Shown here in pieces: positions 1 to 64,000 of a DNA stretch of 64,000 bases (position 1 is the first letter of the stretch; each line of letters opens with the position of its first letter). Below the pieces are notes generated by a model, which did no database searches, was not told the DNA's origin, and saw nothing but the letters and a program-made list of their open reading frames with translations. The DNA is taken from NCBI GenBank assembly GCA_013792075.1, contig VMSR01000302.1, positions 75 through 64,074 on the forward strand. Direction: 5' to 3'. Source of the stretch: Desulfobacula sp. (GTDB lineage Bacteria > Desulfobacterota > Desulfobacteria > Desulfobacterales > Desulfobacteraceae). Both the position numbers and the translations under genes were made by a program.

Positions 1-2036
1 ATTTCTGAAGCTCCGTTTTTCCCGTCGACTTTCCACCGGGTCTGTTCAAGCACTTGAACAATATGGTCGCGCTCAACCGTTTCCATGGTTTTCCGGTTTG
101 TATTGAATTTTGTTGACGTTTTCTTGAGTTCATCAGCCAGGCGCAGCTTGGGGCCGGACGAGTGGATCACGGCCCGTTCCAGAACGTTTTCCAGTTCCCT
201 GATATTTCCAGGCCAGTTATAATTTTGCAAATCAGTCATTACACTATCCGAAATGATTTCAATGGTCTTGCCCATCCGCCTGGAAAGCTTTTTGACGTAA
301 AAATCCACAAGAAGCGGCAGGTCCTCTATGCGATCCCTGAGGGGAGGCACTGTAATCGGAAAAATGTTTAACCGATACCATAGATCTTCACGGAAACGGC
401 CCTTGCGGACTTCCTCCTCAAGATTACGGTTGGTGGCGGAGATAATGCGAACGTCAACTTTAATGGTTTTGGAGCTGCCCAACCGTTCAAATTCACCATC
501 CTGAATCACCCTGAGAAGCTTGGCCTGAAGGTCAAGGGGAAGTTCTCCAATCTCATCTAAAAACAAAGTCGCTCCATCTGCCACCTCAAAACGACCCAGT
601 CGTCTGGCAGTCGCACCAGTGAAGGCCCCTTTTTCATGGCCGAACAACTCACTTTCGACCAGAGTTAAAGGCAGCGTGGCACAATTCATCTTCACCAAAG
701 CCCGATTTTTGCGAGATCCGCTAGCATGAATGGCCCGGGCGATTAATTCTTTACCGGTTCCGGTCTCACCAAGAATAATTACAGCTGTATCTGTGGGGGA
801 GATTTGCTCAACCTTATAGAGTGTGTGTTTGAGTTCATTACTGTTGCCGATAATATTTTCATAGTTGTATTCTTGTTTGATTTCCTCCTGAAGATACGCC
901 TTTTCAGTTTCAAGAAGATTTTTTAAACTTTTTATTTCAATTACGGCATCGTGAAGGCTTTGAACTGCCGCTTTGCGCTCGGTGATGTCTTGAAGCGATC
1001 CGGCCATACGTATGGCGTTTCCCTTGTCATCCCAGATCGCCTGGCCGCGTGCCAGAAACCATCGATAGCCACCTGACTTCGTTTTCAGCCGGTATTCGAT
1101 GTTATACGGAATGTGTTCCTTAAGGTGGCTTTGCTCAGCGGCCCAGACATCATCAGCATCCTCTGGGTGCAAACAGCTTCGAAAAGCATCAACCGTTCCA
1201 GGAAACTCCTTGGAAGTGTATCCCAGGATTTCTTTGAAACGGTCTGAGTAAAAAACGGTATTTGATTGGAGATCCCAGTCCCAGATGCCATCGGCTGTGC
1301 CTGAGATGACCACTGCATATCTTTCTGCAAGTTTATGGACCTTTGCCTCAGCCTGTTTTCGCTCTTTAATTTCCTGATTCAGTTCCCTGTTCCTGTCCGC
1401 CAATTGGGCGGTTCGCTCTTTAACCTGCCGCTCAAGACCTTCAAACGCTTTTTGCAATGCCTCTTCTGCCAACCTGAGTTCATTTATATCGGTTATTGTT
1501 GTTCGCATCTGCACATTGTCCCCATCATGGTTTTTCACTATAATGGTGTCAAGTTGAGCATGGAATTGGGTGAGGTCTTCTCTTACCAGTCTTAATTCGC
1601 AGACCTGTTTGGCATCTGATTCAAAAAGCGTTTTTCGATAAGAGTAGAAATCATCCTGATCCTCTTTGGCTATAAATCGAGAAAAGAATTTTCCAATTAA
1701 TGAACTTCTTTCTATTCCCAGCATGGAGGTACAGGAAAGGTTTGCCTCTATGATCATTCCCTTTTCATTCAGTGTCAAATAACCGACCGGTGAAAAATTA
1801 TATAAATGAACATAACGATCCCGCGTAACCTCAAGTTCACCTTGGATGCGGCGGAGTTCATTGTTCTGCATTTTTAACTCAATTTGATGGACCTGAAGCT
1901 CGTGGATGAGGCGCTTCATCTCTTCCTGAGAAAAATCGACAAGGGAGTCGTTTCCACCAAAGGGTGCTTCCAATGCCTCTTCGGCCCTTTGTCTGAGCTT
2001 GGAGATATCAGTTGCTTTTCTTTTTTCTGTGGACAT
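1..2036 (-). CDS. sigma-54-dependent transcriptional activator (bEBP) with coiled-coil and two PAS-like segments; C-terminal HTH runs off the window edge
   Basis: My own minus-strand translation starts at the ATG at 2036 (RBS AAAGGAGG upstream). It reads MSTEKRKATD...LIHELQVHQIELKMQNNELRR, then PAS-like blocks. The AAA+ core follows: GETGTGKELIARAIH, ESELFGHEKGAFTGA (GAFTGA sigma-54 contact motif), RVIQDGEFERLG. The ORF track misses it because there is no stop inside the window. Confidence 0.9.
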   Translation of the reverse strand, partial: MSTEKRKATDISKLRQRAEEALEAPFGGNDSLVDFSQEEMKRLIHELQVHQIELKMQNNELRRIQGELEVTRDRYVHLYNFSPVGYLTLNEKGMIIEANLSCTSMLGIERSSLIGKFFSRFIAKEDQDDFYSYRKTLFESDAKQVCELRLVREDLTQFHAQLDTIIVKNHDGDNVQMRTTITDINELRLAEEALQKAFEGLERQVKERTAQLADRNRELNQEIKERKQAEAKVHKLAERYAVVISGTADGIWDWDLQSNTVFYSDRFKEILGYTSKEFPGTVDAFRSCLHPEDADDVWAAEQSHLKEHIPYNIEYRLKTKSGGYRWFLARGQAIWDDKGNAIRMAGSLQDITERKAAVQSLHDAVIEIKSLKNLLETEKAYLQEEIKQEYNYENIIGNSNELKHTLYKVEQISPTDTAVIILGETGTGKELIARAIHASGSRKNRALVKMNCATLPLTLVESELFGHEKGAFTGATARRLGRFEVADGATLFLDEIGELPLDLQAKLLRVIQDGEFERLGSSKTIKVDVRIISATNRNLEEEVRKGRFREDLWYRLNIFPITVPPLRDRIEDLPLLVDFYVKKLSRRMGKTIEIISDSVMTDLQNYNWPGNIRELENVLERAVIHSSGPKLRLADELKKTSTKFNTNRKTMETVERDHIVQVLEQTRWKVDGKNGASE

Positions 2037-2268
2037 AATTGCCTCCTTTAATACTGCACTTACCAGCCGTAACAAAGAATTAATTTATTACATTTGCAAA
2101 ATAGCAAAGCAATACTTTATTTTTAGTTGCCATGCTTTCTGTTTCATTTAATTGTATTAGTATATATCGCTATAAAAAACTTTTGTCAAGAATAGATATT
2201 GCTATAGTGCATTTTTTATATTACTATGGTTTACTAAATTTAAGAATTGCATTATAAGGAGAGTCCCC

Positions 2269-2610
2269 TTGGAAAGTTTATCAAAAAAAATCAAAGAAAC
2301 TCGAAAAAAAAAGAAGCTCACATTAGAACGATTAGCAAAAGCTGTAGGCTCAAGCAAAAGCTACATGTGGCAAGTAGAAAATGCACATAAAAACAATCCA
2401 TCATTTGATATCGTAGTTAAAATTGCAAAAGTATTTGGTGTGCCTTTGGATTATTTTGCCAATCCGCATGACACCCAATTATCAACAGATGATAAAAATA
2501 ATTATTTTTTAAGCCGATTCAATGAATTGGATGACGATTCAAAAGAGCTGATAGAAAATCTGATTGAACATTTAATTAAAATCAACAAAAAGAACATTGA
2601 TCAACGATGA
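2269..2610 (+). CDS. XRE-family helix-turn-helix transcriptional regulator (orphan)
   Basis: 113-aa ORF with a TTG start 6 nt after AAGGAGAG. HTH block: LTLERLAKAVGSSKSYMWQVENAHKNNPSFDIVVKIAKVFGVPLDYF. Sits in a markedly AT-rich patch. Confidence 0.75.
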   Translation: MESLSKKIKETRKKKKLTLERLAKAVGSSKSYMWQVENAHKNNPSFDIVVKIAKVFGVPLDYFANPHDTQLSTDDKNNYFLSRFNELDDDSKELIENLIEHLIKINKKNIDQR

Positions 2611-2685
2611 AAAATGAATTGATATACAAAAAAGCAGTTGAGGTTTTCGAAGGGTCTCTTTTTTAGTTTCCATCATTCTCTTCCT

Positions 2686-5634
2686 CTATTCTTTGCTTAA
2701 CCATGCAAGATCCCGTTCCGTTGATGCAATTTCAACCGGCTGGCCTTTTTCATCCTTTAAAGCCGTTATGGTCACCCAGACATCCAAAATCTTTCCGGCA
2801 CTTGTCTTTCTTTGGGTTTTAAATGATATTACTATAATTTTCTTCTTTATTTTTTCAACAATTGATTTCAACTCGTCCTGTTTATCATCCGGGAGAAATT
2901 CTTCAAAGTTCATTTTTAGTGCCTCGGATTCAGTCCAGCCGTACATTTGCTGCGCTCCTTTGTTCCAGGCCAGAATATTTCCTTCCATATCCAGAATTGT
3001 AACGGCATCATTGGAGTCTGAAAGAACCGTTGCCAGCCTCTTGAATGTATCTGCCTGTTTGATTTTCTGCACATCAAAAAAGGTCATGACCACACCATCA
3101 ATTATATTTGAGGTTGTCCGGTATGGAATAATCTTTAATGAATACCAGATATTATCTTGTGATAGAATGTCCAATTCCACAGTATCAAGGTCTTTGAGGA
3201 CATTCTCGGCCATCCCGACAAGATCGACATCCGGAAAACAGGTTTTAAGATCATTGAGTGGTCTGCCGATATCGGTGTGAATCAATTTAATGACCCCGGC
3301 AGCAGCAGGCGTATAGCTTTTTATGTGCAGGTCAATATCGATAAATATTGTAGCGATTTTAGTAGCAGCCAATAAGTTGTTCATATCATCACTGGCCTTG
3401 GCGTATTCATCTACTTTGTTTTGAAGCTCTGAATTCACTGTGGCAAGTTCCTCATTTGTGGATTGCAGCTCCTCCTTGGAGGTCTCTAATTCTTCGTTGG
3501 TACTCTGCATTTCTTCGTTGACCGATTGCATCTCTTCATTGGTTGACTTGAGTTCCTCATTGGATGTTTCCAGTTCTTCAATGGTTGCCTGGAGATATTC
3601 CCGGGTGGATTGCAGTTCCTGCTCAAGACTTTTCAGGGCGGAATTCTGTCGTTTGGTTTTAACGGTTCCGGCTTTTTTTTCTTCTGATACATCTGCATTG
3701 GGTATATCCTCAAATGTAACGAGCATCAAACCCGAAGGCAGGTGTTTTCCTGTTAAAGGTCTAACCGATATATTGATAACACAAAAGGCACCATTATATC
3801 TGACCCTCACCCCTGAGCAGAATGTGCTCTTTTTTTCCCGCACCGATTTATGAATGGTTACCGAGAGTTTGTTTTTGAGATCTTCACGGGCCATGGCGAC
3901 CACATTAAACTCAGGTTTTCCGATGGGAGGGGTCAGGTATCTGTCTGTTTTACCCACAAAATGCAAAATTTCATATTTTCCATTGATCAGGACTCCGGCA
4001 GGGGCATATGCATCAAGAAGCGTTCTTTCAATCTCCGCCTGAATATCAACCTTGACGGGCAGGCCGTCTTTTTCAGCAGTGATGATATTTGTCTGAGCGA
4101 CATCATAAATTTTATCAAAATAATCCTTTTCTCTGCCCACAATCGATGTTTTGCGCTGAAATATCTTCCATTTGGAATTGAGCGGTTCGAAAAGATCCGT
4201 GTGTCCCCCGATACTCTCGGATGTGCCCAGGAACAAAATTCCGCCTTGGTTTAATGTATAATGAAACAGGGGGATAATTTTTTTTTGCAGAGCATTTTCC
4301 ATATAGATCATTAGGTTCCGGCAACTCACCATGTCCAGCTTGGAAAACGGCGGATCTTTAATAACGTTTTGATTTGAAAAAACGATCATTTCCCGGATCT
4401 GCTTTTTAACATGGAAACCATCGGTTTTTTTTGTAAAAAAATGATTCAATCGTTCTGATGGGATATCAACGCCTATATTCTCCGGATAGATTCCCTGGCG
4501 GGCAAAGGCTATGGCATCCAAATCAATATCCGTGGCAAAGATCTGGACGTTGAAATAGTTTTTGGCCTTGTCTTTTAATTCGGAAAGGATAATGGCAAGA
4601 GAATAGGCTTCTTCACCGGTTGAGCAAGCTGTCACCCAGATGCGGATCGTTGTATCAAGCCCTTTTTCTTTCAATAAATTCGGCAGCACTTCCTGCTCCA
4701 GTATTTTATAGGCTTCCGGATCTCTGAAAAAACTGGTTACCCCTATGACCAGGTCTTTAAAGAGCAGGTTTATTTCGGCAGGATCTTTCTGGAGGTATAG
4801 GACATAATCAGACAATGCTTTTATCTGGTGAACGGCCAGGCGGCGCTCAATTCGACGCCTAATGGTGGTTTGCTTGTAATGGGAAAAATCATGGCCGGTT
4901 GAGCTGCGAATCAGAGAAAAAATTTTCTGCATCTGGTTTTTAACGGAGGTGTCTGTGAGTGTGATCTGGCTCTGTAACTCAAGATATGGATGCTGCACAT
5001 ACCGGATTAGCGTCTCCGGCATCTTTTCAACCGGGAGGATAAAGTCGATCAGTCCGGTCTCAACAGCACTTTTAGGCATACCGTTGTATTTTGCAGTATC
5101 CGGCTGCTGGACCATTGCCATTCCGCCTTCACCTTTAATCGCTTTAATCCCCAGGGTCCCGTCCGATGCTGTTCCCGACAGGATGATACCAATGGCTTTT
5201 TCACCCTGGTCTTCTGACAGCGATCTGAAAAAAAAATCAACCGGCATATTAATGGTGCCGCTTTTTATCGGTTCCAGCAAATGAAGGCTGCGATTGAATA
5301 CGGCCACATTCTTGCCCGGGGGATTCAGGTAGACATGATTGGCCAAAAGTTTAGTGCCATCCTCAATCTCCCGGACAACCATGCGGGTCTGTTTTTCCAG
5401 CAGGGATGCCATTATGCTTTTATGGCTCGGACTTAAATGCTGGATAATCACAAATGCAATATTGCTGTCCGGCGGCATAATGGAAAAAAAAGCATTGAGG
5501 GTTTCTAATCCACCAGCTGAGGCACCGATACCGACGATGGGAAAGCTGATACTTTTTTTGAGCTGTTTTTCTGGTTCACCCGGTTTTAATTTTTTTTTAT
5601 CATTGGGTGACCCATTTTTCTTTTTTGCTGACAC
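2686..5634 (-). CDS. CheB methylesterase / CheR methyltransferase fusion protein with C-terminal PAS domains
   Basis: 982-aa ORF. CheB-like block: IVGIGASAGGLETL, FVIIQHLSPSH. CheR SAM-binding block: IWVTACSTGEEAYSLAIIL. A coiled coil carries tandem EEL/M-x-S-T-N heptads, followed by two PAS-like segments. Confidence 0.9.
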   Translation of the reverse strand: MSAKKKNGSPNDKKKLKPGEPEKQLKKSISFPIVGIGASAGGLETLNAFFSIMPPDSNIAFVIIQHLSPSHKSIMASLLEKQTRMVVREIEDGTKLLANHVYLNPPGKNVAVFNRSLHLLEPIKSGTINMPVDFFFRSLSEDQGEKAIGIILSGTASDGTLGIKAIKGEGGMAMVQQPDTAKYNGMPKSAVETGLIDFILPVEKMPETLIRYVQHPYLELQSQITLTDTSVKNQMQKIFSLIRSSTGHDFSHYKQTTIRRRIERRLAVHQIKALSDYVLYLQKDPAEINLLFKDLVIGVTSFFRDPEAYKILEQEVLPNLLKEKGLDTTIRIWVTACSTGEEAYSLAIILSELKDKAKNYFNVQIFATDIDLDAIAFARQGIYPENIGVDIPSERLNHFFTKKTDGFHVKKQIREMIVFSNQNVIKDPPFSKLDMVSCRNLMIYMENALQKKIIPLFHYTLNQGGILFLGTSESIGGHTDLFEPLNSKWKIFQRKTSIVGREKDYFDKIYDVAQTNIITAEKDGLPVKVDIQAEIERTLLDAYAPAGVLINGKYEILHFVGKTDRYLTPPIGKPEFNVVAMAREDLKNKLSVTIHKSVREKKSTFCSGVRVRYNGAFCVINISVRPLTGKHLPSGLMLVTFEDIPNADVSEEKKAGTVKTKRQNSALKSLEQELQSTREYLQATIEELETSNEELKSTNEEMQSVNEEMQSTNEELETSKEELQSTNEELATVNSELQNKVDEYAKASDDMNNLLAATKIATIFIDIDLHIKSYTPAAAGVIKLIHTDIGRPLNDLKTCFPDVDLVGMAENVLKDLDTVELDILSQDNIWYSLKIIPYRTTSNIIDGVVMTFFDVQKIKQADTFKRLATVLSDSNDAVTILDMEGNILAWNKGAQQMYGWTESEALKMNFEEFLPDDKQDELKSIVEKIKKKIIVISFKTQRKTSAGKILDVWVTITALKDEKGQPVEIASTERDLAWLSKE

Positions 5635-5781
5635 GATTGTTTCCTTAATCGTTATGATTCCAGGTAGGAATATGTTTTTTTTACAAGTTTTTTAAATTAA
5701 TTTTACAGCAGAACACATTCAAACGCAAAACAAATCATTCGCCAGATTGAAATTGAATTACTCGCGATTCTTTATCCTTTG

Positions 5782-6398
5782 TCATATATTACCTTTTCCA
5801 TGAGAGGTGGTCACCCTCACATCAACCCAGTGCTCTTTATGGTCATCACACAGAGGAATGGTATTGTCCTTTTGGACCTTGTCATCCACACGGATGGTCA
5901 TAGGCCCCTCGTTGCCGGGTTGTTGCAGAACCGATATGTGATAGACCGTTTCTCGATAGCGGTAGTGAAGTTTAAACCCGTCCCATTCCAAAGGAATACA
6001 TGGCGCCAGTCTCAGTTTATCCACCTCAAGGGTTAGCCCCAGAAGTGATTCAATGATGAGCCGATACATCCAGGCCGCAGAGCCGGTGTACCATGTCCAG
6101 CCGCCCCGGCCCATATGCGGGGCGACTGCATAGACATCTGCAGCCACCACATAGGGTTCCACTTTATAGGTATCAACCTCTGAAGCCGACCGGGCATGAT
6201 TTACAGGATTGATCAGGGTGAAAAGCTCCCAGGCCCGCTGCCTGTCCCCCAGGCGTGCAAAGGCCATGGCGGCCCAGATGGCGGCGTGTGTGTATTGCCC
6301 GCCGTTTTCCCGCACGCCCGGTACATATCCTTATCCAATACATCATGATCAAACCCAAAGACAACATCACTGATTCCATCAGGCTTTTTTCCAAAAAT
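5782..6398 (-). pseudogene. 5'-truncated, frameshifted remnant of a GH94-type glucan phosphorylase / cyclic beta-1,2-glucan synthase C-terminus
   Basis: Frame A reads (stop)GYVPGVRENGGQYTHAAIWAAMAFARLGD...GWTWYTGSAAWMYR, the conserved GH94 catalytic C-terminus. The upstream homologous piece, LIFGKKPDGISDVVFGFDHDVLDK, is in another frame (shift near 6322-6326). Nothing corresponding to the remaining N-terminal hundreds of residues exists before the next gene's stop at 6415. Confidence 0.6.
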
Positions 6399-6414
6399 AA
6401 GCGATACGGAAAAC

Positions 6415-7635
6415 CTATCTCGCCTTGCCGGCAGAAGGATTTTCATCCAACGCAATTCCTGCCAGGCGGTCGAGGTCTGCGTCCGTTACCGAGGGTAAAA
6501 AACGCTTTCGATAGAGTTCATCATGCACAATACTCACAATTGCAACCAGAGGAGCCGCCACCAGAACCCCCAGCACGCCAAAGGCTGCCACACACAAGAG
6601 CATGGAAAAGATCACCGCCAGCGGATGGAGTTTCATTGTGCGTGCCATGATAAATGGCAGGAGCACATTATTTTCCACTGCATTAACAGCAGCATAGGCA
6701 AATACGACCCACAGCGGGGCCATCCCCCCATTCCCCAAAGCGAGCAGGAGTGCGGGCAAGGCGCTGAAGATCGGACCCAGAAAGGGAATCGCTTCAAAAA
6801 ATCCTGCTATCAGCCCCAGGACCAATGCGTCCATGAAACCAAAGATCGGCCACATGAGCAGGAAAACCAGTAAGCCGATGATGATCATTCCCAATAGTGT
6901 TGCCCCGGCCCAGGCAGGAACGAATTTTCCAATGCGCTGCAGGATGATCACAGCCTTATTGTGATGTTCTTCCGGCAATAAGGAAAGCATTGCCCCAAAT
7001 ACAGGGCGGGGATTCATGAGCATAAAAACCACCCCGAAAAAGACCGTTATCAGAACGACCAGTATTTGAGCGCCGTTAAACGCCACGGCTGTGAAACTGC
7101 CGAGCAGATCCTGAACCATCTCGTTCAGACGGGACCGAAGAGAATTTGCGTCTTCAGAAGGGTGGGGCGGTGGTGACGTAGCGATTCGAGGGCTGGTTTC
7201 GGGCGTTCTCTCACTCCCATCCTCCCGGGCGATTTCCGTACTAACCTCAGCCTGAAGTTTTTTCTCGAATATGACGGCCTGTTGCTCCATTTTGATCAGG
7301 GGCTTTTGCAGATTTTCCCAGTAACCCGGTACCGCCGCCGAGATTTTTATGATCGAGGCCTTCATGGGACCGAAGGAAGACCAGCCCACCAAAGCAATAG
7401 CCGCTATCAATCCGGCCGCTACAAACCCTGTGGGTATTTTTCTCCCGCCTGTCATCGCCCGCATCCTGGAAATAACCGGATTAATTGCAAGAGAAATCAG
7501 CAGCACCAGCAGAAAAGATAACAGAATGGGAGAAAGCAGCGTGAATGTTTTAATAAAGGCAAATAGCGCCACTCCCATTATCACATAGAATGAAATTGAG
7601 TGTTGCGCTGGTTCTGCCTTGGGATTGTTCGGCAT
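6415..7635 (-). CDS. AI-2E (PerM/UPF0118) family transporter
   Basis: 406-aa polytopic membrane ORF. The C-terminal block GLIAGFFEAIPFLGPIFSALPALLLAL is typical of the family. Confidence 0.8.
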   Translation of the reverse strand: MPNNPKAEPAQHSISFYVIMGVALFAFIKTFTLLSPILLSFLLVLLISLAINPVISRMRAMTGGRKIPTGFVAAGLIAAIALVGWSSFGPMKASIIKISAAVPGYWENLQKPLIKMEQQAVIFEKKLQAEVSTEIAREDGSERTPETSPRIATSPPPHPSEDANSLRSRLNEMVQDLLGSFTAVAFNGAQILVVLITVFFGVVFMLMNPRPVFGAMLSLLPEEHHNKAVIILQRIGKFVPAWAGATLLGMIIIGLLVFLLMWPIFGFMDALVLGLIAGFFEAIPFLGPIFSALPALLLALGNGGMAPLWVVFAYAAVNAVENNVLLPFIMARTMKLHPLAVIFSMLLCVAAFGVLGVLVAAPLVAIVSIVHDELYRKRFLPSVTDADLDRLAGIALDENPSAGKAR

Positions 7636-7664
7636 GATATTTTCCTTTTGGGTGGTTCCCGTGT

Positions 7665-7823
7665 CTATATTCTGCCCAGCAGGACCAGGATCACAAGAAT
7701 CAATACGATCAGTCCGACTCCTCCGCTGGGTCCATACCCCCAGGATCGGCTATGCGGCCAGGCAGGGATTACACCCAACAACGCCAGTACCAGTATAATG
7801 AGTAAAATTGTGCCTATTCCCAT
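7665..7823 (-). CDS. DUF3309 family small membrane protein
   Basis: An internal ATG at 7823 is preceded by AAAGGAGGAATCATC. Product: MGIGTILLIILVLALLGVIPAWPHSRSWGYGPSGGVGLIVLILVILVLLGRI, matching the DUF3309 pattern (WPYSRxWGYxPSGG). Confidence 0.75.
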   Translation of the reverse strand: MGIGTILLIILVLALLGVIPAWPHSRSWGYGPSGGVGLIVLILVILVLLGRI

Positions 7824-7923
7824 GATGATTCCTCCTTTTTTTAAATATATGCCGGCTATAGATCCGTTGCCGTACAAAACACCCGACACCGGATCTACAG
7901 CCTGACGAAGTTCTGAATTCGAT

Positions 7924-8712
7924 CTACTCGACGACTATGTTGTTGTTAACCTTAGTTACGCCGTCAACATCACTCGTATATTTGCCGGCCAGATCCTTTT
8001 CAGCGGACGTCTTGGCGATACCTCCCAGTGTGACCACACCATTGTTTGTCTCAACTTTGGTGTTGATGGCACTGGTCGAGCGATGATAGAGCAATGAGGT
8101 TTTTACCAGGGCGGTAATAGACACATCGTCAATCGCTTCAACCACGGTATTCGTCTTGGCAGCCACCTTTTGGACACCTGATGTTGCCGCACCAGCCTCG
8201 GACACGGTCATTTCATTATTTACATTTTTAACGCCTTCTACATCCTTGGCGTATTCGGTCGTAAGGTCTTTTTGAGCAAGACTGGGGGCTTTACCGCGTA
8301 ACGTGATGGTACCCTTGTCGGCGAGAACTTCAGTTCCGGTCGTGCTGACGTGCCTGTGAAATAAAAGTGTGGTTTTTACTTTGGCAATGAGCCATGCGTC
8401 TGATTTTTCATCAGGCCGGTCACTTTTTTCTTCCAGCTTGTTGTCCACGCCTTTAACTCCGGGAAGGCCTGCAACGGTTTCCCCGGCCAATGATTTATGG
8501 GATGCCTCCCGAACCGTACCGGTCAAAGTGACAAGGCCGTCTTCTGACTTTATTTTAATATCATCGTTCTTGAGGTAGGTCTTGAATACATAGGTCTTTT
8601 GGGCTGATGCTTCGATACGGTCATCTGTATCAGAGGCAAACAGCGGGACGGTGATGAACAACATGGAGGCCATAGCGGCCACAACTGCTAAACAATACAA
8701 TGGTTTTTTCAT
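7924..8712 (-). CDS. periplasmic protein with three BON domains (OsmY-like)
   Basis: Signal peptide MKKPLYCLAVVAAMASMLFITVPLFA from the ATG at 8712. Three repeats of the BON pattern follow (..V.V..G.VTL.G.V.....K.....A..V.GV..V.N.L). Confidence 0.85.
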   Translation of the reverse strand: MKKPLYCLAVVAAMASMLFITVPLFASDTDDRIEASAQKTYVFKTYLKNDDIKIKSEDGLVTLTGTVREASHKSLAGETVAGLPGVKGVDNKLEEKSDRPDEKSDAWLIAKVKTTLLFHRHVSTTGTEVLADKGTITLRGKAPSLAQKDLTTEYAKDVEGVKNVNNEMTVSEAGAATSGVQKVAAKTNTVVEAIDDVSITALVKTSLLYHRSTSAINTKVETNNGVVTLGGIAKTSAEKDLAGKYTSDVDGVTKVNNNIVVE

Positions 8713-8801
8713 TTTACTTTTTTCCTGTCTTAGGTTGTTTTTAAATATCACGGGAAACGGAAAACTGCTTTCCTCGCCATTCACTCTCTATTTCAAACTA
8801 T

Positions 8802-8817
8802 TTCAATATTTGTGCCG
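8802..8817 (-). promoter_or_regulatory. sigma-54-type -24/-12 promoter-like element upstream of the BON/DUF3309/AI-2E genes
   Basis: The minus strand reads CGGCACAAATATTGAA, with GG and TTGA at the canonical GG-N10 spacing. The -12 has GA rather than GC. It lies about 90 nt upstream of the ATG at 8712. Confidence 0.5.
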
Positions 8818-8916
8818 GAGTCCTATCTGTCTTCATTATGTTTCTATTATATTGATTTTATTAGAAGAATTCATTTTAAAACAGTTTCAGACCCACTCCG
8901 TTCTTCAGATAAGAAA

Positions 8917-8947
8917 GGTCATATCCAAGCTTAGGTCGAATATGACC
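8917..8947. promoter_or_regulatory. candidate upstream activator sequence (UAS): GGTCATAT-N9-GGTCGAATATGACC
   Basis: Same 31-nt architecture as the sites at 11311-11341 and 35459-35489. It is 100-130 bp upstream of the -24/-12 element at 8802-8817. Confidence 0.5.
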
Positions 8948-9262
8948 TTATGAGGGGTGATCTATAATCTTTCGTATGGCCAGGGCATCTTCCGGGCTCG
9001 ACATGGCTTCAACCCGATAACCCAACTTCGCCATAATTTTAACTCCAGCTGTTTACACGCACGGATGTCACTGATCACGGTGCGGTATTGCGCTGATTTT
9101 GTGGTCTGATATTGAATGAAGGTGCTTTCCATCTTTCGCTCCCCTCAGTTCCTGCTGGGAGCGATGCAGTTCATCCTTCTGAAGTTCCAGCTTAATCTGG
9201 AATGTCCGGAGTTCATGAATTAATTTAATCGGGTCTTCAGTGGCCGAATGTGAAGTGACACC
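8948..9262 (-). pseudogene. degenerate fragments of a PAS-sensor / receiver-type signalling gene
   Basis: The minus strand at 9068-9262 reads ..ATEDPIKLIHELRTFQIKLELQKDELHRSQQELRGAK..*. This parallels LIHELQVHQIELKMQNNELRR at the N-terminus of the activator at 1-2036, but there is no in-frame start. The stretch at 8948-9034 reads MAKLGYRVEAMSSPEDALAIRKIIDHPS*, which is receiver-like. No intact ORF. Confidence 0.35.
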
Positions 9263-9293
9263 CTTTTTTTTGTTTCATTGATGTGGTTTTCCA

Positions 9294-10094
9294 CTAATTA
9301 AGGGTCATGGTATTCACAACACCCTTAACACCGCGGACGTCACCCACAAGCTTGGTGGCCAATTCCTTTTCTGCTGCATTTTTCACATTGCCTTGCAGCT
9401 TGACCACACCGTCATTTGTCGTAACTATTGTATTCAGAGCGCTGGTTGAGCGATGATACATCAAGGTTGTCTTGGCCAGAGCCGTTATGGATGCATCATC
9501 CAAGAATTCCATAACACTATCGATTTTTTTGGCCACTTTTGACTGATCCGGCTTCATTTCAGCAGGTTTCATTGCAGCAGGTGCGAGGGTTATCTCATTA
9601 ATAACATTTTTGACCCCTTCCACATCCATGGCGTATTCTTTAGCCAGGTCCTTCTGGGCTGTGCTGGATGCTTTACCGCGCAAGGTGACGGTACCGTCTC
9701 CTACCCAAACCTCAATGCCCATACCATCCATGTTTCGATGAAACGAAAGGGTGGCTTTTACTTTGGTCAAGATCCATGCATCCGAATAAACAGCAGGTGT
9801 TTCGCTTGTTAATCCAAGCTTGTTATTTACACTTTTCACACCCGGTAGATTTGCTGCCATATCATTGGCCAGTGATTTCTGGAATTCTTCGGAAACCGTC
9901 CCGGTCAATATGACAGCGCCGTCTTTTGACTGGATGTGGATGTTTTCATCCTTGAGGTAGTGCTTGAACACGTACGACTCTTTTGCGGATGATTCGATAC
10001 GGTCATCAAAATCAGATGCGTACAGAACGTTGCCGGGTACACACAAAAAGGCAACAAGGCATATCTGTAAGAAACGTTGCAGTATCTTTTTCAT
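9294..10094 (-). CDS. periplasmic 3xBON-domain protein (paralog)
   Basis: 266-aa ORF with signal peptide MKKILQRFLQICLVAFLCVPGNVLYA and BON repeats. Close paralog of 34220-35005. Confidence 0.85.
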   Translation of the reverse strand: MKKILQRFLQICLVAFLCVPGNVLYASDFDDRIESSAKESYVFKHYLKDENIHIQSKDGAVILTGTVSEEFQKSLANDMAANLPGVKSVNNKLGLTSETPAVYSDAWILTKVKATLSFHRNMDGMGIEVWVGDGTVTLRGKASSTAQKDLAKEYAMDVEGVKNVINEITLAPAAMKPAEMKPDQSKVAKKIDSVMEFLDDASITALAKTTLMYHRSTSALNTIVTTNDGVVKLQGNVKNAAEKELATKLVGDVRGVKGVVNTMTLN

Positions 10095-10179
10095 GGTGTT
10101 TTCTCTCTTTCATTCTTGATGGTGCGGTTCACGTACCGATATGATTGATGCGAATTTTTTGTACAAAAAGTAAATAGGA

Positions 10180-10572
10180 TTATTTCATATCTTCCTTATT
10201 CGATGAAAACATATTGACAATGGTCTTGACAATTTCGCCGATCATCAGAGCATAGTTTGCCAGATATTCAGCAGTCTCATTGATTGTCAATACCGTATCA
10301 GTGGTTTCATGAGAAATGGTTCTGATGGCTTCACCCGCCTCTCCAATACTGTTTTTGAATTCCTCACTGATTCTTGCGGTGTTCTCTGAAATTTCATAAA
10401 GATTGGGAATGATCCGGTTAAAATGATCTGTGTTTCTTTGAATCAGATCTGTGGCTTTTTTGATAAAACCATTCATGTTTCTCAGGGTCACAATGGCATA
10501 TCCACCCGCCACTGCAATTAAAATAAAAATGATAAATATGCCCAGCTCATTCAAGGTAATGGATCCTTGCAT
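10180..10572 (-). CDS. DUF948-like membrane-anchored coiled-coil protein (general-stress type)
   Basis: 130-aa ORF with an ATG after AAGGA. One N-terminal TM helix (LGIFIIFILIAVAGGYAIV) is followed by an all-helical tail. The family call is by resemblance only. Confidence 0.55.
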   Translation of the reverse strand: MQGSITLNELGIFIIFILIAVAGGYAIVTLRNMNGFIKKATDLIQRNTDHFNRIIPNLYEISENTARISEEFKNSIGEAGEAIRTISHETTDTVLTINETAEYLANYALMIGEIVKTIVNMFSSNKEDMK

Positions 10573-10595
10573 AAGAGTATCCTTATTTTTGTGTT

Positions 10596-10961
10596 CTATT
10601 TTTTCAAAGTTTCTTTTCCGGTTCCATCGCTGTTCTCCCCGGCTTTAGGAGAACGGGATTTTTTTTCTGTTGATGCGGCAAATATTCTGGCCTTGGTTGC
10701 GGCCACATTGTCTTTAAGATTATTGACGGTTTTGCTGGTTCGATCGGCAATGGCTTGCCGGGTTTCGCTGCCTGGTTTCGGGGCGAACAGGATTCCGGCT
10801 GCAACCCCTATTGCAGATCCGATACCAGCCCCTATTATCAGATTTCTGGTTCTGTTTCGGCGTAAATCTTTTGTTCGTGAGTACCTTATTTTTTTTACCT
10901 GATTTGCCAATTCATTAAAAATCATCATGTGTTCTCCTGCTTTGATAATATTCATTAACAT
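10596..10961 (-). CDS. YtxH-domain general stress protein
   Basis: The ATG at 10961 is preceded by GAAGGAG. The core IIGAGIGSAIGVAAGILFAPKPGSETRQAIADRT matches the YtxH signature (G-rich helix + FAPKSGxETR). Confidence 0.75.
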   Translation of the reverse strand: MLMNIIKAGEHMMIFNELANQVKKIRYSRTKDLRRNRTRNLIIGAGIGSAIGVAAGILFAPKPGSETRQAIADRTSKTVNNLKDNVAATKARIFAASTEKKSRSPKAGENSDGTGKETLKK

Positions 10962-10990
10962 CGTTTGCTCCTTCGTTTGAGCGGTTTTTA

Positions 10991-11140
10991 CTACAAAATT
11001 CTCCGGCCCTGGATGATTCGGATAATCACGGTGATAACAGCTACCACCAGAAGGATATGGATAAATCCTCCCATGGTATAACTGCTTACCAATCCCAGCA
11101 TCCAAAGAATTAACAGTACTATTGTAATTGTCCACAACAT
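10991..11140 (-). CDS. lmo0937-family small membrane protein
   Basis: Product from the ATG at 11140: MLWTITIVLLILWMLGLVSSYTMGGFIHILLVVAVITVIIRIIQGRRIL. This is the characteristic MLWTI...GGxIHILLV...GRR pattern. Confidence 0.75.
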   Translation of the reverse strand: MLWTITIVLLILWMLGLVSSYTMGGFIHILLVVAVITVIIRIIQGRRIL

Positions 11141-11194
11141 GGTTTTTCCCTTATCGATTGTATAATTATGGTTCACAAATTATGTATTATATAG

Positions 11195-11210
11195 TTCAAT
11201 TTACGTGCCA
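11195..11210 (-). promoter_or_regulatory. sigma-54-type -24/-12 promoter-like element upstream of lmo0937-ytxH-DUF948-BON
   Basis: The minus strand reads TGGCACGTAAATTGAA. It is identical to the element at 35344-35359 and lies about 55 nt upstream of the ATG at 11140. Confidence 0.55.
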
Positions 11211-11300
11211 GGTTTTCAATATCCGGCTTATGATGCCACCCTGCTTATCTGCAGGGGTCTTCTGCATAAAAAGACCTTCAAGCAGCTGCCGGAGAAAGCA

Positions 11301-11341
11301 GGTAGAATAAGGTCATATATAACCTTCGGCCATATGTGACC
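11301..11341. promoter_or_regulatory. candidate UAS: GGTAGAAT-N2-GGTCATAT-N9-GGCCATATGTGACC
   Basis: Located 91-131 bp upstream of the -24/-12 element at 11195-11210. Conserved in the duplicated copy at 35449-35489. Confidence 0.55.
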
Positions 11342-11435
11342 TGCTTTGTCAGGGTCGTTGGTTATCAGACTTGCACAGGTGAGCGTGATGCTCCCAGGAC
11401 CCGTGATTGAAGTGCCTGGAGGGTTAATGTTATTT

Positions 11436-11615
11436 TTATTTGCCCAGCACTGTTTTAATCTGACCGCGTTTTTCCTGAACTTTTCCTTGCGTTTTTTCGA
11501 TTTTTCCTTCGGCTTCCAGATCACGATTGTCTGTTATTTTTCCAACCGTCTCTTTTATCTTGCCTTTTACTTTGTGCAGTTTGCCTTCTGTCTTGTCCTG
11601 AGTGCCTGATTTCAT
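11436..11615 (-). CDS. CsbD-family general stress protein (59 aa, below the ORF-track cutoff)
   Basis: My own translation from the ATG at 11615 (RBS GGAGAAG) gives MKSGTQDKTEGKLHKVKGKIKETVGKITDNRDLEAEGKIEKTQGKVQEKRGQIKTVLGK*. This is the typical CsbD K/G-rich repeat pattern. The listed 98-aa ORF at 11228-11524 is an off-frame artefact. Confidence 0.8.
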   Translation of the reverse strand: MKSGTQDKTEGKLHKVKGKIKETVGKITDNRDLEAEGKIEKTQGKVQEKRGQIKTVLGK

Positions 11616-11704
11616 AATGCTTCTCCTGTTTTGAAATTATTTTTTTTTGCCATGGATATCGCTCGTTGGTTTGCCGCTATCCATGGTGATTTTCTTTCAT
11701 ATAT

Positions 11705-11720
11705 GGCAATCAGTGTGCCA
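11705..11720 (-). promoter_or_regulatory. sigma-54 -24/-12 promoter upstream of csbD-like gene
   Basis: The minus strand reads TGGCACACTGATTGCC, which fits the TGGCAC-N5-TTGC consensus exactly. It lies about 90 nt upstream of the ATG at 11615. Confidence 0.7.
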
Positions 11721-11823
11721 GGGTTCAAAAATTTCGGAATTACTTTACCCATCATATTGATTTTTTAGCACAAATAATCACAACTTGCGGTTTCAAAGAA
11801 ATTATCAGCAACCCAATATAAAA

Positions 11824-11855
11824 GGTCATATATACTCAAAAGGTCATATCTGGCC
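11824..11855. promoter_or_regulatory. candidate UAS: GGTCATAT-N10-GGTCATATCTGGCC, between divergent promoter-like elements
   Basis: It is 104-135 bp from the minus-strand promoter at 11705-11720. It is also 92-123 bp from the plus-strand TGGCAC element at 11947-11962. Confidence 0.5.
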
Positions 11856-11946
11856 CATTTTTTATACTGTTTTTAAGGGTGTCCCGGAAACTTCTTTTTG
11901 CCGATTCTTCATAAAAATTAGGCGGATGGCGGATGTTATGCAGGGC

Positions 11947-11962
11947 TGGCACACAAAGTGAA
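11947..11962 (+). promoter_or_regulatory. weak sigma-54-like -24/-12 element upstream of the lipid operon
   Basis: The plus strand reads TGGCACACAAAGTGAA. The -24 is perfect and the -12 is degenerate (GTGA). It lies about 90 nt upstream of the ATG at 12053. Confidence 0.35.
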
Positions 11963-12052
11963 TATAACCCTTATATATCGTGAATCCATAAGGGTTATTG
12001 TTAAAGGTTACCTGTATCAGGCGGTGTTTTTTTCCCGTTGGGGAGTATAATT

Positions 12053-13183
12053 ATGGCCGGCATTGAGATCATTACCGTGGAAGGGGGATCTAAATTAAGA
12101 GACTTCATAGATCTGCCCTGGAAGATCTATGTCCCGTATCCCAAATGGGTTCCTCCGCTCAAAAAAGAAGTCCGTCGGCTGCTGGACCCCCTTAAGCATC
12201 CTTTCTGGGAGTTTTCCGAGCGCATTCTTTTCCTGGCACGGCGGGGTAAAAAGACGGTAGGAAGGATTGCGGGCATCATAGATGACCATTATAACCAGTT
12301 CCATAACGAAAAGATGGGTATCTGGGGATTTTTTGAATGTGCGGATGATCCGGAAGCCGCGGCAGCTCTTTTTTCTTCCGTGGAGGGGTGGATTCACAAC
12401 AAGGGAATGACCTTTATAAGAGGTCCTCTCAACCCGTCCACCAATCACGAGGCCGGTTTGCTAATTGAGGGTTTCGATTATCCGCCCTCCTTGATGATGC
12501 CCTATAACCCGCCTTACTATTCACGGCTGATCGAATCTTGCGGTTATGTCAAAGAAAAAGATCTGCTCTCTTTTCTTATGGACAGCGATTACAAGCTTCC
12601 CGGGTGGATGGATAATCTTGCCGGCAAGATCGCCAAAAAAAAGGGGGTCCGCATCACCCACTTTGACCCAAAGAATGCAGACGCTGAGTTTGCGCTGATC
12701 CGGCAGATATATAACGATGCCTGGTCCGATAACTGGGGGTTTGTTCCTTTGAGCGAGAATGAGATGCAGGACATAGGCAAGGACATGATGGAATTTGTAG
12801 ATCCGGACATGGCGTTTTTCATCTATCATGAGGATGAGCCCGCAGCCTTCTGCCTGATCTTTCCCGACATCAATCCCTTGCTCAAGCGTTTCAACGGGCG
12901 GGTCGGACTGCTGGGGGTGTTGAAGTATTTCCTGTACAAAAAGGAGATTAAAGGATTGCGGTTGCTTATGTTTGGGATCAAGGAGAAATACCGGCAACTG
13001 GGGTTTCCCCTGCTGGCCTTCCACCATATCTATGAAGTTGTGAGGAAAAAAGAGAAATATCAGTATATGGAAATGGGCTGGACACTGGAGGACAATGAGG
13101 CGATCAACGAATTGATAGAGGAAGCCGGTGCAAAAAAATACAAAAAATATCGCATATTCAAAAAAGTTTTTATCATAAATTAA
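12053..13183 (+). CDS. GNAT-like N-acyltransferase superfamily protein (function unknown)
   Basis: The ATG at 12053 is 8 nt after GGGGAG. The N-terminal pattern LRDFIDLPWKIYVPYPKWVPPLKKEV...FLARRGKKTVGRIAGII recalls a widespread family of roughly 380-aa proteins annotated as GNAT acetyltransferases. This is a recognition-level call only. Confidence 0.55.
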   Translation: MAGIEIITVEGGSKLRDFIDLPWKIYVPYPKWVPPLKKEVRRLLDPLKHPFWEFSERILFLARRGKKTVGRIAGIIDDHYNQFHNEKMGIWGFFECADDPEAAAALFSSVEGWIHNKGMTFIRGPLNPSTNHEAGLLIEGFDYPPSLMMPYNPPYYSRLIESCGYVKEKDLLSFLMDSDYKLPGWMDNLAGKIAKKKGVRITHFDPKNADAEFALIRQIYNDAWSDNWGFVPLSENEMQDIGKDMMEFVDPDMAFFIYHEDEPAAFCLIFPDINPLLKRFNGRVGLLGVLKYFLYKKEIKGLRLLMFGIKEKYRQLGFPLLAFHHIYEVVRKKEKYQYMEMGWTLEDNEAINELIEEAGAKKYKKYRIFKKVFIIN

Positions 13184-13214
13184 ACGTATGGCTTAAAAGC
13201 AAAAGGATTTTAAC

Positions 13215-16200
13215 ATGTCGGCTGAGCATCAAAATTCCATTATCGGTTTTATCTGGCGGCCTGAGGAGATCACCCCGGCGGTGGTTCAGATGGTTCAGCG
13301 AACAGGGAGCCATGCTGTCTTCGATTTTTCCATGATAAAGGGAGCAGACGATCTGTATTCCTGCCTGCGGGAAACAGACCCTGATGATCTTGTCAGGGAT
13401 ATTAAAATTTCCGCCACGGCCTTTACGGATCCGTCTCTGGTTCGGGTATTAAAGAAAACAGGGGTCCACGCCCTCTGGGTAGAGTGCCCCCTTGAGGTTT
13501 CTGACGGAGATACCTCCTTGTTTATAGAAAAGCTTAAGGAAATTTCCAAAAGTTATTGCTGCTTTCCCATCACCGGGGACACCGATCTTGTGGCAAAAAT
13601 ATTAAAGGATGACCCGGGCATCGGGCGAATCGTTCTGAAAGGATGTGAGGCCGCAGGATTCGTGGGCCGTGAGACGACCATGGCGCTCTATTCAATGGCC
13701 AGAGAAATGCTCAGGGCTTCTTCAACGCCTTGTGATATTCTCATCTGGGGCGGTGTCTTTATCCCTGAGGCAGCAGCGGCATTTCTGTCAACCGGGGCGG
13801 CCGGGATCATCTTTGAGAGTGTCCATTGGTTGACCGATGGGGTTAAAATTGAAGATTCCCAGCGAGAGTGTCTCCGCCGGATCCATCCGGATTCCACTGA
13901 TCTGGTCGGCCTGGACGTGCAGGTTCCCTGCCGTCTGTTCAACAAGGGAAATTCCCTCGCATTCAAGGAAATCAAGGCTTACGAGGACTCGCTCTGCGGT
14001 GCAACGATCCTGGCCCAAGACCGCCACGGTTTTGCAAACCGGGTGAATGCTAAGGCCGTTCACCCCCTGAAGAGCCTTTTTAGCCGGGACGAAGTCATTT
14101 TTCTGGGTGTGGAAGCGGCTTTTGCCGAGTCCTTTATTAACCGTTTTGGAACCCAGACCGAGGAAGCGGTGCGAGCGTTCATGGACGAAATTCATGGGTT
14201 ATGCAACCTGGCCGAAGAAAAAAAGAAGTGTTTTCTGGACAGTCCTGTGGCCAAAGAGATGGGAATCCTATACCCCTTTATTCAGGGCGCCATGTCCTGG
14301 ATCACGGATGTTCCTGAGTTTGCCCTGGGGGTCGCCGATGCCGGTGGATTGCCCACCATCGCCCTTGGCCTGATGGACGCTGAAATGCTTGACAAAAAGC
14401 TTGGATGTCTGCCGAAGATCATGGGCGAGCGCCCATATGCCGTGAATGTGGTCGCTTTGGCGGAAAATCCTTTCAGGGGATTGCATCTGGCCTGGATAAA
14501 AAAGCATAGACCCCGTTTTGCAGTGATTGCAGGCGGTGATGTTTCCGTCATCGGTGAATTGATGGAAAGCGGCATTGATGTCATTTATATCGCTCCGGAT
14601 GAAGCACTATTGAAGCTCGCCCTCAAAGCAGGCGTCCGATATGTGATCTGCGAGGGGTATGAGGCCGGGGGCCATGTGGGACCGCATAGCACGCTTACCC
14701 TTGCACAAATGGTGCTGGATCTGAAACAATCCACCCCATCCCTGTTCAAAAACTGTCGCATAATCCTTGCCGGGGGAATTTTTAACCGGGAAACCGCGTT
14801 TATGGCAGCCATGCTCGGAGCCGACGCCATCCAGATGGGTACCGCCTATCTGGCCACACGGGAAATTGTTGACACAGGCGCCTTGGCACCCCTTTATCAG
14901 CAGATGATCCTGAAATCACTTCCGGCAGGAACCGTTGTTTCCGGCCGGAACACCGGCCTTAGGGTAAGGTCCCTGAGAACCCCGGTGGTGGAAGTTATGT
15001 TATCCCTGGAAAGGGAGTTTGCCGCAGGACACCGGGACGAGACCTCTTTCAGGGTGAGTATGGAAAAAATGGCGGCCGGAAGCCTTTTCACTGCTGCAAG
15101 GGGTATGGACAGGCCGGGAGAGGCACTTCTAGATGAAAAAACCTGTCTGGAACGCGGACAATTCATGAGCGGGGCATGTGCCGGGCTCATCCGTGACGTC
15201 GATAATCTGAAGTCCTTTCACCGTGAACTGGTCCAGGGCCCTCTTCATATGCATCAGCCGGTTGCAGGCGCCTTGGAAACACCATTGAAAATACCGGTCG
15301 CTGGGGTCAAAAATACACTGAATCAAGTCATACCCAAAAGAGAGAATCATGACAGAATTGCCATCACCGGCATGAGCATCGTTAATACCCTGGGGGAAAG
15401 CCCGGAAGAAGTCTGGGCTGCAAGCCTGGCCATGAAGAGCGGAATCACTCTGGTTCCGCCGTCACGGTGGGATCATGCCCTGTATTATGACGCCCGTCCC
15501 CATACTCCAGACAAGACGTATTGCAAAGTGGGGGCTTTTCTGGACTTTCGTGTCGACCGCAATGAACTTAACATTCCTCCCCATGATTTCAGGAGTATGA
15601 CCGAGGCCACACGGATTTCCATGTGGCTTGCGGACAGGGCCATCCGGGAATCCGGTATTCTGACATCGGACATCCCGCGGGAGAGAATAGCCGTCCTCAT
15701 GTCCCAGAATTCGGGAGAAGCGGCAGGGACGCTTCCCAATATTATTATCAGGGCATACGTTAACGACATCCTGGCCGGAATCAAACAGGCCGTTGACCTC
15801 ACACCGGGTCAACACAGAGCCATCGAACAGGAAATAAAATCCGGGCGTATGGCCCCGGACGATACCACCCTGTTGGGCCGGCTCAACTGCGCTGCCGCCG
15901 GTTTTATCTGCAAACAGTATGGGTTCATGGGGCCGAGCTATGCTGTATCCGCAGCCTGCGCAACCTCACTTGTAGCACTTCACTGCGCCATCCAGATGAT
16001 CCAAAACGGCATCATAGACGCAGCCGTCGTGGGAGGGGGCGAGGATACGCTCAGCCATCTGCATTTTCTGGAATTTTCCGCCCTGGACGCACTTTACGGG
16101 TTGTCCGGGCAGGAAAAATCTGCCCATGAGACCTCTTGCCCTTTTGATGCACAAAGAGACGGGATGGTCCTTGGCGAAGGCGGGGCAATGATTGTTATTG

Positions 16201-19200
16201 AGCGGGAAAGCCTTGCCCGGGCAAGAGGGGCCCTTGTTCATGCCTTTGTGACCGGCATGGGCGCCAGCAATAACCATCTGGGGATGGTGGAGTCTTCCAA
16301 TGTCTCCCAGCAGATGGCCATTCGCGCCTCTTTTAAGGGAACATCCTATGGACCGGATGCCGTGGATCTTGTGGAATGCCATGCCACGAGCACCCGCCAG
16401 GGAGACCTGGAGGAGGTCCGTGCCCTGAAGGCGATCTTTCCTTCCTCCAAGCGCACCGTGCTCAGTGCATTTAAATCCCAGATCGGACACACACTGGGTG
16501 CCTCGGGTATCAGTAGCCTTATTCGGGGGGTGAAGGCCATGAAGGCTAAAATTTTACCGCTCACCCTTAATTACAGTCATCCGGACCCGGAAATCAATCT
16601 GGAAAAATCAGGTCTTATCATCTCCCCTGCGCCGCTGGATTGGAAAAGCCGCACCGGGGAACCCAGAAGGCTTGAAGTCAATGCGTTTGGTTTTGGCGGT
16701 TCCAATTATGTGGTCCAGGTGGAACAATCTATGGATGAAGTGGATATGGTCATGGTTTCCCATAAACCGCAAACGGTATCGGCCCATGAAGATTTGAAAG
16801 TTGTGCCCCTTGCCCTTGTCTTCCCCGGACAGGGGGCACAGTATGGCGGTATGGGACAAGAACTCTATGCGTCTTTTCCCATTATTAAAGAATGGATGGA
16901 TCGGGCTGCAGCCGTTGCAGACTTTGATCTCCTTGGCCTGATGTTCCATGATCAAGAGGAAAATCTTCAGAAGACCCGATGGCAGCAGCCTGCCATGTTT
17001 GCCATGGAAAATGCCATGGCCCGATATCTCATCAGCCTCGGCATCCGCCCGGTGGCCATGGCCGGTCACAGTCTGGGCGAATTGACTGCCTTGTGTCTGG
17101 CCGGTGTCTATTCCCCGGAGGATGGGTTTCGAATCGTGAACAAGCGGGCCCTGTGCATGGACAAAGCCGCTTCCGAGAATATCGATCCCGGTGTCATGGC
17201 AGCCACGGACGCGCCTCTGGATCTGCTGAAAAAAATGATCCAGGATTGCAATGATATCCACATCGGTAATATCAATTCACCCAAGCAGATTGTTTTAAGC
17301 GGCAATACACAAGAGATGAGGGATTTTAGCAAAAAATTGAAGGAACAGGGTCACCGGACCACCCTTCTGCGTGTCAGCATGGCCTTCCACTCTCCTGCCA
17401 TGAAGGTCATCCATGATGAACTTGCAGCATACATTGCCGCCATTGAATTTCATTCCCCGCAGATTCCGGTCATCTCCAACACGACCCAGATACCGTATCC
17501 GTCAGACCCTGATGAGATCAAAAAAATCCTCATGGCCCACCTGGAATCCCCCGTCCATTGGATGGATAATGTCCAGAGTCTTTGGAATACCTATGGGGCA
17601 AGGCTTTTTGTTGAGGTGGGACCGGGTGACGTATTGAGCAATCTCATCGCAGACACGCTTCCCGGATCAGCGTGTATCCAGACATGCCTTCGGTCCTCAG
17701 AGGGGTTGACCTTCAAGGCTGCCCTTGCCCAGCTCTTTGCCCAAGGGCAGCTTAAAGTTAAAGGAGAACCAAAGGGTATTCTTCTTCCTGCACTCAAAAA
17801 AACTCAGGAACCTCTTCGGATCATACCGGCATTGGCCTTACGGCCGCAAACATCCCTGCATCCGGATGAAAATCCCATGGAACAGATCATTCAAAGGGAA
17901 ATCAACCGGTTCGTCATGGAGAATTCCGGCCAGTTTCTTAAGTCCAACATTTTGGAAGCCATCCGCCATGAACTGAACCCGAAATTCAAAGAAGGCGACC
18001 TGTCAAGTGTTATCAAATCCATGTTCGGAGGGTTTGAGCCTCCTGAAGGATTGAAACTGCTTGCTCCTGTATCTGTTGAACCATCCGGCCCTGCTGCTGG
18101 GGGTGAAGATATCATGGAGAAACTTATTCGAATTATTATGGATGCGACCGGATATAATAGAGACGAGATCCAGCCCGACATGGATCTTCGGAAGGACCTT
18201 TCCATTCGATCCAGCCGTCTGCCCATCATCATGGATGCAGCAGAACACCAATTCGGGATCACCATTGAACTGGAGGATTTTATAGATGTCCGTACCGTGA
18301 ATGACATTGCCCTGGGGATCTCCAAAATAACTGCCCGGCAGGAAAACAACAGACGGCAAGAGTCCTCAGAGGCACTTGACCCGGACACCCTGCCAGATGA
18401 ACACCTGAAATCCTCAACAGATGCGGCAAGCTTAAATCGGCTCGTATTCGCGGATGCCGCAATAGAGTTGGGCGCTTTAATCCCCATGGAATTGAGTCCG
18501 GGCGAATCCGTCCTTTTTCTCTCTTCTGACCAGGATGACAAGATTGCCCAACGCACAGGGGACATTCTCAGGACAGACTACCGGGTTAAGACGTTTCCAA
18601 TGGGAGTCCTGCAGGAAAGCCTGGATTCCGGCAAAACGGGTCACGACATCCGAACCGAAAAAGGGGCCTTGCAGGCTGCAGATAAAATTGCAACCCTGCT
18701 TCCTGTTTCCGGGATGGTCATCACCCTTGGTCAGGACGGGCCGATAATATCAAGCAGCATGGCGGATGTTTCCCAGCTCCTTAAGGGATTCTTTGTCCTG
18801 CTTAAGGCATTTCTTGAATCACCGGCTAAAAAATTTATCCTGTTGATTCATTCCGGAGAGGATATTGAAACGCCTGTCCGGTTGCTGACCCAAGGAATGC
18901 TCGGATTATTCTTAAGCGCGGCCCAGGAATACCCATCCATCCAGTTTAGAACACTGGCAATCGAGAAAGATACCGATCTTCAAAAAGCCGTGCACAATGC
19001 TCTGGATAGAGGTTGTAAACTAGTGGAGATGATTCATCAAGATGGAAAGCTTCTCACGTCAGAGGGAGGTTTAGCCCCATCGATTTTCAGGGATTCATCA
19101 GGTCTGAACCTGAATCCTGGGAGTGTTATCGTGATGTCCGGGGGCGCAACCGGGATCAGCGCCTATCTTGCCCGCGGTCTTGCTCCTTTCATGCCACGTC

Positions 19201-20888
19201 TTGTCTTTCTGGGGAGGACGCGTCTCGATCTGAAAGGTGACCCGGCAAAACCGCTTGCCGGTCCTTCATTTTCAGCGTCGGCAGCCATCGGGCCCAGGGC
19301 AGGGGAGATTGCCCAGACCCTGGCGGATTTACACGCAGCAGGAATTGAGGCGACCTATCATACCTGCGATGTTACCGATCCTGAAGCCGTCCAGGCCATC
19401 CTGGGAGAAGTGATCGGCCGTTACGGCAAAATTGACGGGATCATTCACAGTGCCGGTGTCCTCAGGGACGGTCCCTTAAGCCGCATGACCCTGGATGATT
19501 TTTCCATGGTCACGGACGTCAAATTTCTGGGCGCCTGGAACCTCTACTCAGCGGCCAAGACTGCCGGCTTGAAGTTTTTTGCAGGCCTTTCCTCAGTCGC
19601 TGCAATCCAGGGGAGTCCCGGACAGGCAAATTATGTTGCCGCCAACCGGATGATGTCTGCCTTGCTCAGACATCTGAGCCTGAAAAACAGCACCATCCGC
19701 TTCAAGGCCTTGATGCTTCCTCCTGTTGAGGGAGCCGGCATGGCGGATGATCCGGAAATCCAGGCCCTGCTCAAGCAAAAAGGGGTTGCATATATTCATG
19801 TGAATGAGCTTGCAGGACTCATCTGCCGGGAACTTTTTGTCGCCCCGGCCGACGACAATTGGGTCATGTTCATGAAAAAACTGCCGTGTGTGAGGACGGT
19901 ATTGCTTAACGACAAAACCCGTCCCTTACCTTGCGGAGAGCTGGATTCCGGTCTTGTGTCCTTCAAACCTGAGGACTTTCCCATGATCGAAAAGATTTTA
20001 ACCCTGGACCTTTGTCAGGAAAAACTGGAAGCCTTCCGGTCTTTTTCTCTGGAAAAGGATCTCTGGATCACGGATCACAGGCCCTTCAAGTTCATCAAGC
20101 ATCCCATTGTCTCAGCCACCATGGTTCTGGAGACATTCATGGAAGCTGCCCGGATACTGTATCCCCACCTTCAGGTGCGGGGCGTTCGCAAGATCCGGCT
20201 CATGGACATGATTGAATGCCGGCCGGGGGTTCCGCGGCCGGCCAGCATCTCCTGCCGCAGGGCCGACAACAGCCTTGAAGCGGTATTGTGCGATATGTCC
20301 CTGTCAGCACAGGAGATTTCTCCGGCCGGGAGATTGACCGACCACTTTGCCCTGCAGTGCAGCGGTCAGGTGATCCTTGATGGCGGAGGAGAAACGCCCA
20401 AGAAGGGATTCCTGGATTTTCCCATCCGGCAGGACGAACTCAGGACCCGGCCCATGAATCGCAAAAAAGTATTGAAATGGTACAAAGACCGCAGCGGTCT
20501 GGGAGGACGGTATCGCGTCATAGAGTTTCTTGATGGTACGGGTCCGGGTGTCATACGGGGCCGGACGATTTATCCTGAGACATGTGACTTTGCAAATCTT
20601 TTGAACGTAAAATACCAATACTCCCCCTACCTTTTCGAGGCGCTTTTGCAATTGGTGTGCTGTCACATTGCTGTGACAGATCCATCAGAGCCCAGATCCA
20701 TGATTCCCCTGGAGATCGGGGAGATGCGGTGTTTCAGAAAAGTCCGGGCAGGAGAAAAGATAACGCTGGAGGCCAGATTGCGAACACAGGACGACGAAGT
20801 GCTCACCTGGGACACAAGGGGACTTGATGATCAGGGCGAAACCCTCATGCAGATTTTCGGGTTGCAGATGAAATGGATTTCAGATTGA
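13215..20888 (+). CDS. type I FAS/PKS-like megasynthase: degenerate ER-like + FabK/PfaD-type ER + KS + AT + ACP + KR + DH
   Basis: 2557-aa ORF. ER (about 14240-15200): ILYPFIQGAMSWITD, ICEGYEAGGHVG, ILAGGIF..GADAIQMGTAYLAT. Degenerate N-terminal copy (13215 to about 14200): LKGCEAAGFVG, ILIWGGVF. KS (about 15351-16730): SAACATSL (Cys 15957-15959), CHATSTRQGD, SQIGHTLGASG. AT (about 16810-17700): FPGQGAQYGGMG, GHSLGE (Ser 17070-17072), MAFHS. ACP (about 18105-18330): DLSIRSSRLPIIM. KR (about 18900-19800): SGGATGISAYLARGL, GQANYVAAN. DH hotdog (about 19960-20885): ITDHRPFKFIKHP. No thioesterase or reductase release domain. Confidence 0.9.
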   Translation: MSAEHQNSIIGFIWRPEEITPAVVQMVQRTGSHAVFDFSMIKGADDLYSCLRETDPDDLVRDIKISATAFTDPSLVRVLKKTGVHALWVECPLEVSDGDTSLFIEKLKEISKSYCCFPITGDTDLVAKILKDDPGIGRIVLKGCEAAGFVGRETTMALYSMAREMLRASSTPCDILIWGGVFIPEAAAAFLSTGAAGIIFESVHWLTDGVKIEDSQRECLRRIHPDSTDLVGLDVQVPCRLFNKGNSLAFKEIKAYEDSLCGATILAQDRHGFANRVNAKAVHPLKSLFSRDEVIFLGVEAAFAESFINRFGTQTEEAVRAFMDEIHGLCNLAEEKKKCFLDSPVAKEMGILYPFIQGAMSWITDVPEFALGVADAGGLPTIALGLMDAEMLDKKLGCLPKIMGERPYAVNVVALAENPFRGLHLAWIKKHRPRFAVIAGGDVSVIGELMESGIDVIYIAPDEALLKLALKAGVRYVICEGYEAGGHVGPHSTLTLAQMVLDLKQSTPSLFKNCRIILAGGIFNRETAFMAAMLGADAIQMGTAYLATREIVDTGALAPLYQQMILKSLPAGTVVSGRNTGLRVRSLRTPVVEVMLSLEREFAAGHRDETSFRVSMEKMAAGSLFTAARGMDRPGEALLDEKTCLERGQFMSGACAGLIRDVDNLKSFHRELVQGPLHMHQPVAGALETPLKIPVAGVKNTLNQVIPKRENHDRIAITGMSIVNTLGESPEEVWAASLAMKSGITLVPPSRWDHALYYDARPHTPDKTYCKVGAFLDFRVDRNELNIPPHDFRSMTEATRISMWLADRAIRESGILTSDIPRERIAVLMSQNSGEAAGTLPNIIIRAYVNDILAGIKQAVDLTPGQHRAIEQEIKSGRMAPDDTTLLGRLNCAAAGFICKQYGFMGPSYAVSAACATSLVALHCAIQMIQNGIIDAAVVGGGEDTLSHLHFLEFSALDALYGLSGQEKSAHETSCPFDAQRDGMVLGEGGAMIVIERESLARARGALVHAFVTGMGASNNHLGMVESSNVSQQMAIRASFKGTSYGPDAVDLVECHATSTRQGDLEEVRALKAIFPSSKRTVLSAFKSQIGHTLGASGISSLIRGVKAMKAKILPLTLNYSHPDPEINLEKSGLIISPAPLDWKSRTGEPRRLEVNAFGFGGSNYVVQVEQSMDEVDMVMVSHKPQTVSAHEDLKVVPLALVFPGQGAQYGGMGQELYASFPIIKEWMDRAAAVADFDLLGLMFHDQEENLQKTRWQQPAMFAMENAMARYLISLGIRPVAMAGHSLGELTALCLAGVYSPEDGFRIVNKRALCMDKAASENIDPGVMAATDAPLDLLKKMIQDCNDIHIGNINSPKQIVLSGNTQEMRDFSKKLKEQGHRTTLLRVSMAFHSPAMKVIHDELAAYIAAIEFHSPQIPVISNTTQIPYPSDPDEIKKILMAHLESPVHWMDNVQSLWNTYGARLFVEVGPGDVLSNLIADTLPGSACIQTCLRSSEGLTFKAALAQLFAQGQLKVKGEPKGILLPALKKTQEPLRIIPALALRPQTSLHPDENPMEQIIQREINRFVMENSGQFLKSNILEAIRHELNPKFKEGDLSSVIKSMFGGFEPPEGLKLLAPVSVEPSGPAAGGEDIMEKLIRIIMDATGYNRDEIQPDMDLRKDLSIRSSRLPIIMDAAEHQFGITIELEDFIDVRTVNDIALGISKITARQENNRRQESSEALDPDTLPDEHLKSSTDAASLNRLVFADAAIELGALIPMELSPGESVLFLSSDQDDKIAQRTGDILRTDYRVKTFPMGVLQESLDSGKTGHDIRTEKGALQAADKIATLLPVSGMVITLGQDGPIISSSMADVSQLLKGFFVLLKAFLESPAKKFILLIHSGEDIETPVRLLTQGMLGLFLSAAQEYPSIQFRTLAIEKDTDLQKAVHNALDRGCKLVEMIHQDGKLLTSEGGLAPSIFRDSSGLNLNPGSVIVMSGGATGISAYLARGLAPFMPRLVFLGRTRLDLKGDPAKPLAGPSFSASAAIGPRAGEIAQTLADLHAAGIEATYHTCDVTDPEAVQAILGEVIGRYGKIDGIIHSAGVLRDGPLSRMTLDDFSMVTDVKFLGAWNLYSAAKTAGLKFFAGLSSVAAIQGSPGQANYVAANRMMSALLRHLSLKNSTIRFKALMLPPVEGAGMADDPEIQALLKQKGVAYIHVNELAGLICRELFVAPADDNWVMFMKKLPCVRTVLLNDKTRPLPCGELDSGLVSFKPEDFPMIEKILTLDLCQEKLEAFRSFSLEKDLWITDHRPFKFIKHPIVSATMVLETFMEAARILYPHLQVRGVRKIRLMDMIECRPGVPRPASISCRRADNSLEAVLCDMSLSAQEISPAGRLTDHFALQCSGQVILDGGGETPKKGFLDFPIRQDELRTRPMNRKKVLKWYKDRSGLGGRYRVIEFLDGTGPGVIRGRTIYPETCDFANLLNVKYQYSPYLFEALLQLVCCHIAVTDPSEPRSMIPLEIGEMRCFRKVRAGEKITLEARLRTQDDEVLTWDTRGLDDQGETLMQIFGLQMKWISD

Positions 20889-20936
20889 TCATGAAGCGGT
20901 CCGGCAGATGGCTGATCAAAATAGACAGGAGCGGAT

Positions 20937-21746
20937 ATGGTGAGGCAGAATCAAGAAATTTTTGTTCAGACAATAAATTTTTTTCATGGAAAAGGTCCTG
21001 TCTTCTATGCATCACTGCCCTGCGGGTCAGGCCAAAGACATCATCTGGTCTCAGGGCTGTGGGATCACCTTGTTGCTGTTAAAACTCCGGTTTGGATGGG
21101 AAGGCCAGATATCAGCAAAGAGGCTTTCCCCATCCGGATCATCCGGGGCCCCCTTGGCAAACCTCAACTCCTCCTTGGAGGACATCGAGGTCCGGCAGTC
21201 TCTTTTTGCGAGAGCGGCCAGAACGTCTGGGCGGCTCTGTGTGGAGATGAGCATGATATCGGCATTGATGTGGCGCAACCCCATGAATTCCAAGGCAAAT
21301 ACCCTTTTAACCGGGTGTTTCACCCATCAGAACTTCAGCACGCTGTAAAACTGTTGGGCGAGGATTTAAAAAAAGCGGCAGCCTTGCTCTGGTCTATCAA
21401 GGAAGCGGTTGCAAAGGCCTTGGGATGTGCATTTCATCTTGTGGACCCGCGGCAGATGGTGGTGTATCCGTCAATATCTAGTAGCGCCACAGGGCGAGCG
21501 GCAACGGAAAGCTATGTATATGATTTTCCGGTGGGGTTATCACAAAAGGCCGTCATGCGGTTTCCCATGGCTGCGGGCCGGGCCTTACGGGTACGTTCGG
21601 TTTTTCATGAAAAAATGTGGCTTTCCATTGCCCTGTTGAATTGGCAGCAACGTTTGAATGACGGGGCAGATGACGGGAAAAGCAGGTTTGTTACCCACAG
21701 ATACAGTCCAAAATACAGCCAAAAAATACAGATTGGAGCGTTATGA
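20937..21746 (+). CDS. 4'-phosphopantetheinyl transferase (Sfp-type)
   Basis: 269-aa ORF after AGGAG. Motifs: DIGIDVAQPHEF (GxD metal site) and LWSIKEAVAKALG (W/FxxKEAxxK). Confidence 0.8.
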   Translation: MVRQNQEIFVQTINFFHGKGPVFYASLPCGSGQRHHLVSGLWDHLVAVKTPVWMGRPDISKEAFPIRIIRGPLGKPQLLLGGHRGPAVSFCESGQNVWAALCGDEHDIGIDVAQPHEFQGKYPFNRVFHPSELQHAVKLLGEDLKKAAALLWSIKEAVAKALGCAFHLVDPRQMVVYPSISSSATGRAATESYVYDFPVGLSQKAVMRFPMAAGRALRVRSVFHEKMWLSIALLNWQQRLNDGADDGKSRFVTHRYSPKYSQKIQIGAL

Positions 21747-22696
21747 CCCAAAACCCTGAATATGCAATTGAAGTTACCAACCTGACCCGTCGCTACAAGG
21801 GGTTTGCTGCAGTTGACGACATATCGTTTACCGTCAGGAAAGGTGAGGTCTTTGCCCTGCTGGGCCCCAATGGTGCAGGCAAGACCACGACCGTCGAGAT
21901 CATCAATACCATCAGAAAACCCACATCCGGCAAAGTGACCCTTCTTGGAATGGACGTCACCCAAAAAAAGTATAAAATCATCCCCCGCATTGGCGTCCTT
22001 CCGCAAGGGTTCAGCACCTTTGACCGGATAACGGTTAAAGAAACCCTGCAGTATTACTCCCGGCTTTTTTGCAACCCGAACACCGATATCAATGGGCTGA
22101 TAGCGCTTGTGAATCTCCAGGACAAGGTCAAGGTACAATACAGGAACCTCTCTGGAGGATTGAAACAGCGCCTTGGAATCGCTGTTGCGCTGGTGAACGA
22201 CCCCGAAGTTGTGTTCCTGGACGAGCCCACGACCGGGCTTGACCCCCGGGCCCGGCGGGAGGTGTGGAAAGTTCTGCTGGGCCTTAAAAAAAAAGGGAAG
22301 ACCCTATTTCTTACCACACACTACATGGAGGAAGCAGAACTTCTTGCAGACACGGTGGCCATTGTCGCAAAAGGGAAGATCACGGCCATGGGATCTCCGG
22401 GAGAACTCATCGAAAACAATGCCAATTACCTGGTCGCCATGCTGAAGTCTGTGGATGAAAATGTTTTTGAAATCGTCAGAAACATGGGGCTTGCGCCGGC
22501 CTATGACAGCCAGGGACACATCAAGGTCAGGCTTACGCACACGGAAGATGTCCGAAGGCTGCTCAACACGGTCAAGGACAGCGGGGCGTCGTTTGCCGGA
22601 CTGGACGTCCGCAAGCCCAATCTGGAAGAGGTCTTCCTGAAACTTACCGATGAACCACTTGCGCAAGGCTTTGTCCGTATAAAGGGGGCAGAATGA
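21743..22696 (+). CDS. ABC transporter ATP-binding protein
   Basis: Walker A GPNGAGKTT, signature LSGGLKQR, Walker B VVFLDEPTTGLD. ATGA overlap with the PPTase stop. Confidence 0.9.
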   Translation: MTQNPEYAIEVTNLTRRYKGFAAVDDISFTVRKGEVFALLGPNGAGKTTTVEIINTIRKPTSGKVTLLGMDVTQKKYKIIPRIGVLPQGFSTFDRITVKETLQYYSRLFCNPNTDINGLIALVNLQDKVKVQYRNLSGGLKQRLGIAVALVNDPEVVFLDEPTTGLDPRARREVWKVLLGLKKKGKTLFLTTHYMEEAELLADTVAIVAKGKITAMGSPGELIENNANYLVAMLKSVDENVFEIVRNMGLAPAYDSQGHIKVRLTHTEDVRRLLNTVKDSGASFAGLDVRKPNLEEVFLKLTDEPLAQGFVRIKGAE

Positions 22697-23826
22697 AGCT
22701 GCACATCCTCCATGCAAACATCATTTATGCCAATATCATCGTGAGCATCAAGAGCTTCTACCGCGAGAAAACGGTGGTATTTTTCAGGCTTGCCTTCCCG
22801 GTCATCCTGATACTCGTTTTTGGCACCATTTTCATGGAAAGAGACAATGAAATTTTTGACCTAAGCATTCAGGACCTGGACCGGACACCCTCATCCGAAC
22901 AACTCGTGGAAGCGATTCGTCTCAGCAAAAGATTCACCATCACAAAGGTCTCTCCTGCTGTTGATGCAAAAACCTATGCCAAGACCCATAAGCGCAATCT
23001 GATTGTCATTATTCCCAAAGACTTTGAAATGTCCATGATGCAGAAAATGGAATCCGATACCTTTGGCACACCCGTCAGCCTCAACCAGTTATACGACCCC
23101 AGCGCCTTTGGGGTGACGACCAAACTAGGGGTGCTGGACATGGTGCTGGCCGGGATAAACCAGGAAATGTCCGGTAAACCGCCGCTCATTGTATCGGAAC
23201 CCATATCCATACTTAAAAAGAAATATCGGTTTATCGAGTTTTTTGTCCCCGGGATCATTGCCATGGCAGTGATGACGGCAAGCCTGTTCGGTGCGGTGAA
23301 CGTCAATGCCGAACTCCGGCAGAAAGGCGTCATCAGAAAGCTTTTCACCACCCCCATTACCCGGATTGACTGGATTCTGTCAAACGTCCTGTACCAGTTC
23401 ATTCTTGCGGTTCTGTCCACAGCGGTGATGTTGCTGGTGAGCTATGTCGTGTTCAGTGTTAGTCTTGAGATAAATGCCTGGCTTGTGGTGTTTATTGCCC
23501 TTGACGTTTTTTCATTTGTCGGGCTCGGCATGATTCTCACCCGCGTTGCCAAGGAGGCTGAAAGTGCTTCGGCCGCGGCCGATGCCCTGATGTTTCCCAT
23601 GATGTTCCTCTCAGGAACATTCTTCCCTGTGGAGATGATGCCTGAATTTCTGCAGAAGTTTGCCAGGGTTCTGCCGCTGTATTATGTGAACGAGGGACTC
23701 AGGGCCGCCATGGTATCCGTGGATCACGCAGCTGCCCTGAAATGTGCCCTGACCATCGGGGCGTTTGCCGCTGTGGTGTTTGTTCTCGGCAGCATGATAA
23801 CCACATTGGGCGGAGAGAGCACATGA
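22693..23826 (+). CDS. ABC-2 type transporter permease
   Basis: 377-aa ORF with an N-terminal TM helix, a large extracytoplasmic loop, then 5 C-terminal TM helices. ATGA overlap with the ATPase gene. Confidence 0.8.
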   Translation: MKLHILHANIIYANIIVSIKSFYREKTVVFFRLAFPVILILVFGTIFMERDNEIFDLSIQDLDRTPSSEQLVEAIRLSKRFTITKVSPAVDAKTYAKTHKRNLIVIIPKDFEMSMMQKMESDTFGTPVSLNQLYDPSAFGVTTKLGVLDMVLAGINQEMSGKPPLIVSEPISILKKKYRFIEFFVPGIIAMAVMTASLFGAVNVNAELRQKGVIRKLFTTPITRIDWILSNVLYQFILAVLSTAVMLLVSYVVFSVSLEINAWLVVFIALDVFSFVGLGMILTRVAKEAESASAAADALMFPMMFLSGTFFPVEMMPEFLQKFARVLPLYYVNEGLRAAMVSVDHAAALKCALTIGAFAAVVFVLGSMITTLGGEST

Positions 23827-24765
23827 TTTTCAATGCACGGGACAAGATCACCCGGGGGCTGTTGTCATTGGCCGGGCCTTTGCCCCTTAATCTCTACTAC
23901 CGGCACCATTTTCCATTGCCCTCGGTCATCTTGATCGAGAACACAAACTGCTGCAACGCGCGCTGTGTGATGTGCCCCCGTGAGAAGCTGACCCGAAAAC
24001 CAGGCTTTATGGCCTTTGAAGTGTTCGAGAAAATTATCAGAGATGTATCCGGCGCCAGACGAAAACCTGTCGTGCATCTGCACGGGTTTGGAGAGCCGCT
24101 GCTGGATGAGGTGCTGCCCGACCGGATCAAACTTGCAAAGGCCTTTGGCATAAAGCATACCTATCTGGTTACCAATGCGTCGCTATTATTTCCCGAGACC
24201 GCCAGAAAGATTATTGGTGCTGGGCTGGACAGGATGAAAATCAGTTTTTACGGCACGGATGATGAATCCTATTGCCGCACCATGAGAGGGCTGGATTTCA
24301 AGGTGGCGTTGAACAACGTCAGGGAATTTGTAAAAATAAGAAAGGAAATGAAAAAAAAAGACGCCGAAACTGATCCTTCAATACCTGCCTCAAACGACCA
24401 ATGGTGCTGCGACAAAAGAATTCAAATCCCTGTGGCGCTCTGTTCTGGATAAGCGGATGGGTGACTGCCTGAATATTAGTTCTCCGGACAATTTTGGCGG
24501 CGGAAGGGCTTACAATTCTGTTGAAAAAAAAATAGTGTCTGTCTGTTTTTATCCCTGGTCAGCCCTGTCCGTGCTCTGTGACGGCAAGGCCGTGACCTGC
24601 TGCATGGATTACAATGGCGTTCAGGAAGTGGGGGATGTGAACTTGCACAGTGTCAAGGAAATCTGGAACGGGCCTGTAATGTCCGACATCAGAAAAAACT
24701 TCGGCAGGCTTGACTATGGCGGATTTCCAGCCTGTCAGTGCTGTGACTGGGTACACAGGGGATAA
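23823..24765 (+). pseudogene. radical SAM / SPASM-like protein interrupted by a +1 frame change at an A9 run (two ORF fragments: 23823-24452 and 24457-24765)
   Basis: The ATG at 23823 overlaps the permease stop. The CNARCVMC (CxxxCxxC) cluster and GFGEPLLD are in fragment 1. The Cys-rich C-terminal part (CFYPWSALSVLCDGKAVTCCMDYNG...CQCCDW) is in fragment 2. Removing one A from the run at 24351-24359 gives a continuous reading: ..EMKKKTPKLILQYLPQTTNGAATKEFKSLWRSVLDKRMGDCLNISSPDNFGG.. Confidence 0.75.
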
Positions 24766-24778
24766 GGGGAGGCGGCAG

Positions 24779-25747
24779 ATGAAAAAAAAGATATTCTTTA
24801 TATGCGGCTCCATGAATCAGACCACCCAGATGCATCAGATTGCAGGACACCTTGGCGATTATGACCACGCGTTCTCACCCTTCTACGTCCACGGATTTGA
24901 CGCGTTTCTCAAAAAGGTCGGAATGATCGAATTCACCATTGCCGGAAACAAACTGGCCAACCGTTGCCGGGACTATCTTCAGGACCAGGGTCTGCCCATG
25001 GACGAAAAAGGTCGCAATCGACCCTACGACCTGGTGGTGACCTGCTCGGATGTGTATTTGCAGAAGAACATCAGGGGAGATCGGATGGTGCTGGTTCAGG
25101 AAGGGATTACAGACCCGGAATCTTTCATGTTCCATCTTGTCAACCGGTTCCGATTCCTTCCGCTCTGGTTTGCGGGCAATGCATTGACCGGTCTCAGTGA
25201 TGCATATGAGGTGTTCTGTGTTGCAAGCGAAGGGTATCGGGACTTTTTCATAAAAAAAGGTGTGCGTGCCGAGAAGATTGTTGTTACGGGGATACCCAAT
25301 TTCGACAATTGCCGGCAATATGCCGGCAACACCTTTCCCTACAAGAATTATGTGCTGGCCTGTACGTCTGCGCTGAGGGAGACCCTCCAGTTCGAAAACC
25401 GCAAGGCTTTTATCCGAAAAGCTGTTGAGATCGCAGGTCCACGGCAGCTTATCTTCAAGCTTCACCCGAGCGAAAAAGTTAGGCGTGCCACCCGGGAAAT
25501 AAACACGTATGCCCCCGGGGCCATGGTGTTTTCCACCGGTAACGCAGAAGAAATGATCGCAAACTGTGATGTTCTGATTACCCGGTTTTCTTCGACAGCC
25601 CTTGTCGGCCTTGCCCTGGGCAAGGAAACCCACTCAGACTTCAATATGGAAGAAATGCGTCGATTGACGCCTATACAGAACGGTTCGGCGGCCCTGAACA
25701 TTGCCAGTGTCTGCCGCCGGCTTCTTGAAAGTGAGGATTTATGTTAA
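24779..25747 (+). CDS. GT-B-fold glycosyltransferase-like protein (GT28/MGDG-synthase-like; tentative)
   Basis: The ATG at 24779 follows GGGGAGG. N-terminal KKIFFICGSMNQTTQMHQIA and C-terminal MIANCDVLITRFSSTALVGLALGKE resemble the two Rossmann halves of GT-B enzymes. The family is not firmly recognised. Confidence 0.45.
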   Translation: MKKKIFFICGSMNQTTQMHQIAGHLGDYDHAFSPFYVHGFDAFLKKVGMIEFTIAGNKLANRCRDYLQDQGLPMDEKGRNRPYDLVVTCSDVYLQKNIRGDRMVLVQEGITDPESFMFHLVNRFRFLPLWFAGNALTGLSDAYEVFCVASEGYRDFFIKKGVRAEKIVVTGIPNFDNCRQYAGNTFPYKNYVLACTSALRETLQFENRKAFIRKAVEIAGPRQLIFKLHPSEKVRRATREINTYAPGAMVFSTGNAEEMIANCDVLITRFSSTALVGLALGKETHSDFNMEEMRRLTPIQNGSAALNIASVCRRLLESEDLC

Positions 25748-26997
25748 GTCAATTCATTGATATTGCAAGTCAAAAAATACGCGCCAAGCGAATGGAATAT
25801 TTTGGAAAGCACCCGGATGTCTATACAAAAATAGTTGCATATACCCGGTCAAATCTGGTAAGGGCGTTGGGATATTATCCGTATTATCCGAAAATTGAAA
25901 AATCCAATGCCACTGAAGTGACCATTGACGGACGGCAGATAACCATGCTGGGGTCTAATAATTATCTTGGACTTACCAATCACCCCAAAGTGATTGAAGC
26001 AGGGGTCAAAGCGTTACAAGAATATGGGTCTGGATTGACCGGCAGCCGTTTGCTGAACGGAAATGTCCTCCTGCATGATCAATTGGAAGAAGACCTGGCT
26101 GATTTTGTTCACATGGAAAACGCGTTGGTGTTTTCCACTGGATTTGGTACAAATTTAGGAACCATCTCTACAATCTGTGGTCCCGATGATTTGATTTTCA
26201 GTGATGAATATAACCATGCTTCCATTGTAGACGGTATCCGTTTTTCCGGTGCACGAAAATGTAAATACAAACACAACGACATGCAGGATCTGGAAGAAAA
26301 ACTGGCTTTTGCAGATCCCAAATACCCCCGGTTCATTGTTACCGACGGCGTCTTCAGTATGGAAGGAGATATTGCCAAATTGGATGAATTGACGGCCTTA
26401 TCTAAAAAATATTCGTCACGCCTGATGGTGGATGATGCACATTCTATTGGAATTTTAGGTCCCCATGGCGAAGGAACTGCTGCACATTTTGGTGTCACGG
26501 AGGACATGGACCTGATTATGGGGACCTTCAGCAAATCCCTGGGGTGTGTCGGCGGATTTATTGCCGGTGAAAAAATGGTCATCGAATATTTAAAGCATCA
26601 TTGCCGAACCATGATCTTTACGGCATCCCTGCCGCCTTCCAATGTGGCCTCTGTGACGGCTGCCTTAGAAATTATCAAGGCAGAACCGGAACGCCGTGAA
26701 CGTGTGATGGAAAATGCCCAATTTATGCGGAATGGGTTAAAATCATTGGGATTTGATATCGGTGAAAGCACCACCCCGATCATTCCCATTGTTATCGGTA
26801 AAGATCTCAAAACCTTTCAGGTATGGAAAGACTTAATGGACGCGGGTGTTTACACAAATCCCATCATTTCACCGGCGGTCCCTCAAGGCAGAGCCCTGTT
26901 GCGTACCAGCTACATGGCAACCCATACGCGCAAACAATTGGAATTTTGTCTTGATATGTTTGAAAAAGTCGGCAGAAAAGCCCGCATTATCGGCTAA
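25741..26997 (+). CDS. PLP-dependent alpha-oxoamine synthase (serine palmitoyltransferase / 8-amino-7-oxononanoate synthase family)
   Basis: 418-aa ORF. Motifs: GSNNYLGLTNHP, GSGLTGSRLLNGN, MVDDAHSIGILGPHGEG, GTFSKSLGCVGGFIAG (PLP lysine). The start overlaps the upstream stop. Confidence 0.9.
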   Translation: MLSQFIDIASQKIRAKRMEYFGKHPDVYTKIVAYTRSNLVRALGYYPYYPKIEKSNATEVTIDGRQITMLGSNNYLGLTNHPKVIEAGVKALQEYGSGLTGSRLLNGNVLLHDQLEEDLADFVHMENALVFSTGFGTNLGTISTICGPDDLIFSDEYNHASIVDGIRFSGARKCKYKHNDMQDLEEKLAFADPKYPRFIVTDGVFSMEGDIAKLDELTALSKKYSSRLMVDDAHSIGILGPHGEGTAAHFGVTEDMDLIMGTFSKSLGCVGGFIAGEKMVIEYLKHHCRTMIFTASLPPSNVASVTAALEIIKAEPERRERVMENAQFMRNGLKSLGFDIGESTTPIIPIVIGKDLKTFQVWKDLMDAGVYTNPIISPAVPQGRALLRTSYMATHTRKQLEFCLDMFEKVGRKARIIG

Positions 26998-27053
26998 AAA
27001 AGGAAAGACTGTGAAACATAAGCCTGTATCATCCCAGACGTGTGACCGTTAGA

Positions 27054-28250
27054 TCACATGTGTCCGGAATCCTTGCCCGAAGCATACCCCGTCATTCCTG
27101 TCATGAACCGGACCAAGCCATAGCATAGCCAACTAACCATGCGCAGAAGAATGGGCTGGACTTTCCAGCTATTGGGTTGGATCTGATGTGCCCCGGCAGC
27201 AATAGACTTCTCCAGGCTGTATTTCAAGGTTCCGGCAAAATTTTTATCATCAACAACAACATTCGCCTCAAGTGCCAGCATCAGGCTGAACGGGTCAAGA
27301 TTCGAGGAGCCTACCGTGGACCATTGTTCATCGATCACAGCAACTTTGGCGTGCATGAGGCTCTTGTGATATTCATGGATTTGAATCCCGGCTTCCAGAA
27401 AACTGCCGTACAGGGCTTTCGAGGCATAATACAATAATCGATATTCCATCTTTCCCTGCAGGAGTAAAACCACCCTGACACCCCGCCCGGCCGCGTCCAT
27501 AAGCGCACGACGAAACTTTGATCCGGGGAAAAAATAGGCATTTGCTATGATGATTTCCAATTGTGACTGTTCAATCGCCTGCAGATAGGCACCTTCGATA
27601 TCACGTCGATGCCGGATATTATTGCGCACCAGAAAAGCTGCGCGCATGCTGCCCCTGGATTCGGGAAAAAAAGCTTGTCGGTCTTTGTCCCGGCCCCAGG
27701 GACTAAAACGGGTCCAGGTACTAAAACGGGACCAGGTCACCCGCGACCACAACCGACGGGTGGACGCGAGAATATCTCTGACCAGCGGCCCTTCCACATG
27801 TACAGCGTAGTCATACCGAGACGAGGTTTGATCCGGGAGATCAAAATCATCGACAATATTAATGCCTCCAACGAATGCAGATCTCTGATCTACAATCACA
27901 ATTTTTCGGTGCAATCGACGCAACCGCCGGCGCTGAAGTGTCCAGGGCGATATCTTGGGCCGGAACTTCATCAGCATCACACCGGCTGTATTAAGGGAAA
28001 CGGCCATGGTTTCCGGCAGATTGTCCGAACCGAATCCATCGATCAGCACGCGGGTCTTCACACCGCGCAACGCTGCCCGCCTGAGGGCTTCTGCAATACG
28101 TTGTCCGATGGTATCATTTTTAAAAATATAGCTTATCAGATAAATCTCATGCTCCGCCCTGTCCAACGCCGCTTCCATGACCGGGAAGTAGGTTTCGCCA
28201 TTCTGCAGCAGTGTGATCTGATTGTTAGGAACAAACCGGGTCCCAGCCAT
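27054..28250 (-). CDS. phospholipase D-family protein / cardiolipin synthase ClsB-like
   Basis: Two HKD motifs: LHRKIVIVDQRSAFVGGINI and MHAKVAVIDEQWSTVGSSNLD. The ATG at 28250 follows AAGGA. Confidence 0.85.
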   Translation of the reverse strand: MAGTRFVPNNQITLLQNGETYFPVMEAALDRAEHEIYLISYIFKNDTIGQRIAEALRRAALRGVKTRVLIDGFGSDNLPETMAVSLNTAGVMLMKFRPKISPWTLQRRRLRRLHRKIVIVDQRSAFVGGINIVDDFDLPDQTSSRYDYAVHVEGPLVRDILASTRRLWSRVTWSRFSTWTRFSPWGRDKDRQAFFPESRGSMRAAFLVRNNIRHRRDIEGAYLQAIEQSQLEIIIANAYFFPGSKFRRALMDAAGRGVRVVLLLQGKMEYRLLYYASKALYGSFLEAGIQIHEYHKSLMHAKVAVIDEQWSTVGSSNLDPFSLMLALEANVVVDDKNFAGTLKYSLEKSIAAGAHQIQPNSWKVQPILLRMVSWLCYGLVRFMTGMTGYASGKDSGHM

Positions 28251-28307
28251 TTTATCCTTTTTACCCACCAAAGGCCCTCATATGTTTTTCCATTTTTCAT
28301 ATACTCA

Positions 28308-28460
28308 TTATTTACAGGTATAGCCGCCGTCAATCACCAATTCAGTTCCAGTCATAAATTTTGATTCATCAGATACAAGTTAAAGTATTGCAAAAGTAAT
28401 ATCTATTGCTTCGCCAAGATGTCCAATCGGATGCGGGCTTCCCGTCTGATTCCTAATCGA
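28308..28460 (-). pseudogene. C-terminal fragment of a short-chain dehydrogenase/reductase (SDR)
   Basis: The minus strand reads ..SIRNQTGSPHPIGHLGEAIDITFAIL*LVSDESKFMTGTELVIDGGYTCK*. This is the conserved SDR C-terminus with one in-frame stop. No Rossmann-fold N-terminus is present upstream. Confidence 0.55.
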
Positions 28461-28483
28461 TTGTAGCGGCAATTTGCTCTAAT

Positions 28484-29863
28484 TCAACATTGCCAATCAT
28501 TTTCATAGCCACTTTTGGTCTGTTCCTCTTTTCCTGTGCACAAAACAGGTTCGGCTTCGAGCGCATCGCGCACGCGCGCCAGCCGTTTATCGATCCTCTC
28601 ACGGTCATGCGCTGACTCAAGGGTGCGTTCAGCCAGTTCAGTGATCCATAGCACTTGATCGCGAAGTGCCCATCGCCGGCCCGGGCCGGCAGTCAGACCG
28701 GCAATGGTTTGAAGCGCCCCGAGAATCCGCAACATGATAGCGACATTGCCTTTGGCGCTGCCTCGAATTTGATCGAACGATTCAGCCAGCAAGTCTTCAA
28801 AGGTTGGCCCCATGGTGAGCACCCTCAGTTCCCCTTTCTCGTAGCAGCGCGAGGCGGGTATTTGCCGAGGCGCAAGTCGCGCCAGAATGGCTGTCAGATA
28901 GTCCACGCACATTACGGCCGTCGTGGTGTCGTTGATGCTGGGGGAGAGTGCACGCAACGCCATGTCCACGATCTGTCGGATGCCGAAAGCAGAATCGTGT
29001 TCCACCGTGCGGTAACGGTTGATGCTGTATGCCGCCTGCAGATCGTCGATGATCTCTTTTTCCGGCGGGTCCTTAAGCGCAAGCGAGGCCAGCGTGGTGT
29101 CATGGACCACAAACGCACCGATACTTCGTTCCATCCGCACGATGGTCTGGTGCTCCCGCGCCAAACGAAGGAGTGCTGCGTTATCCACGTTTTGGATATA
29201 ACCATTCTTCCTGGCAGTGACTGCCTGCCAGCGTCTCTCCGGCAGGGGGAGCGGCGACTGATCCTCGTCGCCGTCAACCGATCCGTTTTCAGGCTTCTCT
29301 GGAAAATGCCGATCAATGGCCACTATGGTTTCGGCGGCAACCGAGGCTACAATGTTCGATGCCTGGATCGAAGAGGCGATGTGATGAATAAAAAAAATGA
29401 GGACGCTGATGCCGCCTATTGCCAGGACGACACTGAAAGACACTGCCAGGTTCGGAATAAACCCGCTCTCCTCGCCGCCGCGGATGGTGCGTAACACAAC
29501 CAGGCAATAGGTGAAAATACCAGTGAAGATTCCGAGTACGACCTGCGTGACGCGGTCACGCATGAAGTTCCGCAGAATGCGCGAGGTATACTGGCTCGAA
29601 GCCAGCGCCAGTGTTACCAAGGTCATCGAAAACGTGACCCCCACCACGGTAATCATTGAACCGGCAATTGTGGACAACATCCCGCGCGCGGCCTCCGCGC
29701 CGCCGCCAAACAGAAGCGGCCAGCGGGCCAGCCATTGGTCACTCCAGGTGGACCCCACTTCAACCAAAGCCACCGCGAGGGCGATGCTGACGGCAACAAT
29801 CAGCGAAGGTACAAACCAAAAGCTTGACCGCAGATTGCTCCAAATTTGCTTGAACTTATTCAT
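28484..29863 (-). CDS. DUF2254 domain-containing membrane protein
   Basis: From the ATG at 29863: MNKFKQIWSNLRSSFWFVPSLIVAVSIALAVALVEV. Four N-terminal TM helices are followed by a soluble domain, the usual DUF2254 layout. GC is visibly higher than in neighbouring genes. Confidence 0.75.
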   Translation of the reverse strand: MNKFKQIWSNLRSSFWFVPSLIVAVSIALAVALVEVGSTWSDQWLARWPLLFGGGAEAARGMLSTIAGSMITVVGVTFSMTLVTLALASSQYTSRILRNFMRDRVTQVVLGIFTGIFTYCLVVLRTIRGGEESGFIPNLAVSFSVVLAIGGISVLIFFIHHIASSIQASNIVASVAAETIVAIDRHFPEKPENGSVDGDEDQSPLPLPERRWQAVTARKNGYIQNVDNAALLRLAREHQTIVRMERSIGAFVVHDTTLASLALKDPPEKEIIDDLQAAYSINRYRTVEHDSAFGIRQIVDMALRALSPSINDTTTAVMCVDYLTAILARLAPRQIPASRCYEKGELRVLTMGPTFEDLLAESFDQIRGSAKGNVAIMLRILGALQTIAGLTAGPGRRWALRDQVLWITELAERTLESAHDRERIDKRLARVRDALEAEPVLCTGKEEQTKSGYENDWQC

Positions 29864-30161
29864 GGTCAGATCCCATTTCCAGTTCCTGAGTGTGAGAAAT
29901 TCGTACAATGGGCCATCCCCTGGGCTTTGATATCGGCTTTAAACGGAACGCTCCTTCAAAAACGTGCAAATCACGCTGTGATGGGATGGTGAACACTATG
30001 AAAATCTTTTGCAATATGTTTAACATTCATTGAAAGTTACTCCTATACTCCTTTCTGGTTTACGGTTGCATTCCATAAATCAATGACAGGCACTTCGGGA
30101 TGGTGGGGGCTGAAGCCAAAAATACTGAGCGCTGCTGTGCCGAGCGGAAATAGACCGGCTG

Positions 30162-30698
30162 TTACAACAGCCCGCCGCCCACCACCGGCACCCTCAGGTC
30201 GCTTGCTGCTTTGAGCTGATCACCGGTGACATTGCCGAGTCCTCCCGAATAGATGGGCAGGGTCTCGCTCAGCATGAATTCCAGGCTAAAATAGGCAACA
30301 CAGGTCAAAGGGCTTTTCGCATGATGCTGCTGAAACCAGGCCGGGGCATCCATTGCCTGCCGTCTGGTCTTAACCAAGTTATCGACGGTTTTACGGTAAA
30401 CAGGATCGGCCAGCACACTCTTGATCCGGTCACGCGAGACCGTCTGCAGGACAACCCAGGGGTTATGCGTGATTTCCCACAGTTCCGGATCAAGCTGCCG
30501 CCACACTTCGTCGGTGGAATGATCCCATGACCATTGCATATCCAGGGCCAGCTCAGCCAGGGAATCGAAACCCTCTATGTTTGCGGGGAGAAGATTATAT
30601 ATGGGATTGGTGACACGTTTTTGTTCGTTCATGGGTTCTCCTTTGATCATATGATCTATCCACACCCTATGGCTGTTTTTATATATTTCCGCTTTCAA
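30162..30698 (-). pseudogene. N-terminal fragment of an alpha-glucan phosphorylase (GlgP/GT35, DUF3417 N-domain)
   Basis: Reads LAELALDMQWSWDHSTDEVWRQLDPELWEITHNPWVVL...CVAYFSLEFMLSETLPIYSGGLGNVTGDQLKAASDLRVPVVGGGLL*. The stop falls where Tyr of GLLY is expected. Full-length enzymes are about 700-850 aa, and only about 170 aa are present before the next gene. Confidence 0.7.
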
Positions 30699-30737
30699 AT
30701 GGTTTTAGACATTTTCATTTACGGTTATGATGTGGAT

Positions 30738-32750
30738 TTATTTTGAGTGATCCTTTCTTGTGGCATATATGAAAATCCAGATTGCGAGGAGCAGGAACAT
30801 AATGAATGCTGCCAGATTGCTTTTTGCAATAACAGGGAATAGCGTGAGCCCAAAGGCAATATTTGTCCCAATGGCAGCGAATATCCCAATAACGATACCG
30901 ATCAGGGCGTCTCCGGCTACAAGTCCAGATGCCAGCAGTATGCCCTTTTCAACGGCCTTGTCCATTTCACTGTTTTTGCCTTTTTCTAACCCCGGGTCTT
31001 CCTTTGCTGTTTTGTCATCTCCTGCAGCCTTGTCCTTATCCCCAGGGGAGAGTTTCGTTTTCTTCTCCACAAGCTCCCTGACAATACCGCCTGCAAAGAT
31101 TCCAGCCGTCAAGCCGATGGGAAGGTAAATGCCGAGTGCCACCGCAAGGATCGGAATTCTGGCCATGAAGCAGAAGACCGCCAATGCTGCACCGATAAAT
31201 ACCAGGGTCCACGGTAGCTGGGCCGTCATGATGCCCTGGACGATCATTTTCATAAGTGTTGCCTGTGGTGCAGGAATGGCAACGTCTCCGATTCCGTAAG
31301 CCGAGTCCAATAAGATCAATGTTCCTGCCGCCGCCGCAGATGCGATTGAAAGCGAGAGAAACATGCCGAGTTGGATTTTTCTGGGCGTGCCACCGATGAT
31401 AAACGTCGTCTTAAGGCTTTGGGCTGCGCCGCCTGCTACGGCGATGGCGACACAAACGACACCGCCGACCATGAGTGCGGTCTCAATGCCGGGGTCACCG
31501 ACATTGCCCAAAAGTTTGAAAACGGTAGTGATGATCAGAAGTGTTGCAATGGTCATGCCGGATACGGGGTTGTTGGATGCGCCGACAAGGCCGACCATTC
31601 GGCCCGATACCACCGCAAAGAAAAAACTGAAAATGACGGCCAGCAATGATCCCACAAAACCGCCGCCGATGACCGGAACGAACCAGGTCAGCAGAAAACC
31701 CATTACCGCCGCCACAATGACCCAAGAGAGGGGCGTTTCAGTATTCATTCTGCTCGTATTTTCGGTTTTGCCCTTCTGCATTCCTGCAATCGCCTGTTTA
31801 AAGCTGTTTATGATGGTGGGAAGGGACTTTGCAAGAGATATGAATCCCCCGGTCGCAACGGCACCGGCACCGATATACCGGATATAACTGGACCAGATGT
31901 CAAATGCCCCCATTGCTGCAATGGGGATATCAGAGGGGAAAAGAGGCGCTGCCATTCCTGCACCGAAAAATTTAATGAGCGGGATAAGCCCCAGCCATGC
32001 GACAACAGAGCCGCCGAACATCAGAATGGACGTTTTTGTCCCGACAATGAAGCCAACGCCCATCAGAGACGCTACCGTATCTACACCGATCATGGTTCCC
32101 TGATAGGAATGGATGGTATAGGATGCGTTCTCGCCCCAGAATTTGAATCCACCGGAGAATATTTTATAAACAGCGCCAACGCCCATACCCAGAAGGACGG
32201 TCCTGAAGCCTTTTCCTCCCTCGCTTCCCGTAACCAGAACCTCTGCTGCCGCCATGGATTCGGGATAGACGAGATTGCCGTGCTCTTCAACAATCAGATA
32301 GCGTCTTACCAGGGTGATGAAGAATACGCCCATGAGGCCGCCGATGATTGTCACGATGATGACCGTCATGATGCTCAGGCCAAACCCAAGGAGTATCAGG
32401 GCAGGGAGAACAAAGATGATGCCGCCTGCAATGGACTCGCCCATGGCCGAAAGAGAGGCGACCATGTTTGCTTCCAGGATGTTGTTCCGTTTAAAAAGAC
32501 CTTTCAGAAGGCCGGTGGCAAGGATTGCACCGGGTATCCCGGCTGAGATGGTGAGACCGACCTTGAGGCCGAGGTAGGTGTTGGCAGCTGCAAATATAAG
32601 AGCGAAGAGGATGCCGATAATGATGGAATATCTCGTCATTTCAGGCATTGCTTCTGTCGCCGGGATATATGGCACATATTCGCTTCCGGGCGCACCGCCG
32701 TAAGCGGCTTTCGACAGCTCGTATTTTTTTGGGGTTGCTGGTTTTGCCAT
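30738..32750 (-). CDS. OPT-family oligopeptide transporter
   Basis: Polytopic ORF from the ATG at 32750. The N-terminus MAKPATPKK...RYSIIIGILFALIFAAANTYLGLKVGLTISAGIPGAILA is typical of bacterial OPT proteins. Confidence 0.8.
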   Translation of the reverse strand: MAKPATPKKYELSKAAYGGAPGSEYVPYIPATEAMPEMTRYSIIIGILFALIFAAANTYLGLKVGLTISAGIPGAILATGLLKGLFKRNNILEANMVASLSAMGESIAGGIIFVLPALILLGFGLSIMTVIIVTIIGGLMGVFFITLVRRYLIVEEHGNLVYPESMAAAEVLVTGSEGGKGFRTVLLGMGVGAVYKIFSGGFKFWGENASYTIHSYQGTMIGVDTVASLMGVGFIVGTKTSILMFGGSVVAWLGLIPLIKFFGAGMAAPLFPSDIPIAAMGAFDIWSSYIRYIGAGAVATGGFISLAKSLPTIINSFKQAIAGMQKGKTENTSRMNTETPLSWVIVAAVMGFLLTWFVPVIGGGFVGSLLAVIFSFFFAVVSGRMVGLVGASNNPVSGMTIATLLIITTVFKLLGNVGDPGIETALMVGGVVCVAIAVAGGAAQSLKTTFIIGGTPRKIQLGMFLSLSIASAAAAGTLILLDSAYGIGDVAIPAPQATLMKMIVQGIMTAQLPWTLVFIGAALAVFCFMARIPILAVALGIYLPIGLTAGIFAGGIVRELVEKKTKLSPGDKDKAAGDDKTAKEDPGLEKGKNSEMDKAVEKGILLASGLVAGDALIGIVIGIFAAIGTNIAFGLTLFPVIAKSNLAAFIMFLLLAIWIFIYATRKDHSK

Positions 32751-32764
32751 GATGATTTTCCTTC

Positions 32765-34204
32765 CTATTTTAATTTTGCAAGGACTGCTTTTAAAAAATC
32801 CCACATATTGGCCACCGAGCGGATGCTGAGATACTCAGCCGGTGTGTGGACATTAAAAAGGTTCGGCCCGAAACTGATCATGTCCGTCTTTGACAGTTTT
32901 TCCTTCAGCAGGCCGCATTCGAGTCCTGCATGAATGGCCCGGACAACCGCATCATTGCCCGAGACCTCTTTATAAACGCTGACGCACAGGTCTCGTATCT
33001 TTGAATCCGGTTCATACCGCCATGCAGGGTATTCACCCGTGCGGGAGCTTTTTGCGTTGACCCGCTTTGCCAGCGCTTCAAGCCCGCAGGTGATCTCTTC
33101 CCTGATGGAATTGACACTGCTTCTTACGGAAATAGTGAGCCGGATGGATTTGTCTGACTGCTCGAGCACACCGAAGTTAAGACTGCTTTCCACAAGATTT
33201 TCCAAATCCATGCTCATGGACTGAACACCGTTGGGGGCAATCAAAAGAAAGTCGATGATCTTTTGTGTGGAAATCGTGTCCAATTGTGTTGCAATCGTAT
33301 CAACAGAGGTAACCGTCACTTTGAGATCCGGATCCACTGCAGCATATTCCTTTTTCAGTTCCACGGACAGATCCTTCACAATGGCCTTGATCTTTTTGAG
33401 TACGGACGCTTCCCCGGCAATCGTCAACTGGGCAAGACTCGCGATTGCATTGTGTTTTGAGCCACCTGCGATTGAAGAAATATTCAATTCACCTTCTTTC
33501 CTGGCTGCATCCAGTATTCTTCCCAGAAGCTTGATCGCGTTTGCCCTTTGCTGGATGATCTCCAGGCCTGAGTGTCCGCCTTTCAAGCCGGAAATCTTGA
33601 TGAGAAGGGCTTTGCCGGAAGCTTTCATCCAATGGGTGTCGAATTCGATGATTGAAATCCGTCCACCTGCGCAACTGGTAAAAAAGACACCTTCTTCCTC
33701 TGCATCGATATTCAAAAGCGTCTTTCCGATGAGATGATTGGCTTTTAGCGAAGCCGCACCATACATACCGGTCTCTTCATCGGTTGTGACGAGAAGCTCG
33801 ACAGGCGGGTGGGGGATGTCATCTGAATCCAATATGGCCAGTCCGTATGCCACGCCAATGCCGTTATCCGCACCCAGTGTTGTGCCATTTGCCCGTAAAA
33901 AATCTCCATCAACCGTTAAAGATATCGGGTCCTTAGAAAAATCGTGACTGGAGTTTTCTAATTTCTCACAGACCATGTCCATATGTCCCTGGAGAATCAC
34001 CGCAGGAGAGTCTTCATATCCTTTTGTTCCGGGTTTTTTGATAATAACGTTTAGTTTTTTATCCTGAAAAACCGCTAACTTTCTTTTTTTTGCAAAATTG
34101 ACCAGGTAGTCACTCACCTGCTTTTCGTTTCCAGAGCATCTTGGAATTTTTGCCAGTTCTTCAAAATAATGAAATACTTGTTTTGGACTCAATTTTTTTT
34201 TCAT
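32765..34204 (-). CDS. pepD: aminoacyl-histidine dipeptidase (M20 family)
   Basis: 479-aa ORF. Motifs: FEELAKIPRCSGNEKQV, ILQGHMDMVCEK, TTLGADNGIGVAYGLAIL, LLVTTDEETGMYGA. Confidence 0.9.
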   Translation of the reverse strand: MKKKLSPKQVFHYFEELAKIPRCSGNEKQVSDYLVNFAKKRKLAVFQDKKLNVIIKKPGTKGYEDSPAVILQGHMDMVCEKLENSSHDFSKDPISLTVDGDFLRANGTTLGADNGIGVAYGLAILDSDDIPHPPVELLVTTDEETGMYGAASLKANHLIGKTLLNIDAEEEGVFFTSCAGGRISIIEFDTHWMKASGKALLIKISGLKGGHSGLEIIQQRANAIKLLGRILDAARKEGELNISSIAGGSKHNAIASLAQLTIAGEASVLKKIKAIVKDLSVELKKEYAAVDPDLKVTVTSVDTIATQLDTISTQKIIDFLLIAPNGVQSMSMDLENLVESSLNFGVLEQSDKSIRLTISVRSSVNSIREEITCGLEALAKRVNAKSSRTGEYPAWRYEPDSKIRDLCVSVYKEVSGNDAVVRAIHAGLECGLLKEKLSKTDMISFGPNLFNVHTPAEYLSIRSVANMWDFLKAVLAKLK

Positions 34205-34219
34205 CGGTCTCCCGCCTTT

Positions 34220-35005
34220 TCAATTAATCGTCATGTCGTTGGAAATGCTTTTTACGCCATGAACATCGTTCGCCAGTTTGCCGGCCAGATCCTTTTCAGC
34301 CGCATTGTTCACGATGCCTTCCAACTTGACCATGCCGGCATTTGTCGACACGATGATGTTAAGTGCGTTGGTTGAGCGATGATACAACAAGGTTGTCTTT
34401 ACCAGAGCCGTAATGGAGGCATCATCCATGGATTCTATGACAGTATCTGCTTTTCTGGCCGTCGTTAACTTGTCCGGCTTCATTTCTATAGGCTCGACAA
34501 TTATCTCATTGATAACATTTAAGACCCCTTCCACATCCATGGCGTATTCAGTCGTCAGGTCCTTTTGGGCTGTGCTGGATGCTTTACCGCGCAAGGTGAC
34601 AGCCCCATTTTCTGATAGAACTTGGGTTCCGATACCATTTACGTTTCGATGAAATAAAAGGGTGGCATTTATTTGGGTTATAATCCATGCATCCGAATGA
34701 ACAACAGGGAGTTCACCTTTTGTTCCAAGGAAGTTATCCAAGCTTTTAACACCTGGCAGATTTAGCACCATATCATTGGCCAGTAATTTTTGATATTCTT
34801 CGGAAACCTTCCCGGTCAAGGTGACAGCGCCGCTTTTTGACTGGATGTGGATGTTTTCATCCTTTAAGTAACGTTTGAATACATACGAATTTTTTATGGA
34901 TGATTCAATACGGTCATCAAAATCAGATGCGTACAGAACTTTGCCGGGTACACACAAAAAGGCAACAAGGCATATCTGTAACAAACCTTGCCGTATTTTT
35001 TTCAT
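34220..35005 (-). CDS. periplasmic 3xBON-domain protein (paralog of 9294-10094)
   Basis: 261-aa ORF. The signal peptide and most N-terminal positions are identical by eye to the 9294-10094 product. Confidence 0.85.
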   Translation of the reverse strand: MKKIRQGLLQICLVAFLCVPGKVLYASDFDDRIESSIKNSYVFKRYLKDENIHIQSKSGAVTLTGKVSEEYQKLLANDMVLNLPGVKSLDNFLGTKGELPVVHSDAWIITQINATLLFHRNVNGIGTQVLSENGAVTLRGKASSTAQKDLTTEYAMDVEGVLNVINEIIVEPIEMKPDKLTTARKADTVIESMDDASITALVKTTLLYHRSTNALNIIVSTNAGMVKLEGIVNNAAEKDLAGKLANDVHGVKSISNDMTIN

Positions 35006-35140
35006 GGTGTTTTCTCGCTTTCATTCTTGCGGTAATCTCTGAAATTTTATAAATCGTTGGAAACGATCTGATTAAAACCATTCATGTTTTTCCTGTCTCA
35101 TCGCTGTTCTCCCCGGTTTTATGAGAACGGGATTTTTTTT

Positions 35141-35290
35141 CTACAAAATTCTTCGGCCGGAAATGATTCGGATAAGCACGGTGATAACAGCAATCACCAG
35201 AAGGATATGGATAAATCCTCCCATGGTATAGCTGCTCACGAATCCCAGCACCCAAAGAATTACCAGCACTACTGCAATAGTCCACAACAT
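35141..35290 (-). CDS. lmo0937-family small membrane protein (second copy)
   Basis: Product from the ATG at 35290: MLWTIAVVLVILWVLGFVSSYTMGGFIHILLVIAVITVLIRIISGRRIL. Confidence 0.75.
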   Translation of the reverse strand: MLWTIAVVLVILWVLGFVSSYTMGGFIHILLVIAVITVLIRIISGRRIL

Positions 35291-35343
35291 GGTTTTCTCC
35301 TTATAGAGTGTGTAATTATGGTTCACGAATTATTTAAGTATAG

Positions 35344-35359
35344 TTCAATTTACGTGCCA
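35344..35359 (-). promoter_or_regulatory. sigma-54-type -24/-12 promoter-like element (copy 2)
   Basis: The minus strand reads TGGCACGTAAATTGAA, identical to 11195-11210. Confidence 0.55.
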
Positions 35360-35448
35360 GGCTTCCAATCTCCGGCTTATGATGCCACCCTGCGTTATCT
35401 GTAGGGATCTTATGCATAAAATTATTTTCAAGGGCTGCCGGTGAAAAA

Positions 35449-35489
35449 GGTCGAATCAGGTCACATACAGCCTTTGGTCATATGTGACC
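35449..35489. promoter_or_regulatory. candidate UAS: GGTCGAAT-N2-GGTCACAT-N9-GGTCATATGTGACC
   Basis: Located 90-130 bp upstream of 35344-35359. Same three-site layout as 11301-11341. Confidence 0.55.
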
Positions 35490-35564
35490 TGATTTTGATC
35501 TGATTCGGTTGACGACCTGACCAGAGGAAAAAACACATTCCGATAGGATTGCCGGACCTAATTG

Positions 35565-36611
35565 TTAAAAAGAGACTGCCAGGGTCAGAGAGCCGATGGT
35601 TTGCCCCTGTTTCTGATTCTCAAACTCTTCGGTTCGAAAAAGATGCCGGTAGGTCAGTTTGAACATGTTGATATTGTATGAAACGCCAAGGGAAAGGTCT
35701 GCCACCAACGGTTTTTTATCAACACTCTGGCTGTCTCGGAATGTGTTGCCGTCCAGAAAGATGTCATGGGCGATTGCCTCAATCTGGGAACTTGCAAACA
35801 TATGAATCCCCCAAGCGGTTTTCCATGGTTTTGAACCTGGGATGACAGGTGCGCTGACCCCGGCTCCGGCACGGATCACGTCCGACCCGAAGTCTTCCGG
35901 AATATTATACCCGAAGCGGATTTCACCACCGGCACTGGTTGATGTTCTCACGTTCCCCAGAGTTACTCCGGCACGGGAAATAAAATCATAGCTCAAAAAA
36001 TCAAACCAATCCCTGCTGTCCAGCCGCCATTTGCGCTGCCAGGAAAACCGAACGGCCGGTTCATTGTGAAGCTGATTATCCCATCCTTTGGCGGTATTAA
36101 TATCTCTTAAGTCATGAACCGTGTTCTGGGCCTGTTCAGCTTTGGAAGCAGAACCCACAACACCCAAAACGATTTCAAGGGTATCCAGTTTGAGATGGGT
36201 TTTGCTGTGCAGGGCAAGTCCCCCATAAAGAAAACCGGCATAGGGCCTGTCATTTTCAAATGCTGTTGTTGTCTGGGTATCTGAAGGGGTATAGATCTGT
36301 TGTCCGAATAAAACACCGACATTATGAACGCTGGCCGGATTGTCGGAAAGGGGGAGGGCTTTTATGAACGGTAAAGAAAATCTTGGCAGGCGAAGATCAT
36401 CCTCATACTGTTGCAGATCTTTCGAAAGCCAGGTGATCTGGACAGCGTTGGTATAATATTCGTCCGTACCACCGAACAAATCGTTTTCAAAGAACAGCTG
36501 AATGGTTTGAAGTTCAGAAGGGGCTTTAGACCATGCAAAAGCCGGCAAAAACAAGGTAAAAAAAACAATGATGATACAGAGACTGCTGTGTCGCATAAAT
36601 AGGGATTTCAT
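35565..36611 (-). CDS. LpxR-family outer-membrane lipid A deacylase-like protein
   Basis: 348-aa ORF with a signal peptide. The motif FENDLFGGTDEYYTNAVQITW is typical of the LpxR family, and the beta-barrel-like C-terminus ends in F. Confidence 0.7.
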   Translation of the reverse strand: MKSLFMRHSSLCIIIVFFTLFLPAFAWSKAPSELQTIQLFFENDLFGGTDEYYTNAVQITWLSKDLQQYEDDLRLPRFSLPFIKALPLSDNPASVHNVGVLFGQQIYTPSDTQTTTAFENDRPYAGFLYGGLALHSKTHLKLDTLEIVLGVVGSASKAEQAQNTVHDLRDINTAKGWDNQLHNEPAVRFSWQRKWRLDSRDWFDFLSYDFISRAGVTLGNVRTSTSAGGEIRFGYNIPEDFGSDVIRAGAGVSAPVIPGSKPWKTAWGIHMFASSQIEAIAHDIFLDGNTFRDSQSVDKKPLVADLSLGVSYNINMFKLTYRHLFRTEEFENQKQGQTIGSLTLAVSF

Positions 36612-36612
36612 C

Positions 36613-37644
36613 TTACATTCTCCAGCGTTTTTTCATGAGCAGATATGACATGAAAAAGGTTAATAATCCGACAAAAAACAAATAGATCCATGCCGGAAAC
36701 AAGGTTGATATAGTCCTGTCATCCAGCAGGATTGAGCGGATGGATTCAAAAAGAGGATATGACGGCAAAAAAGGAGCCACTGTTGATAATTTTTGTGAAA
36801 ACTCGGATAAGGCAGAAGGAAGAAGGTGGGGCAGATAGAAAATAACGCCCAGGGTTCTGGCGCCGGCCTGACTTTTACATAAAAAACCCAGGAAAATTCC
36901 ATAGGCACTAAAACAAAAACTGCCGACGCCGATAAATGCGACATAACTTGCGACATTTCCAAAAGAGAATCTTCCCATCAGATGGAGAAACAGGACAGCC
37001 ATGAAGATTAAAATCATGCCCAAAAATAATTTGGCCACAAGCCATTCAATTTCCCGCATGGGCGTCTGCAAAAGCGCAAGCAGTAATTTTTTTTCCTTTT
37101 CTTCGGCAATTTGCGCAGGCATGATGATGAAGCTTACCAGCATGACCAGCATGAGGATCCATGTGGGCAAGGTTTGTCTTTGAATTCCACCTTTCTGAAG
37201 CGGTTTGATATCGGAAATCCAGTTGATGCCGGTTCCTTCGATTGCTTTTTGTAACGCTGAAAAGCTCTCTACTATTTGAAGGGACAATACCGATTCTTTT
37301 TTTAAAACAACCAGAACCAGACTGATATTTTCTTTTTCAGGCCGTAACAGCAAACCATCGATTTTTTTTTCTTTTAACCATGTATTGCCTTGTTCTTCAC
37401 TTGAAACCAATACAATCGAAAATAGTGCATCGGCGGATTGAATAGCTTCAACAATAACAGGAGGATATTGTTGTGATTGAATCAGTCCGATGTTGATTTT
37501 TTTAATATCAACACCGGCTTCATCTACCAACGTCAAAGAGATATAAACAAAAAATGGAATGAAAAGAATCAAAAAGATGGATTTATTCTTAAAGGCAATG
37601 GCCAAATCATTCACTGTTAATGTAATGATATTTCTTATCATCAT
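36613..37644 (-). CDS. ABC-2 type transporter permease
   Basis: 343-aa ORF with an N-terminal TM helix, a large loop and 5 C-terminal TM helices. It overlaps the ATPase gene stop. Confidence 0.75.
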   Translation of the reverse strand: MMIRNIITLTVNDLAIAFKNKSIFLILFIPFFVYISLTLVDEAGVDIKKINIGLIQSQQYPPVIVEAIQSADALFSIVLVSSEEQGNTWLKEKKIDGLLLRPEKENISLVLVVLKKESVLSLQIVESFSALQKAIEGTGINWISDIKPLQKGGIQRQTLPTWILMLVMLVSFIIMPAQIAEEKEKKLLLALLQTPMREIEWLVAKLFLGMILIFMAVLFLHLMGRFSFGNVASYVAFIGVGSFCFSAYGIFLGFLCKSQAGARTLGVIFYLPHLLPSALSEFSQKLSTVAPFLPSYPLFESIRSILLDDRTISTLFPAWIYLFFVGLLTFFMSYLLMKKRWRM

Positions 37645-38321
37645 AGGTAAAGCTTCTCATGAATGTCTGATTGAAAATATGTTTCGGGCGATCCATCAAA
37701 AACCAGAACGCCCTGATGAAGTACAACAATTCGTGTGGCCAGGGTTTTTATCTCTTCTGGCCGATGGGAAGTGAAAATAATTGTTTTCCCGGAAGAATGA
37801 AACGCTTTGAGCAGCCTGTAAATCTCTTTTGTCATCTCAAAGTCTATCCCTGAAGTCGGTTCATCAAACAAAAGAACGGACGGATCTGCCAGAAGGGATC
37901 GCCCGATGCTCACCCTTTGCCGTAATCCTTTTGATAAAACCTGTATCCTGTTCGTGCGGAAAGGCAACAGATTGAATGCCTTTAAAATTTCTTCAATTCT
38001 TGAGAAAGGAACCTGAAACAGACGGGCAAATAGTTTGAGATTATCTTCAACGGTAAAAAAATCAAACAGATTGGGCGTTTCCGGAACAAAACCGATTTTC
38101 CGCACAATTGCCAATCTGTTTTTGAGGTCGATACCGTCCACAAAAACCTGACCGCTGTCAGGGATGAGCCAGCCGGCCAAAAGTTTTAATAAGGTGGATT
38201 TGCCCGCACCATTATGCCCGATAAGGGCAATCAGTTCCCCTTGTTTCACCTCAAGTTGAAACGGCAGCAGCCCTCTTTTTTCCTTATATGTTTTTGAAAG
38301 ATTCTGAATCTTAATCAGCAT
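37641..38321 (-). CDS. ABC transporter ATP-binding protein
   Basis: Walker A GHNGAGKST, signature LSKGLRQR, Walker B LLFDEPTSGID. Confidence 0.9.
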   Translation of the reverse strand: MLIKIQNLSKTYKEKRGLLPFQLEVKQGELIALIGHNGAGKSTLLKLLAGWLIPDSGQVFVDGIDLKNRLAIVRKIGFVPETPNLFDFFTVEDNLKLFARLFQVPFSRIEEILKAFNLLPFRTNRIQVLSKGLRQRVSIGRSLLADPSVLLFDEPTSGIDFEMTKEIYRLLKAFHSSGKTIIFTSHRPEEIKTLATRIVVLHQGVLVFDGSPETYFQSDIHEKLYL

Positions 38322-38426
38322 AAAACGATTCTTTTTTTATCCGCATAAATGTTTGATGACTTTGACCGGAAATTCCTGTCAAAGTCATCGCTTAAAATGT
38401 AAAGCAAGGTTTCTTTAATAAAACGC

Positions 38427-38501
38427 TTATGTCCGCTGAACCAAATAAACAATCGCGAACACCAAAGCCACTACAACCAGAACGCCGATAACAAATCCCA
38501 T
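38427..38501 (-). CDS. possible 24-aa hydrophobic micro-protein
   Basis: My own translation from the ATG at 38501, preceded by AAAGGAGAAAC: MGFVIGVLVVVALVFAIVYLVQRT*. No family is recognised. Confidence 0.25.
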   Translation of the reverse strand: MGFVIGVLVVVALVFAIVYLVQRT

Positions 38502-38607
38502 TTTGTTTCTCCTTTAAAAGTAATAATTTATGCTCTCTATGTATACAGGTACCAAAGATTGACAACTGAGTAAGGCAGGACGCAAATAGCGTGCTAGTCT
38601 CGTCTTA

Positions 38608-39141
38608 TCAATCAATCTGCCTGCCTATATCCTCAAAGGCATCCACGACCATCCCCGTTCCAACCGCAATCAGCAGGATATCCTGGGCCACGCGCACGAA
38701 ACGGTGCAGTGGCGGTGGCGGCCCCAATTGCACAAGAATGGTTGGCGGAAGCTCATAGAAAACGACTTCTGTGGGAAGCCGTCGGCCTTTGCTCCATTTT
38801 TTTGCATGGCCGGGAGGTATACAGCGATTGCCTTTCTTAGCAAGGCCCGGCGGACAATGTCCCTTCCGAAATTGTCCGGAATAATAATTGTGGATGAACA
38901 TCTGCTTTTGTTCACTGAAGTGCCCGCCCCTCTGGGGGCTATGTTTATTTTTCTCGTAAGATTTCCCATGATCAGAATTCCGATTGTCTTTGTGGTTTCC
39001 ACTCATTTTTTCCTGTTTGTGGTGTTGGCCCTTTTTCCCGCCACCCTCTGCCGATTTTCCTGCGAGTGCCGTGTTGGTTGAACATATTCCGGTAAAGATA
39101 AGCGCCAGTGTAAGGCATATCTGAAACATAAACCGCTGCAT
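38608..39141 (-). CDS. RcnB/CigR-like periplasmic protein
   Basis: The ATG at 39141 follows GGGAG. Signal peptide MQRFMFQICLTLALIFTGICSTNTALA, then a basic H/K-rich linker. The C-terminus PPGLAKKG..PPGHAKKW...LPP....HRFVRVAQDILLIAVGTGMVVDAF is typical of the RcnB family. Confidence 0.6.
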   Translation of the reverse strand: MQRFMFQICLTLALIFTGICSTNTALAGKSAEGGGKKGQHHKQEKMSGNHKDNRNSDHGKSYEKNKHSPQRGGHFSEQKQMFIHNYYSGQFRKGHCPPGLAKKGNRCIPPGHAKKWSKGRRLPTEVVFYELPPTILVQLGPPPPLHRFVRVAQDILLIAVGTGMVVDAFEDIGRQID

Positions 39142-39332
39142 GATTTTGACTCCCATTCAAAAGATTAAAAATAAACTTAAAGGCTTTTTATGCCGCCATC
39201 TGACAAAAGGGTCGTATTTATCCATAGGGCCATATTTGACCTCGCTTTCAGAATAAAATCCGGTTGTCAGAAATTGATCATTTACGCAATGGGCTCTTTG
39301 ATCTTATCAAAGGCCAGAATCTATCTGGAAAT

Positions 39333-39692
39333 TCAGGATACATTAACGATATATTCGTCATATGGGACTCCTTGGGTCCTGACCGCTTCAATGGCCGCCA
39401 TTCCCTGGAGATGGGAAACCGTGTAAATCATTATGTTCAGCGGTTTGCTTAAAAGGGGCTTTGTTCCCAGCAGAACCCCGAACCTGTGGGATTTGATATG
39501 CAGATCCAGGTCTTCCCGGGTTTGCCACTCCTGAATCAGGCAAAGGCTGTTTTTGTCCTGGATATCACAAAAAACAGAACAGCCTTTGCAACCTTTTTCC
39601 CGGCCTACAGGTTCGATCAGCGAAACAAGGGTCTGGGTGATCTCCAACTGCTTATCCGCAAGAACATTCAGGATAATTTTGACTACGATCAT
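39333..39692 (-). CDS. antibiotic-biosynthesis-monooxygenase (ABM/Dabb) fold protein
   Basis: The ATG at 39692 follows AAGGGGA. The pattern MIVVKIILNV...REKGCKGCSVFCDIQDKNSLCLIQEWQTREDLDLHIKSHRF matches ABM domains (..GC..y......f...E.W.s...l..H..s..f). Confidence 0.6.
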   Translation of the reverse strand: MIVVKIILNVLADKQLEITQTLVSLIEPVGREKGCKGCSVFCDIQDKNSLCLIQEWQTREDLDLHIKSHRFGVLLGTKPLLSKPLNIMIYTVSHLQGMAAIEAVRTQGVPYDEYIVNVS

Positions 39693-39814
39693 TGTGATCC
39701 CCTTTTTTATGCCTGGCAGTATGGACGGATCCAGGATTTTGACCATAGCCTGATTTTGACTACGACCTTAATTTTTGTTTTACCCGATGCAGCGTTTAAT
39801 CAAAAAGAGATTAG

Positions 39815-39830
39815 AGCAACCTTCATGCCA
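39815..39830 (-). promoter_or_regulatory. sigma-54 -24/-12 promoter upstream of the ABM-like gene
   Basis: The minus strand reads TGGCATGAAGGTTGCT (TGGCAT-N5-TTGCT). Confidence 0.7.
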
Positions 39831-39931
39831 AAGCCTGCTCCTGTTTTTGATGACACAGCTTTTCCTGCTGATTTAATGAAAGAATCGGTCCTGGAAAAAA
39901 AGAGAGGAGATTAAAAAAAATGCAGAATAAA

Positions 39932-39962
39932 GGCCAAATATGGCCATTGGTCATATTCGACC
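39932..39962. promoter_or_regulatory. candidate UAS: two adjacent 14-mers, GGCCAAATATGGCC and GGTCATATTCGACC
   Basis: Located 102-132 bp upstream of the promoter at 39815-39830. It lies immediately after the stop codon of the activator gene at 39969-41450. Confidence 0.55.
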
Positions 39963-39968
39963 TTGATT

Positions 39969-41450
39969 TTAGGGTTTGCGGATGTCCAGCTTTCGCATCC
40001 GGGCGCGCAGGGTACTGCGGTTGAGTCCGAGAATCTGGGCAGCGCTGTTTTGGCCGCTGACTTTCCAATGGGTCTGTTCAAGCATACGGACAATATAATC
40101 CCGCTCCACTGCCTCCAACGTCTTCAGGTTTTTGCTTAAATAGGCAAAGGGCTTGTTCAGATCATCAACCAGATGCAGCTTTGGGCCTGACGAGCTAATC
40201 ATGGCCCGCTCAAGAACATTTTCCAGTTCCCTGACATTTCCCGGCCAGTGATAATTTTCTAGGGTAGCCATTACGCTTTTGGGAATGATGCCGGTCTGCT
40301 TTCCCATCCGTTTGGCGAGTTTTTTGATATAAAATTCCACCAGCAGCGGGATGTCCTCTATCCGGTCTCTTAGGGGCGGCATGGTAATGGGGAAAACATT
40401 GAGTCGGTACCAGAGATCATCTCGGAATCTTCCCTGCCGGACCTCTTCTTCAAGATTCCGGTTAGTGGCGGCAATAATTCTTGTATCCACCTTGAGGGTG
40501 CGGGAACTGCCCAGCCGCTCAAATTCACCCTCCTGGATCACGCGCAGCAGCTTGGACTGCAGCTCCAGGGGCAGCTCTCCGATTTCATCTAAAAAAAGTG
40601 TGGCCCCGTCCGCGATCTCAAACCGCCCCAGGCGAAGGGAACTGGAACCTGTGAACGCCCCTTTTTCATGGCCGAACAATTCGCTTTCAATCAGGTTTGA
40701 GGGCAGGGAGGCACAGTTTACCTTTACAAGCGCCCTGTTGTTGCGTTTGCCGGAGCCATGAATGGCGCGGGCCACAAGTTCTTTTCCGGTCCCGGTCTCA
40801 CCCAAAACCAATACCGTGGTATCGCTTTGGGCAATCTGTTCCACTTTATAGAGCACATATTTCAAGGCATCGCTTTTTCCGATGATGTTCTCATGGTTGT
40901 GTTCGAGTTTGATTTCTTCTTTCAGGTAGGCTCTTTCCTCTTCCAGCTGCTCTTTGAGATTTTTTATTTCAGAAAGGGCGTCTTCTGCAGTCTGTTTTCG
41001 TTTTTCAGCCTCCTGCCTTGCCAGGACAAGTTCGGTAGTTCGGGTTTCAACGATTTTTTCAAGATCTCTTTTGTAATATTCACTCTCGGTCACATCCTCA
41101 ATTGCCAGAAGAATCAATTGTGGATGCGTTTCATCCTGGTAGATCCTCCGGGCGTTCAGATGCATGATCTTAGGTCCGATGGTTTCAAAAACATGCTCCA
41201 CCTCAAAATCATTGTAAACTGAGTTTTCCGGCAGGGCCTGTTCAAGCAGCTCTCTGAGTCTCGGGATATTCCACTGCCCATTGCCAAGATCATATATCAA
41301 TGTCCCTTTGGTCTCTTCAGGCGAAACGTAAAATGTTTTGTAGAAAGAGGGGTTGGCATCTACCACCTTAAGGTTGACATCAAGCACCACGAGCGGTTCT
41401 CGAACTGAACCCAGGATGTTGTTGAAAATATCCAAAAACGCTTTTTGCAC
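39969..41450 (-). CDS. sigma-54-dependent transcriptional activator (PAS - AAA+ - Fis-type HTH)
   Basis: 493-aa ORF. Motifs: N-terminal PAS, GETGTGKELVARAIH, ESELFGHEKGAFTGS, RVIQEGEFERLG. C-terminal HTH: SGQNSAAQILGLNRSTLRARMRKL. Confidence 0.9.
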   Translation of the reverse strand: MQKAFLDIFNNILGSVREPLVVLDVNLKVVDANPSFYKTFYVSPEETKGTLIYDLGNGQWNIPRLRELLEQALPENSVYNDFEVEHVFETIGPKIMHLNARRIYQDETHPQLILLAIEDVTESEYYKRDLEKIVETRTTELVLARQEAEKRKQTAEDALSEIKNLKEQLEEERAYLKEEIKLEHNHENIIGKSDALKYVLYKVEQIAQSDTTVLVLGETGTGKELVARAIHGSGKRNNRALVKVNCASLPSNLIESELFGHEKGAFTGSSSLRLGRFEIADGATLFLDEIGELPLELQSKLLRVIQEGEFERLGSSRTLKVDTRIIAATNRNLEEEVRQGRFRDDLWYRLNVFPITMPPLRDRIEDIPLLVEFYIKKLAKRMGKQTGIIPKSVMATLENYHWPGNVRELENVLERAMISSSGPKLHLVDDLNKPFAYLSKNLKTLEAVERDYIVRMLEQTHWKVSGQNSAAQILGLNRSTLRARMRKLDIRKP

Positions 41451-41843
41451 AGATCAGATCCTTTTTTAAAAACATGACCATGGATAAAACAAAATAAGGT
41501 TGCCCAATGCTGGAACACAAGTCTAAACACTTGATACAATAGAGCGATTGTTGATTTTTGTCAAAGGGTGGTTAAAAATTTTGGAGGGTTAAGCCGACAA
41601 TAAGCGCGTTTCGGGTAGAGCCGGTTTCTCCTTACTTGCTTAATCAGGCACATAAGACTATTATACAAGATAAATGTGATGGTACCCTTCTCGTTTTGGT
41701 AAATTTTTTTTACGATTCTTAATTTTCCATAAAAAAAAGGAAGGCATCGCAAGGCAGGTTCACTTGATGGGAAAAACAGGTCCTTTCATTTCATAAACAT
41801 CATGCAGACAGTTTAGTTGCAGCATTAAAACCGGAGGTCATAC

Positions 41844-42644
41844 GTGCAAGAATTTCAACGGGCCATTTTAACCCATGGCGGTTCCGCCTCTGATCCTCAT
41901 AATTCCGACGGGCCACAAGCGGCGGCAAAAACCGGGATGGCATTGATGGAAAATGGCCAATCTGCTTTATCTGCAGTGGTTCGTGCGGTAAGATATTTAG
42001 AAGATGACCCACGGTTTAATGCCGGGCTTGGCTCACAACTCAGAGCTGACGGCTGCACAATCCAGCAGGATGCATCCTGCATGACAAGCAATGGTCAATT
42101 TGGGGCAGTTGCAGGCATTGAAGGCATCCAGAACCCTGTTGATATAGCCCGGGGTGTATTGCTTTTTTCTCCCCATATCCTCCTTGTGGGCGATGGTGCC
42201 CGATTTTTTGCAAAAGAACAGGATATACCCATAATAGTGTTAAAGGGTTCTGATGGTAAAAAGCCATGCGCCTCTTCCTGCGATACCGTGGGATCAGTGG
42301 CCTTTGACGGAACAAGCTTTGCTGCGGCCTTAAGTTCCGGCGGGCTTGAAAAAGCGGCCATAGGAAGGGTGGGTGACGTCCCCCTACCGGGCTGCGGCCT
42401 GTTTTGCGGCCCTGCCGGAGCGGTTGCCTGCACAGGGGATGGTGAGTTTATTGCTTTAAAACTTTTGGCAAGAGAAGTCTATGGCTGGCTTGAAGGAAAG
42501 ATGAGTGCACAGAAGGCCGCACAAAAGGCCATGAACCTGTTTGACGCTTCTGTTGATGTCGGACTCATCATTTTAACCCGGGATGAATTCGGATCAAGTG
42601 CCCGCAACGGCATGGCATGGTCCTGTCTTACGGAGAAAAAATAG
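41844..42644 (+). CDS. isoaspartyl peptidase / L-asparaginase (Ntn hydrolase, plant-type asparaginase family)
   Basis: GTG start after GGAGG. Motifs: LEDDPRFNAGLGSQL, the nucleophile context DTVGSVAFD, GRVGDVPLPGCG, ACTGDGEFI. Confidence 0.8.
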   Translation: MQEFQRAILTHGGSASDPHNSDGPQAAAKTGMALMENGQSALSAVVRAVRYLEDDPRFNAGLGSQLRADGCTIQQDASCMTSNGQFGAVAGIEGIQNPVDIARGVLLFSPHILLVGDGARFFAKEQDIPIIVLKGSDGKKPCASSCDTVGSVAFDGTSFAAALSSGGLEKAAIGRVGDVPLPGCGLFCGPAGAVACTGDGEFIALKLLAREVYGWLEGKMSAQKAAQKAMNLFDASVDVGLIILTRDEFGSSARNGMAWSCLTEKK

Positions 42645-42646
42645 TT

Positions 42647-43465
42647 ATGGCGGCAAATTCTTTTTTTTTGGGGCGTCTCATTGCCATCGGCGGGAATGAA
42701 GACAAGGTGAATGAATTACTTGTGCTGAAACGGGTTGTCAGGGAAGTTGGAAAACCGGACTACAAGGTCGGCGTCATCACCACTGCAAGCCAAGAACCCG
42801 AACAGCGGGGCCAGGACTATCAAAAGGTATTTACGACCCTTGGTGCGTCCGAGGTAAAAATTTTAACCATTAGAACAAGGGCACAGGCAAATGACGATAC
42901 ACTTGTCAAAACCCTTGAAGATGTTGATTTGATTTTTCTTACCGGTGGTGACCAGTTGAGACTGACAACCATTATGGGCGGATCAAAAATACTGGTTGCG
43001 ATTCAAAACCGACTTGAAGCAGGTGCCCTCATCGCCGGCACCAGTGCAGGGGCTGCTGTATTCTCAGATACCATGATTTATGAAGGAGAAAGTGAAGAAG
43101 GTCTGCTTAAAGGCAGAGTCCTCATGACAGCCGGCTTTGGTTTTGTAAATAATATTGTTTTTGATACCCATTTTATGGCAAGGGGCCGTATCGGACGTCT
43201 GGTCCAGATTGTTACAACAAATCCGACCTGCATCGGCGTCGGTATCGGTGAAGATTCAGGTGTTATCCTCAAGGGAGACGAGACAGTTGAGGTCATTGGT
43301 ACGGGCCAGGTCATTATTGTTGACGGCAGTGATATTGCCCATTCCAACATAATGGATATTAAACCGGGCGAGCCCATTGCCGTGGAAAATGTGCGCATCC
43401 ATTCGCTGGTGAATGGATATGGATACAATTTTAAAAACAGGCAATTTTTAATCCCCTCATCATAA
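42647..43465 (+). CDS. cphB: cyanophycinase
   Basis: Motifs: IAIGGNEDK, VITTAS, IFLTGGDQLRL, IAGTSAGAAV (catalytic Ser), the peptidase S51 pattern. Confidence 0.85.
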   Translation: MAANSFFLGRLIAIGGNEDKVNELLVLKRVVREVGKPDYKVGVITTASQEPEQRGQDYQKVFTTLGASEVKILTIRTRAQANDDTLVKTLEDVDLIFLTGGDQLRLTTIMGGSKILVAIQNRLEAGALIAGTSAGAAVFSDTMIYEGESEEGLLKGRVLMTAGFGFVNNIVFDTHFMARGRIGRLVQIVTTNPTCIGVGIGEDSGVILKGDETVEVIGTGQVIIVDGSDIAHSNIMDIKPGEPIAVENVRIHSLVNGYGYNFKNRQFLIPSS

Positions 43466-43482
43466 CAGATCGGAGAACAACG

Positions 43483-46107
43483 ATGATTGAAATAAAAGAG
43501 TTGAGAGCTTTGCGTGGTCCCAATCGATATACCCGTCATCCGGTCATATTCATGGTTTTAGATATTAAGGATTACGAGCGCCGCCCTTCGGATAAAATCA
43601 AAGGCTTTTCAGATCGACTGGTGACACTCCTGCCGACCCTCCGGGAGCACGAGTGCTCCATCGGAAAACCCGGCGGATTTATCCAGAGGCTTGAGAAGGG
43701 GACCTGGGCCGGCCATATTATTGAGCATATTGCCATTGAGCTTCAATGTCTGGCTGGAATGGAGGTTGGATATGGGAAAACCCTGGGGACATTGCATAAG
43801 GGAATTTATATTGTGGCCTTCAGATATCTTGTAGAATCTGCAGGATTAAAAGCAGCCCAAGAGGCTGTATCCATATTTGAAGCAATTGCCGAAGAAGCGC
43901 TGTTTGATGTCAACCAGGTTATTTTTGAGCTCAAAATTTTGCGTGAAGATCATATGCTGGGACCCACAACCTGGAGTATCGTTAAAGAAGCCCTTTCAAG
44001 AGACATCCCCTTTATCCGTCTGAATGAAGAAAGCTATATCCAGTTAGGATACGGCGCCCATCAAAAACGGATTCAGGCGTCTATAACCGGCAATACTTCG
44101 GCCATTGCAGTGGAACTTGCCGATGAAAAGACAAGGGTCAAGATACATCTGAAAAAAGCCGGAATCCCGGTTCCGGACGGCCGGGTGGTTTCAACCCTGG
44201 AAGAGGCTGTTGCCGTTTTTCATGAAATTGGCACTGCTGTCGTTGTCAAGCCGGATGTCGGGAACCACGGGAATGGCTCCACGATCAATGTTACGGATCT
44301 GGATCAGTTAAAACAGGCCTTTCATGCAGCCAAAGCCTTTTACCCGGATGTGATTGTTGAAGAATATGTTCATGGGGGGGATTTCCGCCTTCTGGTCATT
44401 GACGGTAAAATGGTTGCCGCTGCCAGGCGGGAACCCGCACATATCGTTGGCGATGGTAAATCCTCCATCAGAACCCTGATTGAAATTGTTAATTCCGATC
44501 CCCTTCGCGGGTTTGGGCATGAAAAAGTTTTGACGCAGATAGAAATTGATGCCATGACCGACAGACTTTTGTCCCTCAGGGGATTTTGCCTGGACTCCCG
44601 GCCTGAGGAAGGAGAGAAAATTTATTTAAAGGCCACTGCCAATTTAAGCCAGGGGGGTACTGCCACAGACGTGACCGATGAGGTAAACCCGGAGATCCGC
44701 AGGATGGCAGAACGGGCCGCACTTATTATCGGTCTGGATTGTGTTGGCATCGATGCCCTGGCAAAGGACATATCCCTTCCTCTGGGCCTGTCCGGGATAA
44801 AAGTGGTTGAGGTCAATGCTGCGCCCGGGTTCAGGATGCATTTGGAACCCACCAACGGCCGGCCAAGGAATGTGGCAAAACCCTTAGTGGATATGCTTTT
44901 CCCGGGAGGATATGTTCAAACTCCGGTTATCGCAATCACAGGAACAAATGGCAAGACAACCACCAGTAAATTAATCGCCCATACATTGAAGTATTCGGGG
45001 AAAATTGTTGGGCTTGCCTGTACCACCGGTATCATAATCGACGGGAATCCTGTTCTGTCCGGGGACTACAGCGGCCCGGAAGGCGCCGGGATTGTCCTAA
45101 GGGAACCCACGGTGAACCATATCGTACTGGAAGTGGCCCGTGGCGGAATTGCAAGAAGGGGCCTTGGGGTTGCCGAGGTGGATGTGGGTGTGCTTTTAAA
45201 TATCGGCAAAGACCATCTGGGATGTGACTGGATCGAATCCCAGGAAGAATTGTCCCTGGTCAAGTCAACGGTCATAGAGGTTGTCAAAAAAACAGGGACT
45301 TCTGTTTTAAACGCAGAAGACAGTGTGACCATGAGCGTCCTGGATCGCGCCCGAGGAAATATTATTTTATTTTCCATGGACCCTGACAATCAGAAGATCG
45401 TCACCCATGTAAAGAATGGCGGAACCGTTGTCACCGTCGACAAGCGGAATGCCGTCATCCGGAAAAAAGAACTGGAGATCATTGTCTGCACCCTTGAAGA
45501 AATTCCCATCACCTTTGACGGAATCATCGACTTTAACATCGCCAACGCCCTTGCCGCCATCGGTGCCCTTCATGGGTTAGGCCTTCCCCTTGAACAGATT
45601 CGAAACGGGGTGATGACCTTCTATCCTTCCGTAAACCAGAATCCGGGCCGCATGAATTTATTTGATTTCCAGACATACAAGGTTCTTTTGGACTATGGCC
45701 ATAATCCGGAATCTGCCCGGGCCATGGCCACATTACTGCCACGGCTCTCACCAGGCAGAAAAATCGGGTTGTGTCACGGAACCGGCAGCAGGACCGATGA
45801 ACAACTCATTGAATTTGGAAAAGCACTGGCCCTGGTTTATGATTATGTCATACTGACCGATTTTGATCCCCGTCACAGGCCTGGGGGAGAAACCCAGGAC
45901 CTGGTTCACAAGGGACTGATTCAAGGCGGGCTTCCGGAAAACCGGATTGAAATTATTCCTGAACCGGACAAAGCGGTGGATTATATTTTTTCAAAGGCAG
46001 CGGCAGGGGATTTACTGGTCATCCAACCAAATGAACTTGAACCTGTCATGGGCCAAATCATGAAACGCTACCGGCAGAGGGTCACTGGGTCAATCTGCGT
46101 CCCGTAA
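43483..46107 (+). CDS. cphA: cyanophycin synthetase
   Basis: 874-aa ORF. The N-terminus MIEIKELRALRGPNRYTRHPVIFMVLDI is characteristic of CphA. An ATP-grasp region and a Mur-ligase-like half (ITGTNGKTTT) follow. Confidence 0.92.
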   Translation: MIEIKELRALRGPNRYTRHPVIFMVLDIKDYERRPSDKIKGFSDRLVTLLPTLREHECSIGKPGGFIQRLEKGTWAGHIIEHIAIELQCLAGMEVGYGKTLGTLHKGIYIVAFRYLVESAGLKAAQEAVSIFEAIAEEALFDVNQVIFELKILREDHMLGPTTWSIVKEALSRDIPFIRLNEESYIQLGYGAHQKRIQASITGNTSAIAVELADEKTRVKIHLKKAGIPVPDGRVVSTLEEAVAVFHEIGTAVVVKPDVGNHGNGSTINVTDLDQLKQAFHAAKAFYPDVIVEEYVHGGDFRLLVIDGKMVAAARREPAHIVGDGKSSIRTLIEIVNSDPLRGFGHEKVLTQIEIDAMTDRLLSLRGFCLDSRPEEGEKIYLKATANLSQGGTATDVTDEVNPEIRRMAERAALIIGLDCVGIDALAKDISLPLGLSGIKVVEVNAAPGFRMHLEPTNGRPRNVAKPLVDMLFPGGYVQTPVIAITGTNGKTTTSKLIAHTLKYSGKIVGLACTTGIIIDGNPVLSGDYSGPEGAGIVLREPTVNHIVLEVARGGIARRGLGVAEVDVGVLLNIGKDHLGCDWIESQEELSLVKSTVIEVVKKTGTSVLNAEDSVTMSVLDRARGNIILFSMDPDNQKIVTHVKNGGTVVTVDKRNAVIRKKELEIIVCTLEEIPITFDGIIDFNIANALAAIGALHGLGLPLEQIRNGVMTFYPSVNQNPGRMNLFDFQTYKVLLDYGHNPESARAMATLLPRLSPGRKIGLCHGTGSRTDEQLIEFGKALALVYDYVILTDFDPRHRPGGETQDLVHKGLIQGGLPENRIEIIPEPDKAVDYIFSKAAAGDLLVIQPNELEPVMGQIMKRYRQRVTGSICVP

Positions 46108-46223
46108 AATTTTCTTTACAAAGTTTATATCACTACTATAATAGATAAATTTTTGCCTATACCAAACAAGCATAAAAAAGACGGACACCCAATTTTGACC
46201 CTTCCTATTTTCGGAGAATAATT

Positions 46224-48052
46224 ATGATATCCCTGCATGCCCGCATCCCCCATCATTTGGTTACCAGAGATCTGGCAGCCGTTGCCATGGGGCAAAAACC
46301 GGCTGATTTGATTTTACGGAACGGAAAGCTTGTGGATGTGTGTACCGCAGGCATCATGGAAAAGTGTGATCTTGCCGTATATAAAGGATATATTGCGCTT
46401 GTGGGGGATGCGTCCCATGTATTAATCTCTGAAAAGACCCAGGTGGTGGATGCGAGTGGTAAATATTTGTGTCCCGGGCTCATTGATTCCCACATGCATG
46501 TTGAAAGTTCCATGGTGGATCTGCGGTCATTTACTGCAGGCGTCCTGCCCCACGGCACCACCACCATCTGTCCGGATATCCATGAAATTACCAATGTTCT
46601 TGGCATGGATGCCGTTCGGTTGTTTCAGGAAACTGCGGCCGATCTTCCCCTTAAGGTATTGACAGCCATGCCGGTCTGTGTGCCTTCGCTTCCGGGGATG
46701 GAAGATTCGGGCGCAACCATTGGTCCCCAGGATGTAAAGAATGCCTATGCTTCTGGATTGGCATTTTTGCAGGGGGAGCAGATGAACTTTCCAGGGGTGA
46801 TTTATGGCGATGAAATTGTCCATGAAATTGTGGGACACGGTCTTGCCGCTGACAAGGTTCTCACCGGGCATTATGACGGAGACGACCTGAATGCTGGCCT
46901 CAATGCCTATATTGCATCGGGTATGACGGCAGACCACGAGACCACCACGGCCAAAGGAGCCCGGGCCCGGGCCCAGCTTGGCATGTATGTCCAGCAAAGA
47001 TACGGCAGTGCCTGGTTGGATCTGCCCAATATTATCACGGCAATTACAGAAAATCCCGGAACAGACACACGGTTTTACACCATGGTCACCGATGATGTGA
47101 CCTCTGCCACCATTTTGGAAGAAGGACATCTGGACCGGGTGGTGAGAAAAGCGGTAAGTCTGGGTCTTAATCCCATTGTTGCCCTGCAGATGGTCACCAT
47201 CAATGCGGCTCAGTTTTTAGAACAAAGCCGGTGGCTCGGTTCTTTGACCCCGGGAAGAGCAGCCGATATTCTGGTTGTGGACAACCTGACGGATTTTACC
47301 ATTGAGCAGGTGTTTTGCGACGGGGTAAAGGTGGCTGAAAATGGTAAGATGCTAAGGCCTGTCTCTTTTTTCCAATATCCGGACTGGGCCGTCAATACCA
47401 TGTATATAAACAGTCTGTCTCCAGAAAATTTTTACATCCCGGCGCCCGGAACGGATACGGTAAGAACCCGGGTGATTCAATTGATACCCGGTCAAGTCCA
47501 TACCCGGTCAACCCAGGTTCAAATGCCGGTCATCAATGGTGCTTTAAGCGCGGATCCGGACAATGACATTGCCAAGGCCGGTATGTTTTTTCGGCATCGC
47601 CCCGACGGCCGGGCAGACAATAGCCGGGGATTGGGTCTTGTCTCCGGTACGGGGTTTAAGCCCGGCACTGCATATGCTGCAACGGTTTCCCATGACTGCC
47701 ATAACCTTCTGGTGGTGGGTACGGATGATGATGCCATGGCCCTGGCTGCCAATACCCTTATCGATCAGGCGGCGGATTGGTGGTGGTCCGGAAAAATCAG
47801 GTTCTTTCCCTTTTGCCCCTTCCTTTTGGCGGCCTGATGAGTCTTTCATCCATTGAAGTTGCTGCTGCAGGAATATTGTCCATTGAAAAGGCCCTGGGGG
47901 AGATCGGCTGCCCCCACCTGGCATTTGAAATGACCATGAGTCTTATGGGGCTTGTGGTTCTTGGCGAACTTCGCCTTTCCAACCGAGGATTGGTGGAAAT
48001 GAAGGACGGGCTGGCCCCCCGGTTTGTGGAACTGATCCTCCCGTCATTGTAA
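46224..48052 (+). pseudogene. ade: adenine deaminase, interrupted by a 1-nt frameshift near 47768 (ORF fragments 46224-47837 and 47777-48052)
   Basis: Motifs: GLIDSHMHVESSM and the amidohydrolase fold. The C-terminal conserved block VVVRKNQVLSLLPLPFGGLMS continues in the +1 frame. Restoring one G in caGGcggcgg would read ..LIDQGGGLVVVRKNQ.. Confidence 0.8.
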
Positions 48053-48118
48053 AATTTATTTTTGGTATTAGAATAAGGATAGGCAAACTTTCAACCGCCG
48101 CCTGATAGAGGAGAGAAT

Positions 48119-48685
48119 ATGGAAAACAATCCCCATCACCTGGTACTGGGCGAGTTATTAGATTTTTTAACGGGCGAAAAAAAAATAGATACCCATGATG
48201 AGCGGTATAGACAGAAAATTGCAAAACACCTGGTTCAAGCCTTGGGCTATGCAAAAAAAGACATTCAACAGAATCGATTGCTGAACGTCACTGCCGCAAA
48301 TCAAACGGCCAGGATACGGGTTGATTTTCTCGTTACCGCCCATGACAAAATCGGTATGCTGATTAAATATGCCCCAGGCTCCCTTGTGACCAGACGGCTT
48401 TCCAACCTGGCTGTTTCCAGGATCATTCTTCCTTACCAGGTGCCTGTTGTTGTGACCACCAACGGGGAGGATGCGGAAATTATCAATGGGCTGACCGGCA
48501 AACTGACGGATCAGGGGCTGGACGCCATTCCGTCAAAAAAAGAGTTGGAAAAAATAGATCCATCGGTTTCTTTTCCTTCCATATCAGAGATCTTGTATGA
48601 AAAGGCCTCCAGAATTGTCTATGCCTGTGAGGTGGATGGTGCCTGTCCCTGTGATACCGATGTGTGTGTGGTCCAATCCCGGTAA
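48119..48685 (+). CDS. HsdR-N-terminal-domain-like (type I restriction enzyme R N-terminal) protein
   Basis: 188-aa ORF. The pattern DFLTGEKKIDTHDERYRQKIAKHLVQALGYAKKDI recalls standalone HsdR_N-domain proteins. No hsdM or hsdS is nearby. Confidence 0.5.
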   Translation: MENNPHHLVLGELLDFLTGEKKIDTHDERYRQKIAKHLVQALGYAKKDIQQNRLLNVTAANQTARIRVDFLVTAHDKIGMLIKYAPGSLVTRRLSNLAVSRIILPYQVPVVVTTNGEDAEIINGLTGKLTDQGLDAIPSKKELEKIDPSVSFPSISEILYEKASRIVYACEVDGACPCDTDVCVVQSR

Positions 48686-48712
48686 GGCAGGTTTTTTAAA
48701 AATCAGGTTTCC

Positions 48713-51574
48713 TCAATTTGGGGACCCGGAATTCAGTATTTTGCCCAGATAATACCCGGTATAGGATTTTTTATGGGCAGCCACCTGTTCCGGTGTGCCC
48801 TGGGCCACAATGTATCCCCCCTTGTCTCCACCTTCGGGTCCAAGATCTATGATATGATCGGCACATTTGATCACATCCAGATTGTGCTCAATGACCACCA
48901 CGGTATTGTCGGCCTCCACCAGTTTGTCCAGCACAGATAACAACCGGTTGATATCATCGGAATGAAGACCTGTGGTGGGCTCATCCAGAATATAAATGGT
49001 GTTGCCGGTATTGCGTTTTGACAATTCTCTGGCAAGTTTTATCCGCTGGGCCTCTCCGCCGGAAAGGGTGGTGGCGGACTGGCCCAGTTTAATATAGCCA
49101 AGTCCGACTTCCACAAGGGTTGCAAGGGTATTTCGGATGGAGGCTATTTTTTCAAAGAATTGGACAGCCTGGTTAATGGTCATGTCCAGGATCTGGGCAA
49201 TGTTTTTCCCCTTGTATTTGATGTCCAGGGTTTCCCTGTTATACCGTTTTCCTTTACAGACGTCACAGGCCACATAGACATCGGGCAGAAAATGCATCTC
49301 GATCTTAATGATGCCGTCCCCGGAACAGGTCTCACATCTGCCCCCTTTTATATTAAAGCTGAAACGGCTTGGTTTATACCCCCGGGCCTTGGATTCCTTT
49401 GTTTTGGCAAACAATTCCCTGATATGGTTCAACACCTGGGTATAGGTACCGGGATTGGATCTCGGGGTTCTGCCAATGGCGGACTGGTCAATGTGGATCA
49501 CCTTGTCCAGATATTCAATTCCCTTTATTTCTTTGTGGCTTCCCACGGGCTTTCTTGAGTGGTTTATCTGGTTGGAAAGGGCCTGGTACAGGGTGGACAA
49601 TACCAGGGTGGATTTACCAGATCCCGAGACGCCTGTGACACAGGTAAAACATCCCAGGGGAAAGGACACATCCATTTTTTTTAGATTATTGGCGCAAGCC
49701 CCTAAAATAGTCAGTGATTTCCCATTGCCTTTTCTTCTGGTGTCCGGGATTTGTATTTTCCGTTTGCCGGAAAGATACAAACCGGTTAAGGAGACCTCAT
49801 CTAATAGCAATTGTTCCGGTGTGCCTGAAAAAACAATATTGCCGCCGTTGATACCGGCACCGGGTCCTATGTCAATGACATAATCCGAGGCAAGGATGGT
49901 CTCTACATCGTGCTCGACCACCAGGACGGTATTGCCAAGTGCCTTTAGGTTCATCAGGGTATTGAGCAATCTTGCATTGTCCCTCTGGTGAAGACCGATA
50001 CTGGGTTCATCCAGCACATAGATCACACCGGTAAGTTTTGATCCGATCTGGGTGGCCAGGCGGATTCTCTGGCTTTCCCCACCGGACAAGGTGGCGGCGG
50101 ACCGGTCCAGGCTCAGGTATTCCAGGCCCACATTTTCCAGGAATCCCAGTCGTGCTATGAGTTCTTTTATAATACTGTCTGCAATGACGCGCTCTTTTTT
50201 TCCAAGAAAGAGGTCGGACATAAACCGGACTGAATTCTGGATGGAAAGACCGGTAATTTCCCAAATGCTTTTCCCGTCAACCAAGACCGATCCGGATGCC
50301 TCATTCAGCCGTGTTCCATTGCATTTTGAACAGGTTTTAAAACTCATATAGCGTTTGATATCTTCCCTGACTGAAGCAGATCCTGTTTCGTTAAATCTGC
50401 GGTTTAAATTTGGAATCACCCCTTCAAAGGCCTTTTTATAGGTAATTTTTTTTCCGGCCCGCTCCACATAAAAGAGGATTTCTTCTTTTACGGAACCATA
50501 CAGGATTACCTTTTGAAATTTAGGGGATAAGGCCTTAAACGGTTTGTAAATGTCTTCCTTATAATGGGAAACCAGGGCATCCAAAAATTCCATGAATTGG
50601 ACTGAATCTTTGTTTCCCCAGGGAAGAACCGCCCCCTGACGAAGGGAAATGTTCTGGTCCGGCACAATCAGATCCGAATCAAATTGGGTGATGGCTCCCA
50701 AGCCGTCGCAATGGGAGCAGGCACCCTGGGGAGAGTTAAATGAAAAACTGGCAGGGGTAAATTCGGGATAACTGACCCCGCACCCCACACAGGAGGCATT
50801 TTCACTGAACAAGGTCTCGGTGTCATCGGTTAGGTTGATAAGGGTGACCAGGCCCTCGGACAGGGTCAGGGCCATCTCAAGTGAATCGGCCAGGCGCTTT
50901 TCAATTCCCGGCTTGATGACCAGGCGGTCCACAACAACATCAATGGTGTGCTTTTTGTTTTTATCAAGTGCCGGCACCTCTTCGATTAAAAAGATTTTTT
51001 TGTTCACCCGGACCCTGGCAAATCCCTCTTGTTTCATCCTGGCCAGCAGCATTTCATGGCTGCCTTTCTGGCCTGCTACCAAGGGGGCAAGGATCATGAT
51101 TTTAGATGTTTTTACAGATTTTTTATCTGTTGTGTCATCCATTGCAGCCATGATTCTGTCCGTAATCTGGTCGATGGACATGGAAGAAATGGGTTTTTTG
51201 CATTTGTAACAATGGGGGTGGCCCACCCTTGCAAAAAGCAGGCGAAGATAATCATAGATTTCCGTCACCGTTCCCACCGTTGACCGGGGGTTGTGACTGG
51301 CCGTTTTTTGTTCGATGGAGATGGCAGGGGAGAGGCCGATGATGGCATCCACATCCGGTTTGTCCATCTGTCCTAAAAATTGTCTGGCATAGGTGGACAA
51401 AGATTCAACATAGCGGCGCTGGCCTTCTGCATAAAGGGTGTCAAAGGCAAGGGTTGATTTGCCCGAGCCGGACAGCCCCGTGATGACCGTCAGGCTGTTT
51501 CTGAAAATTTCAACATTGATGTTTTTAAGGTTGTGTTCCCTGGCCCCCAGGATAACGATCTTGTCGGTATCCAT
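48713..51574 (-). CDS. uvrA: excinuclease ABC subunit A
   Basis: From the ATG at 51574: MDTDKIVILGAREHNLKNINV. Two ABC modules (GLSGSGKSTLAF, GVSGSGKSTLV), zinc-finger cysteines and LSGGEAQRIKLA. Confidence 0.95.
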   Translation of the reverse strand: MDTDKIVILGAREHNLKNINVEIFRNSLTVITGLSGSGKSTLAFDTLYAEGQRRYVESLSTYARQFLGQMDKPDVDAIIGLSPAISIEQKTASHNPRSTVGTVTEIYDYLRLLFARVGHPHCYKCKKPISSMSIDQITDRIMAAMDDTTDKKSVKTSKIMILAPLVAGQKGSHEMLLARMKQEGFARVRVNKKIFLIEEVPALDKNKKHTIDVVVDRLVIKPGIEKRLADSLEMALTLSEGLVTLINLTDDTETLFSENASCVGCGVSYPEFTPASFSFNSPQGACSHCDGLGAITQFDSDLIVPDQNISLRQGAVLPWGNKDSVQFMEFLDALVSHYKEDIYKPFKALSPKFQKVILYGSVKEEILFYVERAGKKITYKKAFEGVIPNLNRRFNETGSASVREDIKRYMSFKTCSKCNGTRLNEASGSVLVDGKSIWEITGLSIQNSVRFMSDLFLGKKERVIADSIIKELIARLGFLENVGLEYLSLDRSAATLSGGESQRIRLATQIGSKLTGVIYVLDEPSIGLHQRDNARLLNTLMNLKALGNTVLVVEHDVETILASDYVIDIGPGAGINGGNIVFSGTPEQLLLDEVSLTGLYLSGKRKIQIPDTRRKGNGKSLTILGACANNLKKMDVSFPLGCFTCVTGVSGSGKSTLVLSTLYQALSNQINHSRKPVGSHKEIKGIEYLDKVIHIDQSAIGRTPRSNPGTYTQVLNHIRELFAKTKESKARGYKPSRFSFNIKGGRCETCSGDGIIKIEMHFLPDVYVACDVCKGKRYNRETLDIKYKGKNIAQILDMTINQAVQFFEKIASIRNTLATLVEVGLGYIKLGQSATTLSGGEAQRIKLARELSKRNTGNTIYILDEPTTGLHSDDINRLLSVLDKLVEADNTVVVIEHNLDVIKCADHIIDLGPEGGDKGGYIVAQGTPEQVAAHKKSYTGYYLGKILNSGSPN

Positions 51575-51575
51575 A

Positions 51576-52616
51576 TTATTTGCCCGCCCTGTTTTTTTCC
51601 TGAAAGGCTGCCTGGTTCTTTGCCTGGAAAGCTGCCATATAAATGGCTTCCATAAGGCTTGTCGGGTCTGCAAGTCCCTTCCATGCAATATCATAGGCTG
51701 TCCCGTGGTCCACAGAGGTTCTGATGATGGGAAGCCCCAGGGTGGTGTTCACCCCGTCCTTGAAGTGAATCAGCTTGAAAGGGATCAGACCCTGGTCATG
51801 GTACATGCAGATAACGGCATCATAGTTTCCGTTAATGGCCTGGAAAAATATTGTATCCGGCGGCAGGGGGCCTTTAACGGGAAAGCCTTGTTCCCGGGCC
51901 AGGGCCACAGCAGGGGCAATTATTTTTTCTTCCTCATTGCCGAACATGGCGTTTTCCCCTGCATGGGGGTTCAGGCCTGCCACTGCAAGTTTCGGAGAAG
52001 AAATACCAAACCGATGGACAAGCGCATCCCGGGTCAGCCGAATGGTCTGGGTTATTTTTTCGATGGTCAGGCTTTCCGCCACCCGGCAAAGGGGGATGTG
52101 GATGGTCACAAGGACAACTTTCAGGCGGCTGCCGGCAAGCATCATGGCAAATTCCCGGGTACCGGTCTTGTCTGCAATCAGTTCGGTGTGTCCATGGAAA
52201 CGGGAACCTGCAATTTTCAGTCCGGTTTTGGTGATGGGGCAGGTGACCAGACCGTCTATCTTATTGTTCTGGGCCAGGTCTACACCCATGAGAATATAAT
52301 CCTGCATGGCCTTTCCCGTCTCAACGGTCGGAACGGACAGATTGGTTGCAGTTTCCGAAAGGCGGGACCCGTCGATAATGCAAATTGTTTTTGGATCTTC
52401 ACTATAGTCTGCCGGTCCGGCAATCGATATAAGAGAGAGCGGAATGGATAATAATTTTAAGGCTTTCTCAAGAATGGCAGTATCCCCGATGACAATAGGT
52501 CTGCACACGGCATGTATTTGGGAGTTGCCCAGGGCTTTTACAATGATTTCCGGGCCGATGCCGGCGGGGTCTCCCATGGAGATCCCGATGACAGGGCGTT
52601 TCTGGATTGGTTTCAT
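51576..52616 (-). CDS. pdxA: 4-hydroxythreonine-4-phosphate dehydrogenase
   Basis: Motifs: PVIGISMGDPAGIGPEI, GHTELIA, IRTSVDHGTAYDIA. The first ATG is at 52616; the longer listed ORF begins at a TTG. Confidence 0.9.
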   Translation of the reverse strand: MKPIQKRPVIGISMGDPAGIGPEIIVKALGNSQIHAVCRPIVIGDTAILEKALKLLSIPLSLISIAGPADYSEDPKTICIIDGSRLSETATNLSVPTVETGKAMQDYILMGVDLAQNNKIDGLVTCPITKTGLKIAGSRFHGHTELIADKTGTREFAMMLAGSRLKVVLVTIHIPLCRVAESLTIEKITQTIRLTRDALVHRFGISSPKLAVAGLNPHAGENAMFGNEEEKIIAPAVALAREQGFPVKGPLPPDTIFFQAINGNYDAVICMYHDQGLIPFKLIHFKDGVNTTLGLPIIRTSVDHGTAYDIAWKGLADPTSLMEAIYMAAFQAKNQAAFQEKNRAGK

Positions 52617-52652
52617 AGTTTTGTCACAAAAGTTGAAAGGGTTATTGGTCAA

Positions 52653-53119
52653 AAAATTTAAATATACTATTTGAAGGGGGAAGTGTAAATGAAATTGAAT
52701 TGTAAAATTGTGAAACCCTTATGAACTTCAGGTTTGAAAAATTTCATCAATTTTTATTAAATTCAAAGTAAAATAGAGAAAAACGGAGCAAACAGGAGAA
52801 AATAAATATCATAATCAGATGGGAAAAAGGGCGGATGGTAAAAATACCGTTGAAAAAGAGCTAGTTGTAGAAGTGGTTGGAATTTATAGAAATTTTTTTG
52901 TTTCACAGAAAATATTGAATAATTTCAATATTTTAAAAATTTATGCCAGACCAAATCCTAATCTTTTGCTAACACGGTCTATCCGAGTTGACCCCAAAAT
53001 CATATTCGCATAAAAAAACCTATACTTTTTTAATTGTCCGTTAGATTCACTTTAATTGTTACTTTTCGCTATTTATGCAACCACGTTTGATTTGGAAAGA
53101 AAGGCATTTTTGTCAACAA
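52653..53119. other. AT-rich intergenic region upstream of dnaA; candidate oriC / dnaA promoter region
   Basis: About 470 nt with no convincing ORF, very A+T rich with A/T tracts. Only 7-of-9 matches to TTATNCACA were found by eye (e.g. TGTTTCACA near 52898, TTATGAACT near 52719). Confidence 0.3.
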
Positions 53120-54559
53120 ATGGAACTATCCTGGGAAAAAGTTAAGTTTCAAATTAAAAAATCAATACCCGATCATAGTTATCGGATGTGGATAGAACCA
53201 CTGGCACTCATTGATTATGATGCCACAGGCATCACACTGGCCACTCCCAACGATTTTTTTGTCAAACGAATCAAAGACAATTACCTGGATATATTTCAAA
53301 GAGAATTTTCAAATCTTGGCCAATCCGTTACCATTGAGTTCCAGACCAGCGGGAAAAAAGAGGCCAAGGGCTTCCCAATAGACAAGGAACTGAATATAAA
53401 ATTGACAAAGGACCCGGAAAAAAGCCAGGAAAAAGACAAGTATGCCCGCGCCTACCCGGCCCTGGCAGCAAGGCCCCGGTGGAAAAAACCAGAGCAGGCA
53501 ACACTGCCGGGTCTTGACGCCTCCTTCAACGGTGGCCGGATGCTGAAAAAGGGGTATACCTTTGATGATTTTGTTGTGGGGGACAACTCTAATTTTGCTT
53601 ACTCTGCATCCCTGTCCCTTGCCCAGGGAAAGATAAACGGGGCTGGAATCCTGTATCTGCTGGGTAAAACAGGGCTGGGGAAAAGTCATTTGTCCCAGGC
53701 GGTGGGGCATCACATGATGACCAACAACATATCCAACAGGGTTTATTATGTGACAGCCGAAGATTTTACCAATGAAATGATATTTTCCATCAGGAACCAG
53801 ACCATTGATCAGTTCAAGGAAAAATATCGAAAAAAATGTGATGTATTGATTCTAGAAGATATTCATTTTTTGTCCGGAAAAGTTGCCACCCAAAAAGAGC
53901 TTGCCATTACCCTGGATTATCTGCTGGATGCAGACAAGAAAATTATTTTTTCCGGGTGTGAACTGCCCGAGGATATTCCCAAGCTCAATGATCAGCTGAA
54001 ATCCCGGTTGAGTATGGGATTGGTTACGGAAATTGAGGCACCTGATTACAAGACCCGGCTCAGAATATTGAAAAAGAAATCAACAACCCTTGGGTGTAAG
54101 ATTCCCAGGCCGGTGAGCGAATACATTGCCCAGGAACTCTGCGACGATGTGCGCCAGCTGGAAAGCGGTCTCTTCGGCGTGGTGGCAAAGGGTCAGATCA
54201 TGGGGTGTAATATTGATATTGCGCTTGCCAAAAGTGTTCTGGACAATATTACCAAAAACAGGAAGAGAATCAGTATCGATTTGATCAAACAATTGGTGTG
54301 CACAGAATTTTCCATATCTGAAAAAGACATTATGTCCAAATCCAGGAAAAGGACCATTGTCAAGCCACGGCAGGTGGCCATGTTCCTTGCAAAAAAATAT
54401 ACAGATCAGCCTATTAAAAAAATTGGTTCCAGTTTTAAAAAATACCATGCCACTGCCATTTATTCTGTCAATACCATCGAAAAAGAGCTCAAACAAAAAG
54501 GATTATTGTTTGAGCAGATCAATTATATATCCAAGAAAATTGAAGCAGGCAAATTTTAA
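53120..54559 (+). CDS. dnaA: chromosomal replication initiator protein DnaA
   Basis: From the ATG at 53120: MELSWEKVKFQIKKSIPDHSYRMWIEPL. AAA+ Walker A GKTGLGKSHL, and the C-terminal DNA-binding block VKPRQVAMFLAKKYT...IGSSFKKYHATAIYS. Confidence 0.95.
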   Translation: MELSWEKVKFQIKKSIPDHSYRMWIEPLALIDYDATGITLATPNDFFVKRIKDNYLDIFQREFSNLGQSVTIEFQTSGKKEAKGFPIDKELNIKLTKDPEKSQEKDKYARAYPALAARPRWKKPEQATLPGLDASFNGGRMLKKGYTFDDFVVGDNSNFAYSASLSLAQGKINGAGILYLLGKTGLGKSHLSQAVGHHMMTNNISNRVYYVTAEDFTNEMIFSIRNQTIDQFKEKYRKKCDVLILEDIHFLSGKVATQKELAITLDYLLDADKKIIFSGCELPEDIPKLNDQLKSRLSMGLVTEIEAPDYKTRLRILKKKSTTLGCKIPRPVSEYIAQELCDDVRQLESGLFGVVAKGQIMGCNIDIALAKSVLDNITKNRKRISIDLIKQLVCTEFSISEKDIMSKSRKRTIVKPRQVAMFLAKKYTDQPIKKIGSSFKKYHATAIYSVNTIEKELKQKGLLFEQINYISKKIEAGKF

Positions 54560-55939
54560 ATGGGCCTTTCCCCTTCCATTTACAAAGATCTTGAAAAAAT
54601 TCTAGGGAAAGAATACCTGACCGTCAAAAAAGAAGAACTGCTGTGCTATTCCTACGATGCCACAGGCCAGTCTTATTTGCCCGATGCTGTCATTTTTCCT
54701 GAAACAGAGGCCCAGGTGGCAGACATTTTCAAACTGGCATCCGCAAAAAAATTTTTTGTGGTTCCCAGGGGCAGCGGATCCGGTATGACCGGTGGCGCCA
54801 TACCGGTTGCCGGCGGGGTGGTATTGGTCACCAGCCGTATGAACCGTATCATTGAAATTGATGAAGAAAACTTTATTGCCAGGGTTGAACCGGGCGTCAT
54901 TGTTTCTGAAATTCACAAGGCTGTAGAAGCCAAAGGGCTTTTTTATCCGCCGGACCCGGCCAGCTCTTCTGTCTGCACCATTGGGGGGAATGTCGGTGAA
55001 TGTGCCGGCGGTCCCAGGGCAGTCAAATACGGGGTAACAAGGGATTATGTTTTGGGATTGCGGGCTGTCATCCCATCCGGCCAGATTATTGAAACAGGGG
55101 TGGCCACGGCAAAGGGAGTGGCCGGTTATGACCTTACCCGGTTGATTGTGGGGTCAGAAGGCACCCTGGCCCTGGTCACCCAGATCACCTTGAAGTTATT
55201 GCCCAAGCCTGCAGCTGTAAAAACCATGGCTGTTTTTTTTGACAGCATGGACAAGGCTGCCCAGACCGTATCCAAGGTGATGAAACAGGCAACGATTCCC
55301 CGGTGTGTGGAATACCTGGATGAAGCGTGCATCAATCTTGTCAGAAAATTTCTTTCCTTTGAGCTGCCGGAAGGAATTCGGGCATTGTTGATCCTTGAAC
55401 TGGATGGGACCTGGGATCAGGTTGAACGAGAGGCAGAGCAGATAAAAAAATTTTGTTACGGGGCAGGGGCCCAAAAGGTTCTGGTTGCGGAAGATGAAAA
55501 AGCGGCTCAACAATTGTGGGAAGCCAGACGCGCCTTGTCACCGGTTTTATATAAAATTGCCCCCAATAAAATCAATGAAGATATTGTGGTGCCCATTTCA
55601 AAAATTCCCAGAATGGTTGAGATTACCCGGGAAATCCAGCGAACTTCCGGACTGACCGTGGTCAGTTTCGGGCATGCGGGGGACGGTAATATCCATTGCA
55701 ATATCATGTATGACAAAAAGGATGCGGCCCAGACCCAAAAGGCTGAACAAGCAGTGGATGATCTGTTTGCCGCCACCCTTAAGCTTGGCGGAACCATTAC
55801 CGGCGAACATGGCGTTGGGATAACAAAAAGCAAATACCTTCCCCTGGAAATCGGCAGCACAGAACTTGAAATCATGAAGGGAATAAAAAAGGTGTTTGAT
55901 CCCGACACTATTTTGAATCCCGGAAAAATATTTTTGTGA
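54560..55939 (+). CDS. FAD-linked oxidase (GlcD / D-lactate dehydrogenase family)
   Basis: 459-aa ORF. FAD-binding PCMH block VVPRGSGSGMTGGAIP. C-terminal GGTITGEHGVGITK and FDPDTILNPGKIF. Confidence 0.85.
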   Translation: MGLSPSIYKDLEKILGKEYLTVKKEELLCYSYDATGQSYLPDAVIFPETEAQVADIFKLASAKKFFVVPRGSGSGMTGGAIPVAGGVVLVTSRMNRIIEIDEENFIARVEPGVIVSEIHKAVEAKGLFYPPDPASSSVCTIGGNVGECAGGPRAVKYGVTRDYVLGLRAVIPSGQIIETGVATAKGVAGYDLTRLIVGSEGTLALVTQITLKLLPKPAAVKTMAVFFDSMDKAAQTVSKVMKQATIPRCVEYLDEACINLVRKFLSFELPEGIRALLILELDGTWDQVEREAEQIKKFCYGAGAQKVLVAEDEKAAQQLWEARRALSPVLYKIAPNKINEDIVVPISKIPRMVEITREIQRTSGLTVVSFGHAGDGNIHCNIMYDKKDAAQTQKAEQAVDDLFAATLKLGGTITGEHGVGITKSKYLPLEIGSTELEIMKGIKKVFDPDTILNPGKIFL

Positions 55940-56005
55940 TATCTATTTTTTGACCGGACTATTTTAGCTACAGGACCAAGGGTTCAGGGGCGCTGCAATT
56001 TTTGT

Positions 56006-56242
56006 TCAGTGGGGTTTGACAGAATACTCGTTGTTCAGCAATAGTCTTTCAAGTAGGTCAATTTTCGGATGCCGGGTTCGCATGACGCAGCAACGGATGC
56101 AAATCGAACAATAGGTTGAGCAAAGCTTATTTCTTTTATTATATTCTCCAAAACAATCCGGTATATCAATAGAGTCTTTCCTGACAGAGTTGGCGATGAG
56201 AATCTGTCCAAGTTGCTTTAATTCCATATTCAGTCCATTCAT
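56006..56242 (-). CDS. hypothetical small Cys-rich protein
   Basis: 78-aa ORF lying 1 nt downstream of the hflX stop codon (hflX CDS ends at 56246). Cys pattern: C-x11-C-x3-C-x2-C-x2-CC. No family is recognised. Confidence 0.35.
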   Translation of the reverse strand: MNGLNMELKQLGQILIANSVRKDSIDIPDCFGEYNKRNKLCSTYCSICIRCCVMRTRHPKIDLLERLLLNNEYSVKPH

Positions 56243-56245
56243 AGA

Positions 56246-57877
56246 TTAATAATGTTTCATGCAGATCATTGACTCAAGTTTTTCAATCAACGGGGCCAGG
56301 GTGTTTTTCTGGAGCGCTGAAATCATGATACCTTGATTGAGGAGCCATGGGTTGTCAAATTGTTCCAGGTCGACCTGGTCTGTTTTGTTAAACACATAAA
56401 GGATGGGTATCTTGTCAAGATCCAGTTGGGTGAGAATTTTTTCAACCGATTCTTTTTGCTGTAAATAACGGGGATTACTGATATCAATCACATGGAGGAT
56501 GATGTCAGCCTCGGATAATTCTTCCAATGTGGCATTGAAGGCTTCCATCAGCTCTTTGGGAAGGTTCTGGATAAACCCAACGGTGTCGGTAATAATCACT
56601 TCCGTATCCCGGGGGAAACGCAGACGTCTGGACGAGGGGTCCAGGGTTGCAAACAAGCGGTTGGCTGCGATGATATTGCTCTGGGTCAGGGTATTCAGCA
56701 GGGTGGATTTGCCAACATTGGTATATCCGACAATGGAAATAATCGGCAGCTCTTTGCGCTTGCGCCTGGATTTTTGCTGGGTTCTCTGTTTGCGGATGGT
56801 CTGGATTTCTTTTTTCAACCGGGTGATGCGATCCCTGACCCTTCGCCGGTTGATCTCAAGTTTGGTTTCTCCGGGACCCCTTCCGCCGATTCCACCGGTA
56901 AGCCGTGACATGGCGGTATTCCGTGTGATAAGCCTTGGCAATAGATATTCCATCTGGGCCAGCTCTACCTGGTACTTGCCGTCCCTTGATTTTGCCTGCT
57001 TGGCAAAAATATCTAAAATCAGCTGGGTTCGGTCAATGACCTTCATTTCAACAAAATCGGTGATAGACCGAATTTGTGACGGCGACAATTCCCTGTCAAA
57101 TATCAGCATGGTGGCATGGTTCTGGATGGCTGTGATGACCAGGCTGGATAGTTTTCCTTTTCCCACCACAAACTTGGAATCAATCTGTTGTCTGCGCTGG
57201 AGAGCGCTTCCAATTACATGAATCCGGCTTGTTTTGCACAATTCCTTTAGTTCCTCAAAAGAGGCATAGGCCTCTTGGGGGTTTGTTGTGGTGGCATTGA
57301 TCAGGAAGGCATTTTCAGTCCCGGTATCCGGCCTGTGCAGGGAGCTTTTTTGGGTCAGTTCCAATTCCAGGGCCAGAATCTGTGCCTGGCAGCCAATCTC
57401 CAGACCGTCGATGGTGGTGACGGGCATCACCTGGTAGGGATCTGCCGTCTCATCGGGCAGGACATGACCGGAATACACATTGCCAGGGCTTCCGTCGGGC
57501 CGGACACAGATGGCGGTGATATAGTCAAGGCGCAACAGGGCAAGATCTGTTAAATCATCCCGTGTCAATTGTTCATCTGTCAGGTGGGTGTGCACGCACC
57601 TTAATCCCTTAAGGCGGCCCGGGCCGGCCATGTAGTCCGGCGTGACCGGAATAACGATTCTCTGGGGTTCTCCGGCAATGACACAGATAATTTTCCCGTT
57701 ACGGTCTATCATCAGGCCGATCTGACGGCGAATCTCATGGCTGATTGCAACCAATTGAACTGCTATGTCTGGGGTTAGGATGAATTCGGGAGAAGATTTT
57801 AAGGTGTACAGGTCTTCAATTTTTTTGATCTGGGTATTTTTAAGGCCTGTGGTGCTGCCGTAAACTATTTTTTTCAT
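56246..57877 (-). CDS. hflX: GTPase HflX
   Basis: Motifs: G1 [13 protein letters not shown]3 DTVGF, NKTD. Long HflX-type N-domain. ATGA overlap with the dnaB stop. Confidence 0.9.
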
Positions 57878-59253
57878 TGAAATTCCTGATATGAATCCGG
57901 TGCCAGTTCCTCAAATCGGGTAAATTGTCCATGGAAATGCATCAAGGCTGTTCCCGTGGCACCGTTCCTGTTTTTGGCAACAATGATCTCGGCCATTCCT
58001 TTTTTGGGATTATCCGGTTCTTTGTTGTAGACCTCATCCCGATAAATAAAGGCAATGATATCCGCATCCTGTTCAAGGGCGCCCGATTCTCTCAAGTCCG
58101 ACATCATGGGGCGTTTATCCCCCCTTTGTTCGAGCATACGGTTCAGCTGAGACAATGCCATAACCGGAATGTTCAATTCCTTGGCAAGCGCTTTGAGGGA
58201 TCGGGAAATCTCTGCAATTTCAAGGTCCCTTCGATCGGACCGAAACGGTGCTTTCATCAACTGGAGATAGTCGATGATGACAAGCCCCAATTCTCCATGT
58301 TTCTGGTAGAGTTTTCGGGCCTTGGCCCGGACATCCATGACCGTGAGATTGGGCGAGTCATCAATGAATATGGGCATCTCATTTAAGACGCCTGCGGCAT
58401 CCGTGGCATTCTGCCAGTCTTCCTGGCTGATAAACCCGGTACGAAGGCGGTTTGAATCGATCCGTGCTTCTGAGGTCAGAAGCCGCATGGACAATTGTTC
58501 GTTGGACATTTCAAGGGAAAAAATAGCCACGGGCTTTCTTTCTTCCAGGGCCACATTCCGGGCAATATTCAGGGCAAAGGCCGTTTTCCCCATACTGGGC
58601 CGTGCCGCCAGGATAATAAGGTCCGATCCCTGGAGGCCGGATGTGATACGGTTGAGACGCGAATACCCAGTGGACAGACCTGACAGCCCGCCATCCTTTC
58701 CCTGTCGTTCCTCAAGATGGTCAATATTCAAATTGATCAGATCACCCAGGCTCTGGAAGGACCCGGTTGATTTTTTTTCAGCAATATTAAAGATAGCGGT
58801 TTCGGCATAATCAATAATGTCCTTGAAATCCCCCTTATCTTCAAGGCAGCGTTCAATGATTTTGGAAGAAGAATCAATGAGCTGGCGCAGGGCGGCTTTT
58901 CCCCGGATGATTTTTGCATAGAGAAGGGCATTCACCGCAACCGGGGCAGCATCGGAAATGGATGCCAGATAGGCGGCCCCGCCAATGCTTTCCAGTTCGT
59001 TTTTTTCCTTGAGGGCATTGGCAACCGTAACCAGGTCTGCGGCTTCTTCCTTGGCTGTCAGTTCAAGGATGGCCCTGAAAATTTTTTTATGGGCACCTTT
59101 GTAAAAATCCTCAGGTGTCAAAATTTCAGTGACGTCCAGCAGGGTGTTGTTATTGATAAAAATGGCGCTTAAAAGGGATTCTTCCGCATCTATATCGTGG
59201 GGCGGGGTTCTGGTTAACAGGGGATCGGGTTTTATGGTGTTTTTTATGGGCAC
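57874..59253 (-). CDS. dnaB: replicative DNA helicase
   Basis: Motifs: PPHDIDAEESLLSAIF, Walker A ARPSMGKTAFALN, IIDYLQLM, ALSQLNR. GTG start. Confidence 0.95.
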   Translation of the reverse strand: MPIKNTIKPDPLLTRTPPHDIDAEESLLSAIFINNNTLLDVTEILTPEDFYKGAHKKIFRAILELTAKEEAADLVTVANALKEKNELESIGGAAYLASISDAAPVAVNALLYAKIIRGKAALRQLIDSSSKIIERCLEDKGDFKDIIDYAETAIFNIAEKKSTGSFQSLGDLINLNIDHLEERQGKDGGLSGLSTGYSRLNRITSGLQGSDLIILAARPSMGKTAFALNIARNVALEERKPVAIFSLEMSNEQLSMRLLTSEARIDSNRLRTGFISQEDWQNATDAAGVLNEMPIFIDDSPNLTVMDVRAKARKLYQKHGELGLVIIDYLQLMKAPFRSDRRDLEIAEISRSLKALAKELNIPVMALSQLNRMLEQRGDKRPMMSDLRESGALEQDADIIAFIYRDEVYNKEPDNPKKGMAEIIVAKNRNGATGTALMHFHGQFTRFEELAPDSYQEFQ

Positions 59254-59280
59254 AATTCACTTGGGAATTCATGTAAAGAT

Positions 59281-59309
59281 CCAAAAACTGCCCGGAAAAA
59301 GCCGGGCAG
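59281..59309 (-). terminator. Rho-independent terminator after rplI
   Basis: 8-bp GC-rich stem CTGCCCGG/CCGGGCAG at 59288-59309 with a 6-nt loop. On the minus strand it is followed by TTTTTGG. Confidence 0.6.
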
Positions 59310-59326
59310 TTTATTTTGGACCTGGA

Positions 59327-59785
59327 TTATTTTTCTGTTTTGTCTTCGGCAATTACCTTGACGGTAATTTCAGGCTCAACATCTTTGTAAAGACGAATGG
59401 CAACCTTGTACTCACCGATTTCCTTAATCGGCTCGGCAAGGAGGATTGAGCGGCGTTCGACCGACACATCCTGGCTGTCCAAGGCCTCTTTGATGTCATG
59501 GGTGGTGACAGAACCGTAAAGGCGAATGTCTTCATGGACCTTGGCCTTAATTGTACATACAATATTTTTGACTTTACCTGCCATCTCTTCGGCAAGCTTT
59601 CGTTCCTTGGCAATCTGAAGCTCAAGTTTTGCTCTTGTCTGCTCCATGACTTTTCTGTTCTGGGCAGTGGCAATAATCGCTTTTCCCTGGGGCAGAAGAT
59701 AGTTGCGTCCGTAACCTTCTGCAACCACACACTCTGATCCTGCGATACCAAGTGTATCAATGGTTTCTTTTAATATAACTTTCAT
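59327..59785 (-). CDS. rplI: 50S ribosomal protein L9
   Basis: N-terminus MKVILKETIDTLGIAGSECVVAEGYGRNYLLPQGKAI. Confidence 0.95.
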   Translation of the reverse strand: MKVILKETIDTLGIAGSECVVAEGYGRNYLLPQGKAIIATAQNRKVMEQTRAKLELQIAKERKLAEEMAGKVKNIVCTIKAKVHEDIRLYGSVTTHDIKEALDSQDVSVERRSILLAEPIKEIGEYKVAIRLYKDVEPEITVKVIAEDKTEK

Positions 59786-59844
59786 TTAAACCTCCAAAAA
59801 GGATCAGTCCTTTTTAATCCGGACTGACTTTGAGTTTTCTTTTA

Positions 59845-60792
59845 TCACTCGTGTGTACCCAGTTTTCTAAAATTGATCCAGTTGTCAAAAAAACCCAGGC
59901 CAATGACCAGGATTAAAAAGTATAACTGAACTGCAATGAGGCTATAGCAGAAAAACCGCAGGGCAGTAGGGGATCTTTTTGTTTGAAAAAAAAAGGATAC
60001 AACAGCAATTCCTTGAAAAAAATAAACAAGCATTAAAACAATCAGACAATTGATGCTGATATATTTTGGCACTTCCATGGGTAGAAACAAAATTAAACCC
60101 AGGGCTATCACACCCCAGACAAGATAGTCGGGTGCCCTGTATTGGTTTAAATTTTCCATGCTTTTGAGGGTAATTCCTTTTCTCATCAAGAGTTTTTTGA
60201 TGATCAGGATATTCAGCCACATGGTTGCCAGGAATGAGGTCGTGAACATCCCGGGCAGGACAACGAGAAATGCTGTGTTCAGCATTTCAATCTGGTCTTT
60301 TTCAATTCCCATGTCCGTGTAAAGCTGAGCCGTCAGGCCGAAATAACGGGTGAGATAGTCGGAAACAACCGAACCCATGGTCTGACCCTGAAAAGCAGTG
60401 TATAGAAAAAAGGCGGCGGCAGCAGATCCCAAAACGCCCAAACCAGTGAAAATCATGGTTTTTTCCATACCCAGATGCTGTTCAATACACTCTCCCAGGA
60501 AAAACCCCGTCATGAGAAGTGATCCAAAATAGAGTATGTCAAATGCAAGTCCCTGTGTCATTAGTATCAGCACGAAAAAGCTTATGCCAATAATGACACC
60601 ACCGCTTTTTCTTCCTAGCTTCAGCCTGTAAAACAGAACGGGCAGGGGAAGAAACAGCAGTGCAAACACCCCCAACAGGGGAAACGTAAAAATAATTGCA
60701 AAAATCAAAATGCACAGGGATGTCCCCATGATAATTTCTTTTACAATAAGGGGGGGTGTTATGGTACCGGTCACCTGTAATACTCCAGCCAA
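59845..60792 (-). CDS. DUF2232 (YybS-like) membrane protein
   Basis: Polytopic membrane ORF in the conserved rpsR - yybS - rplI position. The start is uncertain: TTG at 60792 or ATG at 60729. Confidence 0.65.
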   Translation of the reverse strand: MAGVLQVTGTITPPLIVKEIIMGTSLCILIFAIIFTFPLLGVFALLFLPLPVLFYRLKLGRKSGGVIIGISFFVLILMTQGLAFDILYFGSLLMTGFFLGECIEQHLGMEKTMIFTGLGVLGSAAAAFFLYTAFQGQTMGSVVSDYLTRYFGLTAQLYTDMGIEKDQIEMLNTAFLVVLPGMFTTSFLATMWLNILIIKKLLMRKGITLKSMENLNQYRAPDYLVWGVIALGLILFLPMEVPKYISINCLIVLMLVYFFQGIAVVSFFFQTKRSPTALRFFCYSLIAVQLYFLILVIGLGFFDNWINFRKLGTHE

Positions 60793-60802
60793 TTATCTTT
60801 TA

Positions 60803-61060
60803 TTAATGCATGGGGCGGCCGACAAACGGCAGCAGTGCTATCTGACGGGATTGTTTTATCGCCAGAGAGAGTTGGCGCTGGTGTTTTGCGCATGTTCCTG
60901 TAATTCTTCGGGGCATGATCTTTCCCCGTTCAGTGATGAATTGTCTCAAAGCTTTCGGGTTTTTGTAGTTGAGTTCAAGCGCATTGTCTACACAGAATCT
61001 ACAGATTTTTTTTCGTTGGAAAAATCTGTTTTTACCGCCAGTTTTTTGATTTCTATACAT
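60803..61060 (-). CDS. rpsR: 30S ribosomal protein S18
   Basis: Motif: [45 protein letters not shown]. Confidence 0.95.
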
Positions 61061-61076
61061 GATATTTCTCCTTCAA

Positions 61077-61511
61077 TCAGTCCTGCACTTCTGTGGTTTC
61101 GTCGGATTCTTCAACCGCTTTTTCAGCAGCTGCTGCTGTTTCCCGTTCTGCCGCCAGCTCCTCGGCAGCTTTTGCAGCTTCCTGGGCATCGGCAACTTCT
61201 TTTTCAAGGGATTCAACAGTTACATCATCGGAAAGAAGGATGGTCATGAACTTTAGGATATCATCGGTAAGACGGAAATTCCTTTCAAGTTCTTTTACAA
61301 GGTCTCCGGTTCCGCCATATGTGACACATACATAATGGCCCCGCAGTTTCTTTTTGATTTCATAGGCCATTTTCTTATTGCCCCAGTCATCAAAATTTAA
61401 AAGGATCCCATTTTCCTTGGCAATGATATTTCTGACTTTATCAAACAGGTCCAAGCGCGCTTGGTCCTGAAGATCAGGGTCAGAAATAAATACAGTTTCA
61501 TATTTCCTCAT
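61077..61511 (-). CDS. rpsF: 30S ribosomal protein S6
   Basis: MRKYETVFISDPDL..., HYVCVTY, and an acidic C-terminal tail. Confidence 0.95.
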   Translation of the reverse strand: MRKYETVFISDPDLQDQARLDLFDKVRNIIAKENGILLNFDDWGNKKMAYEIKKKLRGHYVCVTYGGTGDLVKELERNFRLTDDILKFMTILLSDDVTVESLEKEVADAQEAAKAAEELAAERETAAAAEKAVEESDETTEVQD

Positions 61512-62000
61512 TTTGTCTCCTTACGGATATAAAGCCCCGGCATCTTACCGGAGCAAGGATTAATGTTTAAAAAAAACACCTGCCAATCAGGTATTTGTAA
61601 AAACTACTTTGTATATCATTAAACCGGTTCCGGGTCAAGGTGAATCTTGTTGATATTCAAGGCACCGGCATTGGAAAAGCCCCGGGAAGTTTTAATCATC
61701 GGCCATAAAATTTGAAGGATGGTTTACCCCATAACCCGGCCGGCCAATGGGAGGCTTTGATACCCTTGGGCGATCAATTTTTAAAAAATCCGGGCAGGTA
61801 ATATCAGAAATTTCAAATTTTATTAATCAAGATTTTATAACGTTTAGTGCGAATAAAAACCATATGAGCGTTTTATCGATTGTTGCCTTCATAGACAAAG
61901 TTCTCGCCGAAGGCATCCATTTATCAGGATGGGATCTGTTAAGGATCTTTGTGGTTCTCTTAACAGCTACAAGCCAAATGTTTTTCCGGAAATAGGATAA

Positions 62001-63959
62001 TCATTGTTGGGTGTTGCCTTTGGTTTTATCAAGCGTCCTTCGAATGATCTTTGCAAGTTCTCTTGTAACAATAGGTTTTTCAAAATAGTCACTGATTCCT
62101 ATGGAAAAAGCATTTTCCTTGCTAATTAAATCACTATATCCCGTGCATAAAACAACTGGCTGCTCAGGCCTCAGTTCTAAAATTTTCTGTGAAAGCTCCA
62201 AGCCAGTCATGCCAGGCATAGTCATATCCGTAAGAATAAGATCAAACCGATACGGATTTTTTTTATATGCCTCAAAGGCCGTTGTTCCACTTGAGAATGT
62301 CTGTACAGTATACCCGAATCCTTTTAGAATTTCGTTCGCCACCTCTCTGAGTGATTCTTCATCATCAACAAACATAATGGTTTCATTACCATATAAGAAA
62401 ACTTTCTTTTCTTTTAAAAGTGTATGGATAATTTCTGGATCATCCGTTATCGGTAAATAAATATGGAATGTCGATCCTTGGCCAGGTTCACTGTGAACGC
62501 TAATCTGCCCGTTAAGTTCCTCAACAATACCGAGAACCACGGCAAGTCCCAATCCGGTTCCCTTGCCTGGCTCTTTTGTAGTAAAATAAGGATCAAAAAT
62601 TCTTTTTAATATTGTCGAATCAATACCGTGACCGGTATCTGAGATTTCAAGATCAAGATACTTCCCAGGCATGAGATTCAGTTCGCAATTAGAACCTTCC
62701 TTCGGAAGTACAATCTCTTTCAGTCCCACAAAAAGAGATCCGCCGGTTTCACACATCGCATGATAGGCATTGGTGCATAGGTTCATGATGACCTGATGAA
62801 GTTTGGTTGGATCTGCCATCACCGTTGCCTTAGAGTAAATCTCTTCTTTGATCTCTATGGTTGCAGGTATTGTGGCTCGTAACAGTTTAAGTGCCTCTTC
62901 GATAACCGAGCAGATAGAGACTGGGTGTTTTTCATGTGTAGATTGCCTGCTAACTGTGAGAATTTGCTGGACCAGATCGGTAGCTTTTTGTGCTCCCTTA
63001 ATGATTTGATTAATATCTTTTTCAGCTTTTTCAGGATTTTTCAGATGATTTCTTGCCAATTGTGAAAAGCCAAAAATTCCCGAAAGAATATTATTAAAAT
63101 CGTGGGCAATCCCACCGGCCAATGTCCCTAATGATTCCATTTTCTGGGCCTGTTGAACTTGTAGTTCGGTGGCTTTGATATGGGTGACATCCTTCAGAAT
63201 GACCAATAATCCGGCTGGATTTCCTTCGTGATCATCATATCGAGATGCACTGATGTAGATATATAGCAACCGGCCATCTTTGGTATAGCGTTTGGTTGGA
63301 AAATTTTTGGACGGAATTCCTGTTTCTATTACCCGTATGATTTCAGCTATTGTTGATTTTTTTTCTTGTTCAGGCACATAGGGAATCCGCTTGTTTTTTA
63401 ACTCCTCTATAGTCCAGCCGAATGTCTCGGTAAATGCTTGGTTTATATATTGAAGATTTCCTTCAAGATCATAGATGGCGACAGCGTCTGCTGAGGAGTT
63501 CAAAAGAGATATGTAAAGAGCCTCGTTTCTCTGGGATTTTTCATAAAGCCTGCGATATTTTTCTTCCTCCTTTTTTAACGCTTCAGTCCTTTTCCTGACT
63601 ATCTCCTCAAGCCTGTCTCGATGTCGCATCAGATCTTCTTCGAGTTGTTTACGGGCGGTGATATTTATAATGAGAACAAGAACACCTGTCATGTTTCCAT
63701 TCACGTCCCTTATAGGTGCAGCCATGTGATCGATATAGATCCTTTCGCCTGAAGCATCAATCCTTTCATGTTGTGACCTGCCACTTTCTTGCCCTTCATA
63801 AACCAATCTGGCAGGGCAGTCGGTGCAGACAGAATGTCTTTTAGCCGCGACAAAGTAACAATATTGGCCAAGAATTTTATCTCCATAAATCTGTCTTGCT
63901 TTTTCATTGTATTTTATAACCCGGTAATTCAAATCGAATTGCCAAACTGGGATGCCCAA
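62001..63959 (-). CDS. hybrid sensor histidine kinase / response regulator with PAS domains
   Basis: PAS segments, HisKA GGIAHDFNNIL, HATPase GTGLGLAVV, and a C-terminal receiver IMFVDDEESL...LILTDMTMPGMTG. TTG start just after an in-frame TAA. Confidence 0.85.
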   Translation of the reverse strand: MGIPVWQFDLNYRVIKYNEKARQIYGDKILGQYCYFVAAKRHSVCTDCPARLVYEGQESGRSQHERIDASGERIYIDHMAAPIRDVNGNMTGVLVLIINITARKQLEEDLMRHRDRLEEIVRKRTEALKKEEEKYRRLYEKSQRNEALYISLLNSSADAVAIYDLEGNLQYINQAFTETFGWTIEELKNKRIPYVPEQEKKSTIAEIIRVIETGIPSKNFPTKRYTKDGRLLYIYISASRYDDHEGNPAGLLVILKDVTHIKATELQVQQAQKMESLGTLAGGIAHDFNNILSGIFGFSQLARNHLKNPEKAEKDINQIIKGAQKATDLVQQILTVSRQSTHEKHPVSICSVIEEALKLLRATIPATIEIKEEIYSKATVMADPTKLHQVIMNLCTNAYHAMCETGGSLFVGLKEIVLPKEGSNCELNLMPGKYLDLEISDTGHGIDSTILKRIFDPYFTTKEPGKGTGLGLAVVLGIVEELNGQISVHSEPGQGSTFHIYLPITDDPEIIHTLLKEKKVFLYGNETIMFVDDEESLREVANEILKGFGYTVQTFSSGTTAFEAYKKNPYRFDLILTDMTMPGMTGLELSQKILELRPEQPVVLCTGYSDLISKENAFSIGISDYFEKPIVTRELAKIIRRTLDKTKGNTQQ

Positions 63960-64000
63960 TAGATGCCTGAATTAGAAGAATGCATAAATAAGATTTGAAG

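Follow-up and report, generated by a model that had tools for sequence, protein, structure and literature searches.

The sigma-54 promoter-like elements in this 64-kb stretch of Desulfobacula DNA (the window) pose the question of whether they constitute a regulon and, if so, whether the PAS/sigma-54 activator encoded beside one of them is the regulator. We examined the architecture of these elements, their recurrence in other genomes, the activator gene and the predicted targets.

Tandem palindromes as predicted enhancers upstream of -24/-12 elements

Direct reading of the DNA located each of the five minus-strand -24/-12 elements proposed in the original prediction, all with exact GG-N10 spacing, along with the 14-mers listed at 8934, 11328, 11842, 35476, 39932 and 39949 (Table 1). 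All five share TGGCA(C/T) in addition to this spacing, as compared with the YTGGCACG-N4-TTGCW promoter consensus. The upstream arrays are palindromic, as had been recognized, but rather than one palindrome with loose half-sites, each is a tandem of two full 14-bp palindromes with the consensus GGTCATATATGACC, separated by a spacer of 3 to 4 nt (17 to 18 bp from centre to centre), of which the promoter-proximal 14-mer is usually the more degenerate copy. Their distance from the promoter is indeed constant; the range of about 90 to 135 bp given earlier was too wide, as the gap from the proximal 14-mer to the -24 element, counted to its first base (T; C in P1), spans only 99 to 103 nt. All the tandem sites in the window are intergenic, and the activator gene's stop codon lies 6 nt from the end of the last array, in agreement with the earlier description. 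We also found a sixth tandem site, P6, beyond those in the original prediction. No -24/-12 element lies at the canonical distance from it, and the closest relative (comparative locus L070) lacks the site in its syntenic spacer.

Table 1. Positions of the predicted regulatory sites and associated genes in the window
Feature	Position	Strand	Sequence or content	Basis
Promoter P1	8802..8817	-	CGGCACAAATATTGAA	direct reading
IHF-like site, enhancer 1-P1	8845..8857	-	AATCAATATAATA; ATCAA 39 nt upstream of the -24 element	
Enhancer 1	8917..8947	-	GGTCATATTCGACC + TAA + GCTTGGATATGACC	reading, weight matrix, gap 99 nt
P1 operon	6415..8712	-		Pfam, ORFs
P1 operon: triple-BON protein	7924-8712	-		Pfam, ORF
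P1 operon: DUF3309	7665-7889	-	as ORF; likely start ~7823	Pfam, ORF
P1 operon: AI-2E family transporter	6415-7635	-	probable member	
Promoter P2	11195..11210	-	TGGCACGTAAATTGAA	direct reading
Enhancer 2	11311..11341	-	GGTCACATATGGCC + GAA + GGTTATATATGACC	reading, weight matrix, gap 100 nt
P2 operon	9294..11140	-	DUF5670 10991-11140; YtxH 10596-10961; DUF948-like 10180-10572; triple-BON 9294-10094	Pfam, ORFs
Promoter P3	11705..11720	-	TGGCACACTGATTGCC	direct reading
IHF-like site, enhancer 3-P3	11750..11762	-	AATCAATATGATG	direct reading
Enhancer 3	11824..11855	-	GGCCAGATATGACC + TTTT + GAGTATATATGACC	reading, weight matrix, gap 103 nt
CsbD-like gene, P3 target	11436..11615	-		Pfam
Promoter P4 (paralogue of P2)	35344..35359	-	TGGCACGTAAATTGAA	direct reading
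Enhancer 4	35459..35489	-	GGTCACATATGACC + AAA + GGCTGTATGTGACC	reading, weight matrix, gap 99 nt
P4 operon	34220..35290	-	DUF5670 35141-35290; triple-BON 34220-35005	ORFs, translations, paralogy
Promoter P5	39815..39830	-	TGGCATGAAGGTTGCT	direct reading
Enhancer 5	39932..39962	-	GGTCGAATATGACC (39949-39962) + AAT + GGCCATATTTGGCC (39932-39945)	reading, weight matrix, gap 101 nt
ABM-domain gene, P5 target	39333..39692	-	likely start MIVVKIIL at 39692; ORF to 39746	Pfam ABM
Orphan tandem site P6	39210..39241	-	GGTCAAATATGGCC + CTAT + GGATAAATACGACC	motif and weight-matrix matches
RcnB/CigR-like secreted protein gene	38608..39156	-	regulon membership in the window uncertain	
Activator (bEBP) gene	39969..41450	-	493 aa: PAS + sigma-54 AAA+ + Fis-type HTH	Pfam

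The units at P2 and P4 align over their whole upstream region with ~85% identity (by a count of invariant columns) and are therefore paralogous, leaving four independent units rather than five. The description of the loci as nonhomologous thus fails for this pair but holds for P1, P2/P4, P3 and P5, whose spacers cannot be aligned and whose conservation is limited to the enhancer, the bend site and the promoter. This bend site is an IHF-like element seen in P1 and P3, whereas P2, P4 and P5 have a weak version or none.

The earlier judgment that this arrangement is hard to explain by chance was borne out: a composite of the 14-mer palindrome, a gap of 95 to 106 nt and YGGCAY-N5-TTG occurs five times in the window, whereas 300 dinucleotide shuffles contain it 0.01 times on average, and GGYCRWATNYGRCC has 11 strand matches at seven places, where 0.12 would be expected. 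A weight matrix, derived only from those half-sites in other genomes that our search pattern had left unspecified, has the twelve 14-mers of the window among its best matches. Eleven of these score 13.6 to 21.2 and the lowest (8917-8930) scores 10.1; the only other window positions scoring above 13 are 5780 (14.7) and 48361 (14.0).

Recurrence of the unit in other genomes

A pattern scan of species-representative genomes, in which the gap was allowed to vary from 90 to 115 nt, recovered the enhancer-spacer-promoter unit at at least 119 loci elsewhere, nearly all in Thermodesulfobacteriota, compared with the approximately 8 hits expected by chance on a back-of-envelope estimate. Despite the permitted range, the gap measures 98 to 103 nt in 120 of the 125 matches listed, and the left half-sites in these matches read GGTCAT, which the pattern did not specify. 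The matches listed come mainly from Desulfobacterales and Desulfobulbales. The IHF-like AATCAA at 39 to 40 nt before the promoter is likewise conserved elsewhere, although it formed no part of the search pattern: ATCAA occurs at this distance from TGGCA in about one-third (39/125) of the units among the matches listed, and the fuller pattern (WATCAANNNNTTR with an A/T tract) is found in 37 of the 125 in relaxed form and in 13 in strict form. The consensus across these units is an A/T tract followed by AAATCAAnATGATA.

The -12 element had been considered unusual in having GA (P1, P2 and P4) rather than the GC seen in P3 and P5. Across 121 related promoters among the matches listed, we found TTGA in 70, TTGC in 39, TTGT in 7 and TTGG in 5, which makes TTGA the majority state of the regulon (58%) and not a local oddity. 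In an in vitro library from P. putida, TTGA was weaker than TTGC; TTGAAT was recovered there as a functional -12 motif, and the top-expressed set contained TTGCAT alone (PMC11997794).

Predicted target genes

The genes downstream of the window promoters code for BON/OsmY-like, CsbD, YtxH, DUF948, DUF5670, DUF3309 and ABM proteins. The P2 operon genes are probably cotranscribed, given their shared strand and short gaps. The P4 operon appears to be a copy of the P2 operon from which YtxH and DUF948 have been deleted, because an out-of-frame ORF (35082-35285) ends in KKSRSHKTGENSDETGKT, resembling the C terminus of the P2-operon YtxH. The RcnB/CigR-like gene is a direct first-gene target with the standard architecture in comparative locus L057. 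At least one of the window's target families lies downstream of the unit in 79 of 120 loci among the matches listed, where the downstream families comprise ABM (36, the commonest first downstream gene in other genomes), B12/radical-SAM (27), BON (~30), CsbD (13), DUF5670 (10) and DUF3309 (7). Further targets elsewhere include SPFH, OmpA, superoxide dismutase, AhpC and the hybrid-cluster protein alongside the B12/radical-SAM protein. Such families suggest that the unit behaves as a stress regulon across Desulfobacterales, Desulfobulbales and their relatives, a role that would follow from family names, most of which denote domains of unknown function.

The adjacent PAS/sigma-54 activator

The activator combines a single PAS domain, for which no solved relative was found, with a sigma-54 activation domain (PF00158, residues 189 to 355, E = 8e-71) and a C-terminal HTH_8 domain (PF02954, residues 444 to 488). 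Its translation directly displays GETGTGKE, LFLDEIGE and GAFTGS, the last of which is a variant of the GAFTGA sigma-54 contact loop; loops ending in TGS are among the variants expected to be functional (PMC4641369). The gene is the sole sigma-54 activator in the 64-kb window, which contains no rpoN gene. Its own upstream region has a sigma-70-like TTGACA-17-TATTGT element and no enhancer. Orthologues with at least 75% identity are found across Desulfobacterales, and in a set of 120 orthologues the recognition helix of the HTH, ILGLNRSTLRARMRKL, shows at least 95% invariance. The protein could be assigned to none of the named bEBP groups (FhlA, NifA, NorR, NtrC, ZraR, PspF, AtoC and others): all 27 NCBIfam equivalog matches span the AAA+/HTH part only and fall below their curated cutoffs, the best being FhlA (407.6 bits against 830), NifA (381 against 529) and NorR (365 against 476).

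In 41 of the 125 matches listed, the unit has an activator orthologue no more than 8 kb away (10 kb in L001 and L002), and about 30 of these 41 orthologues are co-oriented with the enhancer and end 11 to 290 nt before it. This linkage extends to Desulfobacula toluolica, Desulfotignum balticum and a 7.85-Mb MAG. The conserved units, together with an activator orthologue in these 41 matches that usually ends just upstream of the enhancer, support the original prediction of a bEBP regulon with the adjacent activator as the candidate binder, as do its status as the only bEBP in the window and its invariant recognition helix. On the basis of these sequence features, we consider it very probable that the window contains five sigma-54 promoters (four independent and one duplicated), each served by a tandem-palindrome enhancer for this activator. 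Counting against this reading are the lack of a promoter at the canonical distance from P6, the occurrence of the IHF-like ATCAA in only about one-third of the units among the matches listed, and the prevalence of TTGA at -12.

The mechanism predicted from this architecture, including binding, sigma-54 dependence, the involvement of IHF, the signal and the physiological role, is as follows. Dimers of the PAS-AAA+-HTH activator would bind both palindromes, whose centres fall near -151 and -133, and the A/T-rich IHF-like bend site near -62 would aid DNA looping. The AAA+ ring could then contact the sigma-54 RNA polymerase at the -24/-12 element and use ATP for promoter opening, with the N-terminal PAS domain gating the activator in response to a signal. 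The genes thus switched on would be those for small envelope or stress-protection proteins.

Alternative explanations

The tandem palindromes might instead be primarily intrinsic terminators or insulators of the upstream gene, lying near promoters because both are intergenic. The two palindromes can pair as one long RNA hairpin (-16 to -22 kcal/mol at P1, P2, P4 and P5; a mean of -14.8 kcal/mol over the 125 units among the matches listed), 68 of these 125 units have a T-run (5 T or more within 8 nt) downstream of the hairpin, a simple terminator scan flags 8949-8915 and many units directly follow the activator stop codon. However, selection for termination would preserve structure rather than sequence, whereas the 14-mer sequence is kept in more than 100 species at unrelated loci, and the distance to the -24 element is constant to within ~3 nt. 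Moreover, enhancer 3 folds weakly (-4.4 kcal/mol) and occupies a divergent intergenic region with no codirectional upstream gene. We therefore judge a primarily terminating role to be very improbable; a secondary one may exist on top of the enhancer function. Still harder to credit is that the units are copies of a REP- or MITE-like mobile or repeated element that carries a promoter and spread by duplication without regulatory selection. P2 and P4 are clear duplicates over the whole upstream region, but the other spacers match neither them nor each other outside the enhancer, bend site and promoter; terminal repeats and target duplications are absent, and units elsewhere lie upstream of orthologous genes.

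A different regulator, either a paralogous bEBP (such as a version with a receiver domain) or an unrelated protein, whether repressor or activator, from a gene elsewhere, is the least improbable of these alternatives but still unlikely. In its favor, 622-aa proteins with an added receiver domain share 85% identity with the activator, two paralogues occur in a single cluster in comparative loci L028 and L030, and our view of this genome spans 64 kb, so that the binder here could be a paralogue encoded outside the window. Against it stand the adjacency of activator orthologue and enhancer in about 30 independent genomes among the matches listed and the finding that no other DNA-binding protein recurs beside these units. 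Were such a paralogue to carry this invariant recognition helix, its target motif, and hence the mechanism, would be the same.

Relationship to known regulatory systems

The proposed regulation by the adjacent activator follows a canonical mechanism; neither the regulon nor its general-stress-like content seems to have been described before. It shares with classical bEBP/sigma-54 units (NtrC-glnAp2, NifA-nifH, ZraR, DctD and XylR-Pu) an AAA+ activator with a Fis-type HTH, palindromes 100 to 150 bp from the -24/-12 element, an intervening IHF-like bend (in some units) and what would be two adjacent dimer sites. NifA recognizes TGT-N10-ACA and NtrC recognizes TGCACC-N5-GGTGCA, whereas the half-site here is GGTCAT, the palindromes are 17 to 18 bp apart and the targets are small stress proteins rather than nitrogen, metal or carbon genes. 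PspF-psp is an envelope-stress system that depends on sigma-54 and uses tandem upstream sites as well as IHF, and the AAA+ domain of PspF is homologous to that of our activator. PspF, however, lacks a sensor domain, is restrained by PspA and controls one operon; here, we find a fused PAS domain, no PspA and many dispersed targets.

In terms of gene content, the regulon resembles the general stress responses. The sigma-B regulons of Bacillus and Listeria include csbD, ytxG/ytxH (DUF948/YtxH) and Listeria lmo0937 (DUF5670), that of sigma-S in E. coli includes osmY (BON), yjbJ (CsbD) and hdeD (DUF308), and alphaproteobacterial EcfG controls PRC-barrel and CsbD proteins; these families are all found as targets here. 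The likeness is one of content only: those systems replace the sigma factor through a partner-switching or proteolysis cascade, whereas control here would depend on sigma-54 and an ATP-dependent enhancer-binding activator.

The closest precedent in phylum and approach is the comparative reconstruction of bEBP motifs in the sigma-54 regulome of Desulfovibrio vulgaris Hildenborough (Kazakov et al. 2015; PMC4641369), which features many single-component PAS-type bEBPs and some stress regulons. None of the 37 regulators listed for D. vulgaris has BON, CsbD, YtxH or ABM targets, and DVU3305, which carries the general-stress-response label in that organism, belongs to a two-component system as its response regulator and has other targets (PMC4641369). 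That study covers Desulfovibrionales (PMC4641369), whereas the present regulon is mainly found in Desulfobacterales and Desulfobulbales.

Biological significance

To our knowledge, almost no sigma-54 activator of the Desulfobacteria has an assigned motif or regulon. This class has the largest known sets of such activators, with up to 69 per genome (PMC12316311). One very conserved member, with at least 75% identity across genera, can now be linked to a predicted motif, to promoters of precise architecture and to a set of candidate targets, namely, small "general stress" proteins of sulfate reducers. Cultured strains such as Desulfobacula toluolica Tol2 offer a means of testing these predictions, both as to the stress sensed by the PAS domain and as to any protection that the target proteins may give strict anaerobes against oxygen, salt or starvation. 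The -12 data set, with more than 100 natural predicted sigma-54 promoters, the majority bearing A for the canonical C, would be useful in work on the tuning of activator dependence by the -12 element.

It is conceivable, if on balance doubtful, that Desulfobacterales, Desulfobulbales and their relatives mount a general stress response whose master switch is the PAS activator together with sigma-54, the weak TTGA -12 element and the terminator-like enhancer providing tuning and insulation. If true, this would constitute a fourth, enhancer-dependent form of control over the kit of OsmY/BON, CsbD, YtxH, DUF948 and lmo0937-like proteins, besides those exerted by sigma-S, sigma-B and EcfG.

Tandem palindromes at a fixed distance from sigma-54-type promoters

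Direct reading of the minus strand placed the five GG-N10 elements (promoters P1 to P5) and the six 14-mers of the original prediction at the positions that it had assigned to them. Each upstream array had been described as one palindrome accompanied by half-sites; the palindromes are indeed present, but each array consists of two GGTCATATATGACC-type 14-mers in tandem, separated by 3 to 4 nt with their centers 17 to 18 bp apart, as in the candidate enhancer of P4 (GGTCACATATGACC-AAA-GGCTGTATGTGACC). The promoter-proximal 14-mer of a pair is usually the more degenerate. In P1 to P5, respectively, 99, 100, 103, 99, and 101 nt separate this proximal 14-mer from the base that opens the -24 element, which is C in P1 and T in the others. 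With the GG set as -25/-24, our own arithmetic puts the palindrome centers at about -133 and -151 and the proximal palindrome about 115 bp from the promoter center, a distance of some 11 helical turns. P1 and P3 additionally share AATCAATAT(A/G)AT(A/G) 39 to 41 nt before the -24 element. These sites are all intergenic.

The degenerate palindrome GGYCRWATNYGRCC occurs at 7 places in the window (11 strand matches), with 0.12 expected, and TGGCAY-N5-TTGM has 4 matches versus 1.3 expected. The decisive statistic is the composite count: a palindrome-like 14-mer followed after 95 to 106 nt by YGGCAY-N5-TTG was observed 5 times, whereas 300 dinucleotide-preserving shuffles averaged 0.01, a difference that bears out the original judgment that chance is unlikely to have combined palindrome, spacing, and promoter. 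Two further high-scoring 14-mers lack both a tandem partner and a sigma-54 promoter and were treated as chance occurrences.

Features of the window and Pfam-based assignment of the genes behind each promoter
Feature	Position	Strand	Content
P1	8802	-	Triple-BON protein, DUF3309, AI-2E transporter
P2	11195	-	DUF5670, YtxH, DUF948-like, triple-BON protein
P3	11705	-	CsbD
P4	35344	-	DUF5670, triple-BON protein
Enhancer of P4	35459-35489	-	Tandem 14-mers
P5	39815	-	ABM-domain protein
P6	39210-39241		Tandem site
Short ORF	39278-39391	-	Overlaps the end of the ABM gene
Activator gene	39969-41450	-	PAS + Sigma54_activat (GAFTGS loop) + HTH_8
CheB-CheR-PAS fusion gene	2686-5634	-	CheB methylesterase + CheR methyltransferase + PAS_10 + PAS, 982 aa
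Probable gene fragment	5782-6315	-	177 aa
Multidomain synthase gene	13215-20888	+	2,557 aa
dnaA	53075-54559		
dnaB	57874-59253		
Single 14-mer	5780-5793		
Single 14-mer	48361-48374		

Recurrence of the unit across genomes

A scan of one genome per GTDB species with the pattern ATATGRCC-N{9,10}-ATNNGRCC-N{90,115}-TGGCAY-N5-TTG gave at least 119 stretches, with a chance expectation of about 8 by our own estimate (21.5 effective specified bases, 62 gap combinations, and 1.2e12 positions). Nearly all of the matches listed come from Desulfobacterales, Desulfobulbales, Desulfatiglandales, Syntrophaceae, and Desulfovibrionales; three loci from outside these groups (L013, L019, and L116), which have neither palindromic left halves nor known target genes, were treated as the expected chance matches. 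Several properties left free by the pattern recur among the listed matches. The gap, allowed to range from 90 to 115 nt, is 98 to 103 nt in 120 of 125, with a mode of 100 to 101; the left halves read GGTCAT (in site A, G 81%, G 83%, T 67%, and C 62%); and ATCAA, lying within a consensus A/T tract plus AAATCAAnATGATA, occurs exactly 39 to 40 nt before TGGCA in 39 of the 125. The extended promoter consensus of the listed matches is cCTGGCAcaAagaTTGaa.

The genes downstream of the listed loci belong to the families seen in the window. As the first called gene, we found ABM (17 loci), BON (10), CsbD (6), and B12/radical-SAM (4), along with DUF5670, LTXXQ, DUF308, Sod_Fe, PRC, DUF3309, and RcnB; families added in second position are OmpA/VWA, SPFH, and AhpC, and a few genomes have the activator there. 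With tblastn over up to 3 kb of the listed loci, the counts are ABM 36, B12/radical-SAM 27, BON about 30, CsbD 13, DUF5670 10, and DUF3309 7, with at least one of these families in 79 of 120.

The same promoters bear on the base at -12, where GA in place of GC had been thought unusual. This view is not sustained: among 121 nonidentical related promoters from the listed matches, 70 have A directly behind TTG, 39 have C, 7 have T, and 5 have G, and A prevails alike in the ABM, BON, CsbD, and DUF5670 classes, so that GA is the normal state of the regulon. This preference for A may be particular to the regulon or shared by the whole lineage. The few enhancer-less sigma-54 promoters in the 0.98 Mb fetched have A in 12, C in 12, G in 6, and T in 4, several of them looking like degenerate regulon members. 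In an in vitro promoter library of Pseudomonas putida, both TTGAAT and TTGCAT were recovered as -12 motifs, with TTGCAT alone in the most strongly transcribed templates (PMC11997794); on this precedent, TTGA is plausibly functional but weaker.

Alternative readings of the repeated units

The five units had been regarded as lying at nonhomologous loci. This holds for four of them, whereas P4 duplicates P2: the two are paralogs with alignable upstream regions throughout, and the P4 operon appears to be a copy of the P2 operon minus YtxH and DUF948. Between independent units, similarity is limited to enhancer, promoter, and A/T-rich site, and the spacers are unalignable; this nonhomology excludes dispersal of the units as a mobile repeat. 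The tandem palindromes may also serve the gene upstream, often that of the activator, as a terminator or insulator. As RNA, the two palindromes of every enhancer fold together in a long hairpin (mean MFE of -14.8 kcal/mol for the listed units), a T-run follows the hairpin in 68 of 125 listed units, and a terminator scan flags one enhancer in the window (8915-8949); such a role nevertheless fails to explain the conservation at the sequence level or the fixed distance to the -24 element.

The activator as the candidate binder

The original prediction named the neighboring PAS/sigma-54 activator as the candidate binder, and recurrent linkage together with an invariant recognition helix supports this choice. 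Of the 125 listed loci, 41 contain an ortholog of the activator (55 to 89% identity, the C-terminal HTH being covered); in about 30 of these 41, the ortholog is on the strand of the enhancer, which its stop codon precedes by 11 to 290 nt. Since a genome has one or two activator genes for several units, linkage at this frequency greatly exceeds expectation. In 120 orthologs, the recognition helix (ILGLNRSTLRARMRKL) shows at least 95% invariance, which parallels that of the motif. Full-length orthologs (75 to 100% identity) are found in Desulfobacula, Desulfotignum, Desulfobacter, and many MAGs. Three ortholog loci were inspected. In Desulfobacula toluolica and a 7.85-Mb "Desulfobacterium" MAG, a tandem ...ATATGACC-N10-A(A/T)ATAAGACC directly follows the activator gene, with TGGCA(C/T)-N5-TTGC about 100 nt beyond it. 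Desulfotignum balticum differs: its tandem and promoter precede an ABM gene located some 7.5 kb ahead of the activator, and behind the activator stop codon there is just a promoterless palindrome. Neighboring genes at the three loci encode ABM, BON, SPFH, OmpA, YtxH, and DUF948 proteins.

The activator is the only sigma-54 activator encoded in the window. None of the named NCBIfam activators is its equivalog, and its AAA+ part matches the solved structures of NifA, ZraR, NtrC, FleQ, and PspF. A search for a solved relative of its PAS domain found none; a search with this domain alone retrieved mostly fragments and stand-alone PAS proteins, and within the window the CheB-CheR-PAS protein resembles it weakly in its PAS_10 region (E = 0.045). 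In one metagenomic protein (P0180, 231 aa), an activator-like PAS domain (69% identical) runs directly into the C-terminal half of an ABM domain. We rejected it as a true fusion, since its ABM part begins in the middle of the domain and the protein looks like a deletion product of adjoining activator and ABM genes, which underlines the conserved adjacency of the two genes.

Upstream of the activator gene in the window there is only a sigma-70-like TTGACA-17-TATTGT and no enhancer; autoregulation was thus rejected here, and the gene appears to be driven by this promoter. In a few other genomes among the matches listed, the activator is downstream of an enhancer unit. Activator variants include tandem paralogs and a receiver-domain form (622 aa, 85% identity). 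Six receiver-domain versions (P0015 to P0018, P0020, and P0068; 589 to 627 aa) have an extra N-terminal receiver and are 77 to 86% identical over the rest; with this domain composition, the same regulon is probably wired to a two-component phosphorelay in some organisms. A different binder is possible only as a close paralog: one encoded beyond the window could act in this genome, but it would recognize the same motif.

With the activator as the binder, we infer a mechanism in which two activator dimers would occupy the tandem palindromes, the A/T-rich, IHF-like site would provide a bend, and a higher-order AAA+ assembly would then contact the sigma-54 holoenzyme at -24/-12 and drive ATP-dependent open-complex formation, its activity being under the control of the PAS domain.

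An orphan site and other genes of the window

A sixth tandem site, P6, which the original prediction overlooked, lies some 70 nt away from the start codon (ATG) of an RcnB/CigR-like gene. Neither strand has a GG-N10-G(C/A) element at 95 to 106 nt from it, and the nearest look-alike, TGGCGGCATAAAAAGC, was rejected as its promoter for its spacing of 11 nt. P6 adjoins a relic of about 15 codons: the short ORF overlapping the ABM gene contains LMYPEFPDRFWPL, which matches the N terminus (…LLIYPEFPDTFWSF) encoded by a B12-binding radical-SAM/DUF4070 gene found behind ABM at 27 other listed loci. This ORF looks like what is left of a deleted radical-SAM gene. The closest relative, L070, carries the same relic, and the P6 site is not present there. 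P6 was left as an orphan, possibly itself a relic next to the gene remnant.

Downstream of the P1 operon lies the CheB-CheR-PAS gene; such genes adjoin enhancer/activator units in other genomes, at least six in number (loci L003, L005, L020, L051, L076, and L082), and the protein may contribute to the signal input of the regulon. Between this gene and that for the AI-2E transporter is an ORF with only the last ~90 positions of a glycosyl hydrolase 94 catalytic domain and a GH65 C-terminal piece, probably a gene fragment or pseudogene. Just past the CsbD promoter region, a synthase with enoyl reductase/NMO-like, ketosynthase, acyltransferase, ketoreductase, and dehydratase domains resembles a PUFA or polyketide-type fatty acid synthase subunit. 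The dnaA and dnaB genes are <5 kb apart, alongside genes for an FAD-linked oxidase and a GTPase (GTP-bdg_N/MMR_HSR1 domains) that we take to be HflX-like; the window may lie near the replication origin.

Novelty and predicted role of the regulon

The architecture is that of textbook bEBP/sigma-54 systems, and nothing comparable is found among the regulons of the Desulfovibrio vulgaris Hildenborough sigma-54 regulome (PMC4641369). No description of the motif or regulon was found in the full-text literature searched or in that regulome table. Within the literature so covered, what is new is that a motif, a geometry, and a regulon are assigned to this family of activators, together with the type of genes under its control. 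The sigma-B regulon includes csbD, ytxGH, and lmo0937; the sigma-S regulon, osmY, yjbJ, and hdeD; and the EcfG regulon, PRC and CsbD genes. The gene content of the regulon described here resembles that of these three, and genes for superoxide dismutase, AhpC, and hybrid-cluster protein are among its loci in some genomes. Judged by the names of these families, this content suggests that the regulon mediates a general or envelope/oxidative stress response.

Follow-up and report, generated by a model that had tools for sequence, protein, structure and literature searches.

The plus-strand operon at positions 12053-26997 of the window (the whole 64,000-nt stretch of DNA analysed here) belongs to a sulfate-reducer-type bacterium of the Desulfobacteraceae type, and its product is probably an exported, ceramide-like membrane lipid. 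Judged from gene content and related loci, there is a probability of about 0.5 that the operon directs the synthesis and export of a ceramide-like (sphingolipid-type) lipid in which p1, the GNAT-like product of the first gene, would release the acyl chain built by a megasynthase. Bacterial sphingolipids are far more common than was formerly believed; to our knowledge, their producers and pathways in anoxic environments have been inferred from Spt homologues only. The cluster ties an orphan family of 'secondary lipid' megasynthases to sphingolipid enzymes and an exporter. If the proposal is correct, the orphan 'Type S' synthase family gains a function, a synthase lacking a thioesterase gains a new mode of chain release, and geochemists gain genes with which to trace a class of ceramides found in the environment. 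The model is directly testable because cultured carriers exist, namely Desulfotignum phosphitoxidans and Desulfobacterium autotrophicum.

The features of the operon are listed in Table 1. The tight, same-strand packing described in an earlier note on this DNA was recovered when gene order and spacing were rederived from the open reading frames, with ATGA overlaps at 21743, 22693 and 23823, a 7-nt overlap at 25741 and remaining gaps of 13-48 nt. This arrangement is far from chance, because the identical gene order is seen in dozens of genomes; a promoter and terminator scan of the operon gave matches at chance level. The eight genes of the earlier note and their order stand, except that the radical SAM/SPASM gene is split by a frameshift and a remnant of a KDSR-type reductase gene had been overlooked. 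The accessory part of the operon is thus eroded in this genome, by the reductase stub and the radical SAM frameshift.

Table 1. Features of the operon and of the gene converging on it (positions in the window).
Feature	Position	Strand	Basis or remark
p1, putative tandem-GNAT ceramide-synthase-like N-acyltransferase, 376 aa	12053-13183	+	Fusions, synteny, homologues
Megasynthase, 2557 aa	13215-20888	+	
Degenerate FabK-like (pseudo-ER) domain, aa 1-345	13215-14249	+	28% identity over 135 aa to the next ER domain
ER domain, FabK/PfaD type, aa 346-674	14250-15236	+	Pfam NMO; NCBIfam FabK 158.6 bits; PDB FabK 5gvh 105 bits
KS domain, aa 713-1120	15351-16574	+	Pfam ketoacyl-synt N and C domains
AT domain, aa 1202-1483	16818-17663	+	Pfam Acyl_transf_1; NCBIfam FabD 227 bits
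Single ACP domain, aa 1635-1699	18117-18311	+	Pfam PP-binding 26 bits; motif DLSIRSS
KR domain, aa 1972-2172	19128-19730	+	Pfam KR, adh_short; YxxxN motif
PKS-type DH domain, C-terminal, ~aa 2270-2557	20022-20885	+	Pfam PS-DH at aa 2419-2554
Sfp-type phosphopantetheinyl transferase (PPTase)	20937-21746	+	Pfam ACPS
ABC transporter ATPase, DrrA/NodI-like	21743-22696	+	Pfam ABC_tran; NCBIfam drrA 254 bits
ABC-2 permease	22693-23826	+	Pfam ABC2_membrane_3
Radical SAM/SPASM gene, frameshifted	23823-24765	+	Radical_SAM in ORF 23823-24452, SPASM in ORF 24457-24765
p8, GT-B-fold protein, 322 aa	24779-25747	+	Candidate head-group transferase
SPT-like alpha-oxoamine synthase (AOS), 418 aa	25741-26997	+	NCBIfam SerpalmtaseCFB 509.5 bits, best match
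Remnant of KDSR-type (3-ketodihydrosphingosine reductase) SDR, 27 codons	26954-27033	+	94% nucleotide identity to the SDR start of locus L002
ClsB-like PLD	27054-28271	-	Converges on the operon 3' end; NF008427 366.5 bits (cutoff 281)

Searches against Pfam, NCBIfam and the PDB reproduced the ER-KS-AT-ACP-KR-DH order read earlier from the sequence, the ER being of the FabK type, and found no TE or R domain in the synthase, as the earlier note had stated. One correction concerns the N-terminus, where the degenerate pseudo-ER domain was absent from the previous domain list; this part had no Pfam or PDB match, and its EAGGH motif is altered to EAAGF. The KS carries the Cys (AACATS) and both His (HATST and QIGH) motifs and the AT the GHSLG and MAFHS motifs, while the DH has a variant first motif (HxxxKxxxxP) and a second with E in the usual D position. 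The synthase gave a partial match to the NCBIfam model omega_3_PfaA (413 bits) and resembles the Pfa PUFA synthases (PfaABCDE) in its PfaA-like KS-AT-ACP-KR-DH part, its PfaD/FabK-like ER and an adjacent Sfp-type PPTase, located 48 nt downstream. Unlike in those systems, neither the KS-CLF nor the FabA-like DH/isomerase of PfaC was found in the operon among the ORFs and Pfam matches, and a polyunsaturated product is not expected because PfaB and PfaC are missing and there is only one ACP.

A scan with the synthase had matches in 177 species genomes, and the 80 best loci, from about eight phyla, were read. Among these, the order p1-synthase-PPTase-ABC-ABC2 is kept at 64-93% identity, with p1 as the gene immediately before the synthase in 50 loci (50-90% identity, mostly 70-90%), the PPTase after it in 76, the ABC ATPase in 71 and the ABC-2 permease in 69. 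The hosts of this core are anaerobic Desulfobacterota, Nitrospirota and others, Geobacterales included. A literature search returned no published product for the core. A 'Type S' secondary lipid synthase cluster, with a Pfa-like FAS/PKS and a PPTase, has been described in a single genome of the Desulfobacteraceae, that of Desulfobacterium autotrophicum HRM2 (PMC3098273), and, judged by its description, it and the window operon are very probably members of one cluster family. That paper noted no GNAT, exporter, SPT or KDSR partners and proposed a core-FAS role, speculating on a genome without fabA and fabZ. The megasynthase would then be the main type I FAS, with p1 passing chains to CoA or general lipid precursors and the sphingolipid link being secondary, and the identities of the synthase and p1 across phyla do fit a housekeeping function. 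Such a role appears very unlikely, however, as the conserved core includes a dedicated ABC-2 exporter, occurs repeatedly among genes for SPT, reductase, EptA-like and PAP2 proteins (head-group enzymes of the EptA-like and PAP2_3 kinds are repeatedly encoded in its wider surroundings), and is also present in Geobacterales, and as the p1 family pairs with SPT genes where no synthase is present. Geobacterales possess a type II FAS.

The p1 protein alone matched no Pfam or NCBIfam family. Its homologues gave sub-threshold Pfam matches to Acetyltransf_1 (11/24) and Acetyltransf_6 (8/24), more distant family members exceed the Pfam GNAT thresholds, and a p1 profile run against PDB sequences returned nothing useful, the best match being a GNAT with E = 0.017. 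The AlphaFold models of p1 and p8 were built from shallow alignments in which every member was at least 73% identical and reached pLDDT values of 54 and 50, respectively; because the models are poor, the Foldseek results for both proteins are fold-class hints only, the top matches of p1 being tandem-GNAT proteins at TM-scores of 0.2-0.3. The assignment of p1 draws on gene fusions and synteny. Two fusion-protein clusters join an N-terminal SPT-like AOS to a C-terminal p1-like domain, the latter sharing 33% identity with p1 across 356 aa (E 1e-75), and such fusions occur on at least five contigs. A metagenome scan for the p1 family, based on an alignment of 16 sequences with the common motif MPYNPPYY, showed that 49 of 80 loci with a p1-family gene and no synthase also encode an SPT-like AOS in the same orientation; the AOS lies directly upstream of the p1-family gene in 46 of these 49 (median gap 52 nt), and an epimerase-type reductase often precedes the pair. 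Since p1 is SPT-adjacent or SPT-fused in its family, it is plausibly a ceramide-synthase-type N-acyltransferase, and the earlier suggestion to this effect gains from the SPT fusions and from the synteny in 49/80 independent loci. The experimentally defined bCerS is that of Caulobacter (CCNA_01212/CC_1154). Tandem-GNAT and FemAB-like folds also cover aminoacyl-tRNA-dependent transferases. A FemAB-like 414-aa gene of other lineages was considered as a relative of p1 and set aside, as it has no detectable similarity to it.

The earlier assignment of the last gene to SPT-type enzymes, rather than to BioF or Kbl, is borne out by both profile and structure-database scores. The SerpalmtaseCFB score of the AOS is below the equivalog cutoff of 640, yet this is the top model, ahead of bioF (414.7, cutoff 426), Kbl (408, cutoff 460) and the CqsA type (240 bits). 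Its best PDB match is the SPT of S. multivorum (3a2b/8guh, 398 bits), followed by that of S. paucimobilis (305), with lower scores for Kbl (289), CFAT (265), BioF (230) and ALAS (216 bits). Residues K265, H159, D231, H234, T262, S264, N73, G101, S102 and S206 correspond to K244, H138, D210, H213, T241, S243, N52, G80, S81 and S185 of S. multivorum SPT, whose A212 is also kept; these residues are largely common to AOS enzymes and so do not prove serine specificity. On these scores the AOS is SPT-like and nearest to the CFB-type serine palmitoyltransferases. A KDSR-type SDR directly follows the AOS in nine related loci and in Marinimicrobia, the intact SDR of the relatives matching KDhSphingRedKdsR best (323 bits, cutoff 400). 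In the remnant found here the start codon is changed from ATG to ATA and homology to the post-AOS SDR of L002 ends at 27033; no reductase that could replace the lost KDSR was found within the 64-kb window.

Of 56 loci whose sequence extends 5 kb or more past ABC2, 27 have an AOS, in three non-orthologous forms: type 1 is encoded on the strand of the core together with a KDSR; type 2 lies on the opposite strand with its own ACP, a KS, PAP2_3 and an epimerase-type reductase; and type 3 is a FAAL-ACP-AOS fusion. A KDSR-type or CerR-like reductase accompanies the AOS in all three arrangements, and synthase loci with an AOS module contain no p1-family gene other than the neighbour of the synthase. 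Across these loci the AOS thus behaves as an exchangeable module of the core. This varied SPT-type module, together with the partnership between p1 and SPT, makes a sphingolipid-type pathway a well-supported prediction. In the other 29 loci no AOS was found within 10 kb, and for this reason the core may use a non-sphingoid acceptor in many lineages. The product could accordingly be sought among other amino-lipids or lipoamino acids, with p1 acylating or aminoacylating another amine or hydroxyl acceptor and the AOS making an unrelated alpha-aminoketone such as a CAI-1-type signal; the lack of an AOS in roughly half of the loci with sufficient flanking sequence would suit this view, as would the scores of the AOS and SDR below their NCBIfam equivalog cutoffs and a tandem-GNAT fold common to FemX and aminoacyl-PG synthases. 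We regard it as improbable, given that SPT outscores the CqsA type, BioF and Kbl by a wide margin, that the reductases just mentioned attend every form of the AOS, and that head-group genes of the PAP2_3 and EptA-like kinds are in keeping with phosphosphingolipids.

A further question is which chain leaves the synthase and how. The earlier note had reasoned that, with no TE or R domain, the AOS is the obvious enzyme to off-load the chain. According to this scheme, the synthase would build the backbone of the base, the AOS would take the chain from the synthase ACP by decarboxylative Claisen condensation and so free it, and p1 would N-acylate the base with an ordinary acyl-CoA or acyl-ACP. Besides the domain content of the synthase, it is consistent with the position of the AOS in Desulfobacteraceae as the last, translationally coupled gene, with the long sphinganines made by the PKS SgaA and the SPT SgaB in P. 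fluorescens (PMC12134224), and with the preference of many bacterial Spt for acyl-ACP over acyl-CoA (PMC11324152). As the window operon encodes no ACP dedicated to the AOS and couples translation of the AOS to that of p8, the synthase ACP could conceivably hand its chain straight to the AOS, for which PfSgaAB offers a precedent. The argument from the missing TE is not supported, though: in most lineages the same TE-less core (64-93% identity) works without an AOS in the operon, and in others it is found with AOS types that bring their own ACP (and KS) or FAAL-ACP. Moreover, type 1 AOS are sister to the Spt-KDSR pairs that stand alone in Marinimicrobia and Fidelibacterota, and orthologues of the window AOS with 72-79% identity and equal length pair with KDSR in Marinimicrobia; as these lack any synthase, no docking specialisation is visible in the AOS. 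The constant neighbour of the synthase is p1, not the AOS. Off-loading by the AOS is therefore rather unlikely in our estimate.

In the preferred pathway, in which p1 releases the chain, the PPTase would activate the lone ACP of a PfaA/FabK-type megasynthase that would act iteratively, with full reduction, and assemble malonyl units into a long, saturated acyl chain; the domain content is observed, and chain length and saturation are predicted from it. The AOS would join an amino acid, probably serine or alanine, to an acyl-thioester of the ordinary pool, giving a 3-keto long-chain base that, in the relatives, the KDSR-type reductase encoded after the AOS would reduce. The p1 protein would then move the ACP-bound chain onto the amine of that base and thereby release it from the synthase. 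That megasynthase and GNAT are coupled by such a direct handover, with release and ceramide N-acylation in one step, as a widespread and hitherto unrecognised route of strictly anaerobic Desulfobacterota, Nitrospirota and others to exported sphingolipids, has in our view somewhat less than an even chance of being correct. Subsequently, p8 would attach a polar head group, the radical SAM/SPASM enzyme would modify the lipid by some reaction, and the ABC-2 pump would extract the product from the inner membrane. The synthase-made chain could be of exceptional length or could be altered by the radical SAM enzyme. Earlier work has assigned Spt-like genes and unusual ceramides to Desulfobacterota and Marinisomatota (PMC11334938), and the megasynthase-GNAT route could be the source of unusual ceramides in anoxic waters and sediments.

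A literature search returned no paper describing this gene set, in line with the earlier note, and the ER-synthase/GNAT/SPT/exporter architecture is undescribed. The concept of supplying sphingolipid synthesis from a PKS already has a precedent, having been demonstrated in 2025 for PfSgaAB(C) of P. fluorescens MYb115 (PMC12134224). As in that system, the window operon holds a one-module, iterative reducing megasynthase together with an SPT-like AOS, with a KDSR-type reductase and the predicted sphingolipid product class in common. Compared by architecture, it differs in a PfaA-like synthase with a fused FabK-type ER (pseudoER-ER-KS-AT-ACP-KR-DH), in the ceramide-synthase-like GNAT, PPTase, ABC-2 exporter, radical SAM and GT-B proteins, and in its hosts, which are anaerobic Desulfobacterota, Nitrospirota and others, whereas PfSgaAB belongs to Pseudomonas/Burkholderia; the synthase-made chain, too, probably ends up in the amide linkage and not in the base. 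With the ceramide pathway of Caulobacter/Rhodobacteria (Spt, AcpR, AasR, bCerS, CerR; PMC11087976, PMC11324152) it is predicted to share an AOS of the SPT type, a soluble N-acyltransferase of the GNAT type and product export as far as the outer membrane, and the type 2 and 3 relatives add an epimerase-family reductase and a dedicated ACP or FAAL-ACP. Unlike that pathway, it has a megasynthase beside the N-acyltransferase, a CFB-type Spt and, in place of CerR, a reductase of the KDSR type that this genome has lost. The models best matched by the AOS and by the relatives' SDR are those for the CFB-type Spt and KdsR of Bacteroidota (BT_0870 and BT_0972; PMC9278070), but both proteins score below the equivalog cutoffs (509 vs 640 and 323 vs 400) and are appended to a synthase operon.

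Regarding the remaining genes, the GT-B-like character of p8 given in the earlier note was retained: all 26 homologues examined show weak Epimerase_2 and Glyphos_transf matches, and all Foldseek matches of its low-confidence model are GT-B proteins. Its identity across phyla is 73-92%. The radical SAM frameshift is caused by an extra A in an A9 run (24350-24358) and may be a sequencing error; a MAG contig with 99.99% identity has A8 at this run and encodes an intact 313-aa radical SAM/SPASM protein. NCBIfam gave no equivalog for it, the best model being W_rSAM_matur (101 bits, cutoff 380). A role as anaerobic sulfatase maturase for sulfatase-family neighbours was discarded, as the two genes never occur together in the loci. 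The ClsB-like PLD has two PLD motifs, scores above the ClsB equivalog cutoff and sits where the deleted KDSR gene would be. Its proposed part as a head-group enzyme of the system was rejected because it is not conserved beside the cluster, being absent there in the loci of other species. Copies next to the AOS are found only in L001, L091 and L092, where the proteins are identical, and these three assemblies probably represent the same population.

The operon is a tight same-strand run, as the earlier note had described it from the sequence, with ATGA overlaps at 21743, 22693 and 23823, a 7-nt overlap at 25741 and intergenic gaps of 13-48 nt elsewhere. The order and overlaps of its eight genes stand as first read, but the radical SAM/SPASM gene is not intact, its frames being split, and the stub of a 3-ketodihydrosphingosine-reductase-type gene (SDR/KDSR) had been overlooked.

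Coordinates of the operon, the synthase domains and associated features (window positions unless stated otherwise)
Feature	Position	Strand	Remark
p1 (gene 1, putative tandem-GNAT)	12053-13183	+	
Synthase	13215-20888	+	2557 aa
Synthase, ER duplicate	aa 1-345 (13215-14249)		degenerate
Synthase ER	aa 346-674		FabK-type
Synthase KS	aa 713-1120		
Synthase AT	aa 1202-1483		
Synthase ACP	aa 1635-1699		single
Synthase KR	aa 1972-2172		
Synthase DH	C-terminal		PKS-type
PPTase	20937-21746	+	
ABC ATPase	21743-22696	+	
ABC-2 permease (ABC2)	22693-23826	+	
Radical SAM gene	from 23823	+	
p8 (GT-B-like)	24779-25747	+	
AOS (SPT-like alpha-oxoamine synthase)	25741-26997	+	
SDR remnant	26954-27033		27 codons
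ClsB-type PLD gene	27054-28271	-	converges on operon end
Stress-gene repeat block	9357-10118 + 10985-11347		paralogous to next row
Stress-gene repeat block	~34283-35029 + 35135-35495		paralogous to previous row
LpxR-family gene	35565-36611	-	
FAAL-ACP-AOS protein, locus L060	14287-17860	-	also L065, L068, L069, L076, L080, L088
Extra conserved genes, example locus L041	2406-3251, 12043-13287, 15379-18531		also in 22-30 other loci

Pfam, NCBIfam and PDB searches recovered the ER-KS-AT-ACP-KR-DH architecture previously proposed for the synthase and, likewise, detected no thioesterase (TE) or reductase release domain. The motifs of KS (Cys/His/His), AT (GHSLG) and KR (Tyr) are kept, and those of DH are variants (HxxxKxxxxP, and E where D is expected). 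The N-terminal domain duplicates the FabK-type ER in degenerate form, EAGGH having become EAAGF with loss of the histidine, and it is kept in all homologues.

Proteins identical to those of the window are encoded in Desulfobacteraceae-like MAGs, with close homologues in Desulfamplus, Desulfobacula, Desulfotignum and Desulfobacterium. One cultured carrier of the cluster is Desulfotignum phosphitoxidans. The C-terminal 420 aa of the synthase, searched against a single genome from each species, gave 177 relatives, and the best 80 of these 177 loci were read; they come from Desulfobacterales, Syntrophales, Syntrophobacterales, Geobacterales, Desulfatiglandales, Nitrospirota/Thermodesulfovibrionales, Verrucomicrobiota, Planctomycetota, Acidobacteriota, Aminicenantes and Binatia. 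Among these best 80 of 177, nearly all loci show the order p1-synthase-PPTase-ABC-ABC2, and its conservation is striking, with synthase identities of 64-93%, p1 identities mostly of 70-90% (two outliers, 50% and 59%), and PPTase, ABC ATPase and ABC2 present in 76, 71 and 69 loci, respectively. This core very probably corresponds to the uncharacterised "Type S" secondary lipid synthase of D. autotrophicum, a 2011 catalogue entry of Shulse and Allen (PMC3098273) and a near published item. Full-text literature searches found no paper describing the gene set, which the earlier note had also failed to recognise as a described pathway. The radical SAM gene and p8 accompany the core in a subset of loci only. 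Outside Desulfobacteraceae, the core has further recurring neighbours: a FemAB-like 414-aa acyltransferase in 30 loci, an EptA-like protein of the phosphoethanolamine-transferase family in 23, a B12 radical SAM enzyme in 22, and a 281-aa protein without family. None of these four is present in the window.

The AOS is of the serine palmitoyltransferase (SPT) type, as had been proposed, and BioF and Kbl score lower. Its best NCBIfam model is CFB-type serine palmitoyltransferase (509.5 bits; curated cutoff 640), with the BioF, Kbl, ALAS and CqsA-type models behind, and its best solved relative is the SPT of Sphingobacterium multivorum (398 bits), followed by Kbl (289), cysteate acyltransferase (265) and BioF (230). 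All PLP- and L-serine-binding residues of the S. multivorum structure (PMC10196870) are conserved with the sole exception of M271I, a backbone contact. In relatives, the AOS is followed by an intact SDR, whose best model is 3-ketodihydrosphingosine reductase (323 bits; cutoff 400).

Within the 80 loci read, 56 reach at least 5 kb past ABC2, and 27 of these carry an AOS, in three non-orthologous arrangements. In type 1 (Desulfobacteraceae; 79-92% identity to the window AOS), the gene lies on the same strand after p8 and is followed by the KDSR-type SDR, one variant having a convergent HpnA/OleD-like reductase. Type 2 (Nitrospirota, Desulfatiglandales, ORM2a and others; ~50% identity, SerpalmtaseCFB 558 bits) is an opposite-strand set of KS, ACP, PAP2_3, AOS and epimerase-type reductase. 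Type 3 (Syntrophobacteraceae and Desulfobulbaceae; 34-37% identity) consists of a ~1180-aa FAAL-ACP-AOS fusion that converges on ABC2, while an epimerase-type reductase gene precedes p1; the fusion may be viewed as a one-protein counterpart of the AasR-AcpR-Spt trio. In a neighbour-joining tree, the window AOS stands beside stand-alone Spt-KDSR pairs of Marinimicrobia/Fidelibacterota and apart from type 2; these Spt orthologues are 72-79% identical to it and have no synthase nearby. This grouping indicates that the supply of long-chain base was swapped between lineages at one locus. Spt-like genes and unusual ceramides have been assigned by metagenomics to Desulfobacterota and Marinisomatota (PMC11334938). 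About half of these 56 loci, those lacking an AOS, would allow the core to act on a non-sphingoid acceptor; this reading is given low weight, as is the 2011 speculation that the synthase is a core FAS, since the core has a dedicated exporter and is repeatedly embedded among sphingolipid-type genes.

No database family covers p1. When 1.84 billion representative proteins were searched with a profile, 9063 relatives were returned, of which only three exceed 500 bits and are taken to be the synthase-linked orthogroup. Among the other, more distant relatives, two fusion clusters, on at least five contigs, join an N-terminal SPT-like AOS (SerpalmtaseCFB 539 and 470 bits; 52% identity with the window AOS) to a C-terminal p1-like domain (33% identity to p1 over 356 aa, E 1e-75), and one protein combines a p1-like domain with a fatty acyl-AMP ligase. 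A separate scan of metagenome contigs for p1-family genes returned 80 loci, all without the synthase. Of these, 49 have an SPT-like AOS on the same strand (43/63 when restricted to loci with sufficient upstream sequence); in 46 of the 49 it is directly upstream of the p1-family gene, the median gap being 52 nt, and often an epimerase-type reductase stands before it. Reductase, Spt and acyltransferase are the genes with which bacteria make ceramides (PMC11087976, PMC11324152). Where a synthase locus carries a type 2 or type 3 AOS, its sole p1-family gene is the neighbour of the synthase. The fusions and the gene order in the metagenome loci thus make p1 a candidate ceramide-synthase-like N-acyltransferase, apparently relocated beside the megasynthase. 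This agrees with the earlier suggestion of an N-acylating enzyme; the GNAT fold, also suggested earlier, is hinted at by sub-threshold matches among homologues and by a poor structure model from which Foldseek retrieves tandem-GNAT proteins. Fusion representatives of the family, with SPT-like AOS, fatty acyl-AMP ligase or PilZ partners, are P0482, P0461, P0508, P0438 and P0498, and the PilZ fusions suggest that some members may be under c-di-GMP control.

In the preferred model, the synthase would make a saturated chain, the Spt(-KDSR) module would build a long-chain base from ordinary acyl thioesters, and p1 would release the synthase chain by transferring it to the amino group of that base; p8 could then add a head group and the ABC-2 pump could export the lipid. 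The earlier note had argued from the missing TE that the AOS takes the chain off the synthase ACP. This is possible, as it has a direct precedent in PfSgaAB, the Pseudomonas PKS and SPT pair reported in 2025 for the first PKS-derived sphingolipids (PMC12134224), and the Desulfobacteraceae operon encodes no separate ACP. However, off-loading by p1 is favoured because p1, not the AOS, is the constant neighbour of the TE-less synthase, the type 2 and type 3 AOS come with carrier proteins of their own, the window AOS has orthologues that work without a synthase, and the AOS module has been replaced non-orthologously. PfSgaAB has a host range different from that of the window cluster. The idea of PKS-fed sphingolipids is already known, and a direct hand-over from megasynthase to a ceramide-synthase-like enzyme is a new possibility; together with the breadth of the core among anaerobes, it makes the cluster worth pursuing experimentally.

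The glycosyltransferase-like nature earlier attributed to p8 agrees with weak but consistent signals: Epimerase_2 and Glyphos_transf matches in 26/26 homologues, and almost only GT-B proteins among the top 50 Foldseek matches listed, from a poor model. It is 73-92% identical across its carriers and at times lies upstream of p1. The radical SAM/SPASM protein, without an equivalog match in NCBIfam, is split in the window only, where one additional A in the homopolymer at 24350-24358 (A9) puts its two halves out of frame. The MAG contig GCA_018899255.1 / JAHIIG010000305.1 has A8 and an unbroken 313-aa protein, and over 21 kb it differs from the window only by this indel and one mismatch; the difference may reflect either a sequencing error or true variation.

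The SDR remnant overlaps the 3'-terminal 44 nt of the AOS gene and continues for another 36 nt. Its start ATG has become ATA, and its homology to an intact gene of a relative (L002) ends abruptly at 27033, just short of the ClsB gene, so that the reductase was removed by deletion or replacement. Elsewhere, one Desulfotignum MAG (L015) retains the SDR and has lost the AOS except for 29 nt (16150-16180), and another (L021) has no radical SAM gene; some lineages are shedding the operon's accessory genes one at a time. The PLD gene passes the ClsB cutoff of NCBIfam and is predicted to encode a bona fide ClsB-type enzyme. It fills the position of the deleted KDSR gene, no ClsB gene adjoins the cluster in other species among the 80 loci read, and the AOS-ClsB junction is seen only in assemblies encoding identical proteins, probably from the same population. 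The gene was therefore dropped from the system, and with it the proposal that a PLD-like enzyme adds head groups.

The G+C content is 0.49-0.54 over 12000-34000, which includes the cluster and the following genes, against 0.38-0.46 in the flanks. Blocks of BON-domain/DUF5670 stress genes form direct repeats (81-86% identity) flanking the 12-34 kb region, and the clusters of D. phosphitoxidans (L007) and L090 likewise have BON, YtxH, CsbD, DUF3309 and OmpA-like genes beside them. About 8.5 kb downstream of the operon lies a gene of the LpxR family (lipid A 3'-O-deacylase), a further outer-membrane lipid function.

What the first reader, a model, noticed from the sequence alone, without database searches (positions are those of the whole stretch)
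13215..20888. Non-canonical megasynthase architecture: tandem FabK/PfaD-type ER-like barrels at the N-terminus, ACP placed before KR-DH, DS-to-RS ACP motif
The domain order read from motifs is ER'(degenerate)-ER-KS-AT-ACP-KR-DH. The usual order is KS-AT-DH-ER-KR-ACP.

The enoyl reductase is the FMN/TIM-barrel (nitronate monooxygenase, FabK/PfaD) type, not the MDR type. It appears twice:
- The second copy carries ICEGYEAGGHVG and ILAGGIF...GADAIQMGTAYLAT.
- The first copy has the parallel LKGCEAAGFVG (His replaced by Phe, around 13641-13667) and ILIWGGVF...GAAGIIFESVHWLT. This indicates an internal duplication followed by loss of the catalytic His.

Other features:
- The ACP phosphopantetheine site reads LSIRSSRLPIIM where LGIDSIKRVEIL-type motifs are expected. 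The near-invariant Asp before the Ser is Arg (Ser at 18210-18212).
- The KS active-site context (SAACATS, HATST) is more FabF-like than PKS-like.
Basis: seen in the sequence. Interest (0 to 1): 0.65.

Follow-up and report, generated by a model that had tools for sequence, protein, structure and literature searches.

The report
Lipid megasynthase with a dead enoyl-reductase twin
A 2,557-residue fatty-acid/polyketide-type synthase carries a conserved, catalytically disabled copy of its own enoyl reductase and an unusually charged carrier domain. It belongs to a widespread, apparently undescribed family of lipid-making operons in anaerobic bacteria.

Summary
ORF 13215-20888 encodes psiER-ER-KS-AT-ACP-KR-DH.

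**N-terminal domain (psiER).** The first 340 aa fall below Pfam's NMO cut-off. An AlphaFold model of them matches FabK best, and homologous N-termini of distant relatives pass the cut-off. The catalytic His is replaced in 35/35 representatives. The real ER keeps His in all of them.

**ACP.** It carries Arg-Ser instead of Asp-Ser. This is invariant across the family.

- KS-AT-ACP-KR-DH is the normal order of PfaA (PUFA synthase) and enediyne PKSs.
- The psiER is conserved (69% mean pairwise identity), not decaying.
- Internal duplication cannot be told apart from fusion of two paralogues.
- The KS is equidistant from FabF and PKS KSs.

**Distribution.** The gene sits in a conserved operon: tandem-GNAT acyltransferase, synthase, PPTase, ABC-2 exporter, then here rSAM/SPASM, a glycosyltransferase-like gene and an Spt-like gene. 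Relatives occur in 309 species genomes, among them Desulfobacterota, Nitrospirota, Planctomycetota and Acidobacteriota.

**Best reading.** It is a self-contained, fully reducing iterative type I FAS that makes an exported N-acyl or sphingoid-type lipid. The product is unknown. I found no paper describing the architecture. I rate it a new variant of a known kind, of moderate interest.

The parts
12053..13183 (+). Tandem-GNAT-like 'acyl-CoA N-acyltransferase' (376 aa), the near-invariable upstream partner of the synthase; candidate chain-release enzyme
   Evidence: Present upstream of the synthase in 76/80 related loci at 69-91% identity, adjacent or separated by about one gene. No Pfam or NCBIfam hit. 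Sources name it acyl-CoA N-acyltransferase, and it has 3315 homologue clusters. The AF2 model is poor (pLDDT 55); its Foldseek hits are all tandem GNATs, but with TM about 0.3.
13215..20888 (+). Megasynthase ORF, 2557 aa: psiER-ER-KS-AT-ACP-KR-DH, with no thioesterase domain
   Evidence: There are 36 full-length homologues in the fetched loci. An AAAGGA ribosome-binding site lies 8 nt upstream of the ATG.
13215..14234 (+). psiER: FabK-fold TIM barrel lacking the catalytic His (F149, nt 13659-13661), with QMGT replaced by FESV
   Evidence: F149 is invariant in 37/37 close homologues. The position is never His in 35/35 representatives.
14247..15239 (+). ER: FabK-type FMN enoyl-ACP reductase domain with catalytic His487
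   Evidence: Pfam NMO 84 bits. PDB FabK 5gvh at E 3e-29. TIGR03151 FabK at E 2e-46. His is invariant.
15351..16574 (+). KS (Cys915, His1056, His1092)
   Evidence: Pfam. PDB comparison. Catalytic residues invariant in 37/37.
16818..17663 (+). AT, FabD-like, with GHSLG Ser1286 and the MAFHS motif (malonyl-type, by motif)
   Evidence: Pfam. TIGR00128 fabD at E 2e-67. Motif positions.
18117..18311 (+). Single ACP with DLSIRSSRLPIIMD; Ser1666 (nt 18210-18212) preceded by Arg1665
   Evidence: Pfam PP-binding at E 3e-7. The motif is identical in 36/36 full-length homologues. It reads L[SAG]I[RK]SSR in 23/23 family representatives. Aligned with AcpP.
19128..19730 (+). KR (SDR; Tyr in GQANYVAAN)
   Evidence: Pfam KR at E 3e-33; motif position.
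20040..20885 (+). PKS-type double-hotdog DH (His2288 in DHRPFKFIKHP; Glu2475/Gln2479 in YLFEALLQ)
   Evidence: Pfam PS-DH at E 4e-10. His is conserved in 36/36 and Glu/Gln in 35/35.
20937..21746 (+). Sfp-type phosphopantetheinyl transferase
   Evidence: Pfam ACPS at E 1e-11. Found in 46 of 80 loci; the count is limited by flank length.
21743..23826 (+). ABC-2 exporter: ATPase (21743-22696) and permease (22693-23826), DrrAB/NodIJ-like
   Evidence: Found in 46-49 of 80 loci. Stop and start codons overlap.
23742..24765 (+). Radical SAM/SPASM gene, split in this window by a +1 A in an A9 run at about 24351-24359
   Evidence: It is a single 314-320 aa ORF in other loci. It is A8 in L001.
24710..25747 (+). 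Conserved glycosyltransferase-like protein (weak similarity only)
   Evidence: TIGR04396 at E 3e-9 and BFO_1060 glycosyltransferase at E 1e-8. Found in 17 loci at 72-90% identity.
25741..26997 (+). Serine-palmitoyltransferase-like alpha-oxoamine synthase, last gene of the operon in this lineage
   Evidence: NF047600 at E 5e-153, 509 bits against a cut-off of 640. The same position in L084 is followed by an SDR. Close homologues in Marinimicrobia lie next to an SDR with no synthase nearby.

Best explanation
The ORF is an iterative, fully reducing type I fatty-acid/polyketide synthase of the PfaA (PUFA-synthase) lineage, with its FabK-type enoyl reductase fused in cis.

**Shown**
- The domain order is psiER-ER-KS-AT-ACP-KR-DH.
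- All catalytic residues of ER, KS, AT, KR and DH are conserved.
- There is one carrier domain, no thioesterase, and a dedicated PPTase next door.

**Inferred**
- The malonyl-type AT loads the single ACP. KS, KR, DH and ER then run repeated cycles that give a largely saturated acyl chain on Ser1666.
- The N-terminal psiER is a non-catalytic FabK-fold barrel. It lacks the proton-donor His, and an acidic FESV replaces the QMGT FMN-phosphate loop. It most likely serves as the in-cis partner of the active ER, mimicking the dimer partner of FabK-family reductases, or as an ACP or partner-docking scaffold. In this it resembles the psiKR and psiME pseudo-domains of animal FAS.
- The charge-inverted ACP start (R-S-S-R, with Ile where AcpP has Glu41) probably insulates this carrier from housekeeping FAS II enzymes.
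- The chain is released by trans-acting enzymes of the operon. These are the invariably adjacent tandem-GNAT N-acyltransferase and, in Desulfobacteraceae, the Spt-like alpha-oxoamine synthase. The resulting N-acyl or sphingoid-type lipid is then modified and exported by the ABC-2 transporter.
For: **Architecture and active sites:**

**psiER has the FabK fold and is NMO family:**

**psiER is probably not catalytic**
- His is absent in 35/35 representatives. It is replaced by chemically unrelated residues (F, Y, W, L, V, I, P, K, R), while the ER keeps His in 35/35.
- QMGT is replaced by [FL][ED][SN]x.
- Conservation lies between that of most catalytic domains and that of linkers.

**The ACP is real and its RS motif is fixed:**

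**Conserved operon:** GNAT-synthase-PPTase-ABC-ABC2 recurs across phyla. Stop and start codons overlap as far as the Spt-like gene in this window, and L084 shows the same order.

**Precedent:** bacterial Spt can use a dedicated acyl-ACP (PMC9386255, abstract; PMC11087976).
Against: - No product is known.
- The GNAT assignment rests on source names and a low-confidence model (pLDDT 55, TM about 0.3).
- The Spt-like gene lay within reach in only 10 of 80 loci. Its closest homologues outside Desulfobacteraceae have no synthase nearby, so the sphingoid link may be specific to this lineage.
- psiER keeps strongly conserved motifs (KGxEAxG, WGG, PEAAAAF, ESxHWLTD, FNKGNS). These could reflect ligand binding or catalysis rather than scaffolding.
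- Flavin binding, the psiER-ER interface and phosphopantetheinylation were not testable here.
- PfaA-type relatives use their ER only in some cycles, so a partly unsaturated product is not excluded.
Confidence: 0.55

Rival explanations
1. psiER is an active flavoenzyme with a different job. It could be a FabX-like dehydrogenase/isomerase, or a second reductase using another proton donor, so the synthase would have two FabK-family activities.
For: The domain has a full-length FabK fold. FabX (7e1q) is among its structural matches at TM about 0.54. Several motifs are invariant within the family, including E201/H204 in ESVHWLTD.
Against: - The catalytic-His position holds F/Y/W/L/V/I/P/K/R in different lineages, so no common replacement residue exists.
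- H204 is Leu, Phe or Val in the distant relatives that keep the domain.
- The FMN-phosphate loop QMGT is lost, and the N-terminal IQGxM motif is replaced by FVWxP.
- No conserved Cys set is present for an Fe-S cluster like that of FabX.
Confidence: 0.15
2. The enzyme is the organism's housekeeping fatty-acid synthase, replacing FAS II. Shulse and Allen proposed this for the 'Type S' cluster of Desulfobacterium autotrophicum HRM2.
For: - The reductive loop is complete and the parts are FAS II-like (FabK, FabD, FabF-like, FabG-like).
- Conservation is very high across phyla.
- PMC3098273 notes that D. autotrophicum lacks fabA and fabZ and suggests its Type S synthase may be the core FAS.
Against: - The gene is always linked to an ABC-2 exporter, an N-acyltransferase and tailoring genes, which is typical of a specialised exported lipid.
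- Relatives were found in only 309 of 185,579 species genomes, patchily across phyla.
- I could not confirm that Type S has this architecture, because the figure is not held.
Confidence: 0.12
3. It is a PUFA-, polyene- or hydrocarbon-type synthase like its PfaA relatives. The ER would act in only some cycles, giving an unsaturated chain.
For: The order is PfaA-like and TIGR02813 hits at E 1e-123. Distant relatives with the same psiER-ER head have 2-6 tandem ACPs, and one of them (P0342) shows a second KS-type motif.
Against: - The operon has no KS-CLF, no FabA-type DH/isomerase and no PfaB/PfaC-like gene.
- There is a single ACP.
- The ER is FabK-like and lacks the PfaD-type insertion that the distant relatives carry.
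- The score is far below the PfaA cut-off (413 against 1010 bits).
Confidence: 0.15
4. The long ORF is an assembly or fusion artefact joining separate ER and PKS genes.
For: Nothing positive. The same window does contain a homopolymer frameshift, in the rSAM gene.
Against: There are 36 independent full-length homologues of 2333-2772 aa in MAGs and complete chromosomes. There are also dozens of 2400-2700 aa representatives in the 1.8-billion-protein library.
Confidence: 0.01

Closest known systems
PfaA subunit of bacterial PUFA synthases, with PfaD as a trans-acting FMN enoyl reductase
   Same: - The KS-AT-ACP-KR-DH(PS-DH) order.
- An FMN TIM-barrel ER rather than an MDR-type ER.
- An Sfp-type PPTase in the cluster.
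- The KS N-terminal part aligns over its full length only with PfaC KS-CLF (6riw).
- Distant relatives with the same psiER-ER head have tandem LGID[ST] ACPs.
   Different: - The ER is fused in cis and preceded by a His-less psiER.
- There is one ACP, with RS rather than DS.
- There are no PfaB/PfaC partners (KS-CLF, FabA-type DH).
- The score is below the PfaA model cut-off.
- The ER is FabK-like and lacks the PfaD insertion.
FabK, the FMN-dependent enoyl-ACP reductase II of type II FAS (e.g. 2z6i, 5gvh, 9pl0)
   Same: The active ER aligns over the whole length of FabK (32% identity over 323 aa to T. maritima FabK). The psiER model has FabK as its best structural match.
   Different: FabK is a free-standing protein. 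Here two FabK-fold barrels lie in tandem inside a megasynthase, and the first lacks the catalytic His and the QMGT loop.
Pseudo-domains of animal FAS and PKS (psiKR, psiME)
   Same: Each is a degenerate copy of a catalytic fold kept as a structural element next to the active domain (my own knowledge). psiER shows the same pattern of lost active-site residues with a retained fold and intermediate conservation.
   Different: The fold differs (a TIM barrel rather than a Rossmann fold). A structural role for psiER is inferred, not shown.
Enediyne PKS (PKSE: KS-AT-ACP-KR-DH-PPTase)
   Same: The same KS-AT-ACP-KR-DH core order, with a dedicated PPTase (my own knowledge).
   Different: PKSE has no ER, makes polyenes and carries its PPTase in cis. 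This family was not tested by profile here.
Bacterial sphingolipid pathway (Spt, dedicated ACP plus acyl-ACP synthetase, bCerS acyltransferase, CerR/KDSR reductase)
   Same: An Spt-like gene lies in the operon. An N-acyltransferase is present, and an SDR follows Spt in L084. Spt use of a specialised acyl-ACP is documented (PMC9386255, abstract; PMC11087976).
   Different: A whole type I synthase would stand in for the ACP/synthetase pair. The GNAT was not compared with bCerS. The Spt link is seen mainly in Desulfobacteraceae. No lipid has been assigned.

Membership tests
PfaA-type (PUFA-synthase-like) iterative type I FAS/PKS | Domain order KS-AT-ACP(n)-KR-DH(PS-DH) | tested here: met
   Pfam coordinates.
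PfaA-type (PUFA-synthase-like) iterative type I FAS/PKS | Score above the curated PfaA model cut-off (TIGR02813) | tested here: not met
   413 bits against a cut-off of 1010.
PfaA-type (PUFA-synthase-like) iterative type I FAS/PKS | Several tandem ACPs with the LGIDS motif | tested here: not met
   One PP-binding domain, reading LSIRSS.
PfaA-type (PUFA-synthase-like) iterative type I FAS/PKS | Partner genes PfaB/PfaC (KS-CLF, FabA-type DH) and a separate PfaD in the cluster | tested here: not met
   The operon genes are GNAT, PPTase, ABC-2, rSAM, glycosyltransferase-like and Spt-like. The ER is fused in cis.
FabK/NMO FMN enoyl reductase (second domain, aa 345-675) | Pfam NMO above the gathering score, full-length alignment to solved FabK, catalytic His | tested here: met
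   84 bits against 28. 5gvh at E 3e-29. His487 is invariant. It is below the FabK equivalog cut-off (159 against 453 bits), as expected for a domain within a larger protein.
FabK/NMO fold (first domain, psiER, aa 1-340) | NMO/FabK TIM-barrel fold and homology | tested here: met
   Foldseek top hits are FabK at E 1.5e-10, TM 0.66-0.72. hhalign to the ER gives E 1.4e-4. Homologous domains of distant relatives pass the Pfam NMO cut-off. The window's own domain does not (13 bits against 28).
FabK/NMO fold (first domain, psiER, aa 1-340) | Catalytic His and FMN-binding loops (IQGxM, QMGT) | tested here: not met
   F149 stands in place of His. FESV stands in place of QMGT. FIWRP stands in place of IQGAM.
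FabK/NMO fold (first domain, psiER, aa 1-340) | Binds FMN and reduces enoyl-ACP | not testable with these tools
   Needs purified protein.
Phosphopantetheine carrier protein (PF00550) | Profile match above the cut-off, with Ser at the attachment position | tested here: met
   26-31 bits against 20.8. Ser1666 aligns with AcpP Ser36.
Phosphopantetheine carrier protein (PF00550) | Asp (or His) immediately before the Ser, and an acidic helix II | tested here: not met
   The sequence is R-S-S-R-L-P-I-I-M-D. It is invariant in 37/37 close homologues and has [RK] in 23/23 representatives.
Phosphopantetheine carrier protein (PF00550) | Is actually phosphopantetheinylated | not testable with these tools
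   Only indirect support: a PPTase gene follows the synthase in most loci whose flank reaches that far.
Animal FAS / cis-AT modular PKS | Order KS-AT-DH-ER(MDR)-KR-ACP | tested here: not met
   The order differs and the ER is of the NMO type, not the MDR type.
Bacterial sphingolipid synthesis cluster | Spt above the curated cut-off, plus bCerS and CerR/KDSR homologues | tested here: inconclusive
   The Spt-like gene scores 509 bits against a cut-off of 640. An SDR follows Spt in L084 but not in the window. The GNAT was not compared with bCerS because no sequence was available.

The most novel reading that the evidence does not exclude
The psiER-ER head would define a large, unrecognised clade of PfaA-like synthases in anaerobic bacteria. 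The RS-ACP subfamily would be a self-contained type I fatty-acid synthase wired directly to an Spt-like enzyme and a GNAT acyltransferase. A charge-inverted carrier domain would keep it orthogonal to FAS II. Its product would be an exported sphingoid or N-acyl lipid, which would make it a possible genetic source of orphan (deoxy)ceramide-type lipids reported from euxinic waters (PMC11334938).
Probability: 0.3. Interest if true: 0.7.

Novelty: new variant of a known kind. Interest (0 to 1): 0.55.

Why it matters
Pseudo-domains such as psiKR and psiME are central to how megasynthases are built, and I know of no described FabK-fold pseudo-ER.

If psiER replaces the dimer partner of FabK-family reductases, that would explain how a dimeric trans-acting ER was domesticated into a single chain. 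It would also give engineers a portable cis-ER module.

The fixed Arg-Ser carrier motif is a natural experiment in ACP-partner orthogonality.

Ecologically, the operon is conserved at 67-87% identity across sulfate reducers, syntrophs, Nitrospirota, Planctomycetota and Acidobacteriota from sediments, peat and groundwater. It must therefore make a lipid of some importance that nobody has assigned. In Desulfobacteraceae the operon is linked to an Spt-like gene.

Tried and rejected
1. Pfam and NCBIfam on the first 340 aa gave only a sub-threshold NMO hit (E 0.059). I therefore needed structure prediction and transitive homology.
2. Sequence search of PDB with aa 1-702 found nothing in aa 1-340.
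3. I tried to show that psiER is closest to its own ER, which would indicate internal duplication. Its profile scores the ER at 7e-8 and T. maritima FabK at 1.2e-6. That gap is too small to decide, so the claim was not adopted.
4. The AF2 model of the GNAT-like partner was poor (pLDDT 55). Foldseek matches are all GNATs but at TM about 0.3. I use this only as weak support.
5. Seven literature searches found no description of the architecture. Shulse and Allen's 'Type S' may be the same thing, but its domain map is only in a figure that is not held.
6. I checked for a tight Spt-synthase link. Close Spt homologues in Marinimicrobia have no synthase nearby, so the link is lineage-specific.
7. I considered an Fe-S or FabX-like role for psiER and dropped it, because no Cys is conserved across the family.
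8. The search for homologous proteins with psiER returned only fragments of up to 578 aa. Full-length relatives came from the genome scan and the representative library.
Full report
**1. What is there**

The window has a single ORF at 13215-20888 (+) encoding 2557 aa. An AAAGGA ribosome-binding site lies 8 nt before the ATG. Pfam gives these domains:
- NMO (FabK-type ER), aa ~345-672
- KS, aa 713-1120
- AT, aa 1202-1483
- PP-binding, aa 1635-1699
- KR, aa 1972-2172
- PS-DH, to aa 2554

No thioesterase or loading domain is detected.

**2. The first 340 residues**

Direct profile searches are not convincing. Pfam NMO gives E 0.059 and 13 bits against a cut-off of 28. A PDB sequence search finds nothing in aa 1-340. 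Four independent lines nevertheless agree that this is a FabK-type barrel:
- BLASTP against the adjacent ER gives 28% identity over 135 aa, E 1e-6. It aligns KGCEAAGF with EGYEAGGH and IWGGVF with LAGGIF.
- hhalign of the two family profiles is collinear over 249 columns, E 1.4e-4.
- An AlphaFold2 model built on 64 homologues (pLDDT 78.7, pTM 0.79) has FabK structures as its best PDB matches (9pl0, 5gvj, 2z6i; E 1.5e-10, TM 0.66/0.72). Trans-AT ER (DfnA), PfaD and nitronate monooxygenases follow.
- A search of 1.84 billion representative proteins with aa 1-340 finds 189 proteins at E<=1e-3. The long ones (about 2400-2700 aa) match at their N-terminus, usually with a second, weaker match. Sequence inspection shows that second match to be the true ER. 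In the most distant of these relatives, the homologous N-terminal domain passes Pfam's NMO gathering score (33-74 bits).

**3. Is it a decaying relic?**

It is not. Among the window protein and 36 full-length homologues from the fetched loci, mean pairwise identity is as follows:

| Region | Mean pairwise identity |
|---|---|
| psiER | 0.69 |
| ER, KS, AT, ACP, KR | 0.77-0.84 |
| DH | 0.72 |
| Linkers | 0.40-0.59 |

Across 35 sequences (the window protein and 34 representatives clustered at 50% identity), the position of the FabK catalytic His is F, Y, W, L, V, I, P, K or R and never His. The true ER has His in 35/35. The FMN-phosphate loop QMGT of the ER is [FL][ED][SN]x in psiER. The N-terminal IQGxM motif is replaced by FVWxP.

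The varied residues at the His position, together with an acidic residue in the phosphate loop, argue for loss of flavin chemistry with retention of the fold. I call the domain a pseudo-ER (psiER). That it acts as the in-cis partner of the active ER is inference, as is the premise behind it: PDB entries show FabK with several chains, and that FabK-family reductases work as dimers is my own knowledge.

'Internal duplication' cannot be demonstrated. The psiER profile scores the neighbouring ER at 7e-8 and T. maritima FabK at 1.2e-6.

**4. The carrier domain**

PP-binding scores above the cut-off. An alignment with E. coli AcpP and with PfaA-type ACPs places Ser1666 on the phosphopantetheine Ser and Arg1665 on the canonical Asp. 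Helix II reads SSRLPIIMD, against SLDTVELVM in AcpP.
- DLSIRSSRLPIIMD is identical in 36/36 full-length homologues.
- L[SAG]I[RK]SSR is present in 23/23 family representatives, down to 30% psiER identity.
- Eleven more distant relatives share the psiER-ER head. Ten of them have canonical LGID[ST]xK-type ACPs, sometimes 2-6 in tandem.

The psiER-ER head is therefore older and wider than the RS-ACP subfamily. An Sfp-type PPTase gene follows the synthase. The modification itself is untested.

**5. The rest of the synthase**

All catalytic residues are invariant, or nearly so, among the window protein and its 36 full-length homologues:
- KS: Cys915, His1056, His1092
- AT: Ser1286
- DH: His2288, Glu2475, Gln2479

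The KR Tyr motif (GQANYVAAN) is present in the window protein.

The AT is FabD-like (TIGR00128, E 2e-67) with an MAFHS motif. That this motif is malonyl-type is my own knowledge.

The KS is not clearly FabF-like. Taken alone, its best PDB scores are as follows:

| PDB match | Score |
|---|---|
| Trans-AT PKS KS (7zma) | 190 bits |
| T. thermophilus FabF | 148 bits |
| Mitochondrial KAS | 146 bits |
| PfaC KS-CLF (the only full-length alignment) | 146 bits |
| Cis-AT PKS KSs | about 130 bits |
| E. coli FabF | 126 bits |

The order KS-AT-ACP-KR-DH is that of PfaA and of enediyne PKSE (my own knowledge). The NCBIfam PfaA model hits at E 1e-123, but far below its cut-off. The 'non-canonical ACP position' is therefore canonical for this lineage. 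What is unusual is the cis-fused ER, the psiER in front of it and the RS carrier.

**6. Context**

A scan of one genome per species (185,579 species) found 309 genomes encoding a relative. Among the top loci are Desulfobacterales, Syntrophales, Syntrophobacterales, Desulfuromonadales/Geobacter, Nitrospirota/Thermodesulfovibrionales, Phycisphaerae, Lentisphaerae and Acidobacteriota. The best hit is an uncultured Desulfobacterium at 87% identity.

In the 80 loci fetched:
- A 373-376 aa protein with no Pfam hit precedes the synthase in 76, at 69-91% identity. Sources call it acyl-CoA N-acyltransferase.
- The PPTase, an ABC ATPase and an ABC-2 permease follow wherever the flank reaches.
- A radical SAM/SPASM gene and a glycosyltransferase-like gene follow in many loci.
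- Some lineages insert a 281 aa unknown protein, a FemAB-like protein or an SDR.

In the window, the genes from 12053 to 26997 are co-directional. Their stops and starts overlap at 21743/21746, 22693/22696 and 25741/25747. The last gene is an Spt-like alpha-oxoamine synthase (NF047600, E 5e-153, below its cut-off).

A Desulfobacterium MAG shows the same order, followed by an SDR. Close Spt homologues in Marinimicrobia (72-79% identity) sit next to an SDR without any synthase. The Spt module therefore appears to be a lineage-specific addition to a core of GNAT, synthase, PPTase and ABC-2.

**7. Mechanism proposed**

Shown:
- A complete set of elongation and reduction domains with intact active sites.
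- One carrier domain and no release domain.
- A dedicated PPTase, a co-conserved acyltransferase and a co-conserved exporter.

Inferred:
- Iterative synthesis of a largely saturated chain on Ser1666.
- Release by the GNAT through N-acylation, and/or by the Spt-like enzyme through Claisen condensation with an amino acid. Precedent exists for Spt enzymes that use a specialised acyl-ACP (PMC9386255, abstract; PMC11087976).
- Tailoring, then export by the ABC-2 pump.

The product is unknown.

Rivals are scored in the report sections: an active psiER, a housekeeping FAS (Shulse and Allen's suggestion for D. autotrophicum 'Type S', PMC3098273) and a PUFA/polyene-type product.

**8. Novelty**

Seven full-text searches found no description of an ER-KS-AT-ACP-KR-DH protein with a tandem ER. 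Ding et al. 2024 (PMC11334938) report Spt-encoding Desulfobacterota as candidate (deoxy)ceramide producers, but do not mention a synthase. Shulse and Allen may have catalogued one member as 'Type S', without detail in the text.

All folds and chemistries are known ones. New here are the conserved pseudo-ER, its fusion with a FabK-like ER to a PfaA-like core, the fixed Arg-Ser carrier motif and the operon. I rate it a new variant of a known kind, with interest 0.55.

Noticed in passing
window 24351-24359 (within 23742-24765): The radical SAM/SPASM gene of the operon is split into two frames by one extra A in an A9 run. L001 has A8, and other loci have a single 314-320 aa ORF. This is either a homopolymer sequencing error or a genuine inactivating or phase-variable frameshift.
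   Followed up: partly
window 27054-28271 (-): A PLD-family (cardiolipin/phosphatidylserine-synthase-like, two HKD motifs) gene lies convergent with the end of the operon. Weak homologues (28-36% identity) lie near the synthase in about 11 other loci. It could add a phospho-headgroup to the product.
   Followed up: partly
L013, L014, L022, L025, L028 and others, between the GNAT gene and the synthase: A conserved 281 aa protein with no Pfam hit is inserted immediately upstream of the synthase in 28 loci, but is absent from the window. A FemAB-like 390 aa protein lies between the PPTase and the ABC genes in 20 loci.
   Followed up: partly
proteins P0342, P0351, P0364, P0352 (3000-4000 aa): Distant relatives carry the same psiER-ER head on multi-ACP PUFA-synthase-like proteins. 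P0342, P0351 and P0352 have 2-6 LGIDTVK repeats, and P0342 has a second KS-type motif. The pseudo-ER is therefore not confined to the family in the window.
   Followed up: partly
window 35565-38321 (-): An LpxR-family outer-membrane lipid A deacylase gene lies directly next to a second ABC-2 transporter pair. Three BON-domain genes are present (7924-8784, 9294-10094, 34220-35005), plus a YtxH gene. Together they form an envelope-related neighbourhood around the lipid operon.
   Followed up: no
window 41844-46107 (+): A cyanophycin metabolism set: isoaspartyl dipeptidase/asparaginase_2, a Peptidase_S51 (cyanophycinase-like) and a cyanophycin synthetase.
   Followed up: no
window ~40000-54559: Cumulative GC skew reaches its minimum near 40-42 kb. 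dnaA lies at 53075-54559, with dnaB at 57874-59253 and uvrA at 48713-51694. The window is chromosomal and may lie near the replication origin.
   Followed up: no
window 5782-6315 (-): A 177 aa ORF matches only the last ~90 positions of the GH94 catalytic domain. It is probably a gene remnant.
   Followed up: no
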